Positions 1-64,000 of a stretch of DNA of 64,000 bases are shown piece after piece; within the stretch, counting starts at the first letter, position 1, and each line of letters opens with the position of its first letter. Made by a program: the position numbers and the translations under genes. A model generated the notes under the pieces. It ran no database searches. It worked only from the letters and a program-made list of their open reading frames with translations, and was not told where the DNA came from. Origin of the DNA: Burkholderiales bacterium (GTDB taxonomy: Bacteria; Pseudomonadota; Gammaproteobacteria; Burkholderiales; SG8-41); contig JAIETP010000020.1 of the NCBI GenBank assembly GCA_019744975.1, positions 83,307 through 147,306 of the forward strand, read 5' to 3'.

Positions 1-231
1 GCTGAACTGGCCGGGGCGGATGTGATTGCCACCGAATGTCCGACCTGCCATTCGGGGCTTGAAATGCACCAGGTGCGTGCCGAGAAAGTGCTGGGCAAAA
101 AAACGCACGTCAAGATGATGTATTTCACGCAATTACTCGGCGTCGCGCTTGGCGTGTCGCCACGCAAACTGAGCGTGCATGAGAATGCCTCGGATCCGCT
201 GGAGCTGCTGAAGAGCAGGGGATTTGCGTGA
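1..231 (+). CDS. hdrB: Heterodisulfide reductase-like subunit B (sHdrB2), C-terminal fragment, 5'-truncated by window edge
   Basis: Frame 1 is open from base 1: AELAGADVIATECPTCHSGLEMHQ...MMYFTQLLGVALG, a CCG-domain CPxC motif and the typical HdrB tail; lies upstream of an LbpA-like gene. Confidence 0.8.
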   Translation, partial: AELAGADVIATECPTCHSGLEMHQVRAEKVLGKKTHVKMMYFTQLLGVALGVSPRKLSVHENASDPLELLKSRGFA

Positions 232-653
232 TGACATTGGCCGGAATCGAGGCGGATATCGACGCCTGCAACGGTGAAGCGGCTGATGCGGCACGTCTGC
301 TGGCGCTTTCCGAGCAGGTGCTGGAGCAGTGGATCATCGCTCGTGGCGATACCCCCACCCATGAAACCCGCGAAGGATTCCGGCTGCTGGCCCTGCACCG
401 GCAAGGTGCACGGGATCTGCCCAGTTTCAACGCCTGCCGGGAGACTTGCCGGGAGATCGCGTATCATTATAATTTGATGGAGGTTTCACGCGACGCCGCG
501 CTGAGCGCAGTGGCCAATGTACGCAATGCACGCATGATGGCGCTGGTCGCCAAACATCTGCTGTTGTTCGTCAGCGGCAAGATGCAGTCGGAAAAACTGG
601 GGGAATTTTGTTGCGCTGCACGCCCGTTGCGTCAGGACGAAGTTACATCGTAA
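228..653 (+). CDS. Conserved shdr-cluster protein, probably sHdrI-like
   Basis: 141 aa; start overlaps the hdrB stop; FRLLALHRQG...SFNACRETCRE..YHYNL motif; position between hdrB2 and lbpA matches shdr clusters as I recall them. Confidence 0.6.
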   Translation: MMTLAGIEADIDACNGEAADAARLLALSEQVLEQWIIARGDTPTHETREGFRLLALHRQGARDLPSFNACRETCREIAYHYNLMEVSRDAALSAVANVRNARMMALVAKHLLLFVSGKMQSEKLGEFCCAARPLRQDEVTS

Positions 654-672
654 AAGTAAAAGGATATATGCC

Positions 673-1116
673 ATGCCAGCCGTACGCGGATGCCACCTTC
701 CGGAAGACCGTTTGTATGATGTTGAAAATCATATCTGGCTCAAAGAGATGGATGACGGCAACATCAAAATCGGCATGACGACCGTGGCCACCGCCATGGC
801 CGGACAACTGGTCGCTTTTACCCCGAAAAAAGCCGGCCGCTCGGTCGAGCCCGGCAAGACCTGTGCAACGGTGGAATCCGGCAAGTGGGTCGGCCCCGCA
901 AAATCAGCGGTAGGCGGGGAGGTGGCGGCAGTCAATGCGGAATTGGTCGAAAAACCGTCCATGGCCAACTCGGATCCTTACGAAGCCGGCTGGATGGTGA
1001 TACTCAAACCCAAGGATTGGGCGGCGGTGAAACCGACGCTGACACCAGGCACGGAAGTGGGGCCCAAATACGAAGCGAAAATGACAGCAGATGGATTTGC
1101 CGGATGCGCGCCCTGA
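673..1116 (+). CDS. lbpA: Lipoate-binding protein LbpA (GcvH-like) of the sHdr sulfur-oxidation system
   Basis: GcvH fold with lipoyl-lysine motif VESGKWVG; AAGGA RBS; next to hdrB with no gcvT/gcvP nearby. Confidence 0.85.
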   Translation: MPAVRGCHLPEDRLYDVENHIWLKEMDDGNIKIGMTTVATAMAGQLVAFTPKKAGRSVEPGKTCATVESGKWVGPAKSAVGGEVAAVNAELVEKPSMANSDPYEAGWMVILKPKDWAAVKPTLTPGTEVGPKYEAKMTADGFAGCAP

Positions 1117-1145
1117 ACAAAAAAATAAATGAAAATGTCGTGAAC

Positions 1146-1526
1146 ATGAAAATGAGTGCATCAGAAAAAATGCCCCCGACGGATTTGGACCTGTCCAAAA
1201 TCCGTGCCAATGCACTGCGTGCCGCCAATTTGCTCAAATCCATGGGTAATCCCGCGCGGCTGATGGTGTTGTGTCAGTTGACCACGGGGGAAAAATCGGT
1301 CGGTGAGCTGGAGTGTGCCGTGCCCATGAGTCAGTCCGCACTGTCCCAGCATTTGGCGCTGCTGCGCATGCGCAAGCTGGTCAAGACCAGGCGCTCCGGA
1401 CAATCCGTCTACTATTCCCTCTCCGGCGTCGAAGCCTCGTCGATACTGGCGACATTGTATGAGCTGTTCTGCGCCAAGCCTGCTGCTGCGCCGCAGCGCC
1501 GCAAGACTGCAGGCCAGGCTGCCTGA
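1146..1526 (+). CDS. ArsR/SmtB-family repressor of BigR/SqrR/SoxR (persulfide-sensing) type
   Basis: LLKSMGNPARLMVLCQL...SQSALSQHLALLR HTH; Cys in helix 2 (VLCQL) and near C-terminus (YELFC); start uncertain (1146, 1152 or 1170), not 885. Confidence 0.8.
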   Translation: MKMSASEKMPPTDLDLSKIRANALRAANLLKSMGNPARLMVLCQLTTGEKSVGELECAVPMSQSALSQHLALLRMRKLVKTRRSGQSVYYSLSGVEASSILATLYELFCAKPAAAPQRRKTAGQAA

Positions 1527-1557
1527 TACGGTTTGCAATCACGAAAACCTGCGCAAA

Positions 1558-1920
1558 TCAGCTTGCAGGCTTGGGCACCGGCGTGGACAGACAGCCCATC
1601 AGACGTTCCATACGTACACGATGCAGAACCAGCCATGCCTGCTCAATGCGCGCCTCCTGCTCCGCGTTGTCCGCACCGGCTGCATAGCAGTACATCGCAT
1701 CTGCCAGCATTTCAAGAGGCTCACGAATTTCATGCGTACGCAGATTGCCCGCAGTCCAGCCGAGCCCGAACGCCGCTTTCCTGAACGCGATTGCATCCGC
1801 TGCGTCCCGGGCCAGGTCGCGCATTTTGGCGAGTCTGGCAATATCCTCACGCAGGAGATGGGTCTGGAAATAGCTTTGTTCCGTTTCCAGTTTTCGCTCA
1901 AGTTCCTTGATCAGGCGCAT
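1558..1920 (-). CDS. Hypothetical protein, 120 aa, predicted helical
   Basis: ATG with GGAG RBS; fills the gap between arsR and aurF without overlap; no family recognised. Confidence 0.65.
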   Translation of the reverse strand: MRLIKELERKLETEQSYFQTHLLREDIARLAKMRDLARDAADAIAFRKAAFGLGWTAGNLRTHEIREPLEMLADAMYCYAAGADNAEQEARIEQAWLVLHRVRMERLMGCLSTPVPKPAS

Positions 1921-1989
1921 GGTGATGCTCCGCAGTGGCGTAGCCGGATTTTACCTTTGCTTTCATGAGTCTGATACTGCGGTGATCAT

Positions 1990-2841
1990 ATGCCCGATTC
2001 CAGCCATCATCCGTTTTCTCCGACTCGCGGCGACTACCGCGATCCGCTGACGCTGATCGACTGGCCGCGACTGGAAGCGCCCGGTGCGTGGTTGCCGCAA
2101 TCGGCATTGTCGCTGCATGGTTTGCCCGAATTCGCCGCCGCCGGAGACGAGGTGAAGCGCAGACTTTCGCGCTACGAGTTCATCAACGTCATGTATTGCG
2201 GAATCTGGCTGGAGAGCATTTTTCTGCAGCGGGTATCGCGGTTGCTGCAACCGGACATGTCGCGCACGGAGAACGCTCATCTGCTGCAGGAGTTGCGCGA
2301 GGAAACAGGACACAGCCTGATGTTTTTGCGCGCGATTGATGCGGCAGGGGTCGAGTTGCCGCAGGGCAGTTGGCGGGCGCCGCGCGCCGCCGCGATACTC
2401 GGGCGTTATGCTCCGGCGGGCAGTGCGGTTTTCTGGCTGGCGATGCTGATTGGCGAAAACGTGTCGGACAGTTTGAACCGCGACCTCTGCGAGTCTGCTG
2501 TTGACGTGAATCCCGCAGTCAGGCAAATCTGCATGCTGCATGTTGCAGACGAGGCGAGGCATATCAGTCACGCACGCGTCATGCTCGCCGCGGCGCTGTC
2601 TTCCAGTGGCGCAGCACGGCGCGCTTTATTGTCGAGCGCAGCACGTGTGCTGCTGTGGCAGATGGCATCAGTGTTTTACTATCCGCCGGCCGATTTCTAT
2701 GCGCTGGCCGGACTTCCCCGCGAAACCGACTGGCGGGCATCGGCGCTGCGCAATCCGGCGCGCCGGCGATTTGTTGCGCAACAACTGGTGCCGACGGTGC
2801 AATTACTGCAGTCATTCGGTCTCAATGTCAGGGAAAGTTGA
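1990..2841 (+). CDS. AurF/CmlI-like ferritin-fold diiron oxygenase
   Basis: Two ExxH motifs (EETGH, DEARH) plus upstream Glu residues (WLES, IGEN) in AurF-like spacing. Confidence 0.75.
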   Translation: MPDSSHHPFSPTRGDYRDPLTLIDWPRLEAPGAWLPQSALSLHGLPEFAAAGDEVKRRLSRYEFINVMYCGIWLESIFLQRVSRLLQPDMSRTENAHLLQELREETGHSLMFLRAIDAAGVELPQGSWRAPRAAAILGRYAPAGSAVFWLAMLIGENVSDSLNRDLCESAVDVNPAVRQICMLHVADEARHISHARVMLAAALSSSGAARRALLSSAARVLLWQMASVFYYPPADFYALAGLPRETDWRASALRNPARRRFVAQQLVPTVQLLQSFGLNVRES

Positions 2842-2845
2842 ATTT

Positions 2846-2867
2846 ATCAATAAAAACAAATAGTTAT
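2846..2867 (+). repeat. Dispersed AT-rich IHF-like motif, copy 1 (ATCAATAAAAACAAATAGTTAT)
   Basis: 21/22 identical to copy at 19140; in spacer between convergent genes; one mismatch to WATCAANNNNTTR. Confidence 0.75.
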
Positions 2868-2873
2868 AGATAT

Positions 2874-3767
2874 TTAGCTCAATGCATCATTGAGAATTGC
2901 CTCGGTGTCGTAGCGGCTTTGCCAGCCCAGAGTGGTGGTCGTATGCCGGCAATCCAGAGTGAGTGTGTTGGCCAGCCCGTCCAGCCATGCCGGCTCGCCG
3001 CCCCAGCCCGTTACCCGCCACAGGGCGTGCAGTCCGGCGCGTGCCAGACGCGGTGGCAGGGGCAGCGCGAAGCGGTGGCGACGCTGGATGAATTCGCAAT
3101 AACTGAAACTGTCCCCGGCCGCGAGATTGAACGGCCCATGCACGTCATGCCTGATGGCCAACAGCACCGCGCGCGCCACGTCATCCTCGTGCACGCATTG
3201 TAATCGCGCGTATGGCCGCGGCAACGCCGGGTACACAGGCAGATTGAGCAATCGCAGCAACAATGGTTGGGCATTCCTGCCGAGAATCACATGCGGGCGC
3301 AGCCTCACACATCCGGGAATATCCGCTTCCAGCAGGCGTTCAAGCTCTGCCTTGTGCGCGCCATACCGAAAACCGTCCAACGGTGCGTATGGCATTTCCT
3401 CGGATACGTTTTCCCCTCTGCCATACACGGCGGCGCTCGATAAATGCACCAGCCGTTTTATGCCTGCATCGCATGCGGCCTGAAACAACCGGTAGCTGCC
3501 GCGGACGTTGATATCCGCCATCTCCGCCTCAGGCATGCGACCGCGCAGCACCACATAAGCAAGGTGTACGAGCGCATCATGTCCGGGAAGCATATCCGTC
3601 AGTCGCGGTTCGCGGATATCGCAGATTGTCGCCTTGAATTTTTCATGTGAAAAGTGCGGCGGCGCAATGTCCACGCCGGTGACGCGGCTGATGGAGTCTT
3701 CTGCGCACAACAACGGCAGCAATACCCGCGCCAGACGGGAGCTGGAACCGGTGACAAGCACGTTCAC
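2874..3767 (-). CDS. NAD-dependent epimerase/dehydratase (extended SDR)
   Basis: VLVTGSSSRLA (degenerate Rossmann motif), HLSSAAVYG, catalytic YGAHK; GTG at 3767 lies 4 bp after the LLM stop. Confidence 0.8.
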   Translation of the reverse strand: MNVLVTGSSSRLARVLLPLLCAEDSISRVTGVDIAPPHFSHEKFKATICDIREPRLTDMLPGHDALVHLAYVVLRGRMPEAEMADINVRGSYRLFQAACDAGIKRLVHLSSAAVYGRGENVSEEMPYAPLDGFRYGAHKAELERLLEADIPGCVRLRPHVILGRNAQPLLLRLLNLPVYPALPRPYARLQCVHEDDVARAVLLAIRHDVHGPFNLAAGDSFSYCEFIQRRHRFALPLPPRLARAGLHALWRVTGWGGEPAWLDGLANTLTLDCRHTTTTLGWQSRYDTEAILNDALS

Positions 3768-3771
3768 GGCG

Positions 3772-4830
3772 TCAACCGCGTGTCGCAAATGCCGGCATCA
3801 CCTCGTGCGCGAACAAGGCCTGCGATTCGCGCGTGACCGCAGGATCGACCGCACCGGCGCCAAAAGCGCACAGCAGATGGGTGACGCCGGCATCGGCGTA
3901 TTTGCGCAGTTTGGAACGTACTTCTTCGGGATTTCCCACCACGGTCATGCCAAAAGTATCGGCTAGGTTGAAATTCGCGCCAAGTTTCAGCAGCGCCCGA
4001 AAGCGCCCGATTTCATGCAGATGTTCGTATCCGGGATACAGTTTTTCGAGTACGGGCAGCACCACCTTGTAGAGTTCCTGGTAAAACCAGGTAAAAGCCT
4101 CCCTGGCGATGCGATGCGCGCGCCGGCTGTCAGCCAGACACAGGACGCCGATGGTCATGCCGGCACGCGGTGCATCGGCGCTGCGCCACGCCGCCTGGTA
4201 GCGTTCGATATCGTGTTTCACCATGAACCAGGGTTTGAACGGTCCGGCAAGCACGCCCAGTCCGCGCGTTGCGGCCCACTCGAAAGTCTGAGGGCTGACA
4301 GCCGCCGTCCACAGCGGCGGATGCGGGCGCTGCACCACCTGCGGCACGACATCGAGTGCCTCAATGTGATAATGCCGCCCGCGATGATTGACCGGATTGC
4401 GTGTGAAGCTCTGCATCAGGATATCCAGGCTCTCGTCGGTGATCTCGCGGCTTGCCGCCATATCGACGCCAAATACTGCGCACTCGCGCGGTGAGAATCC
4501 CCGGCCAATGCCGATTTCCAGGCGTCCGCCGGAAAGTGCGTCCAGAGTGGCGACACGCTCGGCGACATGCACGGGGTGATGCAGAGGCAGTGGAATGATC
4601 GCATGCCCCAGCCGGATGTTGCTGGTTCGTGCCGCCGCCGCGGCCAGCAACAATTCAGGTTTTGAGGCGTGCGAATACCCGCGCAGAAAGTGATGTTCAG
4701 TAAACCAGGCACAGCCATAACCCAGCTGATCAGCGAGTTCGATTTGCGCCAGCAATTCGGCGTAGAGCCCGGCTTCGGAAAGGGGGAGCCAGGGCGGCAT
4801 TGCCGCCTCGTAAAACAGATCGAATCTCAT
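3772..4830 (-). CDS. LLM-class (luciferase-like) flavin-dependent oxidoreductase
   Basis: MRFDLFYE start, WFTEHHF, RVATLDALSGGRLEIGIGRG, RPHPPLWTAA; start revised to ATG 4830. Confidence 0.9.
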   Translation of the reverse strand: MRFDLFYEAAMPPWLPLSEAGLYAELLAQIELADQLGYGCAWFTEHHFLRGYSHASKPELLLAAAAARTSNIRLGHAIIPLPLHHPVHVAERVATLDALSGGRLEIGIGRGFSPRECAVFGVDMAASREITDESLDILMQSFTRNPVNHRGRHYHIEALDVVPQVVQRPHPPLWTAAVSPQTFEWAATRGLGVLAGPFKPWFMVKHDIERYQAAWRSADAPRAGMTIGVLCLADSRRAHRIAREAFTWFYQELYKVVLPVLEKLYPGYEHLHEIGRFRALLKLGANFNLADTFGMTVVGNPEEVRSKLRKYADAGVTHLLCAFGAGAVDPAVTRESQALFAHEVMPAFATRG

Positions 4831-4883
4831 GAGTTGCAGTGGTGATGGCGGTGGCAGTGGTGGTGAAAATGGAATGGCTTCAT
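4827..4883 (-). CDS. Putative 18-aa His/Cys-rich leader peptide MKPFHFHHHCHRHHHCNS
   Basis: Read manually; ATG 4883-4881, TGA 4829-4827 overlapping the LLM ATG (ATGA); weak GGA RBS 8 nt upstream; below the ORF-track size cutoff. Confidence 0.5.
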   Translation of the reverse strand: MKPFHFHHHCHRHHHCNS

Positions 4884-4910
4884 GATGCCAGTCCATGACC
4901 GCCTGATCCA

Positions 4911-4986
4911 GCGCTGACTACTTTCCCAAAAACATGACGGCTTCGCCAGAGGCATGTTTTGTCATTATTCATGAAACTTTCAATAA
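4911..4986 (-). repeat. Structured intergenic repeat, copy B (76 bp)
   Basis: Minus strand matches 37627-37704 at 57 of 66 core columns; starts immediately after the receiver-gene stop. Confidence 0.85.
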
Positions 4987-5421
4987 CTACACCGGCGGCG
5001 GCACGCCGAGCAGTGCGCGTACCTTGTCCATCAATTCACGCGTGGAAAAAGGCTTGGTCAGGTAGGCGTCGGCACCCAGCGCCATGCCGCGGGCGATCTC
5101 GGCTTCGCGGCCGCGGGCGGTGACCAGCATGATGCGGGTGCCACGCAATGCTGGATTTTCTCTGATCAGCCGGCATAACTCGAAACCATCAATCAGCGGC
5201 AACATTACGTCCAGGAGTGCCAGGTCGGGCGGCCGGGCCTGCAGCGCGCGCAGCGCCGCAGCGCCATCGCGGGCTGTGGTCACTGCGTAACCTTCCTTGG
5301 CGAGCAGGAATTCCAGCGACAGCAGGATGCTTTCCTCATCCTCGACGATCAGCACGCTGGTGACAGGGGCGCTTTTGGGTAAACCGTTTTTGGGTAAATC
5401 GTCTTTGGGTAAATTATTCAT
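4987..5421 (-). CDS. Stand-alone response regulator (receiver domain only)
   Basis: VLIVEDE, LLDVMLP (phospho-Asp), VTARG, YLTKPF; ATG 5421 overlaps the kinase TGA (ATGA). Confidence 0.9.
   Translation of the reverse strand: MNNLPKDDLPKNGLPKSAPVTSVLIVEDEESILLSLEFLLAKEGYAVTTARDGAAALRALQARPPDLALLDVMLPLIDGFELCRLIRENPALRGTRIMLVTARGREAEIARGMALGADAYLTKPFSTRELMDKVRALLGVPPPV
5374..5413. repeat. Three direct repeats of TTTGGGTAAA with 15-bp period (encode LPKxx x3)
   Basis: Units at 5374, 5389 and 5404 read directly from the sequence. Confidence 0.8.
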
Positions 5422-8168
5422 GCGGCGAGGAAACTGGTGCTGCTGCGTGGCAACGGCAGGGTGAAGGAGAACTTTGCGCCCAGGCCAGACGTGCTTTCCA
5501 CCCACAGCCGGCCGCCGAAGTGATGAATGATTTCGCGCGAAATCGCAAGGCCGAGGCCGCTGCCGCGCGGTTTTCCGGCCGCGGTGTCACTGACCTGGCG
5601 GAATTTTTCGAAAATGACCGCCTGGTCGGCGGGGCTGATGCCGATACCGTTGTCGGCAATGTCGATGCGCAGCGCCGCCTCCTCTTCCGACAGCGTAATG
5701 CTGACGCGGCTGTCGGGTTTGTCGCAGAAGTTGGCCGCGTTGGACAGCAGGTTCAGCGCGACCTGGGTGATGCGGTCGCGGTCGGCCATGACCAGGGGCG
5801 GGTGTTCCGGGATCCGCAGTTCGAGCGCAATGTTCCGTTCCTTGTAGATCTGGCTGAGCGCGGCAACCGCGTCTTCCAATACTTCGCGCATGTCGACTTC
5901 GCTGGGATGCCAGTCGGCGGCGCCGGACTCGATCTTGGCCAGATCCAGCACCTGGTTGATCAGTCTTGTCAGGCGTTCGGATTCGCGGGTGATGATGCCG
6001 AGGAATTTGCTGCGTTGTTGCGGATCAAGCTGGGGGTTGTCACTGAGAATTTCTGAGAACGCGCGGATCGAGGTCAGCGGTGTGCGCAGCTCGTGGGTCA
6101 CCGTCGAGATGAAATCGTCCTTCAGCCGGTCGAGTTCCTGCAGCCGCTGGTTGGCGCCGCGCAGTTCATTGGTGGCGGCTTCGAGTTCGCGTGATTTCTG
6201 TTCCAGCTGCCGGCTGTAGGCGAGCGCCTGCGAGGCCTCGTCGATGATGGCCATCACCTCATCAAGCGCCAGCGGTTCCTCGACCACGACCGAGGCCACC
6301 ATGTCGCGGGCGGATGCGCTGCCGATGGCACCGGCGATCTGCGACTCGACATAGTGCACCAGCACGGCATTGGCGGAGACCTGCTCGATGCCGGGGATAC
6401 CCTGGCTGCGGGCGTAGGCGGCGAAGGCTTCGTTGGCGCGTTCCGGGCCGATAAAGCGACCGAGCAGCGTCTGCAGGTCGGCGACGGTGGCGCTGCCGCG
6501 CCAGAAGCGTGAGCCGCTGCCGGGGGTGATATGACGGAACACGTCGACAAACAGGTTGGCCTGGCTGTGTTCGGCGGCCGTGGGCCGGCGCCACAGGGAG
6601 AAATCGACGTAACAGCCGACATTGGCAATCATGCTCCAGAACAGGCAATGACTGATGTCATCAAGGCCTTCGAGCCCGAACAGTTGCTGCGGTTTGAGCA
6701 AGTCAAAACCCAGGATGCCTTCAGTGAGGAAGGTAATCGGCAGCCAGCCCGATTTGGCGAAGGAGGGCAGCAGCAGCGAATACAGCCAGACCAGGAAACC
6801 CGCGCTGAGTCCGCAAAGGGCGCCCAGCCGGGTGCCGCCTTTCCAGAACAGGCCGCCGATCATTGCCGGTGCGAACTGGGCGACGGCGGTGAATGAAATC
6901 AGGCCGATCGACACCAGTGCGTAGGCTTCTCCGGCAAGGTAGAAGTAACCGTAGCCCAGCACCAGCACCAGGACAATCGCGCTGCGGCGGATGCCCAGAA
7001 GCAGGCCGGAGAGATCGCGACTTTCGGTCAGCCGCAGGAATTTCCAACGGAGCAGGATCGGCATCACCAGGTCGTTGCAGACCATGGTCGACAGCGCGAT
7101 GGTTTCGACGATGACCATGCCGGTCGCCGCCGACAGGCCGCCGACAAAGGCCAGCAGTGCCAGCCAGGTTTTCTGCTCCGACATCGGCAGCGTCAGCACA
7201 AAGGTATCGGCATCAACGGTGCCGGCCGGGAAGTGCATCAGTCCGCCGAGCGCGATCGGCAGCACAAAAATATTGATCGCGAACAGGTACAGCGGAAACA
7301 GCCAGATCGCCTTGTTCAGGTGGCGCTCGTTGACGTTTTCGACGACAGAAACCTGGAATTGGCGTGGCAGCAGGATGATCGCCAGCATCGACAGCACTGT
7401 CAGCGACGCCCATGTTGTGTAGTTGCCGGCGGCGCCGCCCTGGACCAGCAATGCGTTCAATTCGGGTACTGCCGCGGCCTTGGCGAACACGTCGGCAAAA
7501 CCGTCGAACATGCCCCAGGTCACGAACACGCCAACGGCGATGAAGGCGACCAGTTTGACGATGGATTCAAAAGCAATGACGGCGACCAGGCCTTCGTGGC
7601 GCTCAGTGGCATCGAGGTGCCGGGTGCCGAACAGAATGGTGAACGCCGCCAGCAACATCGCAATGTAAAAGGTGTTGTCCTGGAGGAAAGGCAGCGAGGC
7701 GGTGGAGGCAATGACGTTCGGGTACTGCAGCATGGTCGAAAAACTGGCCGAGATCGCTTTCAGCTGCAAGGCGATGTAGGGCACGATGCCCAGTACGGCA
7801 ATGATGGTGACCAGACCGCCCAGCAGATGGCTTTTGCCGTATCGCGAGGCGATGAAGTCGGCAATGGAGGTGATACGGTGTGCCTTGCTGATGCGGATCA
7901 TTTTCAGCAGCACGTACCACCATAACGCGGCCATCAGCGTTGGTCCGAGGTAGATCGGTAGAAAGCCGATGCCGCTGGTCGCCGCGCGGCCGACGCTGCC
8001 GTAGAAGGTCCAGGACGTGCAATACACCGCCAGCGACAGCGTGTAGATGTACGGATTGGCGATGATGCTGCGCCCGGCATCGGCACGTTTGTCGCCGTAA
8101 TAGGCGATGGCGAACAGCAGGCCGACGTAAGCGAAGGACAGAACAACGATCAGCGCACCGGAAAGCAT
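5418..8168 (-). CDS. CrbS/CbrA-like sensor kinase: SLC5 (Na+/solute symporter) domain + STAC + HisKA + HATPase
   Basis: About 500-aa multi-TM N-terminus (YTLSLAVYCTSWTFYGSVG), STAC-like IAGAIGSASAR, H-box VTHELRTPLTSI, G boxes DNGIG and GSGLGL. Confidence 0.9.
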   Translation of the reverse strand: MLSGALIVVLSFAYVGLLFAIAYYGDKRADAGRSIIANPYIYTLSLAVYCTSWTFYGSVGRAATSGIGFLPIYLGPTLMAALWWYVLLKMIRISKAHRITSIADFIASRYGKSHLLGGLVTIIAVLGIVPYIALQLKAISASFSTMLQYPNVIASTASLPFLQDNTFYIAMLLAAFTILFGTRHLDATERHEGLVAVIAFESIVKLVAFIAVGVFVTWGMFDGFADVFAKAAAVPELNALLVQGGAAGNYTTWASLTVLSMLAIILLPRQFQVSVVENVNERHLNKAIWLFPLYLFAINIFVLPIALGGLMHFPAGTVDADTFVLTLPMSEQKTWLALLAFVGGLSAATGMVIVETIALSTMVCNDLVMPILLRWKFLRLTESRDLSGLLLGIRRSAIVLVLVLGYGYFYLAGEAYALVSIGLISFTAVAQFAPAMIGGLFWKGGTRLGALCGLSAGFLVWLYSLLLPSFAKSGWLPITFLTEGILGFDLLKPQQLFGLEGLDDISHCLFWSMIANVGCYVDFSLWRRPTAAEHSQANLFVDVFRHITPGSGSRFWRGSATVADLQTLLGRFIGPERANEAFAAYARSQGIPGIEQVSANAVLVHYVESQIAGAIGSASARDMVASVVVEEPLALDEVMAIIDEASQALAYSRQLEQKSRELEAATNELRGANQRLQELDRLKDDFISTVTHELRTPLTSIRAFSEILSDNPQLDPQQRSKFLGIITRESERLTRLINQVLDLAKIESGAADWHPSEVDMREVLEDAVAALSQIYKERNIALELRIPEHPPLVMADRDRITQVALNLLSNAANFCDKPDSRVSITLSEEEAALRIDIADNGIGISPADQAVIFEKFRQVSDTAAGKPRGSGLGLAISREIIHHFGGRLWVESTSGLGAKFSFTLPLPRSSTSFLAA

Positions 8169-8172
8169 GATC

Positions 8173-8373
8173 CTAACGATCCTTGCGTTCGATGATCAGG
8201 GCCATCAAGGCGATGATGGCCATCCACGCGGCAAACACGTAGATATAAATCAGCGGTATTCCCCAGATGCGTGTGTTGCCGGTAAACAGTGCCAGCAGCG
8301 GAAAGTTGAACAGCAGGCAGCCGAGCAGGAACAACGCCACCAGGCGTTGTCCTTTGAGGGTGGGGCCGGTCAC
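8173..8373 (-). CDS. Small two-TM membrane protein of the kind found before SLC5 kinases/transporters
   Basis: 66 aa, two hydrophobic stretches, IWGIPLIYIYVFAAW motif; 4 bp upstream of the kinase. Confidence 0.8.
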   Translation of the reverse strand: MTGPTLKGQRLVALFLLGCLLFNFPLLALFTGNTRIWGIPLIYIYVFAAWMAIIALMALIIERKDR

Positions 8374-8412
8374 GATGTGTCAGTGCGGGCGGCGGTCGTC
8401 CGTACGGGCGGC

Positions 8413-10398
8413 TTATTTCGGGGTTTGTTTGAGCTGGTCAAGGATCGCCGGATTTTCCAGTGTCGACACATCCTGCACGATGTCCTCGCCCTTGGCGATC
8501 GAGCGCAGCAGCCGGCGCATGATTTTGCCGGAGCGGGTCTTCGGCAGGTTGTCGCCGAAGCGGATGTCCCGGGGTTTGGCGATGGGGCCGATTTCCTTGC
8601 CCACCCAGTCCTGCAGTTCCTTGATGATTTTTTTTGCGGCATCCCCTTCAGGGCGCGCCTGTTTCAGCACAACAAAGGCGACCACGGCCTCGCCGGTAAG
8701 CTCATCGGGGCGGCCGACCACGGCCGCTTCGGCAACCAGCGCGCTATTGGCGACCAGCGCCGATTCGATTTCCATGGTGCCGAGACGGTGGCCGGAGACG
8801 TTCAATACGTCATCGATACGACCCATGATGCGGATGTAGCCGTCCTCATCATAGGTTGCACCGTCTCCAGCCAGATAGTACTTGCCCTGGAAATCCTCCG
8901 GGAAATAGGTTTTTTTGAAACGCTCCGGGTCGCCCCAGATCGTGCGCAGCATTGACGGCCAGGGTTTTTTGATGACCAGGATGCCGCCTTTGCCCTTGCC
9001 CACGGAATGTCCGGTTTCATCGACGATGTCGGCAATGATGCCGGGCAGCGGCAGGGTGGCTGAACCCGGTTTGGTCGGTGTTGCGCCGGGCAGCGGGGTG
9101 ATCATGTGGCCCCCCGTTTCAGTCTGCCACCAGGTATCGACAATGGGGCAGCGGGTGCCGCCGACGGTTTCGTGATACCACATCCAGGCTTCGGGATTGA
9201 TCGGCTCGCCGACGGTGCCGAGGATGCGCAGGCTCGTCAGATCGTATTTTTTCGGCAGGTCGCCGCCGGCCTTGATCAGTGAACGAATCGCGGTCGGTGC
9301 GGTGTAGAACACCGTGACTTTGTGATCCTGGATCATTTTCCAGAACCGTCCGGCATCCGGCCAGGTCGGCACCCCTTCAAAAACGACTTCGGTGCCGCCG
9401 CAGGCCAGCGGACCGTAACAGACATAGGAATGGCCTGTGACCCAGCCCACATCAGCGGTGCACCAGAATACGTCGGTCGGTTTGTGGTCAAAGGTCCACT
9501 TCATCGTCAGGATGGTCCACAGCAGGTATCCGCCGGTGGAATGCTGGATGCCCTTGGGTTTGCCGGTGGAACCGGAGGTGTAGAGAATGAACAGCGGATG
9601 TTCAGCGTCGACCCATTCCGGTTCGCAGGCATCCGGCTGGCCTTTGACCAGGTCATGCAGCCAGACATCGATTTTTGCGTTCCAGTTGACCTTGCCGCCG
9701 GTGCGTTGGTAGACCACGACCGACTTGATTGATTCGCAGCCGCCGAGGGCGATGCCGTCATCAACCGCAGTCTTCAGCGCAATCGCCTTGCCGCCGCGCA
9801 TCTGTTCGTCGGCGGTCAGTACGGCCACAGCGCCGGCGTCGATGATGCGTTCCTGCAGGCTTTTTGCCGAAAAGCCGCCGAACACCACCGAGTGTATGGC
9901 GCCGATGCGCGCGCAGGCCTGCATGGCGACAATCGCTTCGATCGACATCGGCATGTAGATGATGACGCGATCGCCTTTTTTGATGCCGCGTGACTTGAGG
10001 CCGTTGGCCAGCATGCAGGTCCGGCGGTGGAGGTCGTGGTAGCTGGCCCTGGTGATTTTGCCGTCATCGGCCTCGAAAATGACCGCGGTTTTGTCGGGCT
10101 GCGTCTGCAGATGCCGGTCGAGGCAGTTGTACGACGCGTTCAACGTGCCGTCGGCGAACCAGCGGAAAAACGGCGCCTTGGAACCGTCGAAGGTCTGGGT
10201 GAACGGTTTTTTCCAAAGCAGGTGTTTGCGTGCCAGATCGGCCCAGAAGCCGGTGTAGTCCTTTTCGGCGGCGGCGCACATCGCGCGGTAGGCGTCCATG
10301 CCGGAAATGTTCGCCTGAGCGACCAGTTTTGCATCCGGCGGAAACACGCGGGTTTCATGCAGGACTGATTCAATGGTTCCGGATGCTGGGGTGGACAT
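8413..10398 (-). CDS. acs: Acetyl-CoA synthetase
   Basis: [34 protein letters not shown] (acetylatable Lys); GGAGG RBS. Confidence 0.97.
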
Positions 10399-10644
10399 GA
10401 CGCTCCTCCGATGGCTGTTATTCCGATGGTAATTGGTGCGGTCGATTGTGATCGGGTTGGATCGGGTGTGATCGCAGTATCAATGACGGCGCAGCCGCCA
10501 GTTGGCACAAGGTTTCCGACAGATCGTCTCGACGCAGCTGTTTATGCGCTATAAAATCATTAACGCCCCTGTCTTGTAAAGCCGCCGCGGCCCCGAGGCC
10601 GTGGCGTTTCCCGGGATTCGCGGGCATACTTACGACTTTCTTAC

Positions 10645-10740
10645 GGCGGGCCTCCCCGCATCGCATGGTAGTGAACCTGGTCAGGTCCGGAAGGAAGCAG
10701 CCACAGCTATTTAATGCGAGTGCCGGGGGTTAGGCTCGCC
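10645..10740 (+). ncRNA. ffs: Signal recognition particle 4.5S RNA
   Basis: Conserved core TCAGGTCCGGAAGGAAGCAGC; 5' GGCGGGCCT pairs with 3' AGGCTCGCC; upstream of dnaX. Confidence 0.92.
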
Positions 10741-10751
10741 ACCCCAATTCC

Positions 10752-10783
10752 AAAAAAACGGACGGCGTGGCCGTCCGTTTTTT
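10752..10783. terminator. Bidirectional intrinsic terminator after ffs
   Basis: AAAAAAACGGACGGC-GTG-GCCGTCCGTTTTTT perfect hairpin with A/T tracts on both sides. Confidence 0.9.
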
Positions 10784-10958
10784 GTTTTTTGTCAATAACA
10801 AGACAAGCGGTGCGCCGCGCAGGTTTTGCCGGCGGCGTCTGCAGGACTGTTTCCGCTGACCGCTTGCGTCCGCGCTTCTGGCTGGCGGCTTTGCCGGTAA
10901 AATAACGGTCTTGGCTGATTTTTCTTTTTCCTGCTTTCCCTAGTTAACGCGAGCCGCC

Positions 10959-12521
10959 GTGACCCAGGTTCTTGCCCGCAAGTGGCGCCCCCGCAGCTTT
11001 ACCGAACTGGTCGGCCAGGAGCACGTGGTGCGCGCGCTGACCAATGCGCTGCGCCAGCAGCGGCTGCACCATGCCTACCTGTTCACCGGTACCCGCGGTG
11101 TCGGCAAGACCACACTGGCGCGCATCCTGGCGAAGTCGCTGAATTGCGAAACCGGCGTTACCGACACGCCCTGCGGCAAATGTGCGGCCTGCACGGAAAT
11201 CGATGCTGGCCGTTTTGTCGATCTGATCGAACTCGACGCCGCGTCCAACACCCAAGTCGACAATATGCGCGAATTGCTGGAAAACGCGCTGTATGCGCCG
11301 ACCAGCGGGCGCTACAAGGTGTACATCATCGACGAAGTGCACATGTTGTCGCGCTCCGCGTTCAACGCCATGCTGAAAACGCTGGAAGAGCCGCCGGGCC
11401 ATGTGAAATTCATCCTCGCCACCACCGATCCGCAGAAAATTCCGGTGACGGTGCTGTCGCGTTGCCTGCAGTTCGGTCTGAAACAGATTCCGCAGCCGCA
11501 GATCCGCGAGCGCCTGGCGGAAATCCTTGCCGCGGAAAACGTGCCGGCGGATTCGCAGTCGATCGCGCTGGTGGCGCGCGCCGCCGAAGGCAGCCTGCGT
11601 GACGCGCTGAGCCTGCTCGATCAGGCGATTGCCCATGGCGGCGGCAAACTGGACGAGGCTTCGACGCGCGCGATGCTGGGCGCGGTGGACCAGACCTATC
11701 TCTACGTGATACTCAAGGCATTGGCCGAACGCGACGGCGCGGAACTGGTGGCCGGTGCCGAACGCATGGCCGAGCGCAGCCTGTCCTTCGAGTCGGCGCT
11801 GCAGGATCTGGCGTCGCTGCTGCACCGGGTGGCGCTGGCGCAGGTGGTGCCGCAAAGTATCGCCGCGGATGATCCGGACGCAGCGGCCATACTCGAATTG
11901 TCCAAAACCCTGGCTGCCGAAGACCTGCAACTGTATTACCAGATTGCCGTGCAGGGGCGGGCCGAGATCGGCCTGGCGCCGGACGAACATGCCGGTTTCA
12001 TGATGACGCTGTTGCGCATGCTGGCTTTTGCGCCGGGCGCTGTCGCGGCAAGCAGCGCTGCCGTGACCATGGCGCCGGCGAAGACTCCGGCTGTTGCAGC
12101 GACTGCGTCCACCGCAAGGCCGGCGGCGTCCGCGGTCAGGGCCGATCCTTCGTCCTGGGTGGAGCTGGTCGGGCAACTGGGCCTCAGCGCGATGGCCAAC
12201 CAGCTGGCGCTGCGCTGTGAAATGACAAAGCGCACGGCGGAGATGATCGAGCTGCGCATCTCGCCGGCGGACGAACGCATGTTCGATAAAACCTACCGTG
12301 ACAGATTGACCGCAGCGCTGCGCCAGTTGCTGGGCGCGCAGCTGCGGGTGACTTTCCTGGCCGGCGAAGTGGCGGGTGTGTCGCCCAAGGCGATGACCGA
12401 CCGCAAGACCGAGCAGCGGCAGGCGGCGGCCGTCGCCGAAATCCGCGAGGATCCCTTTGTCCTTGAACTGCTGGAGGATTTCGGCGGCTCGGTCGAGGAT
12501 GCTTCCATCAAACCAAAGTAA
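10959..12521 (+). CDS. dnaX: DNA polymerase III subunit gamma/tau
   Basis: LARKWRP, GTRGVGKT Walker A, zinc module PCGKCAAC, DEVHML, SRC motif. Confidence 0.97.
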   Translation: MTQVLARKWRPRSFTELVGQEHVVRALTNALRQQRLHHAYLFTGTRGVGKTTLARILAKSLNCETGVTDTPCGKCAACTEIDAGRFVDLIELDAASNTQVDNMRELLENALYAPTSGRYKVYIIDEVHMLSRSAFNAMLKTLEEPPGHVKFILATTDPQKIPVTVLSRCLQFGLKQIPQPQIRERLAEILAAENVPADSQSIALVARAAEGSLRDALSLLDQAIAHGGGKLDEASTRAMLGAVDQTYLYVILKALAERDGAELVAGAERMAERSLSFESALQDLASLLHRVALAQVVPQSIAADDPDAAAILELSKTLAAEDLQLYYQIAVQGRAEIGLAPDEHAGFMMTLLRMLAFAPGAVAASSAAVTMAPAKTPAVAATASTARPAASAVRADPSSWVELVGQLGLSAMANQLALRCEMTKRTAEMIELRISPADERMFDKTYRDRLTAALRQLLGAQLRVTFLAGEVAGVSPKAMTDRKTEQRQAAAVAEIREDPFVLELLEDFGGSVEDASIKPK

Positions 12522-12539
12522 ACAGAAAAGGTTGTCATC

Positions 12540-12866
12540 ATGATGAAAGGTCAGCTCGCGGGATTGATGAAACAGGCGCAGCAGATGCAGGACAACATGC
12601 GCAAGATGCAGGAGCAGCTCGCACTGATCGAGGTTGAGGGGCAGGCGGGGTCGGGTGCGGTCAAGGTGGTCATGACCTGCAAACATGAGGTCAAGCGCGT
12701 CGCCATCGACCCGTCGGTCATCGGCGATGACAAGGACATGCTTGAGGACCTGATCGCGTTGGCCATGAATGACGCCGTGCGCAAGGTCGAAGCCACCAGC
12801 CAGGAAAAAATGGCCGGAGTGACCGCCGGGCTGCCCTTGCCGCCGGGCATGAAGCTGCCATTTTGA
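12540..12866 (+). CDS. ybaB: YbaB/EbfC nucleoid-associated protein
   Basis: MKQAQQMQ...[11 protein letters not shown]...[12 protein letters not shown]; located between dnaX and recR. Confidence 0.93.
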
Positions 12867-12881
12867 TTTGTTAAATTATAT

Positions 12882-12900
12882 AATAAAATCAAATACTTAT
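12882..12900 (+). repeat. Dispersed AT-rich IHF-like motif, copy 2 (AATAAAATCAAATACTTAT)
   Basis: Exact WATCAANNNNTTR match; 19/19 identical to copy at 51128. Confidence 0.78.
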
Positions 12901-12914
12901 ATTAAACTCCTATT

Positions 12915-13517
12915 GTGAATTCACCGCCATCGCTGCAAGCCCTGATTGATGCGCTGCGCTGCCTGCCCGGTGTCGGGCCGCGTTCGGCGCAGCGCATGGC
13001 CTTCCACCTGATGCAGCGTGACAGGCAGGGTGCTGAGCGTCTGGCCGTAACCATGGGCGCGGCGCTGCAGCGGGTGCGCCATTGCGAACGCTGCAACAAT
13101 TTTTCCGAGGAACCGGTGTGCCAGTTGTGCCTGTCGCCGCGGCGCAACAGCCGGTTGTTATGCGTCGTCGAAACACCGGGCGACCTGCTGATGATGGAGC
13201 AGGCGCAGTGCCATGACGGACTGTATTTTGTGCTGATGGGCGCCTTGTCGCCGCTGGACGGCATCGGGCCGAAAGACATCCACCTCGAACGCCTGTTGCA
13301 GCGCGCCGCCGATGGCGTGGTGCAGGAAGTGGTGCTGGCCACCAATTTTACGGTGGAGGGCGAGGCCACTGCGCACTATGCCGGCGAACTGCTGCGTGCC
13401 AAAGGTGTCAAGGTCACGCGTATCGCGCGCGGTCTTCCGGTCGGCGGCGAACTCGAGCATGTCGACAGCGGCACGCTGGCGCAGGCGGTGCAGGAACGAC
13501 GCGACGTGCTGGGTTAG
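12915..13517 (+). CDS. recR: Recombination mediator RecR
   Basis: [13 protein letters not shown] HhH, C4 zinc finger, Toprim EVVLATN. Confidence 0.96.
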
Positions 13518-13540
13518 CGCAGGCAGGTCGGAATAAGACG

Positions 13541-15796
13541 TTATCGCTTGAATCCGGCGGCAAAAGCCACGGTCGGCGCCGGAGAAAAGATGTTGCCTGC
13601 CAGCGCAAGGCCGGCACCTTGCGGGCCGACAAATACTCCCGTTGCGTTGCTGCTGGCTGGTGCCGACGCGCTGCATACACCACCCACGCAAGTACCGGAG
13701 AGACTCATGGTATTGGTAATGGCCGGCGAATTGGTGAAGGTGCAGGCGGTGCAGGTCGTGAGACTGTAGTTGACGCCGCCTACAGCCAGCGTAAGCGGTG
13801 TTGCGACTGCAATCGTGCCGCTGGTCGCGCCGAACGAAATGTTCAGAGCCCCGCCACTGAACAATCCTATGGCGCCTGATGTGTTGACGGGATTGGGGCC
13901 ACCGGCAAAGGTGTAGGTAAAACTGCCGCTGATCGGCAGGACCGTATTGCCATTCCCGACCACGTACGGCACGCCGGTCGGCGGGCTTGTGACGCCGGTG
14001 TTCGGAGACGGAAAGACCGTCGTTGAACCGGACCAGCGGCCCCAGTTCATGGTGCTGCCATCCACCAACAAAGTGCTGCCGGTTTCAATGACAGTTCCCG
14101 CACCGAGGCTGCCACTTAACGCGGAGCCGGGGGATCCGTTACCAAATGCGATCAGATTGGTCCCGGAAAACTGGGACAGCGAGCCGGTGCCAGTGTTGTT
14201 GGCGAATGAAGGTGTTGCGCTGGCAAACGCAAGCTCACCGGTCTGACCACTGGGACCCGGAGTGAAGCTGTTGCTCTGGTAGGAATTGAGAAACACGACG
14301 GGTCCCGCCAGAGTGCCGTTAAACCCGCCGCCGACGACGGCCAGTTCATAGCCGTTGGGTCCGCCGGTGCCAATGTCAAAGCCACCGGATACACTCGGGT
14401 TTGCGCAATAGATACCGGTGCAAGTTCCGGAAAGACTGCCGCCGAAATCACCGGTACGGATGCCGTAGGTTCTGCTGCCAATGCCACTTACCGTAAAAGC
14501 CGCCCCTGAAAAATTGGCGCTCATGCTGTAGGTGGCGGATTGAGCGGTGAAATTCAAGGTCAGGGAACTGCTCGTCAGCGTTCCTGTGTTGCCACCGGCA
14601 TCAACCGGCGAAGGGCCGCCCACGTAGGTGTAGGTGGCGGTGCCGCTGGAAGGCTGAAGGGAGCTGTTTCCCTGGGTCAGCCCGGTGGCCGTGCCGAACA
14701 GCACCGGTACGTTGCTCAAGGGCGTGCCGCCAAGAGTCAGAATCTGCGTATTGCCGGTCCAGCGACCCCAGGTCAGCACCTGACCATTGGGGTAGATATA
14801 GCTGCCAGTGTCGACTATGGCCCCACCGCTGGTGCCATAGGGGGCGATGCCTGCGGTGCCATAGGACAAAAGTTGGTTCAGGCTGTTGTAAACGCCTACA
14901 TCTTTATTACCGTCAAATACGGCTTCAGCAGTGCTGAAAAAGGGATAGATGACAACCCAGCCGTTAGCCGGAGGCAGTACTGCCGGCGTTCCCTGCGGAC
15001 CGAGCGATTGAGTGGCCACGAACTGCAGTTGCGGCAGGGCCTCCGGTGTGGTGCTCGGGCGGCTTTCCGAAGCCGCACCGCCGGTCGTGGCCTGTTCCGT
15101 TCCCGAACCACCGGACGCGCTCTTGGTGCCGCCCTGCTTGCGGCTCTCCAGCTTGTTGGATACAAAATCGGGCGCCACCAGCAGGGGTTCAACAATGCTT
15201 TTGGCGTCGGCGACGTAGAAATTTTCGTTGATGCCGAAGGATTTCTGGTCCCGCTCATTGGACACGTCGATGTGGTTGGTGCCGTGCGAAATGCCGTGAG
15301 TGCGCCCATAGAGTCCGTCTTTGGCCAGCGAGCCGTCGCTGTTGCGGCAATCGCCTTGGCATAAGGTTGCCGCGTAGTCGGTGCCGCGGATGCCGATGGT
15401 CGCGGTAACCGTACTCAGCCGGTAGTTGGCGTGGTTGGCGCGACCCACCAGCCCGGTCACTGTGCGCAGCCCTCCCTTGAGCAGGCTGAGAAATCCGCGT
15501 TCGTTGCCGTCTTCCTTGCCGGAAAAGCGGAAATCGTCGATCCGCAGCTCGCTGTTTTCCTTCAGGGAGACAATGCTCTCATCGCTGAAGCGCACCTGCA
15601 GGTTGCTCGCCGCACCCGTGCGCAGCAGATCCTTGTCCTGGATCATCGCGCCGTAAGTGAGGCTGACGGTTTGATTGCCGCGGACCGCAACCGCATTGCC
15701 GGCGGCGAGCAGCACCCGGCCGACGTCTGCGGCATGGGCCGTGGTGGCGAGTCCCAGTGCAACCATGAAGGCAAAGCGGGGCAGAAGTGGTTTCAT
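13541..15796 (-). CDS. Secreted FecR-domain protein with G/S/T-rich duplicated C-terminal beta modules (putative Slam/T11SS cargo)
   Basis: Sec-type signal peptide; FecR signature (LRTGAASNLQVRFSDES...TATIGIRGT); two similar modules (WGRW...TYT..GGP.PV); TbpB-barrel-like end GVFVGPQGAGLA...AAGFKR. Confidence 0.75.
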   Translation of the reverse strand: MKPLLPRFAFMVALGLATTAHAADVGRVLLAAGNAVAVRGNQTVSLTYGAMIQDKDLLRTGAASNLQVRFSDESIVSLKENSELRIDDFRFSGKEDGNERGFLSLLKGGLRTVTGLVGRANHANYRLSTVTATIGIRGTDYAATLCQGDCRNSDGSLAKDGLYGRTHGISHGTNHIDVSNERDQKSFGINENFYVADAKSIVEPLLVAPDFVSNKLESRKQGGTKSASGGSGTEQATTGGAASESRPSTTPEALPQLQFVATQSLGPQGTPAVLPPANGWVVIYPFFSTAEAVFDGNKDVGVYNSLNQLLSYGTAGIAPYGTSGGAIVDTGSYIYPNGQVLTWGRWTGNTQILTLGGTPLSNVPVLFGTATGLTQGNSSLQPSSGTATYTYVGGPSPVDAGGNTGTLTSSSLTLNFTAQSATYSMSANFSGAAFTVSGIGSRTYGIRTGDFGGSLSGTCTGIYCANPSVSGGFDIGTGGPNGYELAVVGGGFNGTLAGPVVFLNSYQSNSFTPGPSGQTGELAFASATPSFANNTGTGSLSQFSGTNLIAFGNGSPGSALSGSLGAGTVIETGSTLLVDGSTMNWGRWSGSTTVFPSPNTGVTSPPTGVPYVVGNGNTVLPISGSFTYTFAGGPNPVNTSGAIGLFSGGALNISFGATSGTIAVATPLTLAVGGVNYSLTTCTACTFTNSPAITNTMSLSGTCVGGVCSASAPASSNATGVFVGPQGAGLALAGNIFSPAPTVAFAAGFKR

Positions 15797-15806
15797 GATG
15801 TTCCCC

Positions 15807-17132
15807 TTACCTGAAATCGTAGCGAATCTTGAATGTCAGCATGTCCCGCCGGTACGTGTAGAGCTCGAGGTTCGATGAATTCTTCGACAGCAGCAGTTCG
15901 GCGCGCAGACTCAGGTCCCGCGTGTAGGCGTAACTTGCAACCGCATCGGCGGCATAATAATTGTCGCTGCGCGTGGTGCCCAGAAGCAGATCCGGCCCGT
16001 CATAGCGGCTTTTCTGGTAGGTGCCGCCGACAGAGAGCGCCCACTTGGGAATCGGTGTGATGGCGAGTGCGGCCCGTCCGCCGTAAATTTCGCGACCGAG
16101 ATCCGGCCGGCCTTCGGTATTGCGTTCTTTCCCGGTGTTGATGCTGAGCGTCAGCAGGGGCTGCCATTTGTCGATGAAGGCTTTGCGGTACCCGATACCT
16201 GCGGCATGGAACTCGGCATCGCGGACCCTGTTGTTGCCGGCATAATCGAATTCCGCGATCTGCACGAACGGGCTGATGGTCTGCAGTTCGTCAAGCTGGT
16301 GCAGCCATTCCCCGGACAGGCTGCTGACGGTCCGGAAACGGTTGTAGTCGACGGTGGCCTCCGCGCGTGAAGCGGTGAGGCGATAGAAATTTCTGTCCTT
16401 GAAATACGAGATGCCGCCGTTCGCGGCAATATTGCCCTGGTCGAATTGCTGGGCATCGCCCGAACTGTTGAATTTGCCGTCTATCTGGCCACCGGCGAAC
16501 ACGGCCAGACCCGGAGAAATAGGATGCGAGATCTGGCCGCCGATGGCGAGCCAGCTGAAGTTGGATCCGGTCTTGACGCCGGTCTGGCCGATCACGACGT
16601 TGCCGAAAACCGGAAGATTGATATTGGCGCTGCCGACACCACCGTTGACGTTGCTGTCGTAACCATAACCCAATTCCACAAACAGGCCTGCGGTCGTGCG
16701 GTAAGTGCTTTCGCGTGAGCGCAGGGCGTCGAGGAAACGCTCGATATTGGCAGCGACCGCCGCGGGCGGCTTGGTGTTCAGGATCGCCTCGAATTCTTCT
16801 CGGGCACGGACATCATCTCCCATGACGAAGTAGCCGCGTGCGAGTTCCAGCCTCGCGTTGACGTTATCCGGGAAGTTGACGGCATAGCGCTCCAGGGCGA
16901 GTACGCCTTCGCCGGCATGGCCGCTGTCGATGGCGGCCACGCCAAAGTAGAAGTCGAACTGCGGATTGCCGAGTTGATCAGGGTGATTCTTGCCCAGCGC
17001 GTAAGCTGCGGCGGCATTGCCCTTGTCGAGCAAGGCTTTGACTTCGTCGGCGGGAGCGGCAAATGCTGTGCTGGCCGATGTCACTATTGCCAGAAGCCCG
17101 ATACAGATTACAGCCTTACCCCTGAATTTCAT
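15807..17132 (-). CDS. TPR + outer-membrane beta-barrel protein, Slam/DUF560-like
   Basis: Signal peptide, TPR-like ARLELARGYFVMGD, barrel starting GYGYDSNVNGG, amphipathic strands ending KIRYDFR. Confidence 0.75.
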   Translation of the reverse strand: MKFRGKAVICIGLLAIVTSASTAFAAPADEVKALLDKGNAAAAYALGKNHPDQLGNPQFDFYFGVAAIDSGHAGEGVLALERYAVNFPDNVNARLELARGYFVMGDDVRAREEFEAILNTKPPAAVAANIERFLDALRSRESTYRTTAGLFVELGYGYDSNVNGGVGSANINLPVFGNVVIGQTGVKTGSNFSWLAIGGQISHPISPGLAVFAGGQIDGKFNSSGDAQQFDQGNIAANGGISYFKDRNFYRLTASRAEATVDYNRFRTVSSLSGEWLHQLDELQTISPFVQIAEFDYAGNNRVRDAEFHAAGIGYRKAFIDKWQPLLTLSINTGKERNTEGRPDLGREIYGGRAALAITPIPKWALSVGGTYQKSRYDGPDLLLGTTRSDNYYAADAVASYAYTRDLSLRAELLLSKNSSNLELYTYRRDMLTFKIRYDFR

Positions 17133-17313
17133 TTTTATTCTCCCTTGCCTGCCCCTAAGCTTCGGAGAGGGGGCGGCAAATTTATAGGCTCTGTATACTG
17201 CGAAATTCAGGAATCAGCATACACCAAACCATGAAATCAACAAGATCAGCTCGTGAGTTATCACAAAGATTACCCAGGAAACCCGCCCAAGCGGGGCCGG
17301 GATCGGTTGGCGC

Positions 17314-18303
17314 ATGACAGGCGCACGGAAAAAACGCAGCCCGTTTCGCAATCCGCAGCCGAAAGTGGATCCCAAGGCGCAAACTGCGCCGCGCGGTGAG
17401 GCTCGCGGAGAGATTCGCGGACAGAGTCAGGCGCCTGTCGCTGCTGAAGTGGCGGTCAAATCAACGGGTCAGGCGCCGGCGGATATGCGCGGCGAAAAGC
17501 TGCACAAGATGCTGGCACAGGCCGGCCTGGGGTCACGCCGCGCAATGGAGGAGCGCATCCGCGCCGGCGAGGTCATGGTCAACGGCAAGGTCGCCGGCAT
17601 CGGCGACCGGGTGACGGCGGAAGACCATGTCAAGGTCGGTGCGCGGATCGTGCGCTGGCCGCAGCAGGGCCAGTTGCCGCGGGTGCTGCTGTATCACAAG
17701 CCGGAAGGCGAAATCGTCAGCAATGATGATCCTCAGGGCCGGCCGACGGTGTTCAGCAAACTGCCTCCGGCGCGCGGTGCGAAATGGCTGGCGATCGGAC
17801 GCCTCGACTTCAATACCAGCGGCCTGCTGATTTTTACGACCTCGGGCGACCTTGCCAATCGCATGATGCATCCGCGCTTCGAGGTCGAACGTGAATACGC
17901 GGTGAGGGTTTTGGGTGCCATTAATCCGGCCAGCCTTGATGCGCTGCGCGCGGGAGTGCAGCTCGAAGACGGCGTCGCCCGTTTCGAACATCTGGAGGAA
18001 GAGGGCGGTGACGGCGCCAACCGCTGGTTCCGCGTGCTGTTGCGCGAAGGTCGCAATCGCGTGGTACGGCGTTTGTTCGAATCACAGAACCTGACGGTAA
18101 GCCGGCTGATGCGCGTGCGTTTCGGCATTGTCGCGCTGCCGCCGCGGTTGAAGCGCGGTCAGTTCATTGAGCTGGAGTCCGGCGACGTCGAACAACTGCT
18201 GGCCTGGGCTTCGGCGCCGGAGCAGACGGAAGCGCCGCCAATGCTGCCCTCTGCAACAACAGAACACAGTCGTCCCCGCCGCTCGTCTCCGCCCAGATCA
18301 TAG
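17314..18303 (+). CDS. rluB: 23S rRNA pseudouridine synthase, RluB-like
   Basis: S4 domain EKLHKMLAQAGLGSRR, catalytic GRLDFNTSGLL, MMHPRFEVEREY. Confidence 0.8.
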   Translation: MTGARKKRSPFRNPQPKVDPKAQTAPRGEARGEIRGQSQAPVAAEVAVKSTGQAPADMRGEKLHKMLAQAGLGSRRAMEERIRAGEVMVNGKVAGIGDRVTAEDHVKVGARIVRWPQQGQLPRVLLYHKPEGEIVSNDDPQGRPTVFSKLPPARGAKWLAIGRLDFNTSGLLIFTTSGDLANRMMHPRFEVEREYAVRVLGAINPASLDALRAGVQLEDGVARFEHLEEEGGDGANRWFRVLLREGRNRVVRRLFESQNLTVSRLMRVRFGIVALPPRLKRGQFIELESGDVEQLLAWASAPEQTEAPPMLPSATTEHSRPRRSSPPRS

Positions 18304-19132
18304 GTAATTCCGGGAATGCGCGTTCGACGCGTGCCCGGTTATGCCCGACTTCAAGCACCAGCCAGCCCTGCGGCGTGAGATGCGCCGCTGCTTCCGCCAG
18401 GATGCGGCGCACGAGATCCAGGCCATCAGTGCCGCCGTGCAGCGCCAGCGCCGGCTCCTTGCGATATTCCGCAGGCAATGTCCGCATCACCGGCTCGCGT
18501 ACGTAAGGTGGATTGCTCAGGATCAGGTCGTAACGTCTGCCGGCGAGGCTGGTGAACAGGTCGGAGCGGATCAGTTGCAGGCGCTGCGTCAGCCGGTGTT
18601 CGCGCACATTGCGCCGTGCTACGGCAAGCGCCGGACTGGAGATGTCGACGCCATCGACCTGTGCACGCGGGAAGGTATGCGCGGCAACGATGGCAAGGCA
18701 GCCAGAGCCGGTGCACAAATCCAGGATTGTTTGCGGCGACTGACGTGGTTTCAGCCACGGTTGCAAACGCGACTGCAGCAGTTCGGCGATGTACGAGCGC
18801 GGCACGATGACACGTTCATCGACATAGAAGCGGTATTCGCCGAGCCAGGCTTCGTGCGTCAGGTAGGCGGCGGGAATACGTTCGCTGATGCGGCGCGCGA
18901 ACAGCTGTTGCGCGCGTCGCGCGATGTTTGCGGGCAGAGGCTGGTCGAGTCGTGCGGCGAGGTCTTCAAACGGACAACCCAGCGCATGCACCATCAGCCA
19001 GGCGGCTTCATCATCAGCGTTGAGCGTGCCGTGGCCGTAGGCGAGGCGGGCGCTGCGAAAATGTCTGGCGGCTTCGGCGATCAGTTGCCGCGGGGTGTTT
19101 GGCGGTGCGGTGGGTGTTGACGCGCGGGACAC
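18164..19132 (-). CDS. prmB: 50S ribosomal protein L3 N5-glutamine methyltransferase
   Basis: YGHGTLNADDEAAWL, FYVDERVIVPRSYIAE, LDLCTGSGC, NPPY. Confidence 0.93.
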   Translation of the reverse strand: MSRASTPTAPPNTPRQLIAEAARHFRSARLAYGHGTLNADDEAAWLMVHALGCPFEDLAARLDQPLPANIARRAQQLFARRISERIPAAYLTHEAWLGEYRFYVDERVIVPRSYIAELLQSRLQPWLKPRQSPQTILDLCTGSGCLAIVAAHTFPRAQVDGVDISSPALAVARRNVREHRLTQRLQLIRSDLFTSLAGRRYDLILSNPPYVREPVMRTLPAEYRKEPALALHGGTDGLDLVRRILAEAAAHLTPQGWLVLEVGHNRARVERAFPELPMIWAETSGGDDCVLLLQRAALAALPSAPAPKPRPAVVRRRRTPAQ

Positions 19133-19139
19133 TTAAAAT

Positions 19140-19161
19140 ATCAATAAAAACAAATACTTAT
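19140..19161 (+). repeat. Dispersed AT-rich IHF-like motif, copy 3 (ATCAATAAAAACAAATACTTAT)
   Basis: 21/22 identical to copy 1; in the pilU-prmB spacer. Confidence 0.78.
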
Positions 19162-19198
19162 GTGCAATTCAGGCGTTTTGCTTATTCAGCCTGCTTAT

Positions 19199-20365
19199 TC
19201 AGCCCAACGCATCAAGGTTGAGTTTGATGCTCGACAGGTCATCGTTGATGCCGCTGGTGGTCCGGCCGTTTTCACCGGGCGGCGGGGTGTTCGCCGCGCT
19301 TCCGCCCTTGGGCGCGTTACTGATCAGATTGTGCAGATTGCTCGGCGAGTCGGCGTTGGCCAGCGCCTCTTCCATGGTGATGCGACCGGCCCGGTAATGT
19401 TCGAACAAGGCCTGCTCGAAGGTTTTTGATCCCGGCGACAGGCTTTGCTCCATCGCGTCCTTGATCTGGTTGATCTCGCCGGACTTGATCAGTTCCTGGA
19501 TGTGTTTGGTATTGAGCATGACCTCGACCGCGGCAACACGTTTGCCGTCGACGGATTTGACCAGGCGCTGCGAGATCACGCAGCGCAGCGCGATCGACAG
19601 GTCGGCCTGCAGGCTCTCGCGCGCTTCGCGCGGGAAAAAACCGATGATGCGGTTCAGCGCGTTGTAACTGTTGTTGGCATGCAGCGTGGACATGCACAGA
19701 TGTCCCGTCTGTGCGAACAGCAGCGAGCTCTGCAGCGTTTCGCGGTCGCGGATTTCGCCGACCATCAGCAGGTCGGGGGCCTCGCGCATCGCGCTGATCA
19801 GCGCATTTTCGTAGGTATGGGTGTCGACTCGGACTTCACGCTGGTTGACGATGGATTTTTTGTGTTTGAAGATGAATTCCACCGGATCTTCGATGGTCAG
19901 GATGTGGCCGGTCTTGATGGTGTTGCGGTAATCGATCATCGAGGCCATGGTGGTCGATTTGCCTGAACCGGTGGAACCGACAATCAGGATCAGCCCCAGC
20001 TTTTCCATGATCACTTCTTTCAGCACATCCGGCAGGCCCAGGGAGTCGAAGGCCGGCACATCAGGCTTGACGAAACGGATCACCATCGCCACGGTGTTTT
20101 TCTGTTGGAAAATGTTGATGCGGAAATTGCCGAGTTCGCCGCCGCTCTGGGCGAAATTCATTTCGTGCCTGGTCTCGAATTCCTTGATCTGTGGCTCGGT
20201 CATCAGCTCGTAACTGATCTTTTTGACCTGCTCGGGATCCAGCGGCTGGTTGTTGATCGGCATCACGGTGCCGTTGATCTTGATCTGGATCGGGGCGCCG
20301 GAGGTGAAAAACATGTCCGACGCCTGCTTGTCGGCCATCAATTTGAACAGTGGTGTGACGAACAT
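19199..20365 (-). CDS. pilU: PilT/PilU-family type IV pilus retraction ATPase (PilU-like)
   Basis: GSTGSGKST, TIEDPVE, GEIRD, TGHLCMSTLHANN. Confidence 0.8.
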   Translation of the reverse strand: MFVTPLFKLMADKQASDMFFTSGAPIQIKINGTVMPINNQPLDPEQVKKISYELMTEPQIKEFETRHEMNFAQSGGELGNFRINIFQQKNTVAMVIRFVKPDVPAFDSLGLPDVLKEVIMEKLGLILIVGSTGSGKSTTMASMIDYRNTIKTGHILTIEDPVEFIFKHKKSIVNQREVRVDTHTYENALISAMREAPDLLMVGEIRDRETLQSSLLFAQTGHLCMSTLHANNSYNALNRIIGFFPREARESLQADLSIALRCVISQRLVKSVDGKRVAAVEVMLNTKHIQELIKSGEINQIKDAMEQSLSPGSKTFEQALFEHYRAGRITMEEALANADSPSNLHNLISNAPKGGSAANTPPPGENGRTTSGINDDLSSIKLNLDALG

Positions 20366-20473
20366 GGTGTTTCCCCTGTTGGCGCCGTATTCGGCGTTCA
20401 GACCATTTCAGCTCATTTTGCCAACTATACCCGGCCTTGCAAAGCATTGTCGGCGCGGCTGCGAGCCGCTTGT

Positions 20474-21298
20474 TTAATCGTCGCTGCGCAGCAGATCGTT
20501 GATGCTGGTTTTGGCGCGGGTTTTGGCGTCCACCCGTTTGACGATGACTGCGCAGTAAAGGCTGCACTTGCCGTCGGACGAGGGCAGCGAGCCCGAGACC
20601 ACGACAGATCCGGCAGGTACGCGACCGTACAGCACCTTGCCCGAGGCGCGGTCATAAATCTTGGTGCTCTGGCCGATGAACACCCCCATCGAAATCACCG
20701 AACCTTCCTCGACCACCACGCCTTCAACGATTTCCGAGCGTGCGCCGACGAAACAGTTGTCCTCGATGATGGTCGGGTTGGCCTGCAACGGCTCCAGCAC
20801 GCCGCCGATGCCGACGCCACCCGACAGGTGCACGTTTTTGCCGATCTGTGCGCAGGAGCCTACCGTGGCCCAGGTATCGACCATGGTGCCTTCATCGACA
20901 TAGGCGCCGATGTTGACAAAGGACGGCATCAGGATCACGTTTTTGGCGATGAACACGCCCCTGCGGGCGGCAGCAGGGGGCACCACGCGGAAACCACCGG
21001 CCTTGAAGGCGGCCTCGTCGTAGTTGGCAAATTTCGGCGCGACCTTGTCGTAATAACGCGTAGTGCCGTCCTGCATCACCACGTTGTCCTGAAGGCGGAA
21101 CGACAGCAGCACGGCTTTTTTCGCCCATTCATTGGTCTGCCATTGACCATCGCGCTTTTCGGCGACGCGCAGGGTGCCGGCGTCAAGCATGGCGATGGTG
21201 TCATCGACGGCGCGGCGTACGTCGGCGGGGGCGGTGGCGGGTGACAACGAGGCACGGTTTTCCCAGGCTTGTTCGATGGTGTTTTGCAGTTTTTGCAT
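20474..21298 (-). CDS. dapD: Tetrahydrodipicolinate N-succinyltransferase
   Basis: [39 protein letters not shown]. Confidence 0.97.
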
Positions 21299-21331
21299 GT
21301 CCGGTTCCTTTTTTACAATGAGGCGGCAGGA

Positions 21332-22525
21332 TTACAACGAGGCCGCAAAGCGCCGCAGGCGGTGCGCCGCTTCCACACATTCGGCTACGGTGGCGACCAA
21401 TGCGATGCGGATGCGATGGGCACCCGGGTTGATGCCGCGCGCTTCGCGGGCCAGATAACTCCCGGGCAGCACGCTGATGCCTTCGGTCTCGTGCAGGCGG
21501 CGGGTGAATTCAAGATCGTCGATCGGCGTCTTCAACCACAGGTAAAACGCGGCGTCCGGCCATTCCGCCGGGAGTTCCGGTCGCAGAATGTCGATCACGG
21601 CCTTGAATTTTTCCCGGTACAGCGCGCGGTTGGCCACGACATGTTTCTCGTCCTGCCAGGCAGCGACACTTGCGGCCTGCAGCGGCGGGCTCATCGCGCC
21701 GCCGTGATAGCTGCGGTAGAGATAAAACTTTTTGATGATCGCGGCGTCGCCGGCGACAAACCCTGAACGCATGCCCGGCACGTTGGAGCGTTTCGACAGG
21801 CTGGAGAATACGACCAGGTTGCGGAAATCGGCGCGGCCGAGTTGTGCCGCCGCGGCCAGTGCACCCAGCGGCGGTTTGGTTTCGTCGAAATAAATTTCCG
21901 AATAACACTCATCGGCTGCAATGACGCACTGGTAACGGTCCGCGTATTCGAACAGTCGCCGCCAGTCTTCCAGCGTCAATACCTTGCCCGTGGGATTGCC
22001 GGGGGAGCAGACATACATCAACTGTGCGCGGCGCCAGACGGTTTCCGGCAACTGGCCCAGATCAAAGGCGAAGTTGTCTGCGGACAGGGTATTGATGAAC
22101 TCCAGCTGCGCACCGGCGAGCAGCGCCGCACCCTCGTAGATTTGATAAAACGGATTGGGGCAGATCACCGTCGGTGACGGGCGACTGCTGTCGATCACGG
22201 ATTGGGCGAAGGCAAACAGTGCTTCACGGCTGCCGTTGACCGGCAGCACCTGTGTTGCCGGGTCGGGTTGCGGAATCGCATAACGTCTGGCGATCCAATG
22301 GGCAATGGCCAGGCGCAGCGCATCGCTGCCCAGCGTGAGCGGATAACGGGACAGGCCGTCGAGGTTGGCGACCAGCGTGTCGCGTATAAAAGCCGGCGTC
22401 GGGTGTTTGGGTTCGCCGATATGCAGATTGACCGGTTTGACGGAGGCGGGTGGTTGATGGCCGGCAAGCAGCGCAGTGAGGCGCTGAAACGGGTAACTCT
22501 GCAGCAGTTCGAGGCGGGGGTTCAA
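21332..22525 (-). CDS. dapC: Succinyldiaminopimelate transaminase
   Basis: MNPRLELLQSYPFQRL, CSPGNPTG, SLSKRSNVPGMRSG (PLP Lys); adjacent to dapD; TTG start. Confidence 0.92.
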   Translation of the reverse strand: MNPRLELLQSYPFQRLTALLAGHQPPASVKPVNLHIGEPKHPTPAFIRDTLVANLDGLSRYPLTLGSDALRLAIAHWIARRYAIPQPDPATQVLPVNGSREALFAFAQSVIDSSRPSPTVICPNPFYQIYEGAALLAGAQLEFINTLSADNFAFDLGQLPETVWRRAQLMYVCSPGNPTGKVLTLEDWRRLFEYADRYQCVIAADECYSEIYFDETKPPLGALAAAAQLGRADFRNLVVFSSLSKRSNVPGMRSGFVAGDAAIIKKFYLYRSYHGGAMSPPLQAASVAAWQDEKHVVANRALYREKFKAVIDILRPELPAEWPDAAFYLWLKTPIDDLEFTRRLHETEGISVLPGSYLAREARGINPGAHRIRIALVATVAECVEAAHRLRRFAASL

Positions 22526-22536
22526 CTCGAATTCCG

Positions 22537-22953
22537 TCAGCGGGTCGGTGATCCGGGTTCGAGCAGCGGCAGATCCGGTACGCGGGCAAGCCGGAAACCG
22601 CGCTGCGCATGCTGGGCGCTGACCGTGGTGAAAATGCCGCCGCGCACATAGAACCGTGCAGTCAGGTGCATATAGCGTGGTTTGGTGGCCCGTACCAGGT
22701 CATCAAGGATCTGGTTGGTTACCGCTTCGTGGAACGCACCCTGATTGCGGAACGACCAGACGTAGAGTTTCAGGCTTTTCAGTTCGATACAGCGCTTGTC
22801 GGGCACGTAATCGAGGATCAGTGTGGCGAAGTCGGGTTGCCCGGTTTTCGGGCAAAGGCACGTAAACTCCGGTATTTCCATGTGAATCCGGAAATCGCGC
22901 GCCGGTGCCGGATTGGGAAATGTCTCGAGTTTGCGGGATGGCTGCGTGCTCAT
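22537..22953 (-). CDS. queF: preQ1 synthase, short (unimodular) form
   Basis: [27 protein letters not shown]. Confidence 0.93.
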
Positions 22954-23082
22954 TTAGCGGCCTGTTTAATTCGCTTTATCAATTTGCGCCGTACCAATTT
23001 GATGAGTCAATTCAGTTAAAATGCGCGCTGAATTCTACCTGTTTGGCTTCGCTACACAACTTTTTCTTGGCAGAACAGCACC

Positions 23083-26000
23083 TTGCGCCTCAAGCAAATC
23101 AATCTCGCCGGTTTCAAGTCCTTCGTAGACCCCACCCATATCCCCGTGCCGGGGCAACTGGTGGGTGTGGTCGGGCCCAACGGCTGCGGCAAATCAAACA
23201 TCATCGACGCCGTACGCTGGGTGCTTGGCGAGACTTCGGCAAAACACCTGCGCGGCACAACCATGCAGGACGTGCTGTTCAACGGATCCGGCGACAGGAA
23301 GCCGGTTAATCGCGCCACCGTTGAGCTGGTGTTCGACAACAGCCTGGGCAAGGCGGCGGGTCAGTGGTCGAGTTATGCCGAGATTTCGGTCAAGCGCATG
23401 CTCGAACGGGACGGTGATTCCTCGTATTACATCAACAACACCCATGTCCGGCGCCGCGACATTGCCGACATTTTCCTCGGCACCGGGCTCGGCAGCCGTG
23501 CCTATGCGATCATCGAACAGGGCATGATTTCGCGGGTCATCGAGGCCAAGCCGGAAGAGTTGCGGGTATTCCTCGAAGAGGCTGCCGGCGTATCCAAGTA
23601 CCGCGAACGCCGCCGCGAAACCGAATTGCGCCTGCGCGATACCCGCGAAAATCTGGCGCGGGTTGACGACATTCGCCTGGAACTCGACAAACAATTGACC
23701 CACTTGCAGGGGCAGGCTGAAGTCGCCACCCGTTATCATGCCTTGCAGACGCAGGTGGCCGGCACCCAGCATCTGCTGTGGTTCGCGCGCCGGCAGGAAT
23801 CGGCGGCAACCCGCAACCGCCATGCGCGGGACATCGAAAAACTGGGCAACGAACTCGAAGCCGAAACCGCGCGCCTGCGCGACGCCGAGCGTCGCCTCGA
23901 AGAATTGCGCAACCAGCATTATCGTGCCGGCGACGAGGTGCATGCGGCGCAGGGTGCCTTGTATGAAACCAATGCCGAGATCGCGCGCCTGGAACAACAG
24001 ATCGCGCACATTCGCGAAAACCGCAGCCGTGTCGAACAGCAGATCGGCAGCCTGGGCAATCAGTTGGGCGCCGCTGAAGCGCAACTCGCGGAGTCGCAGT
24101 CGAGCCTGACCGAATGGCGGGGCGAACACGCGCAGGCGCAGACCAGGATCGGTGTTTGTGAGGCGCGGATTGCCGAGGAACGGGCCAAACTGCCGCTGGC
24201 CGAAGAAGCCTGGCGCGCGACCAGTGCGCGGCGTGATGAATTGCAGCAGGCGATGGGGCGCGCCGAACAGTCGCGTCAGGTCGAACAGACCAAACTCAAC
24301 CACGCGACGCAGGTGCTGGAGCGGCTTTCCGCGCGCGATGCCCGCCTGCACGAGGAACAGAATAATCTAGAAAAACCCGATACCGCGGCGCTCGACGCGT
24401 TGCAGTCGCAGATCGGCGGCATTGCCGCGGAACTGGCCGCCCGCCGCGAAGCGGTGGCGGTGAAGGAGCGCGAACTGCCGCAGCTGGAGCGGGAACTGGA
24501 GCAACGCACGGCTGCAGTGGATCAGGCGGTGCAGAGCGTCACGGCGATGGAGGCGCGCGCCGAGGCGCTGCGCCAGTTGCAGGACAAGCTGGCGCATGGT
24601 TCGGATCTTGATGACTGGATCGCGGCGCACGGCCTCGATGGCGCCACGCGGCTGTGGCAGGGCATCAGCATCGAAGCCGGTTACGAGGATGCGCTCGAAG
24701 CGGTGCTGCGTGAGCGCCTGAACGCGGTTACGCTCGATGGCCTGGAAACCTGTGGCAGCTGGAATGATGTACCGCCGGGCAAGCTGGCGGTGGCCGAAAT
24801 TGGTGACGGCGTTGATGCGGGGGCCACGGCGCCGATGCCGGCGCGTGCAACGCCGCTGGCGCGTTTTGTCACCTGTCGTGATCAACGGCTGGCCGCGGCG
24901 CTGGCGGACTGGCTGCACGGCGCGTTTGTCGTCGAAGATCTGGCGGCAGGGCTGGCGCTGCGCGCGCAGCTGGCGCCGGGAGCGATGCTGGTATCGCGCG
25001 ACGCTTACCTGTTCACCCGGCACAGCCTGACCTTTCATGCGCCGGACTCGGAATTGCACGGCGTGTTGTCGCGGCAACGCGAAATCGAAGTGCTGGACGT
25101 TGATGTCGCCGGCAAAAAAAGCGCCATTGATGCCTTGCGCGCCGCGGTTGACGGGCAGGCGGCGCATATCGCCGCTGAAAAAGCCACGCTGGGCGCATTG
25201 CGCGAGGAAGTCAGCGGGCTGCAGCAGAAACACCATGCGCTGCAGATGGAAGGTGTGCGGCTGACCGAACAGACCCAGCGGCTGACGCAGCGTGGTGAGC
25301 AGATTGCCGCGGAATTGGCCGAGATCTCGGAGCAGGCCGCCGCGGAGACCGCGCATCGTGCAGAGGCAACGGCCAGGCTTGCGCGGTTTGGCGAAGAAGC
25401 CGGCGGTTTTGCGCGTGAACTGGAACTGGCGCTGGATCTGTACCGCCGTGCGCAGTCCGTGCTTGACCAGCAGCGGGAAACGGCGCAACTGGCCGACCGC
25501 GAACTGCAGGAGGCCGTATTCCAGGGCAAGACCTCGTCGAACAAGATTGCTGAAATCGAGCGGGTGATTGCCGCGGTCGCTGACAACATCGAACGCCTGC
25601 GCCAGGGGCTGGCCGGCGAGCAGGAAGCCCTGTCGCGGCTGGACGAGTCACCATGGCAGAGCCAGTTGCAGATCGCGCTGTCGCTGCGCGGCACGAAAGA
25701 GCAGGCGCTGGCCCAGGCCCGCGATGCGCTGGAAGCGACGGAAGCGCAACTGAAGGCGGTCGAGCAGGAACGCATGGAAGCCGAGCAGAGGCTTGCGCCG
25801 CTGCGTGACCGCATCAACGAAGTGAAACTGAAGGAACAGGAAGCGCGGATCAACGAAGAACAGTACGCGCAACAGTTGGCGGAGGCCGGTGCGGACGAAA
25901 CGGTCCTGGCCCAGCAACTGGAAAAAGGCCAGCGCGCGAGCTCGCTGCAGTCCGAGATCAACCGGTTGAACGCGGAAATCAAGGAGCTGGGCGCGGTGAA

Positions 26001-26607
26001 TCTGGCGGCGCTGGAAGAGCTGGGCGTGGCGCAGGAGCGCAAGACTTATCTGGACGCGCAGTCGGAAGACCTGACCTCGGCGATGAACACGCTGGAAGAC
26101 GCCATCCGCCGCATCGACCGTGAAACCCGGGAACGCCTGCAGTCGACGTTTGACGAGGTCAACGCCCATTTCTCGAAAATGTTCCCCGCGCTGTTCGGCG
26201 GCGGCAATGCCAAGCTGCTGCTGACCGGCGAGGAAATTCTTGATTGCGGCGTCCAGGTCATTGCCCAGCCGCCGGGCAAGAAAAACAGTTCGATCCACCT
26301 GCTGTCCGGTGGCGAGAAAGCGCTGACCGCGATGGCGCTGGTATTTTCAATATTCAAGCTGAACCCGGCGCCGTTCTGCATGCTGGATGAGGTCGACGCG
26401 CCGCTTGATGACCACAACACCGGACGTTTCTGCGAACTGGTGAAAAAAATGTCCGAACAGTCGCAGTTCGTGTTCATCAGCCACAACAAGATCACCATGG
26501 AACTCGCCAATCAGCTGCTCGGCATCACCATGCAGGAGCCGGGGGTGTCGCGGGTCGTGGCGGTGGATATCGACGCCGCGATGAAACTCACCGAAGAAGC
26601 GGCTTGA
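23083..26607 (+). CDS. smc: Chromosome segregation protein SMC
   Basis: GPNGCGKS Walker A, long coiled coils with hinge, LSGGEK signature, LDEVDAPLD. Confidence 0.97.
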   Translation: MRLKQINLAGFKSFVDPTHIPVPGQLVGVVGPNGCGKSNIIDAVRWVLGETSAKHLRGTTMQDVLFNGSGDRKPVNRATVELVFDNSLGKAAGQWSSYAEISVKRMLERDGDSSYYINNTHVRRRDIADIFLGTGLGSRAYAIIEQGMISRVIEAKPEELRVFLEEAAGVSKYRERRRETELRLRDTRENLARVDDIRLELDKQLTHLQGQAEVATRYHALQTQVAGTQHLLWFARRQESAATRNRHARDIEKLGNELEAETARLRDAERRLEELRNQHYRAGDEVHAAQGALYETNAEIARLEQQIAHIRENRSRVEQQIGSLGNQLGAAEAQLAESQSSLTEWRGEHAQAQTRIGVCEARIAEERAKLPLAEEAWRATSARRDELQQAMGRAEQSRQVEQTKLNHATQVLERLSARDARLHEEQNNLEKPDTAALDALQSQIGGIAAELAARREAVAVKERELPQLERELEQRTAAVDQAVQSVTAMEARAEALRQLQDKLAHGSDLDDWIAAHGLDGATRLWQGISIEAGYEDALEAVLRERLNAVTLDGLETCGSWNDVPPGKLAVAEIGDGVDAGATAPMPARATPLARFVTCRDQRLAAALADWLHGAFVVEDLAAGLALRAQLAPGAMLVSRDAYLFTRHSLTFHAPDSELHGVLSRQREIEVLDVDVAGKKSAIDALRAAVDGQAAHIAAEKATLGALREEVSGLQQKHHALQMEGVRLTEQTQRLTQRGEQIAAELAEISEQAAAETAHRAEATARLARFGEEAGGFARELELALDLYRRAQSVLDQQRETAQLADRELQEAVFQGKTSSNKIAEIERVIAAVADNIERLRQGLAGEQEALSRLDESPWQSQLQIALSLRGTKEQALAQARDALEATEAQLKAVEQERMEAEQRLAPLRDRINEVKLKEQEARINEEQYAQQLAEAGADETVLAQQLEKGQRASSLQSEINRLNAEIKELGAVNLAALEELGVAQERKTYLDAQSEDLTSAMNTLEDAIRRIDRETRERLQSTFDEVNAHFSKMFPALFGGGNAKLLLTGEEILDCGVQVIAQPPGKKNSSIHLLSGGEKALTAMALVFSIFKLNPAPFCMLDEVDAPLDDHNTGRFCELVKKMSEQSQFVFISHNKITMELANQLLGITMQEPGVSRVVAVDIDAAMKLTEEAA

Positions 26608-26622
26608 GGAGCTGACCCCTTC

Positions 26623-29765
<3,143 letters not shown>

Positions 29766-29779
29766 CCGGAGCGCAAGCA

Positions 29780-30670
29780 GTGAAAGGATTTCCGTTGAAA
29801 CGCATATCCATCCGCAAGGCGGTGTTTCCGGTGGCCGGACTGGGCACCCGTTTTTTGCCGGCAACCAAGGCCAGTCCGAAAGAGATGTTGCCTGTCGTCG
29901 ACAAACCGCTGATCCAATACGCGGTGGAAGAGGCGATTGTGGCCGGGGTGACCGAGCTGATTTTTGTCACCGGCCGTGGCAAACGCGCGATCGAGGACCA
30001 TTTCGACCAGGCGGTCGAGCTGGAAATGGCGCTGGAACAGAATGGCCGGACCCAATTGCTGGCGGAAGTGCGTGCAATATTGCCCCGCAACGTCAATTGT
30101 TTATTCGTGCGCCAGGCGCAGCCGCTGGGGCTGGGCCATGCGGTGCTGTGTGCGTGGCCTGCCGTAGGCAACGAACCGTTTGCGGTGTTGCTGGCCGATG
30201 ACCTGATCGATGCGCACAAGCCGGTGCTGGCGCAGATGGAGCGCCTGCACCGGACGAATGGCGCCTCGGTGATTGCCGTGCAGCAGGTGCCCAAAGCGGA
30301 AATTTCCCGCTATGGCGTGGTTGCAGTGCCGCCGCGTTCGCGTTCGCCGCATCAGATCAGCGGCATTGTCGAAAAACCGCCGGCAGCGAAGGCGCCGTCT
30401 CGTCTGGGGGTGGTCGGGCGTTATATCCTGACGCCACGCATATTCACCGAGTTGTCCGGTTCCAGGGCTGGTGCCGGCGGCGAAATCCAGTTGACCGATG
30501 CCATTGCGCGACTGCAACGCCGTGAAACCGTGCTGGCCTATGAATTCGAAGGCCGTCGTTATGACTGCGGCAGCAAGCTCGGTTATCTGGAGGCGAACGT
30601 GGAATTGGCAAAAAAACATCCGGAAATCGGCGCGGCGTTCAGACGTTATCTGCGGCGCTTGCCGGCCTGA
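29780..30670 (+). CDS. galU: UTP-glucose-1-phosphate uridylyltransferase
   Basis: [43 protein letters not shown]; start may be TTG 29795. Confidence 0.95.
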
Positions 30671-30693
30671 GCGGGGCGTCGCGGTCGTCCGGA

Positions 30694-30699
30694 TATAAT
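30694..30699 (+). promoter_or_regulatory. Perfect sigma70 -10 hexamer (TATAAT) upstream of the dsrE-like operon
   Basis: TATAAT about 45 bp before ATG 30744 in a GC-rich spacer; no clear -35. Confidence 0.4.
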
Positions 30700-30743
30700 C
30701 AGCGGCCGGCATTTCGCACTGAATTTTTCAGTCAGGGTATTAC

Positions 30744-31112
30744 ATGGCAAGCAAACTGATGATCATCATGGTCAATACCGACCCGTCCAATGTGCCGGAA
30801 CTGGGTGCGCCGTTTTTCCAGGCCACGGTGGCGGCTGCGATGGATTACGAAGTCGAGGTGATCCTGACCGCACGAGCCGGAGAACTGGCGAAAAAGGGCG
30901 TCGCCGAAAAATTGTTTGTCACCAAAGACGCGCCGAAGAGTGTTTATGATTACATCAAGGATGCGCATGAGGCGGGTGTGCGGTTCAAGGTCTGCACCCC
31001 GACACTGGAATTGTGGGGTGACGACCTGATTCCGGAGATTGATGAAATCATCGGCGGTGCCTATGTGATCGAGCAGGCCATGGACGACGATGTCGTCACC
31101 TTCACTTATTGA
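30744..31112 (+). CDS. DsrE/DsrF-like family protein
   Basis: 122 aa, GAPFFQATVAAAMDYEVEVILT, single Cys in FKVCTP, ends TFTY. Confidence 0.75.
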   Translation: MASKLMIIMVNTDPSNVPELGAPFFQATVAAAMDYEVEVILTARAGELAKKGVAEKLFVTKDAPKSVYDYIKDAHEAGVRFKVCTPTLELWGDDLIPEIDEIIGGAYVIEQAMDDDVVTFTY

Positions 31113-31692
31113 TGCCCGGCCTTTGCAATCTTCACCCGCTGAAGCCAGGGCCTTGCTGGCACGCGCCGAACAACTGCTTGCCCCGGACGCGGTCGAACAG
31201 GCGGTGGCGCGCGTCGCCGGTGAAATTACAACTGCGCTGGGTGAGGCGCAGCCGCTGCTGCTGGCGGTGATGCGCGGCGGCGTGGTGTTCGCCGGGCAGC
31301 TGCTGCCGTTGTTGCGATTTCCGCTGGATTTTGATTATGTTGATGTCACGCGTTACGGCGACGCCACACATGGTGGCGAACTGGACTGGCGCGTGGATGT
31401 GCCGGCGGCGGTGCGGGATCGCACGGTGCTGGTGGTGGATGACATCCTGGACGAAGGACATACGCTGGCGGCGATCCGCCGCCGGCTGCTGGACGCTGGA
31501 GCACGGCGGGTGCTGATCGCGGTGTTTGCGGACAAACAACTGCCTCGTCCCAAACCGGTGGCGGCTGATTTTGCCGGGGTGCAGGTGCCGGATCGTTATG
31601 TGTTCGGATTCGGCATGGATGTGCGCGGCCTGTGGCGCAACCTGCCCGCGGTGTATGCCCTGAACCGTGACGACCAATCGCCCCGGGGCTGA
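31090..31692 (+). CDS. hpt: Hypoxanthine-guanine phosphoribosyltransferase
   Basis: VLVVDDILDEGHTL PRPP motif, VPDRYVFGFGMD; start uncertain. Confidence 0.88.
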   Translation: MSSPSLIDARPLQSSPAEARALLARAEQLLAPDAVEQAVARVAGEITTALGEAQPLLLAVMRGGVVFAGQLLPLLRFPLDFDYVDVTRYGDATHGGELDWRVDVPAAVRDRTVLVVDDILDEGHTLAAIRRRLLDAGARRVLIAVFADKQLPRPKPVAADFAGVQVPDRYVFGFGMDVRGLWRNLPAVYALNRDDQSPRG

Positions 31693-31702
31693 ACGCACCA
31701 AC

Positions 31703-32449
31703 ATGATTGGCATCATCGGCGGCAGCGGACTGAACCGGATCGCGGAATTAGTGACTCCGCGGCGGGTGGTGATGGCTACGCCTTATGGCGAACCCTCGGC
31801 TGCACTGACGGTCGGCAGCCTGCATGGCGTGGAGGTGGTGTTCCTGGCCCGTCATGGTGATGGCCACACCATCGCGCCGCACCGGATCAATTACCGGGCC
31901 AATATCTGGGCCTTGCATGCGCAGGGTGTGCGCGAGGTCATCGCGGTGACAACAGTCGGTGGCATTCGTGAAGGCCTCGATCCGGGGGCGCTGGTGGCGC
32001 CGGACCAGATCATCGACTACACCCATGGCCGGGAAAGCACGTTTTTTGACGGGGTTGCGCAACCGCTGCAGCACATTGATTTCACGCGACCCTTCCACGG
32101 CCCGATGCGCAGCCGCCTGCTGCAGGCCGGCGCCGCTGCGGGTGAAGTGCTGCGCGACGGCGGTGTTTACGGGGCGACGCAGGGGCCGCGCCTGGAAACC
32201 GCCGCGGAAATAGAGCGCATGGCACGGGACGGTGCCGATGTCGTCGGCATGACCGGCATGCCGGAGGCGGCGCTGGCGCGCGAGATCGGGATTGATTACG
32301 CGATGCTGTGTGTGGTGGTCAACGCGGCGGCCGGGCGCGGCAGCAATATTGAAGGTGTGGCGATGGCCGAAATCACCGCGGTGGCGGAAGCGGCGATGCG
32401 GCGTGTCGCCATCATTCTTGGCGGCGTGGCGCAACGTTATGGCCGTTAG
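31703..32449 (+). CDS. S-methyl-5'-thioinosine/thioadenosine phosphorylase (PNP/MTAP family)
   Basis: [43 protein letters not shown]; start revised to 31703. Confidence 0.88.
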
Positions 32450-32972
32450 ACCCGTACTGCGCATGGGTGATGAACGCCTGCTGCGGATCTCGCAGCCGGT
32501 GCAGCGTTTTGACACGCCGGAGCTGCATGCGCTGATCGCCGACATGCAGGACACCATGCAGGCGCTGAACGGCGCGGGACTGGCTGCGCCGCAGATCGGT
32601 GTGCCGCTGCGCGTGGTCATTTTCGGCATTGAAGCCAACCCGCGTTACCCGGATGCCGAGCCCGTGCCGCAGACGGTGCTGATCAACCCGGTGATCACGC
32701 CTTTGGACGCGGCAATGGAAGAGGGTTGGGAAGGCTGCCTGTCGGTGCCCGGCATGCGCGGGCTGGTGCCGCGTTACCTGCGCCTGCGTTACCAGGGCTG
32801 CGATGCCCGTGGTGCCGTGATTGACCGCACGGTGGAAAATTTTCATGCGCGCGTGGTGCAGCACGAATGCGACCATCTCGACGGCGTGTTGTACCCGATG
32901 CGCATCCTTGACCTGCGTAATTTCGGCTTTACTGAAGAGTTGTTTCCAGGGCAGAAAATCGAGGACGACTGA
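32439..32972 (+). CDS. def: Peptide deformylase
   Basis: [27 protein letters not shown]; start revised to 32439. Confidence 0.95.
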
Positions 32973-33002
32973 GCGAGGACGACTGAGCGAAAACGACTGA
33001 GC
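32961..33002 (+). repeat. Tandem 14-bp repeat x3 (GAGGACGACTGAGC x2, GAAAACGACTGAGC) spanning the def stop
   Basis: Read directly; units at 32961, 32975 and 32989. Confidence 0.85.
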
Positions 33003-33075
33003 CGGAACAACCGGGAGCGGGCGACCGGGGCCGAAGCCTGTACCCGCGGTTTTTGTTTGCAGTTTGCGCCGCCGT

Positions 33076-35667
33076 TCAGATCCGCAACTGGTCGAGCAGT
33101 TCGCTTTCGAAACGTACCGTGGTTTTCGGATTGCCCAACGCCGCACCACTGACGACGAAAGTATCTTCGGCACGGGCGCCCAGAGTGTTGATTTTCGCCG
33201 CATGCAGATTGATGTCAAAGGCGGTCAGCGTGCGCGAGATCCGCGACAGCAGGCCGGGGCGGTCGCCGGCGACGATGGACAGCATGCGGTAAGCACCGCG
33301 CTCATCCGACTGGATGGAAACTTCCGGCGTAATCGGGAAATGCCGCAGTTGCCGGCTCAGTCGCGGCTTGGTCAGCGGTGGCAGTGGTGCCTTGCTGGTC
33401 AGGCGGTCGGTCAGTTCGTATTCGATATAGCTGATCAGGTCGCGGTATTCCGGCTGCCGGTTGGACGCATCCTGGATCTGGAAGGTATCGAGCGCGTAGC
33501 CATGACGTGTGGTGTGGATCTTGGCTTCAAAAATGTCGAAGCTGATGCCTTCGAAAAAACTGCAGATCCGCGAAAACAGTTCCTTCTGGTCGGTGACATA
33601 GACCAGCACCTGCAGGCCTTCGCCGACCGGTGACAGGCGTGCCTTGACCACCGGCACGGCAGAATTGACGCGGTGATGCAGATGGCGGGTGTGCCAGGCG
33701 ATCTCCTGTGCTTCATGTCGCAGGAAATAAGCCGTATCGAGTTGTTTCCAGAATTCCCGGTAGTCCGCCTCCGGGATCGCGTACAGGCGCAGCCGCACCA
33801 TCGCATCTTCCTGGCGACCGCGCTGGCCGTCCTGGCGTCCGCTGCGTTCACCGGTGAGCATGCGCCGGGTGGTGTGAAACAGGTCCTCGAGCAGTTTGGC
33901 TTTCCATGCATTCCATACCTTGGGACTGGTGCCGCGGATATCGGCAACGGTCAGCAGGTAGAGTGCGATCAGGTGCCGCTCGTCGCCGACGCGCTGCACG
34001 AAACTGCGCAAAACCTCGGGGTCGCTCAGATCCTGTTTTTGCGCGGTAGCCGACATGACGAGATGCTGTTCCACCAGCCAGGCCACCAGATCGGCATCGA
34101 CCTGTGACAGGCCGTGGGTTTTGCAGAAGCGCAGGGCATCGACCTTGCCGAGGTCGGAATGGTCGCCGCCGCGTCCTTTGGCGATGTCGTGAAACAGTCC
34201 TGCAAGGTAGAGCAGTTCGGGTTTGTCGAATTCGCTCATCAAACGGCTGCACAGAGGGAATTCGTGGGCCAGCTCCGGCACTGCGAAACGGCGGAGGTTG
34301 CGCACCACCTTGAGGATGTGTTCATCCACCGTATAGACATGGTAGAGGTCATGCTGCATCTGGCCGGTGACGCGGCCGAACGCGGGGATGTAGCGGCCGA
34401 GAATGTCGAACTGGTGCATGCGCCGCAGTTCGCGTACCACTCGCGTCGGACTGCGCAGGATGTCCATGAACAGTGCCTGCATGTGCGGGTCGCGACGTGC
34501 CGCCGGATTGATGTTCCGACGTGCACGCCACAGCGCACGCATGGTTACCGCGCCGATGCCCTTGATGCCATGGTGCTGCTGCAGCAATGAAAACACCTCT
34601 AGTATAGAACGGGGGTCGCGTTCGAATATGGTCGGGTCCGGTGCGGACAGCAGTTCGCCGCGGATCACGAAGCGTGGATTGAGCGGTGTGACCACCGAGC
34701 GGTTGGCGGGCGGGGCGATGCGCAGCGCCAGGTTCTGCAGCAGGATGGTGTTGAGCAGGTATACCGATTTTGCCGTCAGGTAATAACGCTGCATCAGGCG
34801 TTCGCTGGCGCGCCGGTTGGCACGGGTGGCGAAGCCGAGTTGTTTGGCAAGCGCAGTCTGGTGATCGAACAGCAGACGGTCTTCGTGGCGCCCGGCCAGG
34901 TAATGCAGATGGATGCGCAGCAGCTCCAGCAATCGTTCGTGGCGGCTGATGGCGCGGGCTTCGTCGCGGGTAATGAAGCCGCGCCGGGCCAGTTCCAGCC
35001 AGGTCCGGCCCAGACCTGCGGCGCGGGAAATCCACAAGATGGTGTTCAGGTCACGCAGGCCGCCGGCGCTTTCCTTGAGATTTGGTTCAAGGTTGGTCTC
35101 CTGGTGCCGGGAATGCCGCTCCTGCTGTTCGATGCGTTTGGCGCTGAGGAAGGCCACCGGATCGATCGATTGCCGCACCTTGCGCGTGAAGCGCCGGTAC
35201 AGGTCGCGGTTGCCGGTGAGCAGCCGGGACTCAAGCAGATTGGTCTGAACGGTTATGTCGCCGGACGCGATCTCGAAACATTCCTCCAGCGTACGCACGC
35301 TGTGTCCGACATCCAGCCCGATGTCCCAGAAGGCGCCGATCAGCGCCTCGAGTTTTTCGCGCAGCGCGGTGTCCGGGGCGGCCGGCAACAGGATCAGGAT
35401 GTCGACATCGGAGTGGGGAAACAGCTGGCCGCGGCCGTAACCGCCAACGGCGATCAAGGCAAGTTGGTCCGGCATCTGGTGTGATTTCCACGCCAGACGC
35501 AGATGACGGTCTGTCAGCAGCGTCAGGCGACGCAGCAGTTCGTGCCTCAGTTTTCCCGCTTCGAACTGTTTTTGCAGTGCCGCGCGGTCTCCCGCCAGTG
35601 CCGCCCGCTGGCTGTCTTGCGGGCTTGCGCGCGGCGCGCGGGTCGGGGCTTCCTGGGCTTTGCTCAT
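33076..35667 (-). CDS. glnD: [Protein-PII] uridylyltransferase
   Basis: AVGGYGRG...SDVDIL, EPNLKESAGGLRD, HD domain (HDIAKGRGGDHS), ACT domains; start revised to 35667. Confidence 0.96.
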   Translation of the reverse strand: MSKAQEAPTRAPRASPQDSQRAALAGDRAALQKQFEAGKLRHELLRRLTLLTDRHLRLAWKSHQMPDQLALIAVGGYGRGQLFPHSDVDILILLPAAPDTALREKLEALIGAFWDIGLDVGHSVRTLEECFEIASGDITVQTNLLESRLLTGNRDLYRRFTRKVRQSIDPVAFLSAKRIEQQERHSRHQETNLEPNLKESAGGLRDLNTILWISRAAGLGRTWLELARRGFITRDEARAISRHERLLELLRIHLHYLAGRHEDRLLFDHQTALAKQLGFATRANRRASERLMQRYYLTAKSVYLLNTILLQNLALRIAPPANRSVVTPLNPRFVIRGELLSAPDPTIFERDPRSILEVFSLLQQHHGIKGIGAVTMRALWRARRNINPAARRDPHMQALFMDILRSPTRVVRELRRMHQFDILGRYIPAFGRVTGQMQHDLYHVYTVDEHILKVVRNLRRFAVPELAHEFPLCSRLMSEFDKPELLYLAGLFHDIAKGRGGDHSDLGKVDALRFCKTHGLSQVDADLVAWLVEQHLVMSATAQKQDLSDPEVLRSFVQRVGDERHLIALYLLTVADIRGTSPKVWNAWKAKLLEDLFHTTRRMLTGERSGRQDGQRGRQEDAMVRLRLYAIPEADYREFWKQLDTAYFLRHEAQEIAWHTRHLHHRVNSAVPVVKARLSPVGEGLQVLVYVTDQKELFSRICSFFEGISFDIFEAKIHTTRHGYALDTFQIQDASNRQPEYRDLISYIEYELTDRLTSKAPLPPLTKPRLSRQLRHFPITPEVSIQSDERGAYRMLSIVAGDRPGLLSRISRTLTAFDINLHAAKINTLGARAEDTFVVSGAALGNPKTTVRFESELLDQLRI

Positions 35668-35699
35668 GCGAGAGCGGCGATTGTTCTTGTTACCCGTGT

Positions 35700-36491
35700 T
35701 CAGGCGGGCGGTGCGGGGGTCGCGGCGGACATGGTCAGCACTTCGTAGCCGCGGTCGGTGACCAGCACGGTGTGCTCCCACTGTGCCGACAGGCTGTGAT
35801 CCTTGGTGACGATGGTCCAGCCGTCGGCCAGTTGACGGATGTCCGCGCGGCCGGCATTGATCATCGGTTCGACGGTGAAAATCATCCCGGCTTCCAGACG
35901 CATGCCCATGCCGGGTCTGCCGTAATGCAGGATCTGCGGCTCTTCATGGAAATTGAGGCCGATGCCATGGCCGCAGAATTCGCGGACCACGCTGCAGCCG
36001 TTTTTTTCGGCATGGACCTGTATCGCGTGACCGATGTCGCCCAGGGTATTGCCGGGCCGCACGGCGCGGATGCCGCGCCACATGCACTCGTAAGTCAGGT
36101 CGATCAGCCGGCGCGCCTGGATCGAAGGCGGTCCGACACAGAACATGCGGCTGGTATCGCCGTGGAAACCATCCTTGATGACCGTGATGTCGACATTGAT
36201 GATGTCGCCGTTTTTGAGTTTTTTTTCACCCGGGACGCCGTGGCAGACCACATGATTGACAGAAGTGCAGATTGATTTCGGGTACGGCGTGTAACCCGGC
36301 GGGGTGTAATTCAGCGGCGCCGGTATCGTGCCTTGTACATTCACCATGTAATCGTGACAGAGGCGGTCGAGTTCGCCGGTGGTGATGCCGGCTTTGATGT
36401 GCGGGGTGATGAAGTCGAGCACTTCGGCGGCGAGCCGGCCGGCGACCCGCATCCCCTCGATTTGCTGCGGATTCTTGAGATTTACGGGCAT
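35700..36491 (-). CDS. map: Methionine aminopeptidase type I
   Basis: SICTSVNHVVCHG, GHGIG..FHEEP, FTVEPMIN, SAQWEHT. Confidence 0.97.
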   Translation of the reverse strand: MPVNLKNPQQIEGMRVAGRLAAEVLDFITPHIKAGITTGELDRLCHDYMVNVQGTIPAPLNYTPPGYTPYPKSICTSVNHVVCHGVPGEKKLKNGDIINVDITVIKDGFHGDTSRMFCVGPPSIQARRLIDLTYECMWRGIRAVRPGNTLGDIGHAIQVHAEKNGCSVVREFCGHGIGLNFHEEPQILHYGRPGMGMRLEAGMIFTVEPMINAGRADIRQLADGWTIVTKDHSLSAQWEHTVLVTDRGYEVLTMSAATPAPPA

Positions 36492-36673
36492 GACAGCGTT
36501 TTTGAGGCGCGCCGCACGGCAGCGCAGGTAAGGGATGTTGCTTGGTTGTTACTTGAGGGGGCGATTCTAACAGGTTGTAACCATTCAAAAAATTCGGGTT
36601 TTGCCATGGCAAAAGGTATTTTTGTGGCCATGGTCCGGGCACTGTACATGGCTTGAGGGAAAATGGCTTTGCG

Positions 36674-36826
36674 TGTTAAAATAAGGAGTTAGCTTGGTTC
36701 TTTGGCTTCACATTTTGTGTGGCCGGACCCGGCAACAACCCCACACACCTGTCGACGTTAAGGGTGCCCGGATTTCCGGGTGGCAATGGACAGGTGGCGG
36801 ACCAACCCTAACTGGAGAATTGCAAC
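36674..36826 (+). promoter_or_regulatory. rpsB extended -10 promoter (TGTTAAAAT) and 5' leader (putative S2 autoregulatory RNA)
   Basis: TG-n-TAAAAT at 36674-36682; leader with CACACACCTGTCGAC...GACAGGTG complementarity and GGGTG motif. Confidence 0.45.
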
Positions 36827-37579
36827 ATGTCAGTCACCATGCGCGAAATGCTTGAGGCCGGCGTACATTTCGGCCATCAAACGCGTTACTGGAATCCGAA
36901 AATGGCACCTTACATTTTCGGTCACCGCAACAAGATCCACATCGTCAATCTTGAAAAGACGATGGTTCTCTACCACGATGCGCTGAAGTTCGTGCGCCAG
37001 CTGTCTTCGAACAAGGGCAGCATCCTGTTCGTCGGCACCAAACGCCAGGCCCGCGAGATCGTTCGCGAAGAAGCCCAGCGTTGCGGCTCCCCCTACGTTG
37101 ACTACCGCTGGCTCGGCGGCATGTTGACCAACTACAAAACGGTCAAGGGTTCGATCCAGCGCCTGAAGGACATGCTGGCCATGCGCGAAGACGGCTCGTT
37201 CGAGAAGCTGTCGAAGAAGGAAGGCCTGCAGTATGAGCGCGAAATCGCCAAACTTGAGCGCAGTCTGGGCGGCATCAAGGACATGAGCAGCCTGCCGGAT
37301 GCGCTGTTCGTGATTGACGTCGGTTACCAGAAGGGTGCGATTACCGAGGCGAAAAAACTCGGCATCCCCGTCATCGGCGTCGTCGACACCAACCACTCAC
37401 CGGACGGCGTGGATTACGTGATTCCGGGCAACGATGACTCGAACCGCGCGATCAAGCTCTACGCACGCGGCATGGCGGACGCCGTTCTTGAAGGCCGCAG
37501 CACCAGCATTCAGGAGATTGTCAAAGGTGGCTCCGACGAATTCGTCGAGGTCGATGACGGCGAAACAGCCGCAGCCTGA
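36827..37579 (+). CDS. rpsB: 30S ribosomal protein S2
   Basis: [34 protein letters not shown]. Confidence 0.98.
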
Positions 37580-37599
37580 TCCGGCTCCACGACACATTC

Positions 37600-37624
37600 A
37601 AGGGGCGTACAGCCCCTTTTTTTT
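37600..37624 (+). terminator. Intrinsic terminator/attenuator between rpsB and tsf
   Basis: AAGGGGC-GTACA-GCCCCTT followed by a T run. Confidence 0.8.
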
Positions 37625-37626
37625 AA

Positions 37627-37704
37627 TTATTGAAAACTCCATAAATAATGACAAAAACAAGCCTCTAGCGAGGCTGTCATGTTTTTGGGAAAACTCAATA
37701 GCGC
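37627..37704 (+). repeat. Structured intergenic repeat, copy A (78 bp)
   Basis: 57/66 core identity to the minus strand of 4911-4986; contains AGCCTC-TAGC-GAGGCT hairpin flanked by ATGAC/GTCAT. Confidence 0.85.
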
Positions 37705-37720
37705 AAGAGGAATTGCAGCA

Positions 37721-38632
37721 ATGGCGGAAATAACAGCGGGCATGGTGAAGGAACTGCGGGAAAAAACCGATGCCCCGATGATGGAATGCAAAAAAGCACT
37801 GACCGAGGCCGGCGGCGACATGGGCAAGGCCGAAGAAATCCTGCGGGTCAAACTCGGCAACAAGGCGAGCAAGGCGGCGTCACGCATTGCGGCCGAAGGT
37901 GTGGTTGCGGTGCATATCGCGGCCGACGGCAAACTCGGCGCGATCATCGAGATCAACTGCGAAACCGACTTTGTCGCGAAGAATGACGATTTCCTTGCCT
38001 TCTCCGGGGCGCTGGCGAAACTGGTGGCGGAGAAAACTCCGGCTGACGTCACAGCCCTGTCGGGCCTGCCGCTGGACGGCGCCACGGTGGACGAGCGGCG
38101 CAAGGCGCTGATCGGCAAGATCGGTGAAAACGTCAGCATCCGCCGCTTCGTGCGTATTGCCGCCGCGGGGCGCCTTGCATCCTATATCCACTGCGGCGCG
38201 AAAATCGGAGTGCTGGTGGATGTGGCCGGCGGCGAAGAGTCACTGGGCAGGGACATCGCGATGCATATCGCGGCGAGCAAACCGAAGGCGCTGGATGCTT
38301 CCGGAGTGGCGGCCGAGGCCATTGAAGCCGAACGTCGTGTAGCTACAGAAAAAGCGGCTGAAGACGCCGCCAAATCGGGCAAGTCGATTCCGCCGGAAAT
38401 CATGGCAAAACGGGTCGAGGGTTCGGTACAGAAATTCCTCAAGGAAGTGACGCTGCTCGGCCAGTTGTTCGTCAAGAACGACAAGCAGACCATTGAGCAG
38501 TTGCTGAAATCGGCCAATGCCAGGGTCGCCGGGTTCGTGCTGTATGTGGTCGGCGAAGGCATCGAGAAGAAGAAGGACGATTTTGCGGCCGAAGTCATGG
38601 CCCAGGTCGGGCAGGCGCGGCAGCAGGCATAA
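37721..38632 (+). CDS. tsf: Elongation factor Ts
   Basis: [36 protein letters not shown]; start revised to 37721. Confidence 0.97.
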
Positions 38633-38659
38633 AGATTTAAGCGGCTATATTTAAATACC

Positions 38660-38677
38660 TTTAAAAACAATAACTTG
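38660..38677 (+). repeat. Dispersed AT-rich IHF-like motif, copy 5, degenerate (TTTAAAAACAATAACTTG)
   Basis: AAACAA-TAAC-TTG, one mismatch to IHF consensus; in the tsf-pyrH spacer. Confidence 0.55.
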
Positions 38678-38686
38678 GGTATATAC

Positions 38687-39406
38687 ATGGCGCAAGCACC
38701 AGCCTACAAGCGGATCCTGCTGAAACTGAGCGGGGAAGCGCTGATGGGGGACGACAGTTACGGCATCAATCGCAACACCATCGACCGCATTGTTGCCGAG
38801 GTGGCGGAGGTGTTGCGACTCGGCGTTGAGGTCGCCGTGGTCATCGGGGGCGGCAATATTTTTCGCGGTGTTGCACCGGCCGCCTCGCATATGGATCGCG
38901 CCACCGCCGATTACATGGGCATGCTGGCGACGGTGATGAACGCACTGGCGCTGCAGGATGCGATGCGCCATGCCGGCCTGCAGAGCCGCGTGCAGTCGGC
39001 ACTGAATATCGAGCAGGTGGTCGAACCGTACATTCGCGGCAAGGCGATGCGTTATCTGGAAGAAGGCAAGATTGTCATTTTTGCCGCGGGTACCGGCAAT
39101 CCGTTTTTCACCACCGACACCGCGGCCGCGCTGCGCGGCATGGAAATGAACGTTGACCTGGTGTTGAAGGCGACCAAGGTCGATGGTGTTTACACCGATG
39201 ACCCGAAGACGCACCCGGACGCGATGCGTTACCAGAAACTGACGTTCGACGAGGCGATCATCAAGAACCTGAAGGTGATGGATGCCACGGCGCTGACTTT
39301 GTGCCGGGACCAGAAACTGCCGATCAACGTGTTCAGCATTCTCAAGCCACAGGCGCTGAAGCGGGTCGTCATGGGTGAAGACGAAGGAACGATGGTGCAT
39401 GTTTGA
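38687..39406 (+). CDS. pyrH: UMP kinase
   Basis: [29 protein letters not shown]; start revised to 38687. Confidence 0.97.
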
Positions 39407-39418
39407 CAGGAGGTTGCC

Positions 39419-39976
39419 ATGATTGCTGATGTGAAAAAAAACGCCGAACAGAAGATGAAGAAAACGGTGGAAGCGCTGAAGCTGGATCTCGGCAAGATCC
39501 GCACCGGCCGCGCGCATACCGGACTGCTGGACCACGTCATGGTTGATTATTACGGCACACCGACGCCGCTGCCCCAGGTGGCCAATGTCACTTTGGTCGA
39601 TGGCCGGACTATCGGCGTCAGCCCTTGGGAGAAAAAAATGGTGTCCGCTGTCGAAAAGGCGATCCGTGACGCCGACCTCGGCCTGAACCCCGCGACTCAG
39701 GGTGATCTGGTTCGGGTGCCGATGCCGGCGCTGACCGAAGAGCGGCGACGCGACCTGATCAAGGTCGTGCGCCAGGAAGGCGAAACGGCAAAAATCGCCG
39801 TCCGCAATATCCGGCGCGACGCGAATACCCATCTCAAGGATCTGCTGAAGAAGAAGGAAGTGGCCGAAGACGAGGAGCGCCGGGCGCAGGATGACATCCA
39901 GAAGCTGACGGATCGTTCGATCGCCGAGATCGACAAGGCACTTGAGGTCAAGGAAACCGACCTCATGGCGATCTGA
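39419..39976 (+). CDS. frr: Ribosome recycling factor
   Basis: [25 protein letters not shown]. Confidence 0.97.
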
Positions 39977-39985
39977 CCTGCGCGC

Positions 39986-40744
39986 GTGACCAGTTCCACG
40001 CAGGGCATTCCCGGAAGCAGCGCAGTACCGCGCCATGTGGCCATCATCATGGATGGCAACGGGCGCTGGGCAAAACACCGTTTTTTGCCGCGGGTGGCGG
40101 GGCATCGCAAGGGTGTGGAGGCGGTGCGCAATGCAGTCCAGGGCTGCGCCGAGCGCGGTGTCGAGGCGTTGACACTGTTTGCTTTCAGCAGCGAAAACTG
40201 GCGCCGCCCTGCAGAAGAGGTCTCGCTGCTGATGCAGCTCTTCGTCAGCGCGCTGCAGCAGGAGGTCGAGCGCCTGCACCAGAACGGAATACGTTTCCGG
40301 GTGATCGGCGATATTTCGCGGTTTGATCCCGTGCTGGTTGACCTGATTACCAATGCGCAACGTTTGACTGCCGCCAACCGGGGATTGACGCTGACGGTGG
40401 CCGCTAATTATGGCGGTCGCTGGGACATCATGCAGGCGGTCAACCGCCTGCGCGCCGAACACGCGGCCTGCAACGAACCCTGGACCGAGGAGCAGTTGCA
40501 GGCGTATCTGGCGCTCGGCGATCTGCCCGAGCCCGACCTGTTCATCCGTACCGGTGGTGAACAGCGAGTCAGCAATTTCCTGCTGTGGCAACTTGCCTAT
40601 ACAGAGTTCTATTTCACCGACACCTTGTGGCCGGATTTTGACGCCCGTGCCCTTGACCTGGCCATTGCCTCTTACCGCCGGCGTGAGCGCCGTTTCGGCC
40701 GCACCAGCGAGCAGGTGGCTACCGGCCGCAGCGCGAGCGGCTGA
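39986..40744 (+). CDS. uppS: Undecaprenyl diphosphate synthase
   Basis: [37 protein letters not shown]. Confidence 0.96.
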
Positions 40745-40773
40745 AGCCTGCCCCGGTTTCCCCCGCCACCCAA

Positions 40774-41589
40774 ATGCTGCGTACCAGAATAATTACCGCC
40801 GCCATGCTGCTGTTGCTGTTTGTCGGCGGGATGTTTTACCTCCCGGCCGGCTGGTGGGCTGCGCTGCTGTTGCCCCTGCTGATTGCCGGCGCCTGGGAGT
40901 GGGCGGCACTTGCGGGTTTCGGACGTTCAGCACAATCGGGCTTTTGTCTGGCAATCCTGGTAACGGGGGTTTCTGTACTGCTGGGCGCGCATTATTTTGC
41001 CTTTGCCGCATTGGAGCAGGCCGCATACTGGATGTCCCTGTTGTTCTGGCTGGCATGTGCGCCGGCATGGCTGCGTTTCAGCTGGCGAGTTCGGCAGCCG
41101 TTGCTGCTGGCTGTGACCGGATGGTTGCTGATCGTGCCGACCTGGCTGGCACTGGTAAGGTTGCAGGCGTTGCCCTGGGTTTTGCTCGCAGTGCTTGGTG
41201 TGGTGTGGATTGCGGACACCGCGGCTTATTTTGCCGGACGGGTCTGGGGCCGCCACAAACTCGCACCGTCGATCAGTCCGGGAAAAACCTGGGAGGGCGT
41301 CGCTGGCGCCGTGGTCGCGGTCGCGGTGTATCATGCACTCGTATGGTATTTCGGATTTCGTGGTGTGGCGGTCGAGATCGGGGTTTTCGCGGCCTTGCTG
41401 GTGGCCTGCCTGCTGCCGCTGAGCATACTCGGCGATCTGTTCGAGTCCTGGATCAAGCGCCAGGCGGGCGTCAAGGACAGTGGCAAACTGCTGCCCGGAC
41501 ATGGCGGTGTGCTGGACCGTATCGATGCCCTGACCTCGACGCTGCCGCTTGCGGCGCTGGTGGTGCCGTGGCTGATCCAACACGCGTGA
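40774..41589 (+). CDS. cdsA: Phosphatidate cytidylyltransferase
   Basis: KLAPSISPGKTWEG, GDLFESWIKRQAGVKDSG..LPGHGGVLDRID. Confidence 0.95.
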   Translation: MLRTRIITAAMLLLLFVGGMFYLPAGWWAALLLPLLIAGAWEWAALAGFGRSAQSGFCLAILVTGVSVLLGAHYFAFAALEQAAYWMSLLFWLACAPAWLRFSWRVRQPLLLAVTGWLLIVPTWLALVRLQALPWVLLAVLGVVWIADTAAYFAGRVWGRHKLAPSISPGKTWEGVAGAVVAVAVYHALVWYFGFRGVAVEIGVFAALLVACLLPLSILGDLFESWIKRQAGVKDSGKLLPGHGGVLDRIDALTSTLPLAALVVPWLIQHA

Positions 41590-41608
41590 AGACATGCCGT
41601 TTTAAATC

Positions 41609-42811
41609 ATGCAATACCTGACCATACTAGGTTCCACCGGCAGCGTTGGCGTCAGTACGCTGGATGTGCTTGCGCGCAATCCCCGGCATTTCAAGGTGGT
41701 CGCGCTCGCGGCACGGTCACGGGGCGACGTGTTGTTCGAACAATGCCGCCGTTTTGAGCCCAAACACGCGGTGCTGCTGGATACTGTTGCCGCGGAACGT
41801 TTGCAGATTCGCCTCAGGGACGCGGGTTTGTCCACCACGGTGCTGTGTGGCGCATCCGAGCTGGAGCGCGTTGCGGCACTCCCCGAAGTCACCACCGTGG
41901 TTGCGGCCATCGTTGGCATTGCCGGACTGCGGCCTGCGCTGGCAGCGGCACGATCAGGCAAAAAAATCCTGCTGGCGAACAAAGAGGCCCTGGTCACGGC
42001 GGGCGCGCTGTTCATGTCGGCGGTGCGCGACAGCGGCGCAGAACTGCTGCCGATCGACAGCGAGCACAATGCAATATTCCAGGCCTTGCCGCGGCAACGC
42101 AGCGGCTCGCTTGCGGATTGCGGCGTGCGCCGCATATTGCTCACGGCCTCCGGCGGTCCGTTCCGAACTTTTACCCCGGCGCAACTCTCGCGGGTTACGC
42201 CGGAAGAAGCCGTTGCCCATCCAAACTGGGTCATGGGCCGCAAGATATCGGTGGATTCCGCGACCATGATGAACAAGGGGCTTGAGGTCATCGAGGCGCA
42301 CTGGCTGTTTGCGGCGCCGCCGGAGATGATCGAGGTGGTGATTCATCCGCAGAGCGTGGTTCATTCGCTGGTCGAGTATTGCGACGGTTCGGTGATCGCG
42401 CAACTGGGCAATCCGGACATGCGCACGCCGATTGCTCACGCACTGGGGCATCCCGAACGCATTACCTCGGGCGCCGATTTCCTGGATCTGGCACGCACCG
42501 GCAATCTCAGTTTCGAAGCGCCGGATTCCGCGCGTTTTCCCTGTCTGCGTATTGCTTATGATGCGTTGCGCGCGGGTGGTGCGGCGGTGGTTGCCCTGAA
42601 CGCGGCCAACGAAATTGCTGTCGCTGAATTTCTGGACCGTCGCATCGGATTTGCGGACATTCCTGCGCTGATTGGACGGGTCGTTGCATTGACGCCGGCG
42701 CATTCCATAACGTCCATCGATGATGTCGAGCGTATTGACCGCAAGGCGCGGGCTGATGCGCTGGCGATTTGCGCCGGACTGGATTTGCCGCGCGTCGCAA
42801 GCGGAGGTTAA
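41609..42811 (+). CDS. dxr: 1-deoxy-D-xylulose 5-phosphate reductoisomerase
   Basis: [42 protein letters not shown]. Confidence 0.97.
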
Positions 42812-42829
42812 AAAGAGGATGAGGGGAAA

Positions 42830-44194
42830 ATGAGCATGTTGTTGACGGTAATTGCATTCATCGTGGCGCTCAGCGTACTGATCGTCGTGCACGAATACGG
42901 CCATTACTGGGTTGCCCGTCGCTGCAATGTCAAGGTTCTGCGGTTTTCAGTGGGATTCGGCAAGCCAATCTGGTCAAAGACGATCGGACCCGACGCAACG
43001 CAGTGGGTACTTGCCGCGATTCCGCTGGGCGGTTACGTGAAAATGCTCGACGAGCGCGAAGGCGACGTGGCACCACATGAACTGCACCGCGCCTTCAACC
43101 GGAAAACCGTATGGCAACGGTTTGCCATCGTGCTGGCAGGGCCGGTGGCCAATTTTCTCGCAGCGATTGTTTTGTACTGGGTTTTGTTTGTACACGGCAT
43201 ACCTGGTTTGGTCCCGGTGGTTGCCGAACCGCCTGCCGGCAGCACGGCGGCACGCGCCGGTTTTGTCGCCGGTGATACGGTGCAGGGCGTTGCCGGCATC
43301 AAGGTTCAGTCCTGGCAGGATTTCCGCTGGGTCATACTGCAACGCGCCCTCGACAAGGCACCCGTCGGCATCGAAGTAAAAACAGCCGAAGGTGTTGTAA
43401 TCAACCGGGAACTGCGTTTTGACGATCTGGCGCCGGAAGATCTCGAAAAAGACGTGCTGGCCGCTCTCGGCCTGTCCCGGGAAAGGCTGGTATTACCCGC
43501 GGTCATGGGCGAACTCACCGGTAACGGTGCGGCGGCAAAGGCTGGATTGCGTTTCGGTGACCGTGTCCTGAGCGTCAACGGCCAGCCGGTTGAAAACTGG
43601 GATGCCCTGGTCAAAAGTGTGCGTGCAGCGCCGGGTCAGGCCTTGCAGTTGCGGGTGCAACGGGGCGAAATCGAGATGCCCGTGGCCGTGACTCCCGACG
43701 TCATCGACGAACGTGGGGTCCGTTTCGGACGCATTGGCGCGTCGCCGAAGATGGACCAGAAGGCCATGCAGGGCATGCTCACCAGCGTCAGTTTCGGCCC
43801 GCTTGAGAGCCTGGGCAAGGCCGTGGTCAAAACCTGGGAAACAGCGCTGTTCAGTCTGCGCATGCTCGGCAAAATGGTTGTGGGTGAAGTCTCCCTGAAA
43901 AACCTGAGTGGCCCGATCACGATTGCTGATTATGCCGGCCAGTCAGCGCAGAACGGCTGGATATCCTATCTGCTGTTTCTGGGGCTGATCAGCATCAGCC
44001 TCGGTGTGCTGAATCTGCTGCCAGTGCCGTTATTGGACGGGGGGCACTTGATGTATTATTCGGTCGAGATTCTTACCGGGAAACCGGTCTCCGAAAAAGT
44101 CATGGAAGCTGGACAGCATGTTGGAGTGACCGTGTTGTTTGCGCTGATGGCTTTCGCCTTGTACAACGACATCAATCGCCTGATCGGCAGCTAA
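42830..44194 (+). CDS. rseP: RIP metalloprotease RseP
   Basis: HEYGH, two PDZ domains, NLLPVPLLDGGH. Confidence 0.96.
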   Translation: MSMLLTVIAFIVALSVLIVVHEYGHYWVARRCNVKVLRFSVGFGKPIWSKTIGPDATQWVLAAIPLGGYVKMLDEREGDVAPHELHRAFNRKTVWQRFAIVLAGPVANFLAAIVLYWVLFVHGIPGLVPVVAEPPAGSTAARAGFVAGDTVQGVAGIKVQSWQDFRWVILQRALDKAPVGIEVKTAEGVVINRELRFDDLAPEDLEKDVLAALGLSRERLVLPAVMGELTGNGAAAKAGLRFGDRVLSVNGQPVENWDALVKSVRAAPGQALQLRVQRGEIEMPVAVTPDVIDERGVRFGRIGASPKMDQKAMQGMLTSVSFGPLESLGKAVVKTWETALFSLRMLGKMVVGEVSLKNLSGPITIADYAGQSAQNGWISYLLFLGLISISLGVLNLLPVPLLDGGHLMYYSVEILTGKPVSEKVMEAGQHVGVTVLFALMAFALYNDINRLIGS

Positions 44195-44199
44195 TAAAT

Positions 44200-46467
44200 A
44201 TGGCATTTTTACGCGGGTTGTGTGGTGTGCTGGTGTTTTTTTGCGTGCCGGCGATGGCAATCGAACCATTTGTGGTCAAGGATATCCGCGTCGAAGGCAT
44301 ACAGCGGATCGAGGCCGGGACGGTATTCAGTTACCTGCCGGTCAAGGTTGGCGACACCATGACCGACGAGAAGGCCGGCCAGGCGATCAGGGCACTGTTC
44401 GGTACCGGTTTTTTCAAGGATGTGTCGATCGAAGCCGACGGCGGCGTGCTGGTGGTGGCCGTGCAGGAGCGGCCGTCGATTGCGCAGGTCGATTTTATCG
44501 GCACCAAGGAGTTCGAGAAGGACCAGTTGATCAAAAGCCTGCGCCAGCTTGGTCTGGGTGAGGGGCGGATTTTCGATCGTTCCCAGCTTGACCGTGCCGA
44601 ACAGGAATTGAAACGACAGTATCTCAGCCGTGGCCGCTACGCCGTCACCGTGACCACGACAGTGACCCCGCTGGAGAGAAACCGGGTCGGTATAAACTTC
44701 AATGTTGATGAGGGTGAGGTCGCCAAAATCCAGCAGATCAACATTATCGGCGCCAAGGTATTTCGCGAGAAAGACCTGACCGACCTGTTCACGTTGCGCA
44801 CGCCGGGTTGGATGACCTGGTGGAGCAAACATGACCAGTATTCCCGGCAGAAACTGTCCGCCGACCTTGAGGTGCTCCGCTCCCATTATCTCGACCGGGG
44901 TTACCTGGAATTCAATATTGATTCAACGCAGGTGACGATCTCGCCCGACAAAAAAGACATCTATATCAGTATCAGCTTGACGGAAGGCCCCAAGTACACG
45001 GTATCCGGGGTCAAAGTGGCCGGCGAGTTGCTGCTGCCTGAAGCGGAAATACTCAAGCTCATAACCGTAAAGCCCGGTGAGGTGTTTTCGCGGGCCCGGA
45101 TTTCCGAGTCCACAAAAAATATCAGCGAACGTCTGGGCAACGATGGCTACGCCTTTGCCAATGTGAATGCCTCACCCGACCTCGATAAGACCAAAAACCA
45201 GGCCTCATTCACATTTTTCATCGATCCGGGTCGGCGGGTTTATGTGCGCCGCATCAATGTCCAGGGCAACAACCGCACACGCGATGAAGTGATCCGTCGC
45301 GAAATGCGCCAGCTGGAAGGCGGCTGGTATTCAGGGGAAAAGATCAATCTTTCGCGCAGCCGCGTCGACAGGCTGGGTTATTTCACAGAGGTCAATGTCG
45401 AAACTCCGTCGGTTACGGGCACTACGGACCAGGTTGATGTGAACTTTTCGGTGGTTGAAAAACCGACCGGCAACATACTGCTCGGCGCCGGCTTCGGCAG
45501 CGGCGAGGGTGTGACACTGTCCGGATCAGTAGCCCAGCAAAACATTTTCGGCTCGGGTAAATATGTCGCGGTACAAGTCAATACGAGCAGGATCAATACG
45601 ACATACGGGCTTTCCTATACCGATCCTTACTTTACCGTCGACGGTATCAGCCAGGGTTTTGATGTTTATTCACGCGAAGTTGATGCCACGCGAGCAGGCA
45701 TCGGGCGCTATGTGACCAAAACCCTGGGCGGGGGGGTTCGTTTTGGCGTGCCGGTTACGGAGCGGGATACGATCACCTACGGCCTCGCCTACGAGAGCAC
45801 GGACATCACCACGTTTAGCGACAGTCCCTTGTTTTACAGGGATTATGTGACAACGTTCGGCAGCCAGAATGATGCCATTATCGGTACCGCCGGCTGGGTG
45901 CGCGACGGGCGGGACAGCCTGATTTACCCGACTAAGGGCACCCTGCAGCGGGCCTTCGGTGAAATCGGCCTGCCTGGAGGCACGCTTAAATATTACAAGG
46001 CGAATTACCAATACCAGCGCTATTTCCCGCTGACCCGGGATTACACCCTGATGCTGAATGGCGAGGCCGGCTATGGGGAGGGATCCGGGGCCAAGCCGCT
46101 GCCGTTTTTCAAGAATTTCTATGCGGGCGGTGTAAACTCCGTCCGTGGTTACCAGAATGCGACCCTGGGGCCCAGGGATTCGAATGGGGATTCGCGGGGT
46201 GGCAGCCGTCGGATGGTGGGCAACGCGGAATTCCTGTTCCCGTTCCCGGGACTGAAGAATGACAAATCGGTCCGGTTGAGCGGATTTTTCGATGCAGGCA
46301 TGATCGCCGAGAAATTCGAAACCGACGCCTTCCGCTATTCCACCGGACTGGCGGTATTCTGGTCTTCGCCATTCGGTCCTTTGAAGATTAGCATCGCGGC
46401 GCCGCTGAATTCCGAAGTTGGTGACAAGAAGCAGGCGTTTCAGTTTACGTTTGGTGGTGCGTTTTGA
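44200..46467 (+). CDS. bamA: Outer membrane protein assembly factor BamA
   Basis: POTRA domains (DIRVEGIQR), VRGY motif, C-terminal FQFTFGGAF. Confidence 0.97.
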   Translation: MAFLRGLCGVLVFFCVPAMAIEPFVVKDIRVEGIQRIEAGTVFSYLPVKVGDTMTDEKAGQAIRALFGTGFFKDVSIEADGGVLVVAVQERPSIAQVDFIGTKEFEKDQLIKSLRQLGLGEGRIFDRSQLDRAEQELKRQYLSRGRYAVTVTTTVTPLERNRVGINFNVDEGEVAKIQQINIIGAKVFREKDLTDLFTLRTPGWMTWWSKHDQYSRQKLSADLEVLRSHYLDRGYLEFNIDSTQVTISPDKKDIYISISLTEGPKYTVSGVKVAGELLLPEAEILKLITVKPGEVFSRARISESTKNISERLGNDGYAFANVNASPDLDKTKNQASFTFFIDPGRRVYVRRINVQGNNRTRDEVIRREMRQLEGGWYSGEKINLSRSRVDRLGYFTEVNVETPSVTGTTDQVDVNFSVVEKPTGNILLGAGFGSGEGVTLSGSVAQQNIFGSGKYVAVQVNTSRINTTYGLSYTDPYFTVDGISQGFDVYSREVDATRAGIGRYVTKTLGGGVRFGVPVTERDTITYGLAYESTDITTFSDSPLFYRDYVTTFGSQNDAIIGTAGWVRDGRDSLIYPTKGTLQRAFGEIGLPGGTLKYYKANYQYQRYFPLTRDYTLMLNGEAGYGEGSGAKPLPFFKNFYAGGVNSVRGYQNATLGPRDSNGDSRGGSRRMVGNAEFLFPFPGLKNDKSVRLSGFFDAGMIAEKFETDAFRYSTGLAVFWSSPFGPLKISIAAPLNSEVGDKKQAFQFTFGGAF

Positions 46468-46529
46468 TGAGCCTGGCGTGCAGGGATGAACCCGCTTGCC
46501 GCGCCGCATGGAGATTCAAGGAGAGCAAG

Positions 46530-47033
46530 TTGAAAATATTGTTTGGGGTATTGGCGATGATGGCCGTGGCATGTGGCAGCGCCTCAAGCCTTGCGGCCGA
46601 TTTGAAAATCGGATTTATCGATGCTGAACGCATCAACAAGGAAAGTGTTCCGGCGGAGCGGGCCAGCAAACAGCTGGAAAAGGAATTCGCGCCGCGGGCG
46701 CAGGAATTGCAGCGGCGGGAAGCGCAGATCAAGACGCTGCAGGGGCAGCTGGAAAAGGATGCCCTGACCCTGGGCGAAGCCGAGCGGCGCACCAAGGAGC
46801 AGGAACTGGGGCGACTGACGCTGGATTTTCAGCGCATGCAGCGTGAATACCGCGAAGATCTGAATCTGCGTCGCAACCAGGAATTGGGCGCCCTGTTCGA
46901 GCGGGCCAACCGTGTCATCCGGCAGATAGCAGAGGCGGAAAAGTACGACATCATTTTCCAGGAAGCGGTGTATCGCAATCCCAAGATCGATATCACCGAA
47001 AAGGTGCTGAAGGCACTGGCCGAAGGCAAATAG
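46530..47033 (+). CDS. skp: OmpH/Skp periplasmic chaperone
   Basis: TTG start after AAGGAG, signal peptide, KIGFID, DITEKVLKAL. Confidence 0.92.
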   Translation: MKILFGVLAMMAVACGSASSLAADLKIGFIDAERINKESVPAERASKQLEKEFAPRAQELQRREAQIKTLQGQLEKDALTLGEAERRTKEQELGRLTLDFQRMQREYREDLNLRRNQELGALFERANRVIRQIAEAEKYDIIFQEAVYRNPKIDITEKVLKALAEGK

Positions 47034-47088
47034 CGGTGTGCGGCATGGCTCCGCGGTGCCGTTATCCAGACACTCTTTTGAGCGCCCG

Positions 47089-48141
47089 ATGGAGAATCAA
47101 CTGCCACCGTCACTGAGCCTGGGGGAGATTGTCGGCCGCCTGGGTGGTGAATTGATCGGCGACGCCAGCGTCAAAGTCAGACAAGTGGCGACGCTGGAAA
47201 AAGCGGCGCCGGACACCATCGCCTTTCTTGCCAATGAGCGTTATCTCGGGCAATTGAAAACCACCCGCGCCGGCGCGGTCATTGTCGGGGCCAAGTTGTC
47301 CGAACCACTGGACATGCCGCGCATCGTGGCAGTTAATCCCTATGCCTACTTTGCCCGCGTGTCGGCATTGTTCAATCCGGTGCCGGCAAACGTGGCGGGA
47401 ATCCATCCTGCTGCGGTTGTGCATCCACAGGCGATTTTGGGGGCGGGCGTGTATATCGGTCCCGGCGCAGTGATCGAGGCGGGGGTGACCCTAGGCAAGA
47501 ACTGCAGTATCGGCGCCGGTACCTGCCTCGGTGCCGGCGTCGAAGTCGGTGAAGGCGGCATGCTCTACCCGAATGTCACGGTTTATCATGGTTGCAAGCT
47601 GGGCAAACGGGTCATTATTCATGCCGGGGCCGTCATCGGTGCAGACGGATTCGGTATCGCAATGGACGATGGGCGCTGGCTCAAGGTGCCGCAGATCGGA
47701 CGTGTTGTGATCGGCGACGATGTTGAAATCGGCGCCAATACCACCATCGACCGGGGTGCCATAGACGACACGGTCATCGAGGACGGCGTAAAACTCGACA
47801 ACCAGATCCAGGTCGGGCACAACGTGCGCATCGGTGCACATACCGCCATTGCCGCCTGCGTCGGCATCGCCGGCAGCTCGCGCATCGGGCGTCTGTGCCG
47901 GATCGGTGGTGCATCCGGTATTGCCGGCCATCTGACGATCACTGATAACGTCGAAATTTCCGCGCATACGCTGGTGACAAAATCCATCACCGAAGCGGGA
48001 ACCTATACCGGCGCCTACCCCTTCGAAAACAACCGTGACTGGCGCCGCAACGCGGCCAGCCTGCGCAATCTCGGCGAGCTGACAACAAGGGTTCGCGCAA
48101 TGGAGCAGGAACTAAAGCAGGGTAAAAAAGGAAAATCATGA
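47089..48141 (+). CDS. lpxD: UDP-3-O-acylglucosamine N-acyltransferase
   Basis: Hexapeptide repeats, [24 protein letters not shown]; start revised to 47089. Confidence 0.96.
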
Positions 48142-48596
48142 ACAGCATGGACATCAATGAAGTCCTGCGTTATCTGCCGCATCGTTATCCGTTCCTGCTG
48201 ATCGACAGGGTGCTGTCGTACGAGCCGGGGGAAAACCTGGTGGCGTTGAAAAACGTCACCATTAACGAGCCCTTTTTCAACGGGCATTTTCCGCACCATC
48301 CGGTGATGCCCGGTGTGCTGATCATCGAGGCGATGGCGCAGGCGGCGGCGATTTTGTCGTTCGTTACCATGGGCGCCAAGGCGAATGACCAGTCGATCTA
48401 TTATTTTGTCGGTATCGACAACGCGCGCTTCAAGCGGCCGGTCACTGCCGGGGATGCGCTCCATCTGCATGTCACGCTGACGCGGCATGTGCGCGGCATC
48501 TGGAAATTTGCCGCCGAGGCCCGTGTCGGCGACACGGTGGCGGCCGAGGCCGAGTTGATGTGCACCGTGCGCGACCTGCCGGGCGACGCGGCCTGA
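48138..48596 (+). CDS. fabZ: 3-hydroxyacyl-ACP dehydratase
   Basis: [31 protein letters not shown]. Confidence 0.97.
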
Positions 48597-48604
48597 GGCT
48601 TGCC

Positions 48605-49384
48605 GTGGCTGCGTTCGTTCATTCCACCGCTATTGTCGATCCCGGGGCGCAGCTCGCTGCCGATGTCACGGTCGGTCCGTATTCGATCATCGGGGCCGAT
48701 GTCGAAATCGGCGCCGGTACCCGCATCGGCCCTCATGTCGTGATCGGTGAACATACCCGTATCGGCGCCCGCAACAGGATTTTCCAGTTCTGCTCCATCG
48801 GTGAGGAGCCGCAGGACAAAAAATACGCCGGCGAGCCGACGCGGCTGGAAATCGGCGACGACAACACCATCCGTGAGTTCTGCACCCTGAACCGCGGCAC
48901 CGCCCAGGATGCGGGTGTCACCCGGGTCGGCAACCACAACTGGATCATGGCCTATGTGCATCTTGCCCATGACTGCCAGATCGGCAACCAGACGATTTTT
49001 GCCAATAACGCGCAGCTTGCCGGGCATGTCTATGTCGGTGATCACGCGATCCTTGGCGGATTCACGGTGGTGCACCAGTTCTGCCGCATCGGCGCCCACA
49101 GCATTACCGCGATGGGCACGATCCTGTTGCAGGACCTGCCGCCGTATGTGATGGCCTCGGGCAATACCGCCGAACCGCATGGCATCAATGCCGAGGGCCT
49201 CAAGCGCCGCGGATACGCCGCGGACGCCATATCCGCGATCAAACGCGCGTACAAGGCACTGTATAAATCCGGGCTGTCCTTTGATGCGGCCGTCGCACAG
49301 ATTACGGCCGAGGCCGCAACACAACCGGCATTGCAGCCGCTGGCCGCGTTCCTGGCGACGCCGGGCCGCGGCATCATCCGCTGA
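48605..49384 (+). CDS. lpxA: UDP-N-acetylglucosamine O-acyltransferase
   Basis: PQDKKY, REFCTLNRGT, HLAHDC; GTG start at 48605. Confidence 0.96.
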   Translation: MAAFVHSTAIVDPGAQLAADVTVGPYSIIGADVEIGAGTRIGPHVVIGEHTRIGARNRIFQFCSIGEEPQDKKYAGEPTRLEIGDDNTIREFCTLNRGTAQDAGVTRVGNHNWIMAYVHLAHDCQIGNQTIFANNAQLAGHVYVGDHAILGGFTVVHQFCRIGAHSITAMGTILLQDLPPYVMASGNTAEPHGINAEGLKRRGYAADAISAIKRAYKALYKSGLSFDAAVAQITAEAATQPALQPLAAFLATPGRGIIR

Positions 49385-49389
49385 ATCCC

Positions 49390-50562
49390 GTGCCGCCAGA
49401 GAAAAAACCGGCAGGTCCGCTGGTCGGTATTGTTGCGGGTGAACCTTCGGGTGACCTGCTGGGCGGGGCATTGGTGCAGGCTCTGCGCAAACACATGCCG
49501 GGAGCGCGGTTTGTCGGCATCTGTGGTCCGCAGATGATGGCCGCCGGCGTGAAATCGCTGTTTCCGCTGGAAAAACTCTCGGTACGCGGTTATGTCGAAG
49601 TGCTGCGGCATTACCGTGAAATCATCGGCATCCGGCGCGAGCTGAAAAAATATTTTCTGAGCGAGCGTCCGGCGGTGTTCATCGGCATCGATGCGCCGGA
49701 TTTTAATCTCGACCTTGAAGCCGATCTGAAGGCTGCCGGAATTCCGGCGATCCATTACGTCAGTCCGTCGATCTGGGCCTGGCGCGGCGGACGCATCCGC
49801 AAAATCCGCAAAGCCGTGTCGCGGATGCTGACGGTGTTTCCCTTCGAGCCGGAAATCTACGAAAAAGCGGGGATACCCGTGAGTTATGTCGGGCATCCGC
49901 TGGCCGACATGCTGGCCGGAGCGCCGTCGCGCACCGAGGCGCGCGCGGGACTGCGCATCCCCGTGTCGGCGCCGGTGGTCGCGCTGCTGCCCGGCAGCCG
50001 TGTCAGCGAACTCGAAAATCTCGCCGATGTGTATGTGGCTGCCGCGGAAAAAATTGCCGCGGAAATTGACGGCGTGCGCCTGCTGGTGCCGCTGGTCAAC
50101 CGTGAGACGCGGGAACTGTTCGAGGCGGCGCTGTATCGCCGGCAAAGCGGCGAACTGGAAATCAAGCTGCTGTTCGGCCATGCCCATGAGGCGATGGCGG
50201 CAGCAGACGTGGTGCTGGTGGCCTCGGGTACGGCGACGCTGGAGGCAGCGCTGCTGCAGCGGGCGATGGTGATCACCTATCGCATGCCGCGGCTGAGCTG
50301 GTGGATCATGAACAGCCGGCGTTACCAGCCCTGGGTGGGATTGCCCAATATTCTTGCCGGCGAATTCGTGGTGCCGGAACTGCTGCAGGATGCCGCGACA
50401 GCGGAGGCCTTGTCGGCGGCGGTCATCGACCTGCTGCGCGACAAGGACAAACGCAAAGCCATTGAGGCGCGTTTTGCGCAAATGGCAGTTGAGCTGCGCC
50501 ATGACGCCGCTGAACGCGCGGCCGAGGCGATATTGCCTTATCTCAATGGCAGCGCAACTTGA
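49390..50562 (+). CDS. lpxB: Lipid-A-disaccharide synthase
   Basis: [40 protein letters not shown]. Confidence 0.96.
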
Positions 50563-51125
50563 GCGTGGTGATCTGTGGCGTCGATGAAGCAGGGCGCGGA
50601 CCGCTGGCCGGCCCGGTATTTGCCGCCGCGGTGATCCTCGACGATCCGCCACTGATCAAAGGTCTGGCGGACTCCAAAAAACTCACGGCCAAACGCCGCG
50701 ATGCGCTGTTTGAGGAAATTAAATCGCATGCCGTCGCCTGGGCCGTGGCCAGCGCCAGCGTCGAGGAAATCGATGCCATCAACATCCTGCAGGCGAGCCT
50801 CTTGGCGATGCGCCGCGCGGTGCTGGCGCTGACGCCGCAGCCTGCATCTATCCTGGTGGATGGTCTCTACGTGCCCAAAGTTGCGATGCCGGCGCGTGCC
50901 ATCGTGCAGGGGGATGCCACGGTGCCGGCGATTTCGGCGGCGTCGATACTGGCCAAGGTGGCGCGTGATGCGCTGATGCTGGAATTACATGCCGCCTATC
51001 CTGATTACGGCTTTGACCGGCACAAGGGATACGGTACTGCGGTGCATATGGCGGCGCTGCGTCGCCTGGGGCCGACGCCGGCCCATAGACGCAGTTTTGC
51101 CCCGGTGCGGGCGCTCATAAAATAA
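50559..51125 (+). CDS. rnhB: Ribonuclease HII
   Basis: [38 protein letters not shown]. Confidence 0.97.
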
Positions 51126-51127
51126 TT

Positions 51128-51146
51128 AATAAAATCAAATACTTAT
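51128..51146 (+). repeat. Dispersed AT-rich IHF-like motif, copy 6 (AATAAAATCAAATACTTAT)
   Basis: 19/19 identical to copy 2; in the convergent rnhB/senB spacer. Confidence 0.78.
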
Positions 51147-51155
51147 GATATACAG

Positions 51156-52100
51156 TCATAGCTCGGTTAATAGGGCGCGCAACCCGCGTTTTTCCTGCGC
51201 GACGCTGATCAGCCTGCGGCGTTCGGTGCATTGCGCGCGCAGCACCGCGAGAAATTTCGTTTTGGTTTCGATGCTGTGCAGCAGTTTTGCCAGCGCCTGC
51301 GCATCGCTGACCGGGTAATAACCGCGATAAGCGCGGCCGAGCATGCCGACATTGCCGGAAATATTTGAGGCGATCACCGGCACCCGCGCCATCAGTGCTT
51401 CGCTGATGACATTGGCGCCGCCTTCCATGCGTGAACTCAACAGCATCGCGCGGGCGCGCGCCAGCGTGGCCAGCGCCTGCGGTCGCGCCAGCTCACCCAT
51501 CCAGACATAACGCGGTTCACGTTTCATCCAGCGCTGCGCTTCGGCGGCCATGGCTGGATCGCGCGCGCCGCCGATATGGGTGAGGCGGATACGGCTGTCG
51601 GCGGGCAGGTATTGCAGCGCAGCCGCACCGCAGAAGGGATCCTTTTCATCGCGCAAATGCCCGCTGAGGACGATTTCAAAGCAGGACTTGAGCGGGGGCT
51701 GGCGGGGTATTGTTTCGCAGGACTGGTAAATCACCCGGGTCTTGCGCCGCAGGCGCGGCGGGAGTTCGCGCAGCCCCATGTCCTGCAGCACCACCATGCG
51801 TGTCGCCAGTTCCAGTGATTCCTGGGCATTGGCATCGTTGTGGATGTCGCGATAAAGATCAGTGCCGGTCAGGGCCAGGATCAGCGGGCGCTCCGGATAC
51901 CGTTCAGCAAAACGTGCGATGGAATCGTGGCTGCGCCGTGCATGTAATGCCAGCAGCAGGTCGGCGCTGCGGCCGTTCCATTGCTGCTGCACGCCGACCT
52001 GATGTCCGAGTTCGCGCAGCAGCTGTGCCCAGCGCACGGCGGTATTGCGGTTGCCGTAACGCGAAGTCGCGGCGGCGGGTGTGATCAATGCAATTTTCAT
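51156..52100 (-). CDS. senB: Selenosugar synthase SenB-like glycosyltransferase (TIGR04348 type)
   Basis: MKIALITP...GNRNTAVRW, LALHARRS, LTGTDLY, GHLRDEKDP, SRMEGGANVISEA; start revised to 52100. Confidence 0.85.
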   Translation of the reverse strand: MKIALITPAAATSRYGNRNTAVRWAQLLRELGHQVGVQQQWNGRSADLLLALHARRSHDSIARFAERYPERPLILALTGTDLYRDIHNDANAQESLELATRMVVLQDMGLRELPPRLRRKTRVIYQSCETIPRQPPLKSCFEIVLSGHLRDEKDPFCGAAALQYLPADSRIRLTHIGGARDPAMAAEAQRWMKREPRYVWMGELARPQALATLARARAMLLSSRMEGGANVISEALMARVPVIASNISGNVGMLGRAYRGYYPVSDAQALAKLLHSIETKTKFLAVLRAQCTERRRLISVAQEKRGLRALLTEL

Positions 52101-52154
52101 CAGCAGGATTATCCGGATACACTTCGGGGCCAATATAACAAACCCGCCAGCCTG

Positions 52155-53447
52155 ATGAATGTGATTGAACAAGCTGCCGTCCCCGTATTGAGCGCCATGC
52201 TCGATGCCGCGCGCTCGCGCACGCTGCAGCTCATCGACGGGCTGGCAGGCGGGCAGTGGCTGGGCCCCAGGCTGGCCATCGTCAATCCGCCGTTGTGGGA
52301 ACTCGGCCACCTCGGCTGGTTTCAGGAATACTGGTGCCTGCGCCGCGGCCAGGATGGCACAGTGTCGGCGAGCCTGCTGCCGCAGGCGGATGCGCTGTAC
52401 GATTCAGCGAAAGTGCAGCATCGAACGCGCTGGGATCTGCCCTTGCCGGATGTTACCGGCACATTGAGCTATCTGGCTGACGTCCGGGGCGCCGTTGACG
52501 AGCGCCTGAAACGCGATGCCGGGGATCCGGATCTGCAGTATTTCGCGCAACTTTCCGTTTTGCATGAGGAGATGCATGCCGAAGCACTGACCTATACGCG
52601 GCAGACCCTGGCCTATCCCGAGCCCGCGACGCCGAGGCGTGCCATCGGTGGCGGTTCCTGCCCGGGTGATGTGGAAATTGCTGGCGGGCCTTTTCACCTG
52701 GGCGCGGTTGATGATGGCGCATTTGTCTTCGACAACGAAAAATGGTCGCATGTGGTGAATGTAAAACCCTTCAGCATGGCGCGCGTGCCGGTGACCAATG
52801 TGCAGTTCGCCGAGTTTGTCGATGCCGGGGGTTACCGCGAACAACGCTGGTGGGATGATGAAGGCAGGGCGTGGTGCAACAGAGAGGGCGCTATTGCGCC
52901 GCTGTACTGGTGGCGTGCAGACAATGTCTGGCATCGACGTTATTTTGACCGCGAAGAAATGCTTGTGGATGACGAACCGGTCATTCATGTCAACTGGCAT
53001 GAAGCCGCTGCATGGTGCCGCTGGGCCGGGCGACGTCTGCCGACCGAAGCGGAATGGGAATTTGCCGCCGCAACCGTGCCCGGCATGCCCGGCATCAAAC
53101 GCCGTTATCCCTGGGGGGATGCCGCGCCTTCTGTGGAAACCGCCAACCTTTATGGCACTGCCGGTCGCTGTGTGCCGGTGGGGGGCTGTGCCGCCGGCGA
53201 CAGCGCCTGGGGCCTGCGCCAGATGATCGGCAATGTCTGGGAATGGACCGCGGACTGGTTTCAGCCGTACCCGGGTTTTGTGCGCGATCCCTATGCCGAA
53301 TATTCCGAGCCCTGGTTCGGCAACCATAAAGTGCTGCGTGGCGGCTGCCATGCCACGAGTGCCGGCCTGATCCGCAATACCTGGCGAAATTTTTATACGC
53401 CGGACCGGCGTGACGTGTTTGCCGGATTCCGCAGCTGTGCCTTATAG
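52155..53447 (+). CDS. senA: Selenoneine synthase SenA (EgtB-like DinB + FGE-sulfatase non-heme iron enzyme)
   Basis: NPPLWELGHLGWFQE and HEEMHAEA (SenA-type; EgtB typically has HEQQHQE), RLPTEAEWE, GNVWEWT, RNFY.PDRRD.FAGFR; start revised to 52155. Confidence 0.82.
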   Translation: MNVIEQAAVPVLSAMLDAARSRTLQLIDGLAGGQWLGPRLAIVNPPLWELGHLGWFQEYWCLRRGQDGTVSASLLPQADALYDSAKVQHRTRWDLPLPDVTGTLSYLADVRGAVDERLKRDAGDPDLQYFAQLSVLHEEMHAEALTYTRQTLAYPEPATPRRAIGGGSCPGDVEIAGGPFHLGAVDDGAFVFDNEKWSHVVNVKPFSMARVPVTNVQFAEFVDAGGYREQRWWDDEGRAWCNREGAIAPLYWWRADNVWHRRYFDREEMLVDDEPVIHVNWHEAAAWCRWAGRRLPTEAEWEFAAATVPGMPGIKRRYPWGDAAPSVETANLYGTAGRCVPVGGCAAGDSAWGLRQMIGNVWEWTADWFQPYPGFVRDPYAEYSEPWFGNHKVLRGGCHATSAGLIRNTWRNFYTPDRRDVFAGFRSCAL

Positions 53448-53456
53448 AAAACCCCG

Positions 53457-54239
53457 ATGAAAGCCATCACCTCCGCCGACAATCCGCGTTTCCGTGCACT
53501 GCTGAAGCTGGCGCATTCGTCGCGAGAGCGCCGTGATGCCGGGCTGTCGCTGCTCGACGGCATACACCTGGTCGCGGCTTACGCGGAGCATGTGGGCGTG
53601 CCAAACGAGATTGTATTGAATCACGACGGCGCGGAGAACCTTGAAGTGGCGCAATTGCTGGCCAGGCTGAAAATCGACAACGCGCTGCTGTTGTCGGATG
53701 CGTTGTTCCGCCAGCTGTCTTCGGTGGCCACACCCACCGGCATCATCGCCGTGGTGTCGACGCCGCGGCTTGCAATACCGCAGCAGTTGCAGGGTGCCAG
53801 TGTGTGGCTGGAAGACATCCAGGATCCGGGCAACGTCGGTTCCATCCTGCGCTCGGCAGCGGCGGCCGGCATTGCCACGGTTTGCCTGTCGCGGCATTCT
53901 GTACACGCCTGGTCGCCGCGGGTGTTGCGCGCCGGAATGGGCGCGCATTTTGCGTTGCGCGTGATCGAAGCTGTGGATCTGCCGTTGCTGGCACAGAGTT
54001 ACACCGGACGCATCATTGCCACCGGCATGGGGCGGGGCAGGCCGGTGTTTGAGGCTGATCTGACCGGGGATGTGGCGCTGCTGTTTGGTAATGAAGGCGC
54101 CGGCCTGTCACCGGCACTGGCCGCGCTGGCGCATGAAACCGTGCATATCCCGATGCCGGGCCGTGCGGAATCGCTGAATGTTGCTGCCGCCGCCGCGGTG
54201 TGCCTGTTCGAGCGGGTGCGGCAATTGCAAGGCGGCTAG
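53457..54239 (+). CDS. TrmH/SpoU-family RNA methyltransferase
   Basis: [34 protein letters not shown]. Confidence 0.92.
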
Positions 54240-55060
54240 TAAATCCGCCGCTCCAGCTTGGCTTCCTGCAGGATGGTGGTAGCCAGCTCCTCCACCGATT
54301 TGCTGGTGGCATCGAGGTAGGGAATGCCTTCCTGGCGCATCAATGCTTCGGCTTCGCGCACTTCAAATTCGCAGTTGGTCAGGGTGGCGTACTTGCTGCC
54401 GGGGCGGCGTTCGTTGCGGATCTGTTGCAGGCGGGCGGGGCGGATGGTCAGCCCGTAGAGCCGGCCGCGCAGCGTTTTGATCTGCGCCGGCAGCTGCATG
54501 GTGCTGAAATCTTCCGGAATCAGCGGATAGTTGGCGGCACGGATGCCGAATTGCATGGCCAGATAGAGGCAGGTCGGCGTTTTGCCGCAACGTGAGACAC
54601 CGACCAGGATGATGTCGGCTTCGGTCAGTTCACGTTTGGACACACCGTCATCGTGCGACAGCGCGTAATTCACGGCTTCGATCCGGTGGTGGTAGTTGAC
54701 GAAATCCTCGGTGCTGTGCGAGCGGCCGATGGCATGGGAGGCCTTGACACCCAGTTCCCGCTCCAGCGGTGCAATAAAAATCTCAAAGGAATCAAGGAAC
54801 AAAGCCTTGGCGGTGGCCACGATGCCGGCAATTTCCGTGTTCACCAAGGTGCTGATCACAATGGGCCGGACGCCGTCAGCGGTGCCGGTATCGTTGATTT
54901 GCCGGACAAATGCCCGGGCTTTTTCCGCGGAATCGACGAATGGCACCGTGACTTCCTTGAGGCGGACGCCGTCAAACTGGGTCAGCAGGCTGTGGCCGAG
55001 CATTTCCGCAGTGATGCCGGTGCGATCGGAAACAAAAAAAGCAGTGCGGGAGGTGTTCAT
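54236..55060 (-). CDS. ppsR: PEP synthase regulatory protein (DUF299 kinase/pyrophosphorylase)
   Basis: [22 protein letters not shown]; divergent from ppsA. Confidence 0.93.
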
Positions 55061-55144
55061 GCTCGGAACCGGTGTGGGGATTCGGTAAAATATCGCCTTT
55101 TGACGCGGCTTACAATCAAGCGGCTACTATTCAAGGGAATCGGC

Positions 55145-59276
<4,132 letters not shown>

Positions 59277-59305
59277 GCCGGATTTAATATGAATGCTTTG
59301 CAGTC

Positions 59306-60139
59306 ATGAAGCTTTGCGGATTCGAGGCAGGGCTGGACCGGCCGATGTTCCTGATCGCGGGCCCCGATACTCTCGAAAGCGAACAGATGTGCCTTGATGT
59401 CGCGGGCCATCTGAAGGAACAAACCGCAAAGCTGGGCATGCCTTATGTCTTCAAGGGTTCCTTCGACAAGGCCAACCGTACCTCGGGCAAAAGCTACCGC
59501 GGCCCCGGTGTGGAAGAGGGGCTGCGTATCCTCGAGTCGGTGCAGCGCCAGATTGGCGTGCCGGTGCTGACTGATGTGCACGAGGACACGCCGCTCGCCG
59601 AAGTCGCGGCGGTGGTTGATGTGATCCAGACGCCGGCCTTCCTGTGCCGGCAGACCAATTTCATCCGCAGCGTGGCGAGCCAGCGCAAACCGGTGAACAT
59701 CAAGAAAGGGCAGTTCCTGTCGCCCTGGGAGATGGCCAATGTGGTCGAAAAGGCGCGCAGCACCGGCAATGAGCAGATCATGGTCTGCGAGCGCGGTTTC
59801 AGCTTTGGTTACAACAATCTTGTTGTCGACATGCGCGGCCTGGCGGTCATGCGCGGCAGCGGATGTCCGGTCGTGTTCGACGCGACCCATTCGGTGCAGC
59901 TGCCCGGCGGGCAGGGCAACGCCAGCGGCGGTCAGCGCGAACACATTCCGGTGCTGGCGCGCGCCGCAGTGGCCGCCGGCGTGTCGGGTGTGTTCATGGA
60001 AACCCATCCCAAACCGGACGATGCCCTCTGCGACGGCCCTAATTCCTGGCCGCTGTCGATGATGGGTGAACTGCTGGAAACGCTTCATGCCCTTGATGCG
60101 GCAGTCAAGGGTCGTCGTTTCGTCGAGCAGCATGTATAA
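59306..60139 (+). CDS. kdsA: KDO 8-phosphate synthase
   Basis: [33 protein letters not shown]. Confidence 0.96.
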
Positions 60140-61447
<1,308 letters not shown>

Positions 61448-61473
61448 GCCGTTTCCGCAGGCCGCCTGACGCC

Positions 61474-61764
61474 ATGCGGCTGCTGGTAATTGCACTCAGC
61501 GGACTGATCCTGCTGATCCAATACCCGCTCTGGTTGGGCAAGGGTGGCCTGCTGCGAGTCTGGGAAATGGAACGCCAGATTGAATCGCAACGGCAGATCA
61601 ACGCCGGTCTGCAGGCACGCAATGCCGCGCTGGATGCCGAGGTCCGTGACCTGAAGAAGGGGCTGGAAGCGGTCGAGGAGCGGGCACGCAACGAGTTGGG
61701 CATGATCCGGCGCGACGAGATTTTTTTTCAGCTGCCCGGGGACGCAACGCCTAGATCGCGCTGA
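61474..61764 (+). CDS. ftsB: Cell division protein FtsB
   Basis: [11 protein letters not shown], coiled coil, [11 protein letters not shown]; directly after eno. Confidence 0.93.
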
Positions 61765-61888
61765 CGCGAGATTGGCCGTTTCCCACCAAGCGTGAAAGCC
61801 GTTTCTTTTTGAAACAATTCACAAGGTATCAAACGGCTCCAGGCTGATGACGCCTTGATTTCACAGCTTGTCTTGTAAAGCAAGCTAT

Positions 61889-61904
61889 TGGCATGAATCG
61901 TGCA
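61889..61904 (+). promoter_or_regulatory. Sigma54 (-24/-12) promoter for the Rieske oxygenase operon
   Basis: TGGCATGAATCGTGCA has exact GG-N10-GC spacing, about 55 bp upstream of ATG 61960. Confidence 0.6.
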
Positions 61905-61959
61905 TGGTCTTGCATAATCGATTTTCATATTTTCGCTATTGACTGAAGGAGGAATCGCC

Positions 61960-63168
61960 ATGTCCAAAACCGCAGCCCAGTGGCATGAAACGCCCAAGTT
62001 TCCGTCTTCACATTACGTCGATAGCCGCATCTACACGGATCAGCAACTGTTCGATGAAGAGCGGCAGAAAATTTTCAACAAAACCTGGTATATCGCGTGC
62101 CACGAATCGGAAATCCCCAATGCTTTTGATTACCGTACTTTTCAGCATCCTGGCGGCACACCTCTGATTATTGTCCGCGGCGAGGACATGAAGGTGCGGG
62201 CTTTCTACAATATCTGCCCGCACCGCGGCAACACGCTGCTCTACGATCCCAGCGGCAATGCGAAACGGATTACCTGCATTTTTCACGCATGGTCTTTTGA
62301 TACGCAGGGAAACTGCACCGATATTTCGCGCGAAGAACAGGGATATCAAAAGCGCTTCTGCAAGGCCGATGCCGCATTGCGTGAAGTCAAATCAGAATTG
62401 GGTTATGGCGGTTTTGTCTGGATCAACGTTGACGATAATTGCGTGCCGCTGAAAACTTTTGTCGGTGATGCAATGGGTGAGCTTGATCCATATATCGGAA
62501 TGCCGCTGGAGGTGTTTCACTATCACCGTGCGATTGTCGATACCAACTTCAAGCTGTGGCATGACACCAACAGTGAGTTCTATCACGACTACATGCATTA
62601 CTTCAACCGGGTAACCGGCATGATGCAGCCCGGCTACTTTGACCGTAAATGCGTGGGCTATGACAATGGACATGTACTCGTAGGATCGATGGAAATAAAA
62701 TACGATGCCTACTCGGGCAGCAAGGAGCGGGGCATCGGCTGGCCGGGACTGGCGCAGGGTGGCTGGATACTGATTGATCTGTTCCCCGGCCTGACCTACA
62801 ACCTGCGTACTTCGGTACTGCGCATGGACACGATGATCCCGTTGTCGCCAAATAAAGTGATGATCGAGTATCGCGGACTTGGATTGAAAAGTGACAGTCC
62901 GGCAGAGCGTGCCCAGCGCATTTTCGATCACAACACGATCTGGGGCCCGTTCGGCAGGAACCTTCACGAAGATCTTCTGGGTGTGCATGGCCAGGGTCGC
63001 GCCATGCGCCCCGGTACCGACAGTCGCTGGGTGCTGCAAGGGCGCGAGGAAAACTCGACTATTCATGATGAAGTCGGCATGCGTCATTACTATGCCGAGT
63101 GGAGCAGGCTGATGGGACGCAAGGCGTTTGATCCTTACGGCGAACGTCGTGTGTCTGCGGCGGCATAA
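61960..63168 (+). CDS. Rieske oxygenase alpha subunit, methanesulfonate monooxygenase MsmA-like
   Basis: CPH-X17-CIFH Rieske motif, DTNSEFYHDYMH iron site, GGAGG RBS; paired with an MsmB-like subunit. Confidence 0.8.
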   Translation: MSKTAAQWHETPKFPSSHYVDSRIYTDQQLFDEERQKIFNKTWYIACHESEIPNAFDYRTFQHPGGTPLIIVRGEDMKVRAFYNICPHRGNTLLYDPSGNAKRITCIFHAWSFDTQGNCTDISREEQGYQKRFCKADAALREVKSELGYGGFVWINVDDNCVPLKTFVGDAMGELDPYIGMPLEVFHYHRAIVDTNFKLWHDTNSEFYHDYMHYFNRVTGMMQPGYFDRKCVGYDNGHVLVGSMEIKYDAYSGSKERGIGWPGLAQGGWILIDLFPGLTYNLRTSVLRMDTMIPLSPNKVMIEYRGLGLKSDSPAERAQRIFDHNTIWGPFGRNLHEDLLGVHGQGRAMRPGTDSRWVLQGREENSTIHDEVGMRHYYAEWSRLMGRKAFDPYGERRVSAAA

Positions 63169-63180
63169 AAAAGCAAGACC

Positions 63181-63639
63181 ATGGATCGTACCGCTATTCA
63201 GGACGTGATTTACCAAACATGTCTGCTGCTTGACGAAAAGAATTTTGACGCTTTTCTTGATCTGTGCGATGACGAATTCCGATACACGATCACCACGTAC
63301 AGCACGGAGATCCGCAAAGACATGATCTGGCTGGATCACGATAAAAAAGGCATGCGGAATCTGTTTGATCAGTTGCCGCGTCATAACAGTGATCATTCCC
63401 CGATTACACGGCACGCCACCGTGTACAAGGTGGAGGTGGATGAAGGGCGCAGGGAAGCCAGCGCGGTGAGCGTGCTTCAGGTCTACAAAACAGATCTGGA
63501 TGGCGGTGCGACGACCCTGTTCGCGGTGGGCAAGTATGTCGATACGATCAAACTCGACAGCGGGAAACCCAGACTGGTGAAACGCGTTGTCAAACTGGAT
63601 ACCCGGATGTTGGGCATCGGCTATCACATTCCGTTTTAA
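63181..63639 (+). CDS. Oxygenase beta subunit, MsmB-like (NTF2 fold)
   Basis: YSTEIRKDMIWLDHD...LPRHNSDHSP motif resembles MsmB as I recall it; ends LGIGYHIPF. Confidence 0.78.
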   Translation: MDRTAIQDVIYQTCLLLDEKNFDAFLDLCDDEFRYTITTYSTEIRKDMIWLDHDKKGMRNLFDQLPRHNSDHSPITRHATVYKVEVDEGRREASAVSVLQVYKTDLDGGATTLFAVGKYVDTIKLDSGKPRLVKRVVKLDTRMLGIGYHIPF

Positions 63640-63684
63640 TGCTGCTTTTTTTGCATGGCACTTTGAGGCGGTTGCGGTCAGAAT

Positions 63685-64000
63685 ATGAAAATCCAAGTTA
63701 ATGCGCGCAATCGCGCATACCGGTTCAGTGTCGCAGAGGGGCAGCGCATCCTCTACGGTGGCCTTGCCGACGGCATAAATCTGCCTTATGAGTGCGGCAG
63801 CGGCACTTGCGGCACCTGCAAGGCGCGAGTGACTGCCGGCCAAATCGACGATCTGTGGCCTGAGGCTCCGGGACGCAAGTACCTGAAGCAGCCGGGCGAA
63901 TTCCTGATGTGTCAGTGTACGGCTCGGGGTGACATAAGCCTGGAAGTCACCAATTTCGTTTATACCGCCGATCCGGGAGCCTGCCGGCCTTTGCCGGGCC
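63685..64000 (+). CDS. Ferredoxin-NAD(P) reductase component (MsmD-like), N-terminal 2Fe-2S domain, 3'-truncated
   Basis: Manual translation MKIQVNARN...PYECGSGTCGTCK...FLMCQC: plant-type C-X4-C-X2-C...C; frame stays open to window end. Confidence 0.8.
   Translation, partial: MKIQVNARNRAYRFSVAEGQRILYGGLADGINLPYECGSGTCGTCKARVTAGQIDDLWPEAPGRKYLKQPGEFLMCQCTARGDISLEVTNFVYTADPGACRPLPG

What the first reader, a model, noticed from the sequence alone, without database searches (positions are those of the whole stretch)
2846..51146. Dispersed AT-rich 18-22 bp motif with IHF consensus, six copies about 10 kb apart
Seen: ATCAATAAAAWCAAWTASTTR-like sequences at 2846, 12882, 19140, 28403 (minus), 38660 and 51128. 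Copies 2 and 6 are 19/19 identical; copies 1 and 3 are 21/22 identical. Gaps are about 10.0, 6.3, 9.3, 10.3 and 12.5 kb. They fill otherwise tight spacers (aurF/SDR, ybaB/recR, pilU/prmB, tsf/pyrH, rnhB/senB) in a GC-rich sequence. Established: the 3' half fits the IHF consensus WATCAANNNNTTR (three exact, three with one mismatch). Inference: similarity extends beyond what IHF needs, and the regular spacing suggests a chromosome-organisation or domain-boundary site array rather than promoter-specific sites.
Basis: partly seen in the sequence, partly recalled or inferred. Interest (0 to 1): 0.72.

Follow-up and report, generated by a model that had tools for sequence, protein, structure and literature searches.

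The report
Evenly spaced IHF-type DNA-bending sites
The six AT-rich boxes are real and belong to about 480 conserved, unusually evenly spaced copies of a 38-base sequence built like a full binding site for the DNA-bending protein IHF, so they more likely help fold the chromosome than switch individual genes.

Summary
All six copies are at the stated places, with none expected by chance.

What the motif is:
- It is a 38-bp asymmetric block, wtAAAAAwATCAATAAAAWCAAATACTTATrwwwwtt.
- The genome holds 482 copies in 3.69 Mb, with strands split 241:241.
- It has the layout of a strong IHF site: an A-tract on the left, then WATCAA-N4-TTR. The conserved block is centred on WATCAA and is about as long as the stretch IHF wraps.

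How it is placed:
- Orientation is random with respect to genes, GC skew and neighbouring sites. That excludes a promoter, a leader or a Chi-like signal.
- Spacing is far more even than chance: CV 0.60 against 0.95-1.0. Gaps of 0.5-2 kb and gaps over 20 kb are both strongly depleted.
- Even spacing recurs in a second species (CV 0.53) and in a different family (CV 0.58).

Conservation:
- Within the genus, 36 of 37 sites sit at orthologous positions.
- One site (window copy 4) is written into ligA through changed amino acids.
- Between families most positions differ.
- The array exists in only three genera out of 146 sampled.
- These genomes encode IhfA and IhfB. All but one of the eight motif-bearing genomes typed lack HU, though one motif-free relative lacks HU too.

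Binding by IHF and a folding or supercoil-domain role are inferred, not shown. An uptake-signal role is not excluded.

The parts
2838..2875 (+). Site 1 (core 2846-2867, ATCAATAAAAACAAATAGTTAT). It fills the convergent spacer between ORF 1990-2841 (+) and an SDR/epimerase-like gene 2874-3788 (-).
   Evidence: (55.0 bits).
12871..12908 (+). Site 2 (core 12879-12900). It lies between ybaB/ebfC (12540-12866) and recR (12915-13517). The IHF core AATCAAATACTTA is exact.
   Evidence: (54.8 bits). The same spacer holds a site in the same orientation in 8 of 9 same-genus loci, and in none of about 70 outgroup loci.
19132..19169 (+). Site 3 (core 19140-19161), a perfect match to the 22-mer consensus. 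It lies between ORF 18341-19120 (+) and a PilT/PilU-family ATPase gene 19199-20365 (-).
   Evidence: (53.3 bits).
28395..28432 (-). Site 4 (core 28403-28424). It lies inside ligA (27681-29765, +) and encodes [10 protein letters not shown] in A/T-ending codons. The IHF core AATCAATTACTTG is exact.
   Evidence: (39.0 bits). Seven of eight same-genus ligA orthologues keep the site (24-36.5 bits; the eighth scores 9.9). Genera g18, g19, g20, g8 and an outgroup have other residues, GC-rich codons and no site.
38649..38686 (+). Site 5 (core 38657-38678, ACCTTTAAAAACAATAACTTGG), a diverged copy between tsf (ending 38632) and pyrH (starting 38675 or 38688).
   Evidence: (38.5 bits).
51117..51154 (+). 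Site 6 (core 51125-51146). It fills the convergent spacer between rnhB (50559-51125) and a gene on the minus strand (ORF 51156-52310; 51156-52133 by my gene caller). The IHF core is exact.
   Evidence: (57.8 bits).

Best explanation
The six boxes belong to a genus-wide array of about 480 stand-alone, full-length, high-affinity IHF-type sites.

Proposed binding (inferred): each site is a 38-bp asymmetric block. A left-arm A-tract and a right-half WATCAA-N4-TTR would let the genome's own IhfA/IhfB heterodimer wrap the DNA into a U-turn.

What is shown: the sites are held at fixed positions by selection. They are indifferent to the direction of transcription and replication, and they are spaced much more evenly than chance (about every 7.5 kb here).

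Proposed function (inferred): the sites act as architecture, not as gene-specific switches. Protein-fixed sharp bends would pin plectoneme tips or delimit supercoil domains. Because they sit mostly just past stop codons, they may also help handle transcription-generated supercoils at gene ends. This could matter more in genomes that lack HU.
For: Motif anatomy:
- The conserved block runs from -8 to +29 relative to the core start, with no conserved flank beyond it.
- A5 lies at -6..-2 and WATCAA at 8-13. The block's centre (10.5) coincides with WATCAA.
- The literature places WATCAR between the two IHF kinks, which are 9 bp apart. TTR lies in the flank, and an upstream A-tract marks the strongest sites (10.1101/382655; PMC9519438).
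- Exact WATCAANNNNTTR occurs 282 times against 26 expected. Its flanks carry the extended motif.

Reader protein:
- The genome encodes IhfA-like and IhfB-like proteins with the GRNPKTG/GRNPKSG arm motifs.

Not a promoter, leader or replication signal:
- Orientation is random against flanking genes, 136:127 in co-directional spacers.
- It is random against GC skew, 127:122 and 98:101.
- It is random against the neighbouring site, 212:227.
- Strands are 241:241.

Even spacing:
- CV is 0.605 against 0.95-1.00. Gaps of 0.5-2 kb number 14 against 78 expected, and gaps over 20 kb number 6 against 29 expected.
- The pattern recurs in G007 (CV 0.53) and in family f8 genome G091 (CV 0.58).

Selection:
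- 36 of 37 mappable G007 sites are orthologous to a G000 site. All 36 have the same orientation, although aligned DNA is only 78% identical.
- The ybaB-recR site is kept in 8 of 9 congeners.
- The ligA site was created by amino-acid changes and is kept in 7 of the 8 same-genus orthologues recovered.

Plausibility of the mechanism:
- Simulations show IHF pins plectoneme position and can split DNA into topological domains (PMC9519438).
- IHF has been proposed to affect gyrase at the 3' ends of transcription units (PMC7826290).
- Sites here lie a median 15 bp from the upstream stop against 57 bp from the next start.
Against: - No binding data exist. Every functional step is inferred.
- Two genera of the same family (G078, G274) have no array at all, although their IhfA and IhfB are 87-96% identical to this genome's. 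IHF alone therefore does not explain why the array exists.
- Positions that canonical IHF reads only indirectly are conserved both within this genus and in the family f8 dialect: TCAAT at 1-5 and ATA at 14-16. This could mean an altered preference or a second factor.
- About half the sites have AAACAA instead of AATCAA.
- The HU-loss correlation is imperfect. G078 lacks both HU and the array, and G091 has both.
- Even spacing, strand symmetry, lineage dialects and sites written into genes are also hallmarks of DNA-uptake sequences.
Confidence: 0.5

Rival explanations
1. A new DNA-uptake (self-recognition) sequence. The competence machinery would prefer DNA carrying the motif. The motif would then have accumulated, evenly spaced, by biased uptake plus recombination, as USS does in Pasteurellaceae and DUS in Neisseriaceae.
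For: - The motif is hyper-abundant and strand-symmetric at 241:241.
- It is evenly spaced. PMC7811141 describes an even USS distribution as the expected result of molecular drive.
- It is lineage-restricted, with a dialect in another family.
- Positions turn over between families while spacing stays even.
- It is written into coding sequence.
- ComEC and a PilT/U ATPase are present.
- The largest gaps tend to have below-average GC.
Against: - Density is 1 per 7.5 kb here and 1 per 3.7 kb in G091. Known uptake sequences occur about once per kb.
- The block is 38 bp long and reproduces the whole IHF site layout (A-tract, WATCAA, TTR, footprint length). On this reading that match would be coincidence.
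- ComEC is present in nearly all relatives, with or without the motif. No lineage-specific receptor is known.
Confidence: 0.12
2. Sites for a lineage-specific DNA-binding protein other than IHF, or for IHF acting with a partner. This protein would be present only in the three array-bearing genera and would read the extended consensus.
For: - The array is found in only 3 of 146 genera sampled.
- Motif-free sister genera have nearly identical IHF.
- Non-canonical positions (TCAAT, ATA) are conserved across both dialects.
Against: - No candidate protein was identified.
- The match to IHF architecture and footprint length is close.
- The motif is not a palindrome or a direct-repeat pair, which is the form most dimeric regulators bind.
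Confidence: 0.15
3. Inert relics of an old mobile element (a MITE/REP/RIP-like repeat) that carried an IHF site.
For: IHF sites occur inside known small mobile repeats, such as the RIB/RIP form of BIME and the Correia elements (own knowledge; reviews listed).
Against: - No terminal inverted repeats, palindromes or conserved flanks lie beyond the 38 bp.
- 36 of 37 positions are conserved at 78% DNA identity, which argues for purifying selection.
- Even spacing is not expected from random insertion.
- The ligA site arose by point substitutions in place, not by insertion.
Confidence: 0.03
4. A promoter or UP element, or an AU-rich translation leader, for the gene downstream.
For: - The 3' end often reads CTTATAAT, which resembles a -10 box.
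- Some copies sit immediately before start codons that lack a Shine-Dalgarno sequence, such as recR.
Against: - Orientation relative to genes is random, 136:127.
- 67 copies lie between convergent genes.
- There is no fixed distance to start codons.
- No -35-like element lies at the right spacing.
Confidence: 0.02

Closest known systems
Canonical full-length IHF sites (phage lambda attP H' type: upstream A-tract plus WATCAR-N4-TTR)
   Same: - Both are asymmetric and AT-rich.
- An A-tract lies left of the core. From my memory of the H' sequence, 14 bp separate the A-tract start from the W of the core in both.
- The core sits at the centre of a block of about 35-38 bp.
   Different: - Here there are about 480 near-identical stand-alone copies per genome, evenly spaced and conserved across species.
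- They are not tied to recombination, replication or sigma-54 promoters.
- Extra base-level conservation is seen in the left-centre (TCAAT) and in the N4 spacer (ATAC).
E. coli RIB/RIP elements (BIME-1: REP - IHF site - REP; Boccard & Prentki 1993, Oppenheim et al. 1993; own knowledge)
   Same: - Both are dispersed extragenic IHF sites that lie mostly just after gene ends.
- Copy number is on the order of 10^2 per genome.
- Both have a proposed link to gyrase and supercoil handling at the 3' ends of transcription units.
   Different: - No flanking REP palindromes.
- No sign of mobility.
- Even spacing is shown here. I know of no such report for RIP elements.
DNA uptake sequences (USS of Pasteurellaceae, DUS of Neisseriaceae)
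   Same: - Both are strand-symmetric, hyper-abundant and relatively evenly distributed.
- Both are lineage-specific with dialects.
- Both are tolerated in coding sequence through amino-acid change.
   Different: - This motif is 4-8 times sparser and much longer.
- It is almost purely A/T.
- It reproduces the IHF site architecture.
- No uptake bias has been shown.
HIP1 of cyanobacteria (PMC5861425)
   Same: A genome-wide, selected, hyper-abundant short motif with non-random distribution and no settled function.
   Different: HIP1 is an 8-bp GC-rich palindrome that is far denser and lies mostly inside genes.

Membership tests
IHF binding site (full-length, H'-type) | Core WATCAR-N4-TTR | tested here: met
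   Core positions 8-20: 205 of 482 sites are exact and 252 have one mismatch. The genome holds 282 exact cores against 26 expected. In the window, 3 are exact and 3 have one mismatch.
IHF binding site (full-length, H'-type) | A/T-tract on the side upstream of the core | tested here: met
   A is the majority base at -6..-2, in 97-149 of 164 seed sites (126-149 at -6..-3). The requirement is described in PMC9519438.
IHF binding site (full-length, H'-type) | Conserved block about as long as the wrapped DNA (about 35 bp or more) and centred on the core between the two kinks | tested here: met
   Information content is above background from -8 to +29, with its centre at 10.5. WATCAA occupies 8-13.
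IHF binding site (full-length, H'-type) | The host encodes an IhfA/IhfB heterodimer with intercalating-proline arms | tested here: met
   C43:6936-7244 is IhfA-like and C12:3-287 is IhfB-like. Both carry the GRNPK(T/S)G arm.
IHF binding site (full-length, H'-type) | Specific high-affinity binding and a bend of about 160 degrees by IHF | not testable with these tools
   Needs EMSA, footprinting, AFM or ChIP.
RIB/RIP (BIME-1) | IHF site flanked by inverted REP palindromes | tested here: not met
   No conservation outside -10..+29.
MITE/REP-type mobile repeat | Terminal inverted repeats or a hairpin, with variable presence between relatives | tested here: not met
   The motif is asymmetric with no inverted repeats. 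36 of 37 positions are shared with a species whose aligned DNA is 78% identical.
DNA uptake sequence (USS/DUS) | Strand-symmetric, over-represented, relatively evenly distributed, lineage-specific | tested here: met
.
DNA uptake sequence (USS/DUS) | Density about 1 per kb | tested here: not met
   1 per 7.5 kb in G000, 1 per 9.3 kb in G007 and 1 per 3.7 kb in G091.
DNA uptake sequence (USS/DUS) | Preferential uptake of motif-bearing DNA by competent cells | not testable with these tools
   The lineage is uncultured. ComEC is present but is nearly universal in the order.
Sigma-70 promoter / UP element | Fixed orientation and distance relative to the downstream gene | tested here: not met
   Orientation is 136:127, 67 sites lie in convergent spacers, and distances are broad.
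Replication-oriented signals (Chi, KOPS) | Strand bias that follows the replichore (GC skew) | tested here: not met
   127:122 and 98:101.

The most novel reading that the evidence does not exclude
A few genera of uncultured freshwater Burkholiales-type betaproteobacteria (order Burkholderiales) carry a sequence-encoded chromosome-folding lattice.

- Over-specified IHF 'super-sites' are placed by selection every 4-9 kb, even inside essential genes.
- Each site would fix a protein-induced U-turn that pins a plectoneme tip or closes a supercoil domain.
- The loop size of the nucleoid would then be written in the DNA.
- This may compensate for the loss of HU.
Probability: 0.3. Interest if true: 0.85.

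Novelty: new variant of a known kind. Interest (0 to 1): 0.66.

Why it matters
- Topological domains of about 10 kb are generally thought to have variable, sequence-independent boundaries (own knowledge). Here a genome carries a conserved, evenly spaced set of strong bending sites on the same length scale. This would make it directly testable whether DNA sequence can program nucleoid loop structure.
- Selection on these sites is strong enough to rewrite ligA, an essential enzyme.
- The system offers a natural case of a lineage that appears to run on IHF without HU.
- If the sites turn out to be uptake signals instead, they would be the first such system outside Pasteurellaceae and Neisseriaceae.

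Tried and rejected
- **Promoter or UP element, or translation leader.** Rejected on orientation and distance statistics.
- **Chi/KOPS-like replication-oriented signal.** Rejected because there is no GC-skew bias.
- **Paired or alternating orientation of neighbouring sites.** None found, 212:227.
- **Mobile repeat.** Rejected on positional conservation, lack of flanks and in-place origin.
- **HU loss as the cause.** Seven of eight array-bearing genomes typed lack HU. But G078 lacks both HU and the array, and G091 has both. This is a suggestive but imperfect correlation resting on very few independent events.
- **H-NS loss.** H-NS is absent in array genomes, but also in the motif-free sister genera and in 7 of 13 outgroups, so it is not specific.
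- **ComEC as a discriminator for an uptake role.** It is present almost everywhere.
- **First gene caller.** My first GC3-based caller mis-stranded genes. I replaced it with a codon log-likelihood caller. All context statistics rest on these home-made calls.
- **Whole-proteome phylogenetic profiling for a lineage-specific reader protein.** Not feasible, because only the window's own genome can be downloaded whole.
- **Literature searches.** These found no published description of an evenly spaced IHF-site array.
Full report
**1. Observation**

All six sequences are at the stated coordinates. The 22-mer ATCAATAAAAWCAAATACTTAT matches five of them at up to 3 mismatches. None of 100 dinucleotide shuffles of the window gave a match. 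The sixth (core 38657-38678) is a diverged copy that a genome-derived weight matrix scores at 38.5 bits. No other place in the window reaches even 12 bits.

Flanking genes were checked against NCBIfam:
- ybaB/ebfC and recR flank copy 2.
- tsf and pyrH flank copy 5.
- rnhB precedes copy 6.
- A PilT/PilU-family ATPase follows copy 3.
- An SDR/epimerase-like gene follows copy 1.
- Copy 4 is not in a spacer. It lies inside ligA.

**2. A genome-wide family**

The window is C5:83307-147306 of a 3.69-Mb, 60.5% GC assembly. The 22-mer occurs 38 times exactly and 230 times at up to 3 mismatches.

Aligned copies are conserved from -8 to +29 relative to the core start, giving wtAAAAAwATCAATAAAAWCAAATACTTATrwwwwtt. 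Beyond that the sequence is ordinary GC-rich DNA, with no inverted repeats or conserved flanks.

An iterated 38-bp matrix finds 491 hits at 20 bits or more, against 0-4 in a locally shuffled genome. After merging double-strand duplicates there are 482 sites, with strands 241:241.

**3. What it is not**

I built a codon-likelihood gene caller that gave 3380 genes. A first GC3-based attempt mis-stranded genes and was dropped.

Orientation of the motif relative to genes is random:
- In co-directional spacers it is on the genes' strand 136 times and on the other strand 127 times.
- 67 sites lie between convergent genes and 58 between divergent genes.

There is no bias with local GC skew (127:122 and 98:101). 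There is none between consecutive sites either (212 same, 227 opposite).

This excludes a promoter, a leader, a terminator with polarity, and Chi/KOPS-like signals.

On placement:
- Sites sit closer to the upstream stop codon (median 15 bp) than to the next start (57 bp), in both orientations. They nearly fill convergent spacers.
- They are about 1.5 times more frequent per junction in convergent and divergent spacers than in co-directional ones. A quarter of co-directional cases lie in tight, probably operon-internal junctions.

**4. Even spacing**

The 439 within-contig gaps have mean 7.46 kb, median 6.47 kb and CV 0.605.
- Random placement in real spacers gives CV 0.95 +/- 0.045. The observed value is more than 7 standard deviations lower.
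- Uniform placement gives 1.00 +/- 0.04.
- Both tails are depleted. Gaps of 0.5-2 kb number 14 against 78 expected, and gaps over 20 kb number 6 against 29 expected.
- CV falls as weaker sites are added, from 0.82 at 50 bits or more to 0.59 at 15 bits or more. This is the behaviour expected if all sites belong to one regular pattern.

The pattern recurs elsewhere:
- In 400 kb of another species of the genus (G007): 43 sites, CV 0.53.
- In 400 kb of a genome from a different family (G091): 106 sites, 1 per 3.7 kb, CV 0.58, strands 54:52.

The typical distance is 6-7 kb rather than 10 kb.

**5. Conservation and distribution**

All 24 other species of the genus have the motif.

In a sample of 301 genomes from 60 families and 146 genera of the order, an array exists only in three genera:
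- This genus (g1).
- One other genus of the same family (g19), with 920-990 loose-pattern hits in 4.5-5.3 Mb.
- One genus of another family (g8).

Two further genera of the same family (G078, G274) have essentially none.

Record titles show that the lineage is known only from metagenome-assembled genomes of uncultured Burkholderiales/Betaproteobacteria.

Within the genus, positions are almost frozen:
- 36 of 37 mappable G007 sites have a G000 site at the orthologous place. All 36 are in the same orientation, although aligned DNA is only 78% identical.
- The ybaB-recR site is present in 8 of 9 same-genus loci and in none of about 70 outgroup loci.

Between families, only 7 of 24 syntenic spacers share a site. 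About 3-4 would be expected by chance. Positions therefore turn over on long time scales while even spacing persists.

The f8 dialect (aAAAAAATTcAATATAATCAAaTAgTTAc) differs from this genus's consensus at only about four positions. It keeps the A-tract, TCAAT, AATCAA and TTA.

**6. Sites written into genes**

About 60 sites lie well inside long, high-scoring genes.

Window copy 4 is the clearest case:
- In seven of the eight same-genus ligA orthologues recovered, the DNA keeps the motif (24-36.5 bits; the eighth scores 9.9). The peptide is (S/N)Q(V/I/L)ID(F/Y)(I/F)xK, encoded by A/T-ending codons.
- Genera g18, g19, g20, g8 and an outgroup have different residues there (for example TQVLDRLVDLGF), GC-rich codons and no site.

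The site was therefore made in place by substitutions that changed an essential enzyme's sequence. This argues for selection at the DNA level and against insertion of a mobile element.

In passing: eleven genes start with the motif itself. Most begin MNK(I/N)K(Y/W)L..., and most are followed by a signal-peptide-like hydrophobic stretch.

**7. Why IHF**

- Core positions 8-20 read AAWCAAATACTTA, which fits WATCAANNNNTTR. The match is exact in 205 sites and one base off in 252, mostly AAACAA.
- Exact cores occur 282 times against 26 expected. Anchoring on the core alone recovers the whole extended motif.
- The literature states three things. WATCAR lies between the two proline kinks, which are 9 bp apart. 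TTR lies in the flank. The strongest sites add an A-tract on the upstream side, which increases affinity, bending and the length of DNA wrapped (bioRxiv 10.1101/382655, PMC9519438).
- Here the A-tract sits at -6..-2. The conserved block (-8..+29) is centred at 10.5, exactly on WATCAA (8-13), and is as long as the IHF wrap.
- From my memory of the lambda H' sequence, the distance from the A-tract start to the core is 14 bp in both. I could not verify this in the library.
- The genome encodes IhfA-like and IhfB-like proteins with the conserved arm motif.

**8. Nucleoid-protein census**

Six-frame searches with PF00216 find only two DNABII genes in this genome and in near-complete congeners. Other families of the order have 3-5. 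Typing by tblastn gives the following:
- G000, G003, G023 (g1), G204, G308 (g19) and G031, G137 (g8) have IhfA and IhfB and no HU.
- G091 (g8) has an extra HU-like gene.
- Motif-free G274 has HU.
- Motif-free G078 has none.

Loss of HU therefore accompanies the array in 7 of the 8 array genomes typed, but it is neither necessary nor sufficient. The number of independent evolutionary events behind the pattern is small.

H-NS (PF00816) is absent from all f1 and f8 genomes, and also from 7 of 13 outgroups, so it is not informative.

IHF of the motif-free sister genera is 87-96% identical to this genome's. A changed IHF is therefore unlikely to explain why only some genera have the array.

**9. 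Mechanism**

Shown:
- A selected, orientation-free, evenly spaced, position-conserved array of sequences with full IHF-site architecture.

Inferred:
- IHF binds each site and makes a U-turn.
- The bends act architecturally.

Molecular-dynamics work reports that IHF sits at plectoneme apices, pins their position and can separate topological domains (PMC9519438). Work on Dickeya proposes IHF as a 'domainin' that organises supercoils, including an effect on gyrase at the 3' ends of transcription units (PMC7826290). Sites every 4-9 kb, placed mostly just past stop codons, fit such a role. I put about 0.7 on IHF binding and about 0.5 on the whole statement.

**10. Rivals**

- **Uptake signal.** This reading shares many features: strand symmetry, even spacing (PMC7811141), dialects, turnover and coding-region copies. 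ComEC and pilus ATPases are present. Against it, density is 4-8 times lower than known systems, and the complete IHF-site layout would have to be coincidence. ComEC does not discriminate between genomes with and without the motif.
- **Lineage-specific second factor.** This is suggested by the patchy distribution and by conservation of non-canonical positions. No candidate protein was found.
- **Mobile relic, or promoter/leader.** Both are contradicted by the data above.

**11. Novelty**

IHF sites, and dispersed repeats that contain them (RIB/RIP, Correia elements), are known. A stand-alone, near-identical, evenly spaced and deeply conserved genome-wide array was not found in the literature searches.

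Earlier notes of this scan, on other windows of this genome and on related genomes, reached similar readings. I treated them as leads only. I had obtained the spacing, orientation, orthology, ligA and HU results before reading the notes on related genomes, though the same-genome IHF notes had been seen. Only the H-NS check was prompted by the notes, and it showed that H-NS loss is not specific to the array.

Noticed in passing
Genome contigs C43:6936-7244 and C12:3-287 (outside the window): The genome encodes only two DNABII proteins, IhfA-like and IhfB-like, and no HU. The same holds for 7 of the 8 array-bearing genomes typed. One motif-free relative (G078) also lacks HU.
   Followed up: yes
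window 12901-12917; loci L008-L012 around 2990-3001: The recR GTG start follows the motif by 14 bp with no Shine-Dalgarno sequence. In several congeners the GTG abuts the motif directly (…CTTATAGTGAA). recR translation must therefore start from an AU-rich, SD-less leader made of the site itself, or from a different start.
   Followed up: partly
Genome, e.g. C1:13068(-), C2:207370(+), C3:144786(-), C10:9809(-), C20:9061(+): Eleven genes begin with the motif itself (ATGAATAAAATCAAATACTTA…). Most begin MNK(I/N)K(Y/W)L and are followed by a signal-peptide-like hydrophobic stretch. Several look like periplasmic binding proteins.
   Followed up: partly
Genome C2:214529-263335: The longest site-free stretch is two adjacent gaps of 17 and 32 kb with GC of 0.55-0.585. 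It holds a 1489-aa YD/RHS-repeat protein and a GspE-like ATPase, and looks like an accessory island. Eight of the 11 largest gaps have below-average GC.
   Followed up: partly
G091:C61:8345-8614 (locus L107): This is the one array-bearing genome with an HU-like gene (52% identical to E. coli HupA). It could be genuine or bin contamination (1% estimated).
   Followed up: no
window 1990-2841 (+) and 18341-19120 (+): Two ORFs next to sites 1 and 3 match no NCBIfam model at E <= 1e-5. My codon-likelihood caller did not call 18341-19120 at all.
   Followed up: no
G204 and G308 (genus g19), whole genomes: A sister genus carries about 920-990 loose-pattern matches in 4.5-5.3 Mb, which is denser than here. 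It lacks the ligA site, so its array was laid out at least partly independently.
   Followed up: partly

Follow-up and report, generated by a model that had tools for sequence, protein, structure and literature searches.

A putative TA-targeting MITE family with a conserved central hairpin in a genus of uncultured Burkholderiales

Two copies of a 73-nt repeat and their surroundings

The window analysed here is a stretch of 64,000 nucleotides from a genome (G000) that belongs to a genus of uncultured Burkholderiales (betaproteobacteria). It contains rpsB, encoding ribosomal protein S2 (36827..37579, plus strand), and tsf, encoding EF-Ts (37721..38632, plus strand), which has its own Shine-Dalgarno sequence (AAGAGGAA) and an ATG that are both retained in empty sites. 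The spacer between them holds an intact 73-nt element, copy B (37628..37700, plus strand). The native rpsB terminator/attenuator hairpin (AAGGGGCGTACAGCCCC followed by T8; 37600..37619, plus strand) lies outside the element and flanks the insertion site on the left. It was found in all orthologous spacers, filled or empty, and was scanned as terminator-like. Within copy B, on the plus strand, the terminal TAs are located at 37628-29 and 37699-37700, the 5' arm at 37630-37652, the core at 37648-37688, the central hairpin at 37661-65 (GCCTC) and 37670-74 (GAGGC), and the 3' arm at 37676-37698. The copy folds with -23.2 kcal/mol (z = -4.5).

Copy A (4914..4985, minus strand) is located upstream of an ORF for a luciferase-like monooxygenase and starts 1 nt past the TAG stop codon (4987-4989) of a CheY-like response-regulator ORF (4987..5505, minus strand). 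One A is missing from its A-run, one pair of the hairpin is disrupted by a C.A mismatch, and the sequence of the 3' arm has degenerated (GGGAAAGTAGTCAG). The copy does not fold better than shuffled sequence (z = +0.26), and the hairpin is lost in the L190 orthologue. We therefore regard copy A as an old, decaying member of the family.

The preliminary description claimed two copies on opposite strands which align at 57/66 core columns. Positions and identity could be confirmed, and the ends were refined to the coordinates given above. Both copies are present in the window, but the genome as a whole contains at least 23, distributed over 14 contigs; for the 49-nt degenerate core pattern the chance expectation in the 64-kb window is 0.00. 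The statement that no terminal inverted repeats or target duplication are evident proved wrong for the inverted repeats and is probably also wrong for the duplication. The unit consists of 69 nt plus TA on each side, in the order TA, 25-nt imperfect terminal inverted repeat (TTGAAAATTCC...ATGAC), central GCCTC-N4-GAGGC hairpin, inverted arm and TA, so that the element ends read TTGAAAATTCC...GGAAAATATCAA. The 5'-arm pattern also matches the reverse complement of the 3' arms, and the termini TATTGA/TCAATA are 77-90% paired over 92 loci. The unit has a G+C content of 31%, compared to 60.5% for the genome, and no coding content; the ORFs inside it are trivial, with a length that shifts with the loop base.

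Every copy examined is intergenic, and most lie 0-90 nt from a stop codon, while some are located in divergent promoter regions and others between convergent genes. Several copies in this genome, which is 99% complete, are 97-100% identical to the consensus, and such near-identity points to recent activity. Among the features listed for bacterial MITEs (Delihas 2008, PMC2229807), a length below 200 bp, non-coding sequence, terminal inverted repeats, A+T-richness and dispersed, multi-copy, insertion-polymorphic occurrence are found here. We take the repeat to represent a new MITE family, the core of which has possibly been co-opted.

Distribution, empty sites and target sequence

The element is present in 16 of the 25 sampled species of the genus, with 0-22 copies per species, and absent from 16 other genera. 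Altogether 110 copies at about 98 distinct loci were collected from about 35 metagenome-assembled genomes. No match was found among plasmid and phage records, and an origin from either was rejected. Near-identical copies occur at unrelated loci. Empty and filled orthologous sites could be compared for rpsB-tsf and five further loci, and by length bookkeeping the net gain on insertion is the element plus 2 bp at all six. Only this genome and two close relatives (G009 and L131) carry a copy at the rpsB-tsf site, which is empty (CCCCTTTTTTTTAAT-TG-GCGCAAGAGG) in at least ten related species; this marks copy B as an apparently recent insertion common to three close species. The earlier suggestion that a MITE/REP-like element not described before has inserted even between rpsB and tsf thus agrees with the finding of a dispersed, genus-restricted repeat that has empty sites in related species. 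At three common sites the filled species are not sisters or the loop variants differ, and recombination or repeated insertion is needed to explain this.

The flanks follow the pattern Y-TA-[element]-TA-R, which fits a YTAR target with duplication of the TA, often within a TAA or TAG stop codon. Over 78 loci, position -1 is a pyrimidine in 92% and position +1 a purine in 95%, and TA is found at both ends in 51 of the 78. The empty sites of an exbD-like locus (C1:129331) hold the TA of a stop codon (CTAG, TTAA), while in related species the place of TA...TA is often taken by TG or CA in the empty site. The proposed duplication is thus deduced from the length bookkeeping, from a single clean TA case and from the Y/R symmetry of the flanks, the empty sites being those of other species. 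Enzymes of the IS630/Tc1-mariner type duplicate TA, and a transposase supplied in trans may have cut YTAR and duplicated the TA in this style. YTAR sites in a genome of 60% G+C would mostly be TAA and TAG stop codons and AT-rich spots just past genes, so surviving copies would be expected at gene ends. The element end TA|TTGA restores a stop (TAT-TGA), and its TGA serves as stop codon at 13 of 67 gene-end junctions. As the stop is recreated one Tyr codon later, insertion would be nearly harmless to the interrupted gene. Such an element would be an example of a TA-targeting MITE in a G+C-rich genome, which enters stop codons and restores the stop with its own end.

Taken together, and judged from sequence comparison, the two stretches in the window are probably members of a non-autonomous DNA transposon (MITE) family confined to one genus, for which TA is the deduced target and a secondary co-option of the core is suggested.

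We also looked for a transposase that could serve this family. No transposase for the element and no autonomous IS with matching ends was found in the source genome, which contains no solo ends and no multi-copy IS; self-comparison for the latter revealed only paralogous genes. Autonomous partners were also not found in the 25 species of the genus (DDE_3, DDE_Tnp_1, Y1_Tnp) or in seven species (DDE_Tnp_1_2). Among the 25 species, an IS630-type gene (DDE_3) is present in G022 alone, and its ends (ATTACTCACCGGTCCGTAATATAGGCTAC) are unrelated. An IS5-family IS on contig C6 of the source genome has ends (TAGGGTCTGT...) that match a different 290-bp repeat. One metagenome scan for element ends followed by non-MITE sequence returned nothing, and a second scan of the same design returned three variant MITEs and one chance match inside an ORF of an organism with 45% G+C. 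Autonomous IS with matching ends are also absent for the Correia elements and most bacterial MITEs (PMC2229807), and a family that appears recently active and has no visible transposase poses the same puzzle as the Correia elements.

Folding, conserved core and alternative readings

Both strands of the element give a strong fold (-22.6 and -19.9 kcal/mol; z = -6.1 and -4.9). This fold, together with the location of most copies shortly behind stop codons, could indicate that the repeat is primarily a functional RNA, i.e. a terminator, a hairpin that stabilises mRNA or serves RNase processing, or a switch with two states, which has been spread and retained for its RNA role. A short G+C stem followed by a T-run is present on both strands and appears in a simple terminator scan as weak terminator-like sites with a stem of 5-6 bp. 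The core is retained within the leuCD operon transcript, and transcripts of MITEs are described to act in such ways (Correia with RNase III, ERIC with RNase E, SPRITE; PMC10969869). We nevertheless consider this reading unlikely. Copies are only weakly biased in orientation relative to transcription (38 sense, 23 antisense, p = 0.07), they also occur between convergent genes and in regions with divergent promoters, and a terminator would hardly be meaningful within leuC-leuD or directly behind the native one of rpsB. G-U pairs are no commoner than A-C mismatches on the transcribed strand, and a strand-specific G-U signal is not seen. The arms do not show compensatory evolution either (13.36 of 19 pairs with own arms, 13.34 with swapped arms), and in view of both results RNA-specific selection was rejected. 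The central GCCTC/GAGGC hairpin and the overlapping ATGAC/GTCAT and AAAAACATG/CATGTTTTT pairings noted before are all real, but they are not balanced. The forced AAAAACATG/CATGTTTTT fold reaches only -16.1 kcal/mol in comparison to -22.6 for ATGAC/GTCAT, i.e. it is 6.5 kcal/mol worse, and the pair probabilities are about 0.0002 and 0.999. These folds are far from isoenergetic for a two-state switch, and both arms of both pairings are invariant, which leaves no covariation. The proposed sRNA or switchable cis-regulatory RNA is thus not borne out. As had been suggested, Rfam was consulted: at gathering threshold the window contains only the SRP RNA, and at permissive E-value copy B reaches at best 10-18 bits against thresholds of 42-80, so the repeat matches no known RNA family.

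The ends of a usual MITE are its best-conserved part, whereas here it is the centre, unlike in most MITEs. According to the conservation profile the central 41 nt (ATGACAAAAACATG-CCTC-N4-GAGG-CTGTCATGTTTTTGG) are nearly invariant and the mid-arm positions vary freely, and by this measure the centre is more constrained than the mid-arms. Copies with good arms and a lost core were not found; the reverse occurs. One hairpin pair shows compensatory changes (C-G, T.G, T-A, G-C), and a structurally equivalent long-loop variant exists. Together with the single long hairpin formed by the whole unit, which resembles a REPIN, and four Y1_Tnp genes in the source genome, these observations would also be compatible with a REPIN/RAYT-type or IS200/IS605-derived palindrome, moved by an HUH Y1 transposase that has the central hairpin, and not the ends, as its recognition site. 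HUH elements such as IS200/IS605 insert beside a fixed tetra- or pentanucleotide and cause no duplication. The flanks here are symmetric (Y-TA...TA-R), the gain is 2 bp, and true inverted ends are present in an AT-rich element, while REPs are G+C-rich; a fixed tetra- or pentanucleotide at one end is not seen. Neither the element nor any of its words lies within 1.2 kb of the four Y1_Tnp genes. Such genes are present in species free of copies (G010, G019, G021, G023), and none was found in G012 with its 22 copies. As the element neither flanks Y1_Tnp genes nor co-occurs with them, a RAYT/IS200 partner was rejected and the palindrome origin is rather improbable.

The core is conserved at the level of sequence, beyond structure alone. 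This could be expected if the family consisted of immobile sites at which a host DNA-binding protein attaches, akin to the AT-rich IHF-like motif that is abundant in the genome: the 3' end of the element (AAAATATCAATAA) equals the first half of that motif (TAAAAATATCAATAAAATCAAATACTTATA), which occurs in at least 212 copies. The remainder of the element is unlike the motif, and clean empty sites in relatives, copy numbers between 0 and 22 and near-identical copies at unrelated loci make immobile sites highly improbable. A check by eye for a sigma-54 promoter, Fur, Pho, CRP and FNR boxes, dif and attC revealed nothing convincing in the element.

Within the MITE reading, the strongest conservation is seen between leuC and leuD. 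In this genome the native leuC-leuD junction has 3 nt (TGAGCGATG). In one sub-clade an old copy seems to have replaced it by a 69-nt spacer, which would have put leuD about 80 nt from its Shine-Dalgarno sequence. Over the leuC-leuD spacers of eight species (28 pairs) the core divergence is 4.2% in comparison to 31% at synonymous sites/third codon positions. A copy in a divergent promoter region (L036/L147) shows one core difference in 41 against a divergence of 15% in the flanking 3 kb. The host has thus retained the core at a small number of sites, namely leuC-leuD and one divergent promoter region, well after decay of the arms, which suggests a secondary co-option as a folded hairpin or as a protein-binding site. 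Hairpins are known to join ribosome-binding site and start in the phage T4 genes 25 and 38, and in leuC-leuD the hairpin may likewise bring the upstream ribosome-binding site back to the leuD start, or else the core may bind a specific protein. That the 41-nt centre as such is a module co-opted by the host is a tentative idea which we hold to be doubtful. If true, the mobile element distributes a ready-made regulatory or structural cassette. The core conservation in leuC-leuD offers a concrete, testable case in which transposon-derived sequence may have become necessary for the host. In other respects the repeat seems to be of an ordinary kind, except that its central hairpin has apparently stayed almost unchanged for very long at some sites.

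Related elements and annotation

The closest known system is the Correia element of Neisseria (CREE/NEMIS), also in a betaproteobacterial host. It is small, non-coding and AT-rich, has terminal inverted repeats of about 25 nt with 5'-TA-3' at both ends and duplicates TA. Dozens of strain-variable intergenic copies exist, the transcript forms a long hairpin, and there is no known transposase (PMC2229807, PMC2649163, PMC10969869). Our repeat shares the type of host, the inverted repeats of about 25 nt, the TA ends, the dozens of intergenic copies and the long-hairpin fold, and possibly an outward promoter-like site at the junction. It differs in length (73 nt versus about 107-155 nt), in the central hairpin as its most conserved part and in the lack of an evident central IHF site. 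Between the consensus and the Correia repeat there is no evident resemblance, and the latter is probably a functional analogue only.

RUP of Streptococcus pneumoniae, which is intergenic, about 100 nt long, has short inverted ends and inserts at TA (PMC2229807), is the model for a MITE moved in trans by an IS630-type enzyme. Inverted ends and intergenic location are the same here, and so probably is the TA target; however, the RUP ends match the resident IS630-Spn1, whereas those of the sole IS630-type gene of the genus are unrelated to the element. REPINs and REPs share the palindromic doublet that forms one long hairpin, the location at gene ends and the lineage-specific, multi-copy occurrence. 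REPs lack a TA duplication and flank their RAYT gene, while the Y1_Tnp genes here are unflanked and their presence is not tracked by the repeat. Some small mobile repeats give terminator-like transcripts or alter mRNA decay at 3' ends of genes (PMC10969869), but the element has no sequence relation to them.

For annotation, copies should be masked as mobile repeats, and calls of an sRNA, riboswitch or terminator at these places should be avoided. Where an ATG inside the element shares the frame of the following gene, the start codon of that gene needs a check, e.g. tsf, with which the ATG at 37679 in the 3' arm of copy B happens to be in frame. That downstream genes start at the SD-ATG within the element (GAGGCTGTCATG) and have an extended N-terminus was considered and rejected. 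In five leuCD orthologues ATA replaces the ATG, L186 contains a frameshift, and the in-frame cases (8/37) are about at chance level. At the junction of copy B, on the minus strand, a promoter-like sequence (TTGTCA-17-AATAAT) points outward.

Structure and distribution of the element

The window carries two similar stretches, at 4914-4985 on the minus strand (copy A) and at 37628-37700 on the plus strand (copy B), which align at 57 of 66 core columns, as the preliminary description had reported. The chance expectation of the 49-nt degenerate core pattern in the window is 0.00. These two copies are merely the visible tip of a larger family, as 23 copies on 14 contigs of the host genome (3.69 Mb, 44 contigs, 60.5% G+C) could be identified by BLAST and profile search. 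The aligned copies yield a 73-nt consensus with a G+C content of 31%, TA-TTGAAAATTSCRTAAATAATGAC-AAAAACAT-GCCTC-TGRC-GAGGC-T-GTCATGTTTTTGGAAAAWATCAA-TA. Terminal inverted repeats, earlier described as not evident, do exist: the outermost 25 nt at each end are imperfect inverted repeats, and a 25-nt 5'-arm pattern also matches the reverse complement of the 3' arms. Four copies contain a longer central hairpin (GCCTCTGC-TCGGTTG-GCAGA-TTC-GGC), and the centre is missing from one copy.

The RNA of either strand is predicted to form a single long hairpin (-22.6 and -19.9 kcal/mol, z = -6.1 and -4.9). The two overlapping pairings proposed before both exist, however AAAAACATG/CATGTTTTT folds 6.5 kcal/mol worse, with a pair probability of about 0.0002. 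Copy A, with a fold z of +0.26, is a decaying family member, and in the orthologous copy of another species the hairpin is gone.

The element is present in 16 of the 25 sampled species of the genus, with 1 to 22 copies per positive species, and absent from all 16 other genera of the order that were sampled. A scan in which a single genome stood for each prokaryote species matched more than 112 stretches; their titles all refer to uncultured Burkholderiales or Betaproteobacteria genome bins, a few of which bear Bordetella labels. No match was found in Rfam, plasmid or phage searches. The pooled set comprises 110 copies, which occupy 98 distinct insertion loci; six of these loci are common to more than one species.

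Bacterial MITEs are described as small, non-coding and A+T-rich, with inverted ends, terminal TA, target duplication and a long hairpin (PMC2229807), and by these published criteria the element, with a probable target duplication, qualifies as a MITE. Of the known elements, the one most like it is the Correia element of Neisseria; both have TA duplication (probable in the present family), inverted repeats of about 25 nt, no known transposase and a promoter-like site at the junction (TTGTCA-17-AATAAT in copy B). It is not known to be related in sequence to the Correia element. The element is a new family of an already known kind.

Insertion sites and mobility

The clearest case of mobility is the rpsB-tsf spacer. 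This spacer is empty in at least 10 related species (...CCCCTTTTTTTTAAT-TG-GCGCAAGAGG...) and filled in the host genome, in its nearest relative and in the stretch L131 from a further genome (...AAT-[TATTGA...CTCAATA]-GCGCAAGAGG...). Copy B is inserted 8 nt past the T-run of the rpsB terminator/attenuator hairpin (AAGGGGCGTACAGCCCC followed by T8, 37600-37619), which is kept in every orthologous spacer read, and the insertion leaves both this native terminator and the tsf ribosome-binding site intact. An ATG at 37679 in the 3' arm (GAGGCTGTCATG), with a Shine-Dalgarno-like GAGG lying 5 nt before it, shares the reading frame of tsf (37679-37723), and therefore an ORF caller adds 14 residues to EF-Ts; according to the empty sites the true tsf start is 37721.

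Filled and empty states were found at five further loci, and six loci have gained the length of the element and two more bases. Where the element sits at an exbD-like gene end, the alleles without it hold the TA of a stop codon (CTAG, TTAA, ATAA); at other loci the empty alleles, which come from other species, have TG or CA, one transition away from TA. Among 78 loci with reliable ends the left TA is preceded by a pyrimidine in 92%, the right TA is followed by a purine in 95%, and TA...TA is intact at 51. Such flanks, symmetric and degenerate on the two sides of an invariant TA, would be expected from a YTAR target preference combined with TA duplication. Target preference with TA duplication is known from IS630 and related elements. 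The same sort of TA-target behaviour was reported for RUP and Correia elements (PMC2229807). Judged against the empty alleles of other species, the TA duplication is well supported but not proven.

One host site (C15:12554-12639) holds the long-loop variant, and three other species (L107, L114, L130) have a short loop with nearly identical arms at the same site, which points to gene conversion among the copies or to a second insertion at the same TA. Both here and at priB-rpsR the nearest relative is empty and a more distant species (G012) is filled.

Several host copies are 97-100% identical to the consensus, which indicates recent activity. No solo element ends and no multi-copy IS were found in the host genome. 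Among the 25 species of the genus there is only one IS630-type (DDE_3) transposase gene (L226:1394-2502, on contig C303 of genome G022); its 29-nt inverted repeats (ATTACTCACCGGTCCGTAATATAGGCTAC) bear no relation to the ends of the element. Four Y1/HUH genes of the host are not flanked by the element, and their presence across species does not track that of the element. An IS5-family IS on host contig C6 was also rejected, as its ends match a separate repeat family. When metagenomes were scanned twice for ends of the element that run into non-MITE sequence, only variant MITEs and a chance match came up. The element was recently active, and its transposase partner is missing, as is that of the Correia elements.

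Gene context and the conserved core

Every copy examined is intergenic, most of them 0-90 nt from a stop codon, and at 13 of the 67 gene-end junctions a TGA within the element end (...TAT-TGA) terminates the host gene. An element that enters a TAA or TAG stop codon at the codon's TA would add one tyrosine before a new stop, giving exactly this ending. A genome of 60% G+C would offer few YTAR sites except stop codons and AT-rich spots; this scarcity and selection against gene disruption would explain the gene-end position without any RNA function. The preliminary description had named an sRNA or switchable cis-regulatory RNA as alternatives to a MITE/REP-like element. Seen from the neighbouring transcription unit, the element lies in sense at 38 and in antisense at 23 unique loci (p = 0.07), would-be G-U mismatches are not in excess of would-be A-C mismatches on the transcribed strand, and the two arms of one copy complement each other no better than arms swapped between copies (13.36 versus 13.34 of 19 pairs). 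Some copies are found in divergent promoter regions, others between convergent genes. These results together argue against a riboswitch, two-state switch or sRNA gene as the primary identity.

Sub-families that differ at up to one third of arm positions share a nearly invariant sequence at positions 21-61. That also holds for the centre of the 17 aligned host copies of canonical length (70-76 nt), which were all collected without a core-based filter. Copies with decayed arms and a good core exist; none with good arms and a decayed core was recovered. Eight species (L029-L034, L172, L186) have in common an old copy in the leuC-leuD spacer. Over the 28 species pairs its 41-nt core diverges by 4.2% and third codon positions in the adjoining 600 nt of leuC and leuD by 31%, the arms being intermediate by eye. 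The host is empty here (C27:10030-10040), the two genes meeting at a 3-nt junction (TGAGCGATG), and its leuD Shine-Dalgarno AGGAG lies in leuC. In the filled species that Shine-Dalgarno is about 80 nt from the start codon, none is found within 15 nt of the leuD ATG, and leuC stops at an element-derived CAT-TGA in seven of eight (at TAA in L172). At a second old locus, 5' of a radical-SAM gene in the nearest relative (G009) and L147, 1 of 41 core positions and about one third of the arm positions are changed, at 15% divergence over the surrounding 3 kb. The whole core appears to be under host-level constraint at some sites.

One pair of the central stem varies in a compensatory way (the main type has C-G, two species have T.G, one has T-A, and three copies from peat metagenomes have G-C), and the long-loop variant retains the hairpin with a different sequence. 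It is thus as a folded structure that the hairpin matters; the core may act as RNA, single-stranded DNA or protein-binding site.

Other repeats and a small RNA

An AT-rich motif with the consensus TAAAAATATCAATAAAATCAAATACTTATA occurs in at least 212 copies in the host genome, three of them in the window (2841-2867, 19135-19161 and 51120-51146, plus strand). The 3' end of the element, AAAATATCAATAA, is identical to its first half (first 13 nt), and some insertions lie in or beside such motifs, e.g. at C23:48367, where the empty alleles hold a complete motif. The element ends may borrow a host-factor site, or the motif sites may be favoured targets.

Another MITE family, about 290 bp long and not related to the 73-nt element, is represented by 19 full-length and 8 partial copies, all outside the window (C9:50025-50319, C5:184993-185267 and others). 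Between its ends (GGGCCTGTTAACCATT...) and the 18-nt inverted repeats (TAGGGTCTGTACACATTT) of an IS5-family IS, 14 of 16 bases agree. This two-ORF IS (L263:947-1777, about 100.35-101.18 kb on host contig C6) is, from the resemblance of the ends, the likely autonomous partner. The window also encodes a bacterial small SRP RNA at 10645-10743 on the plus strand (Rfam RF00169, 84.6 bits).
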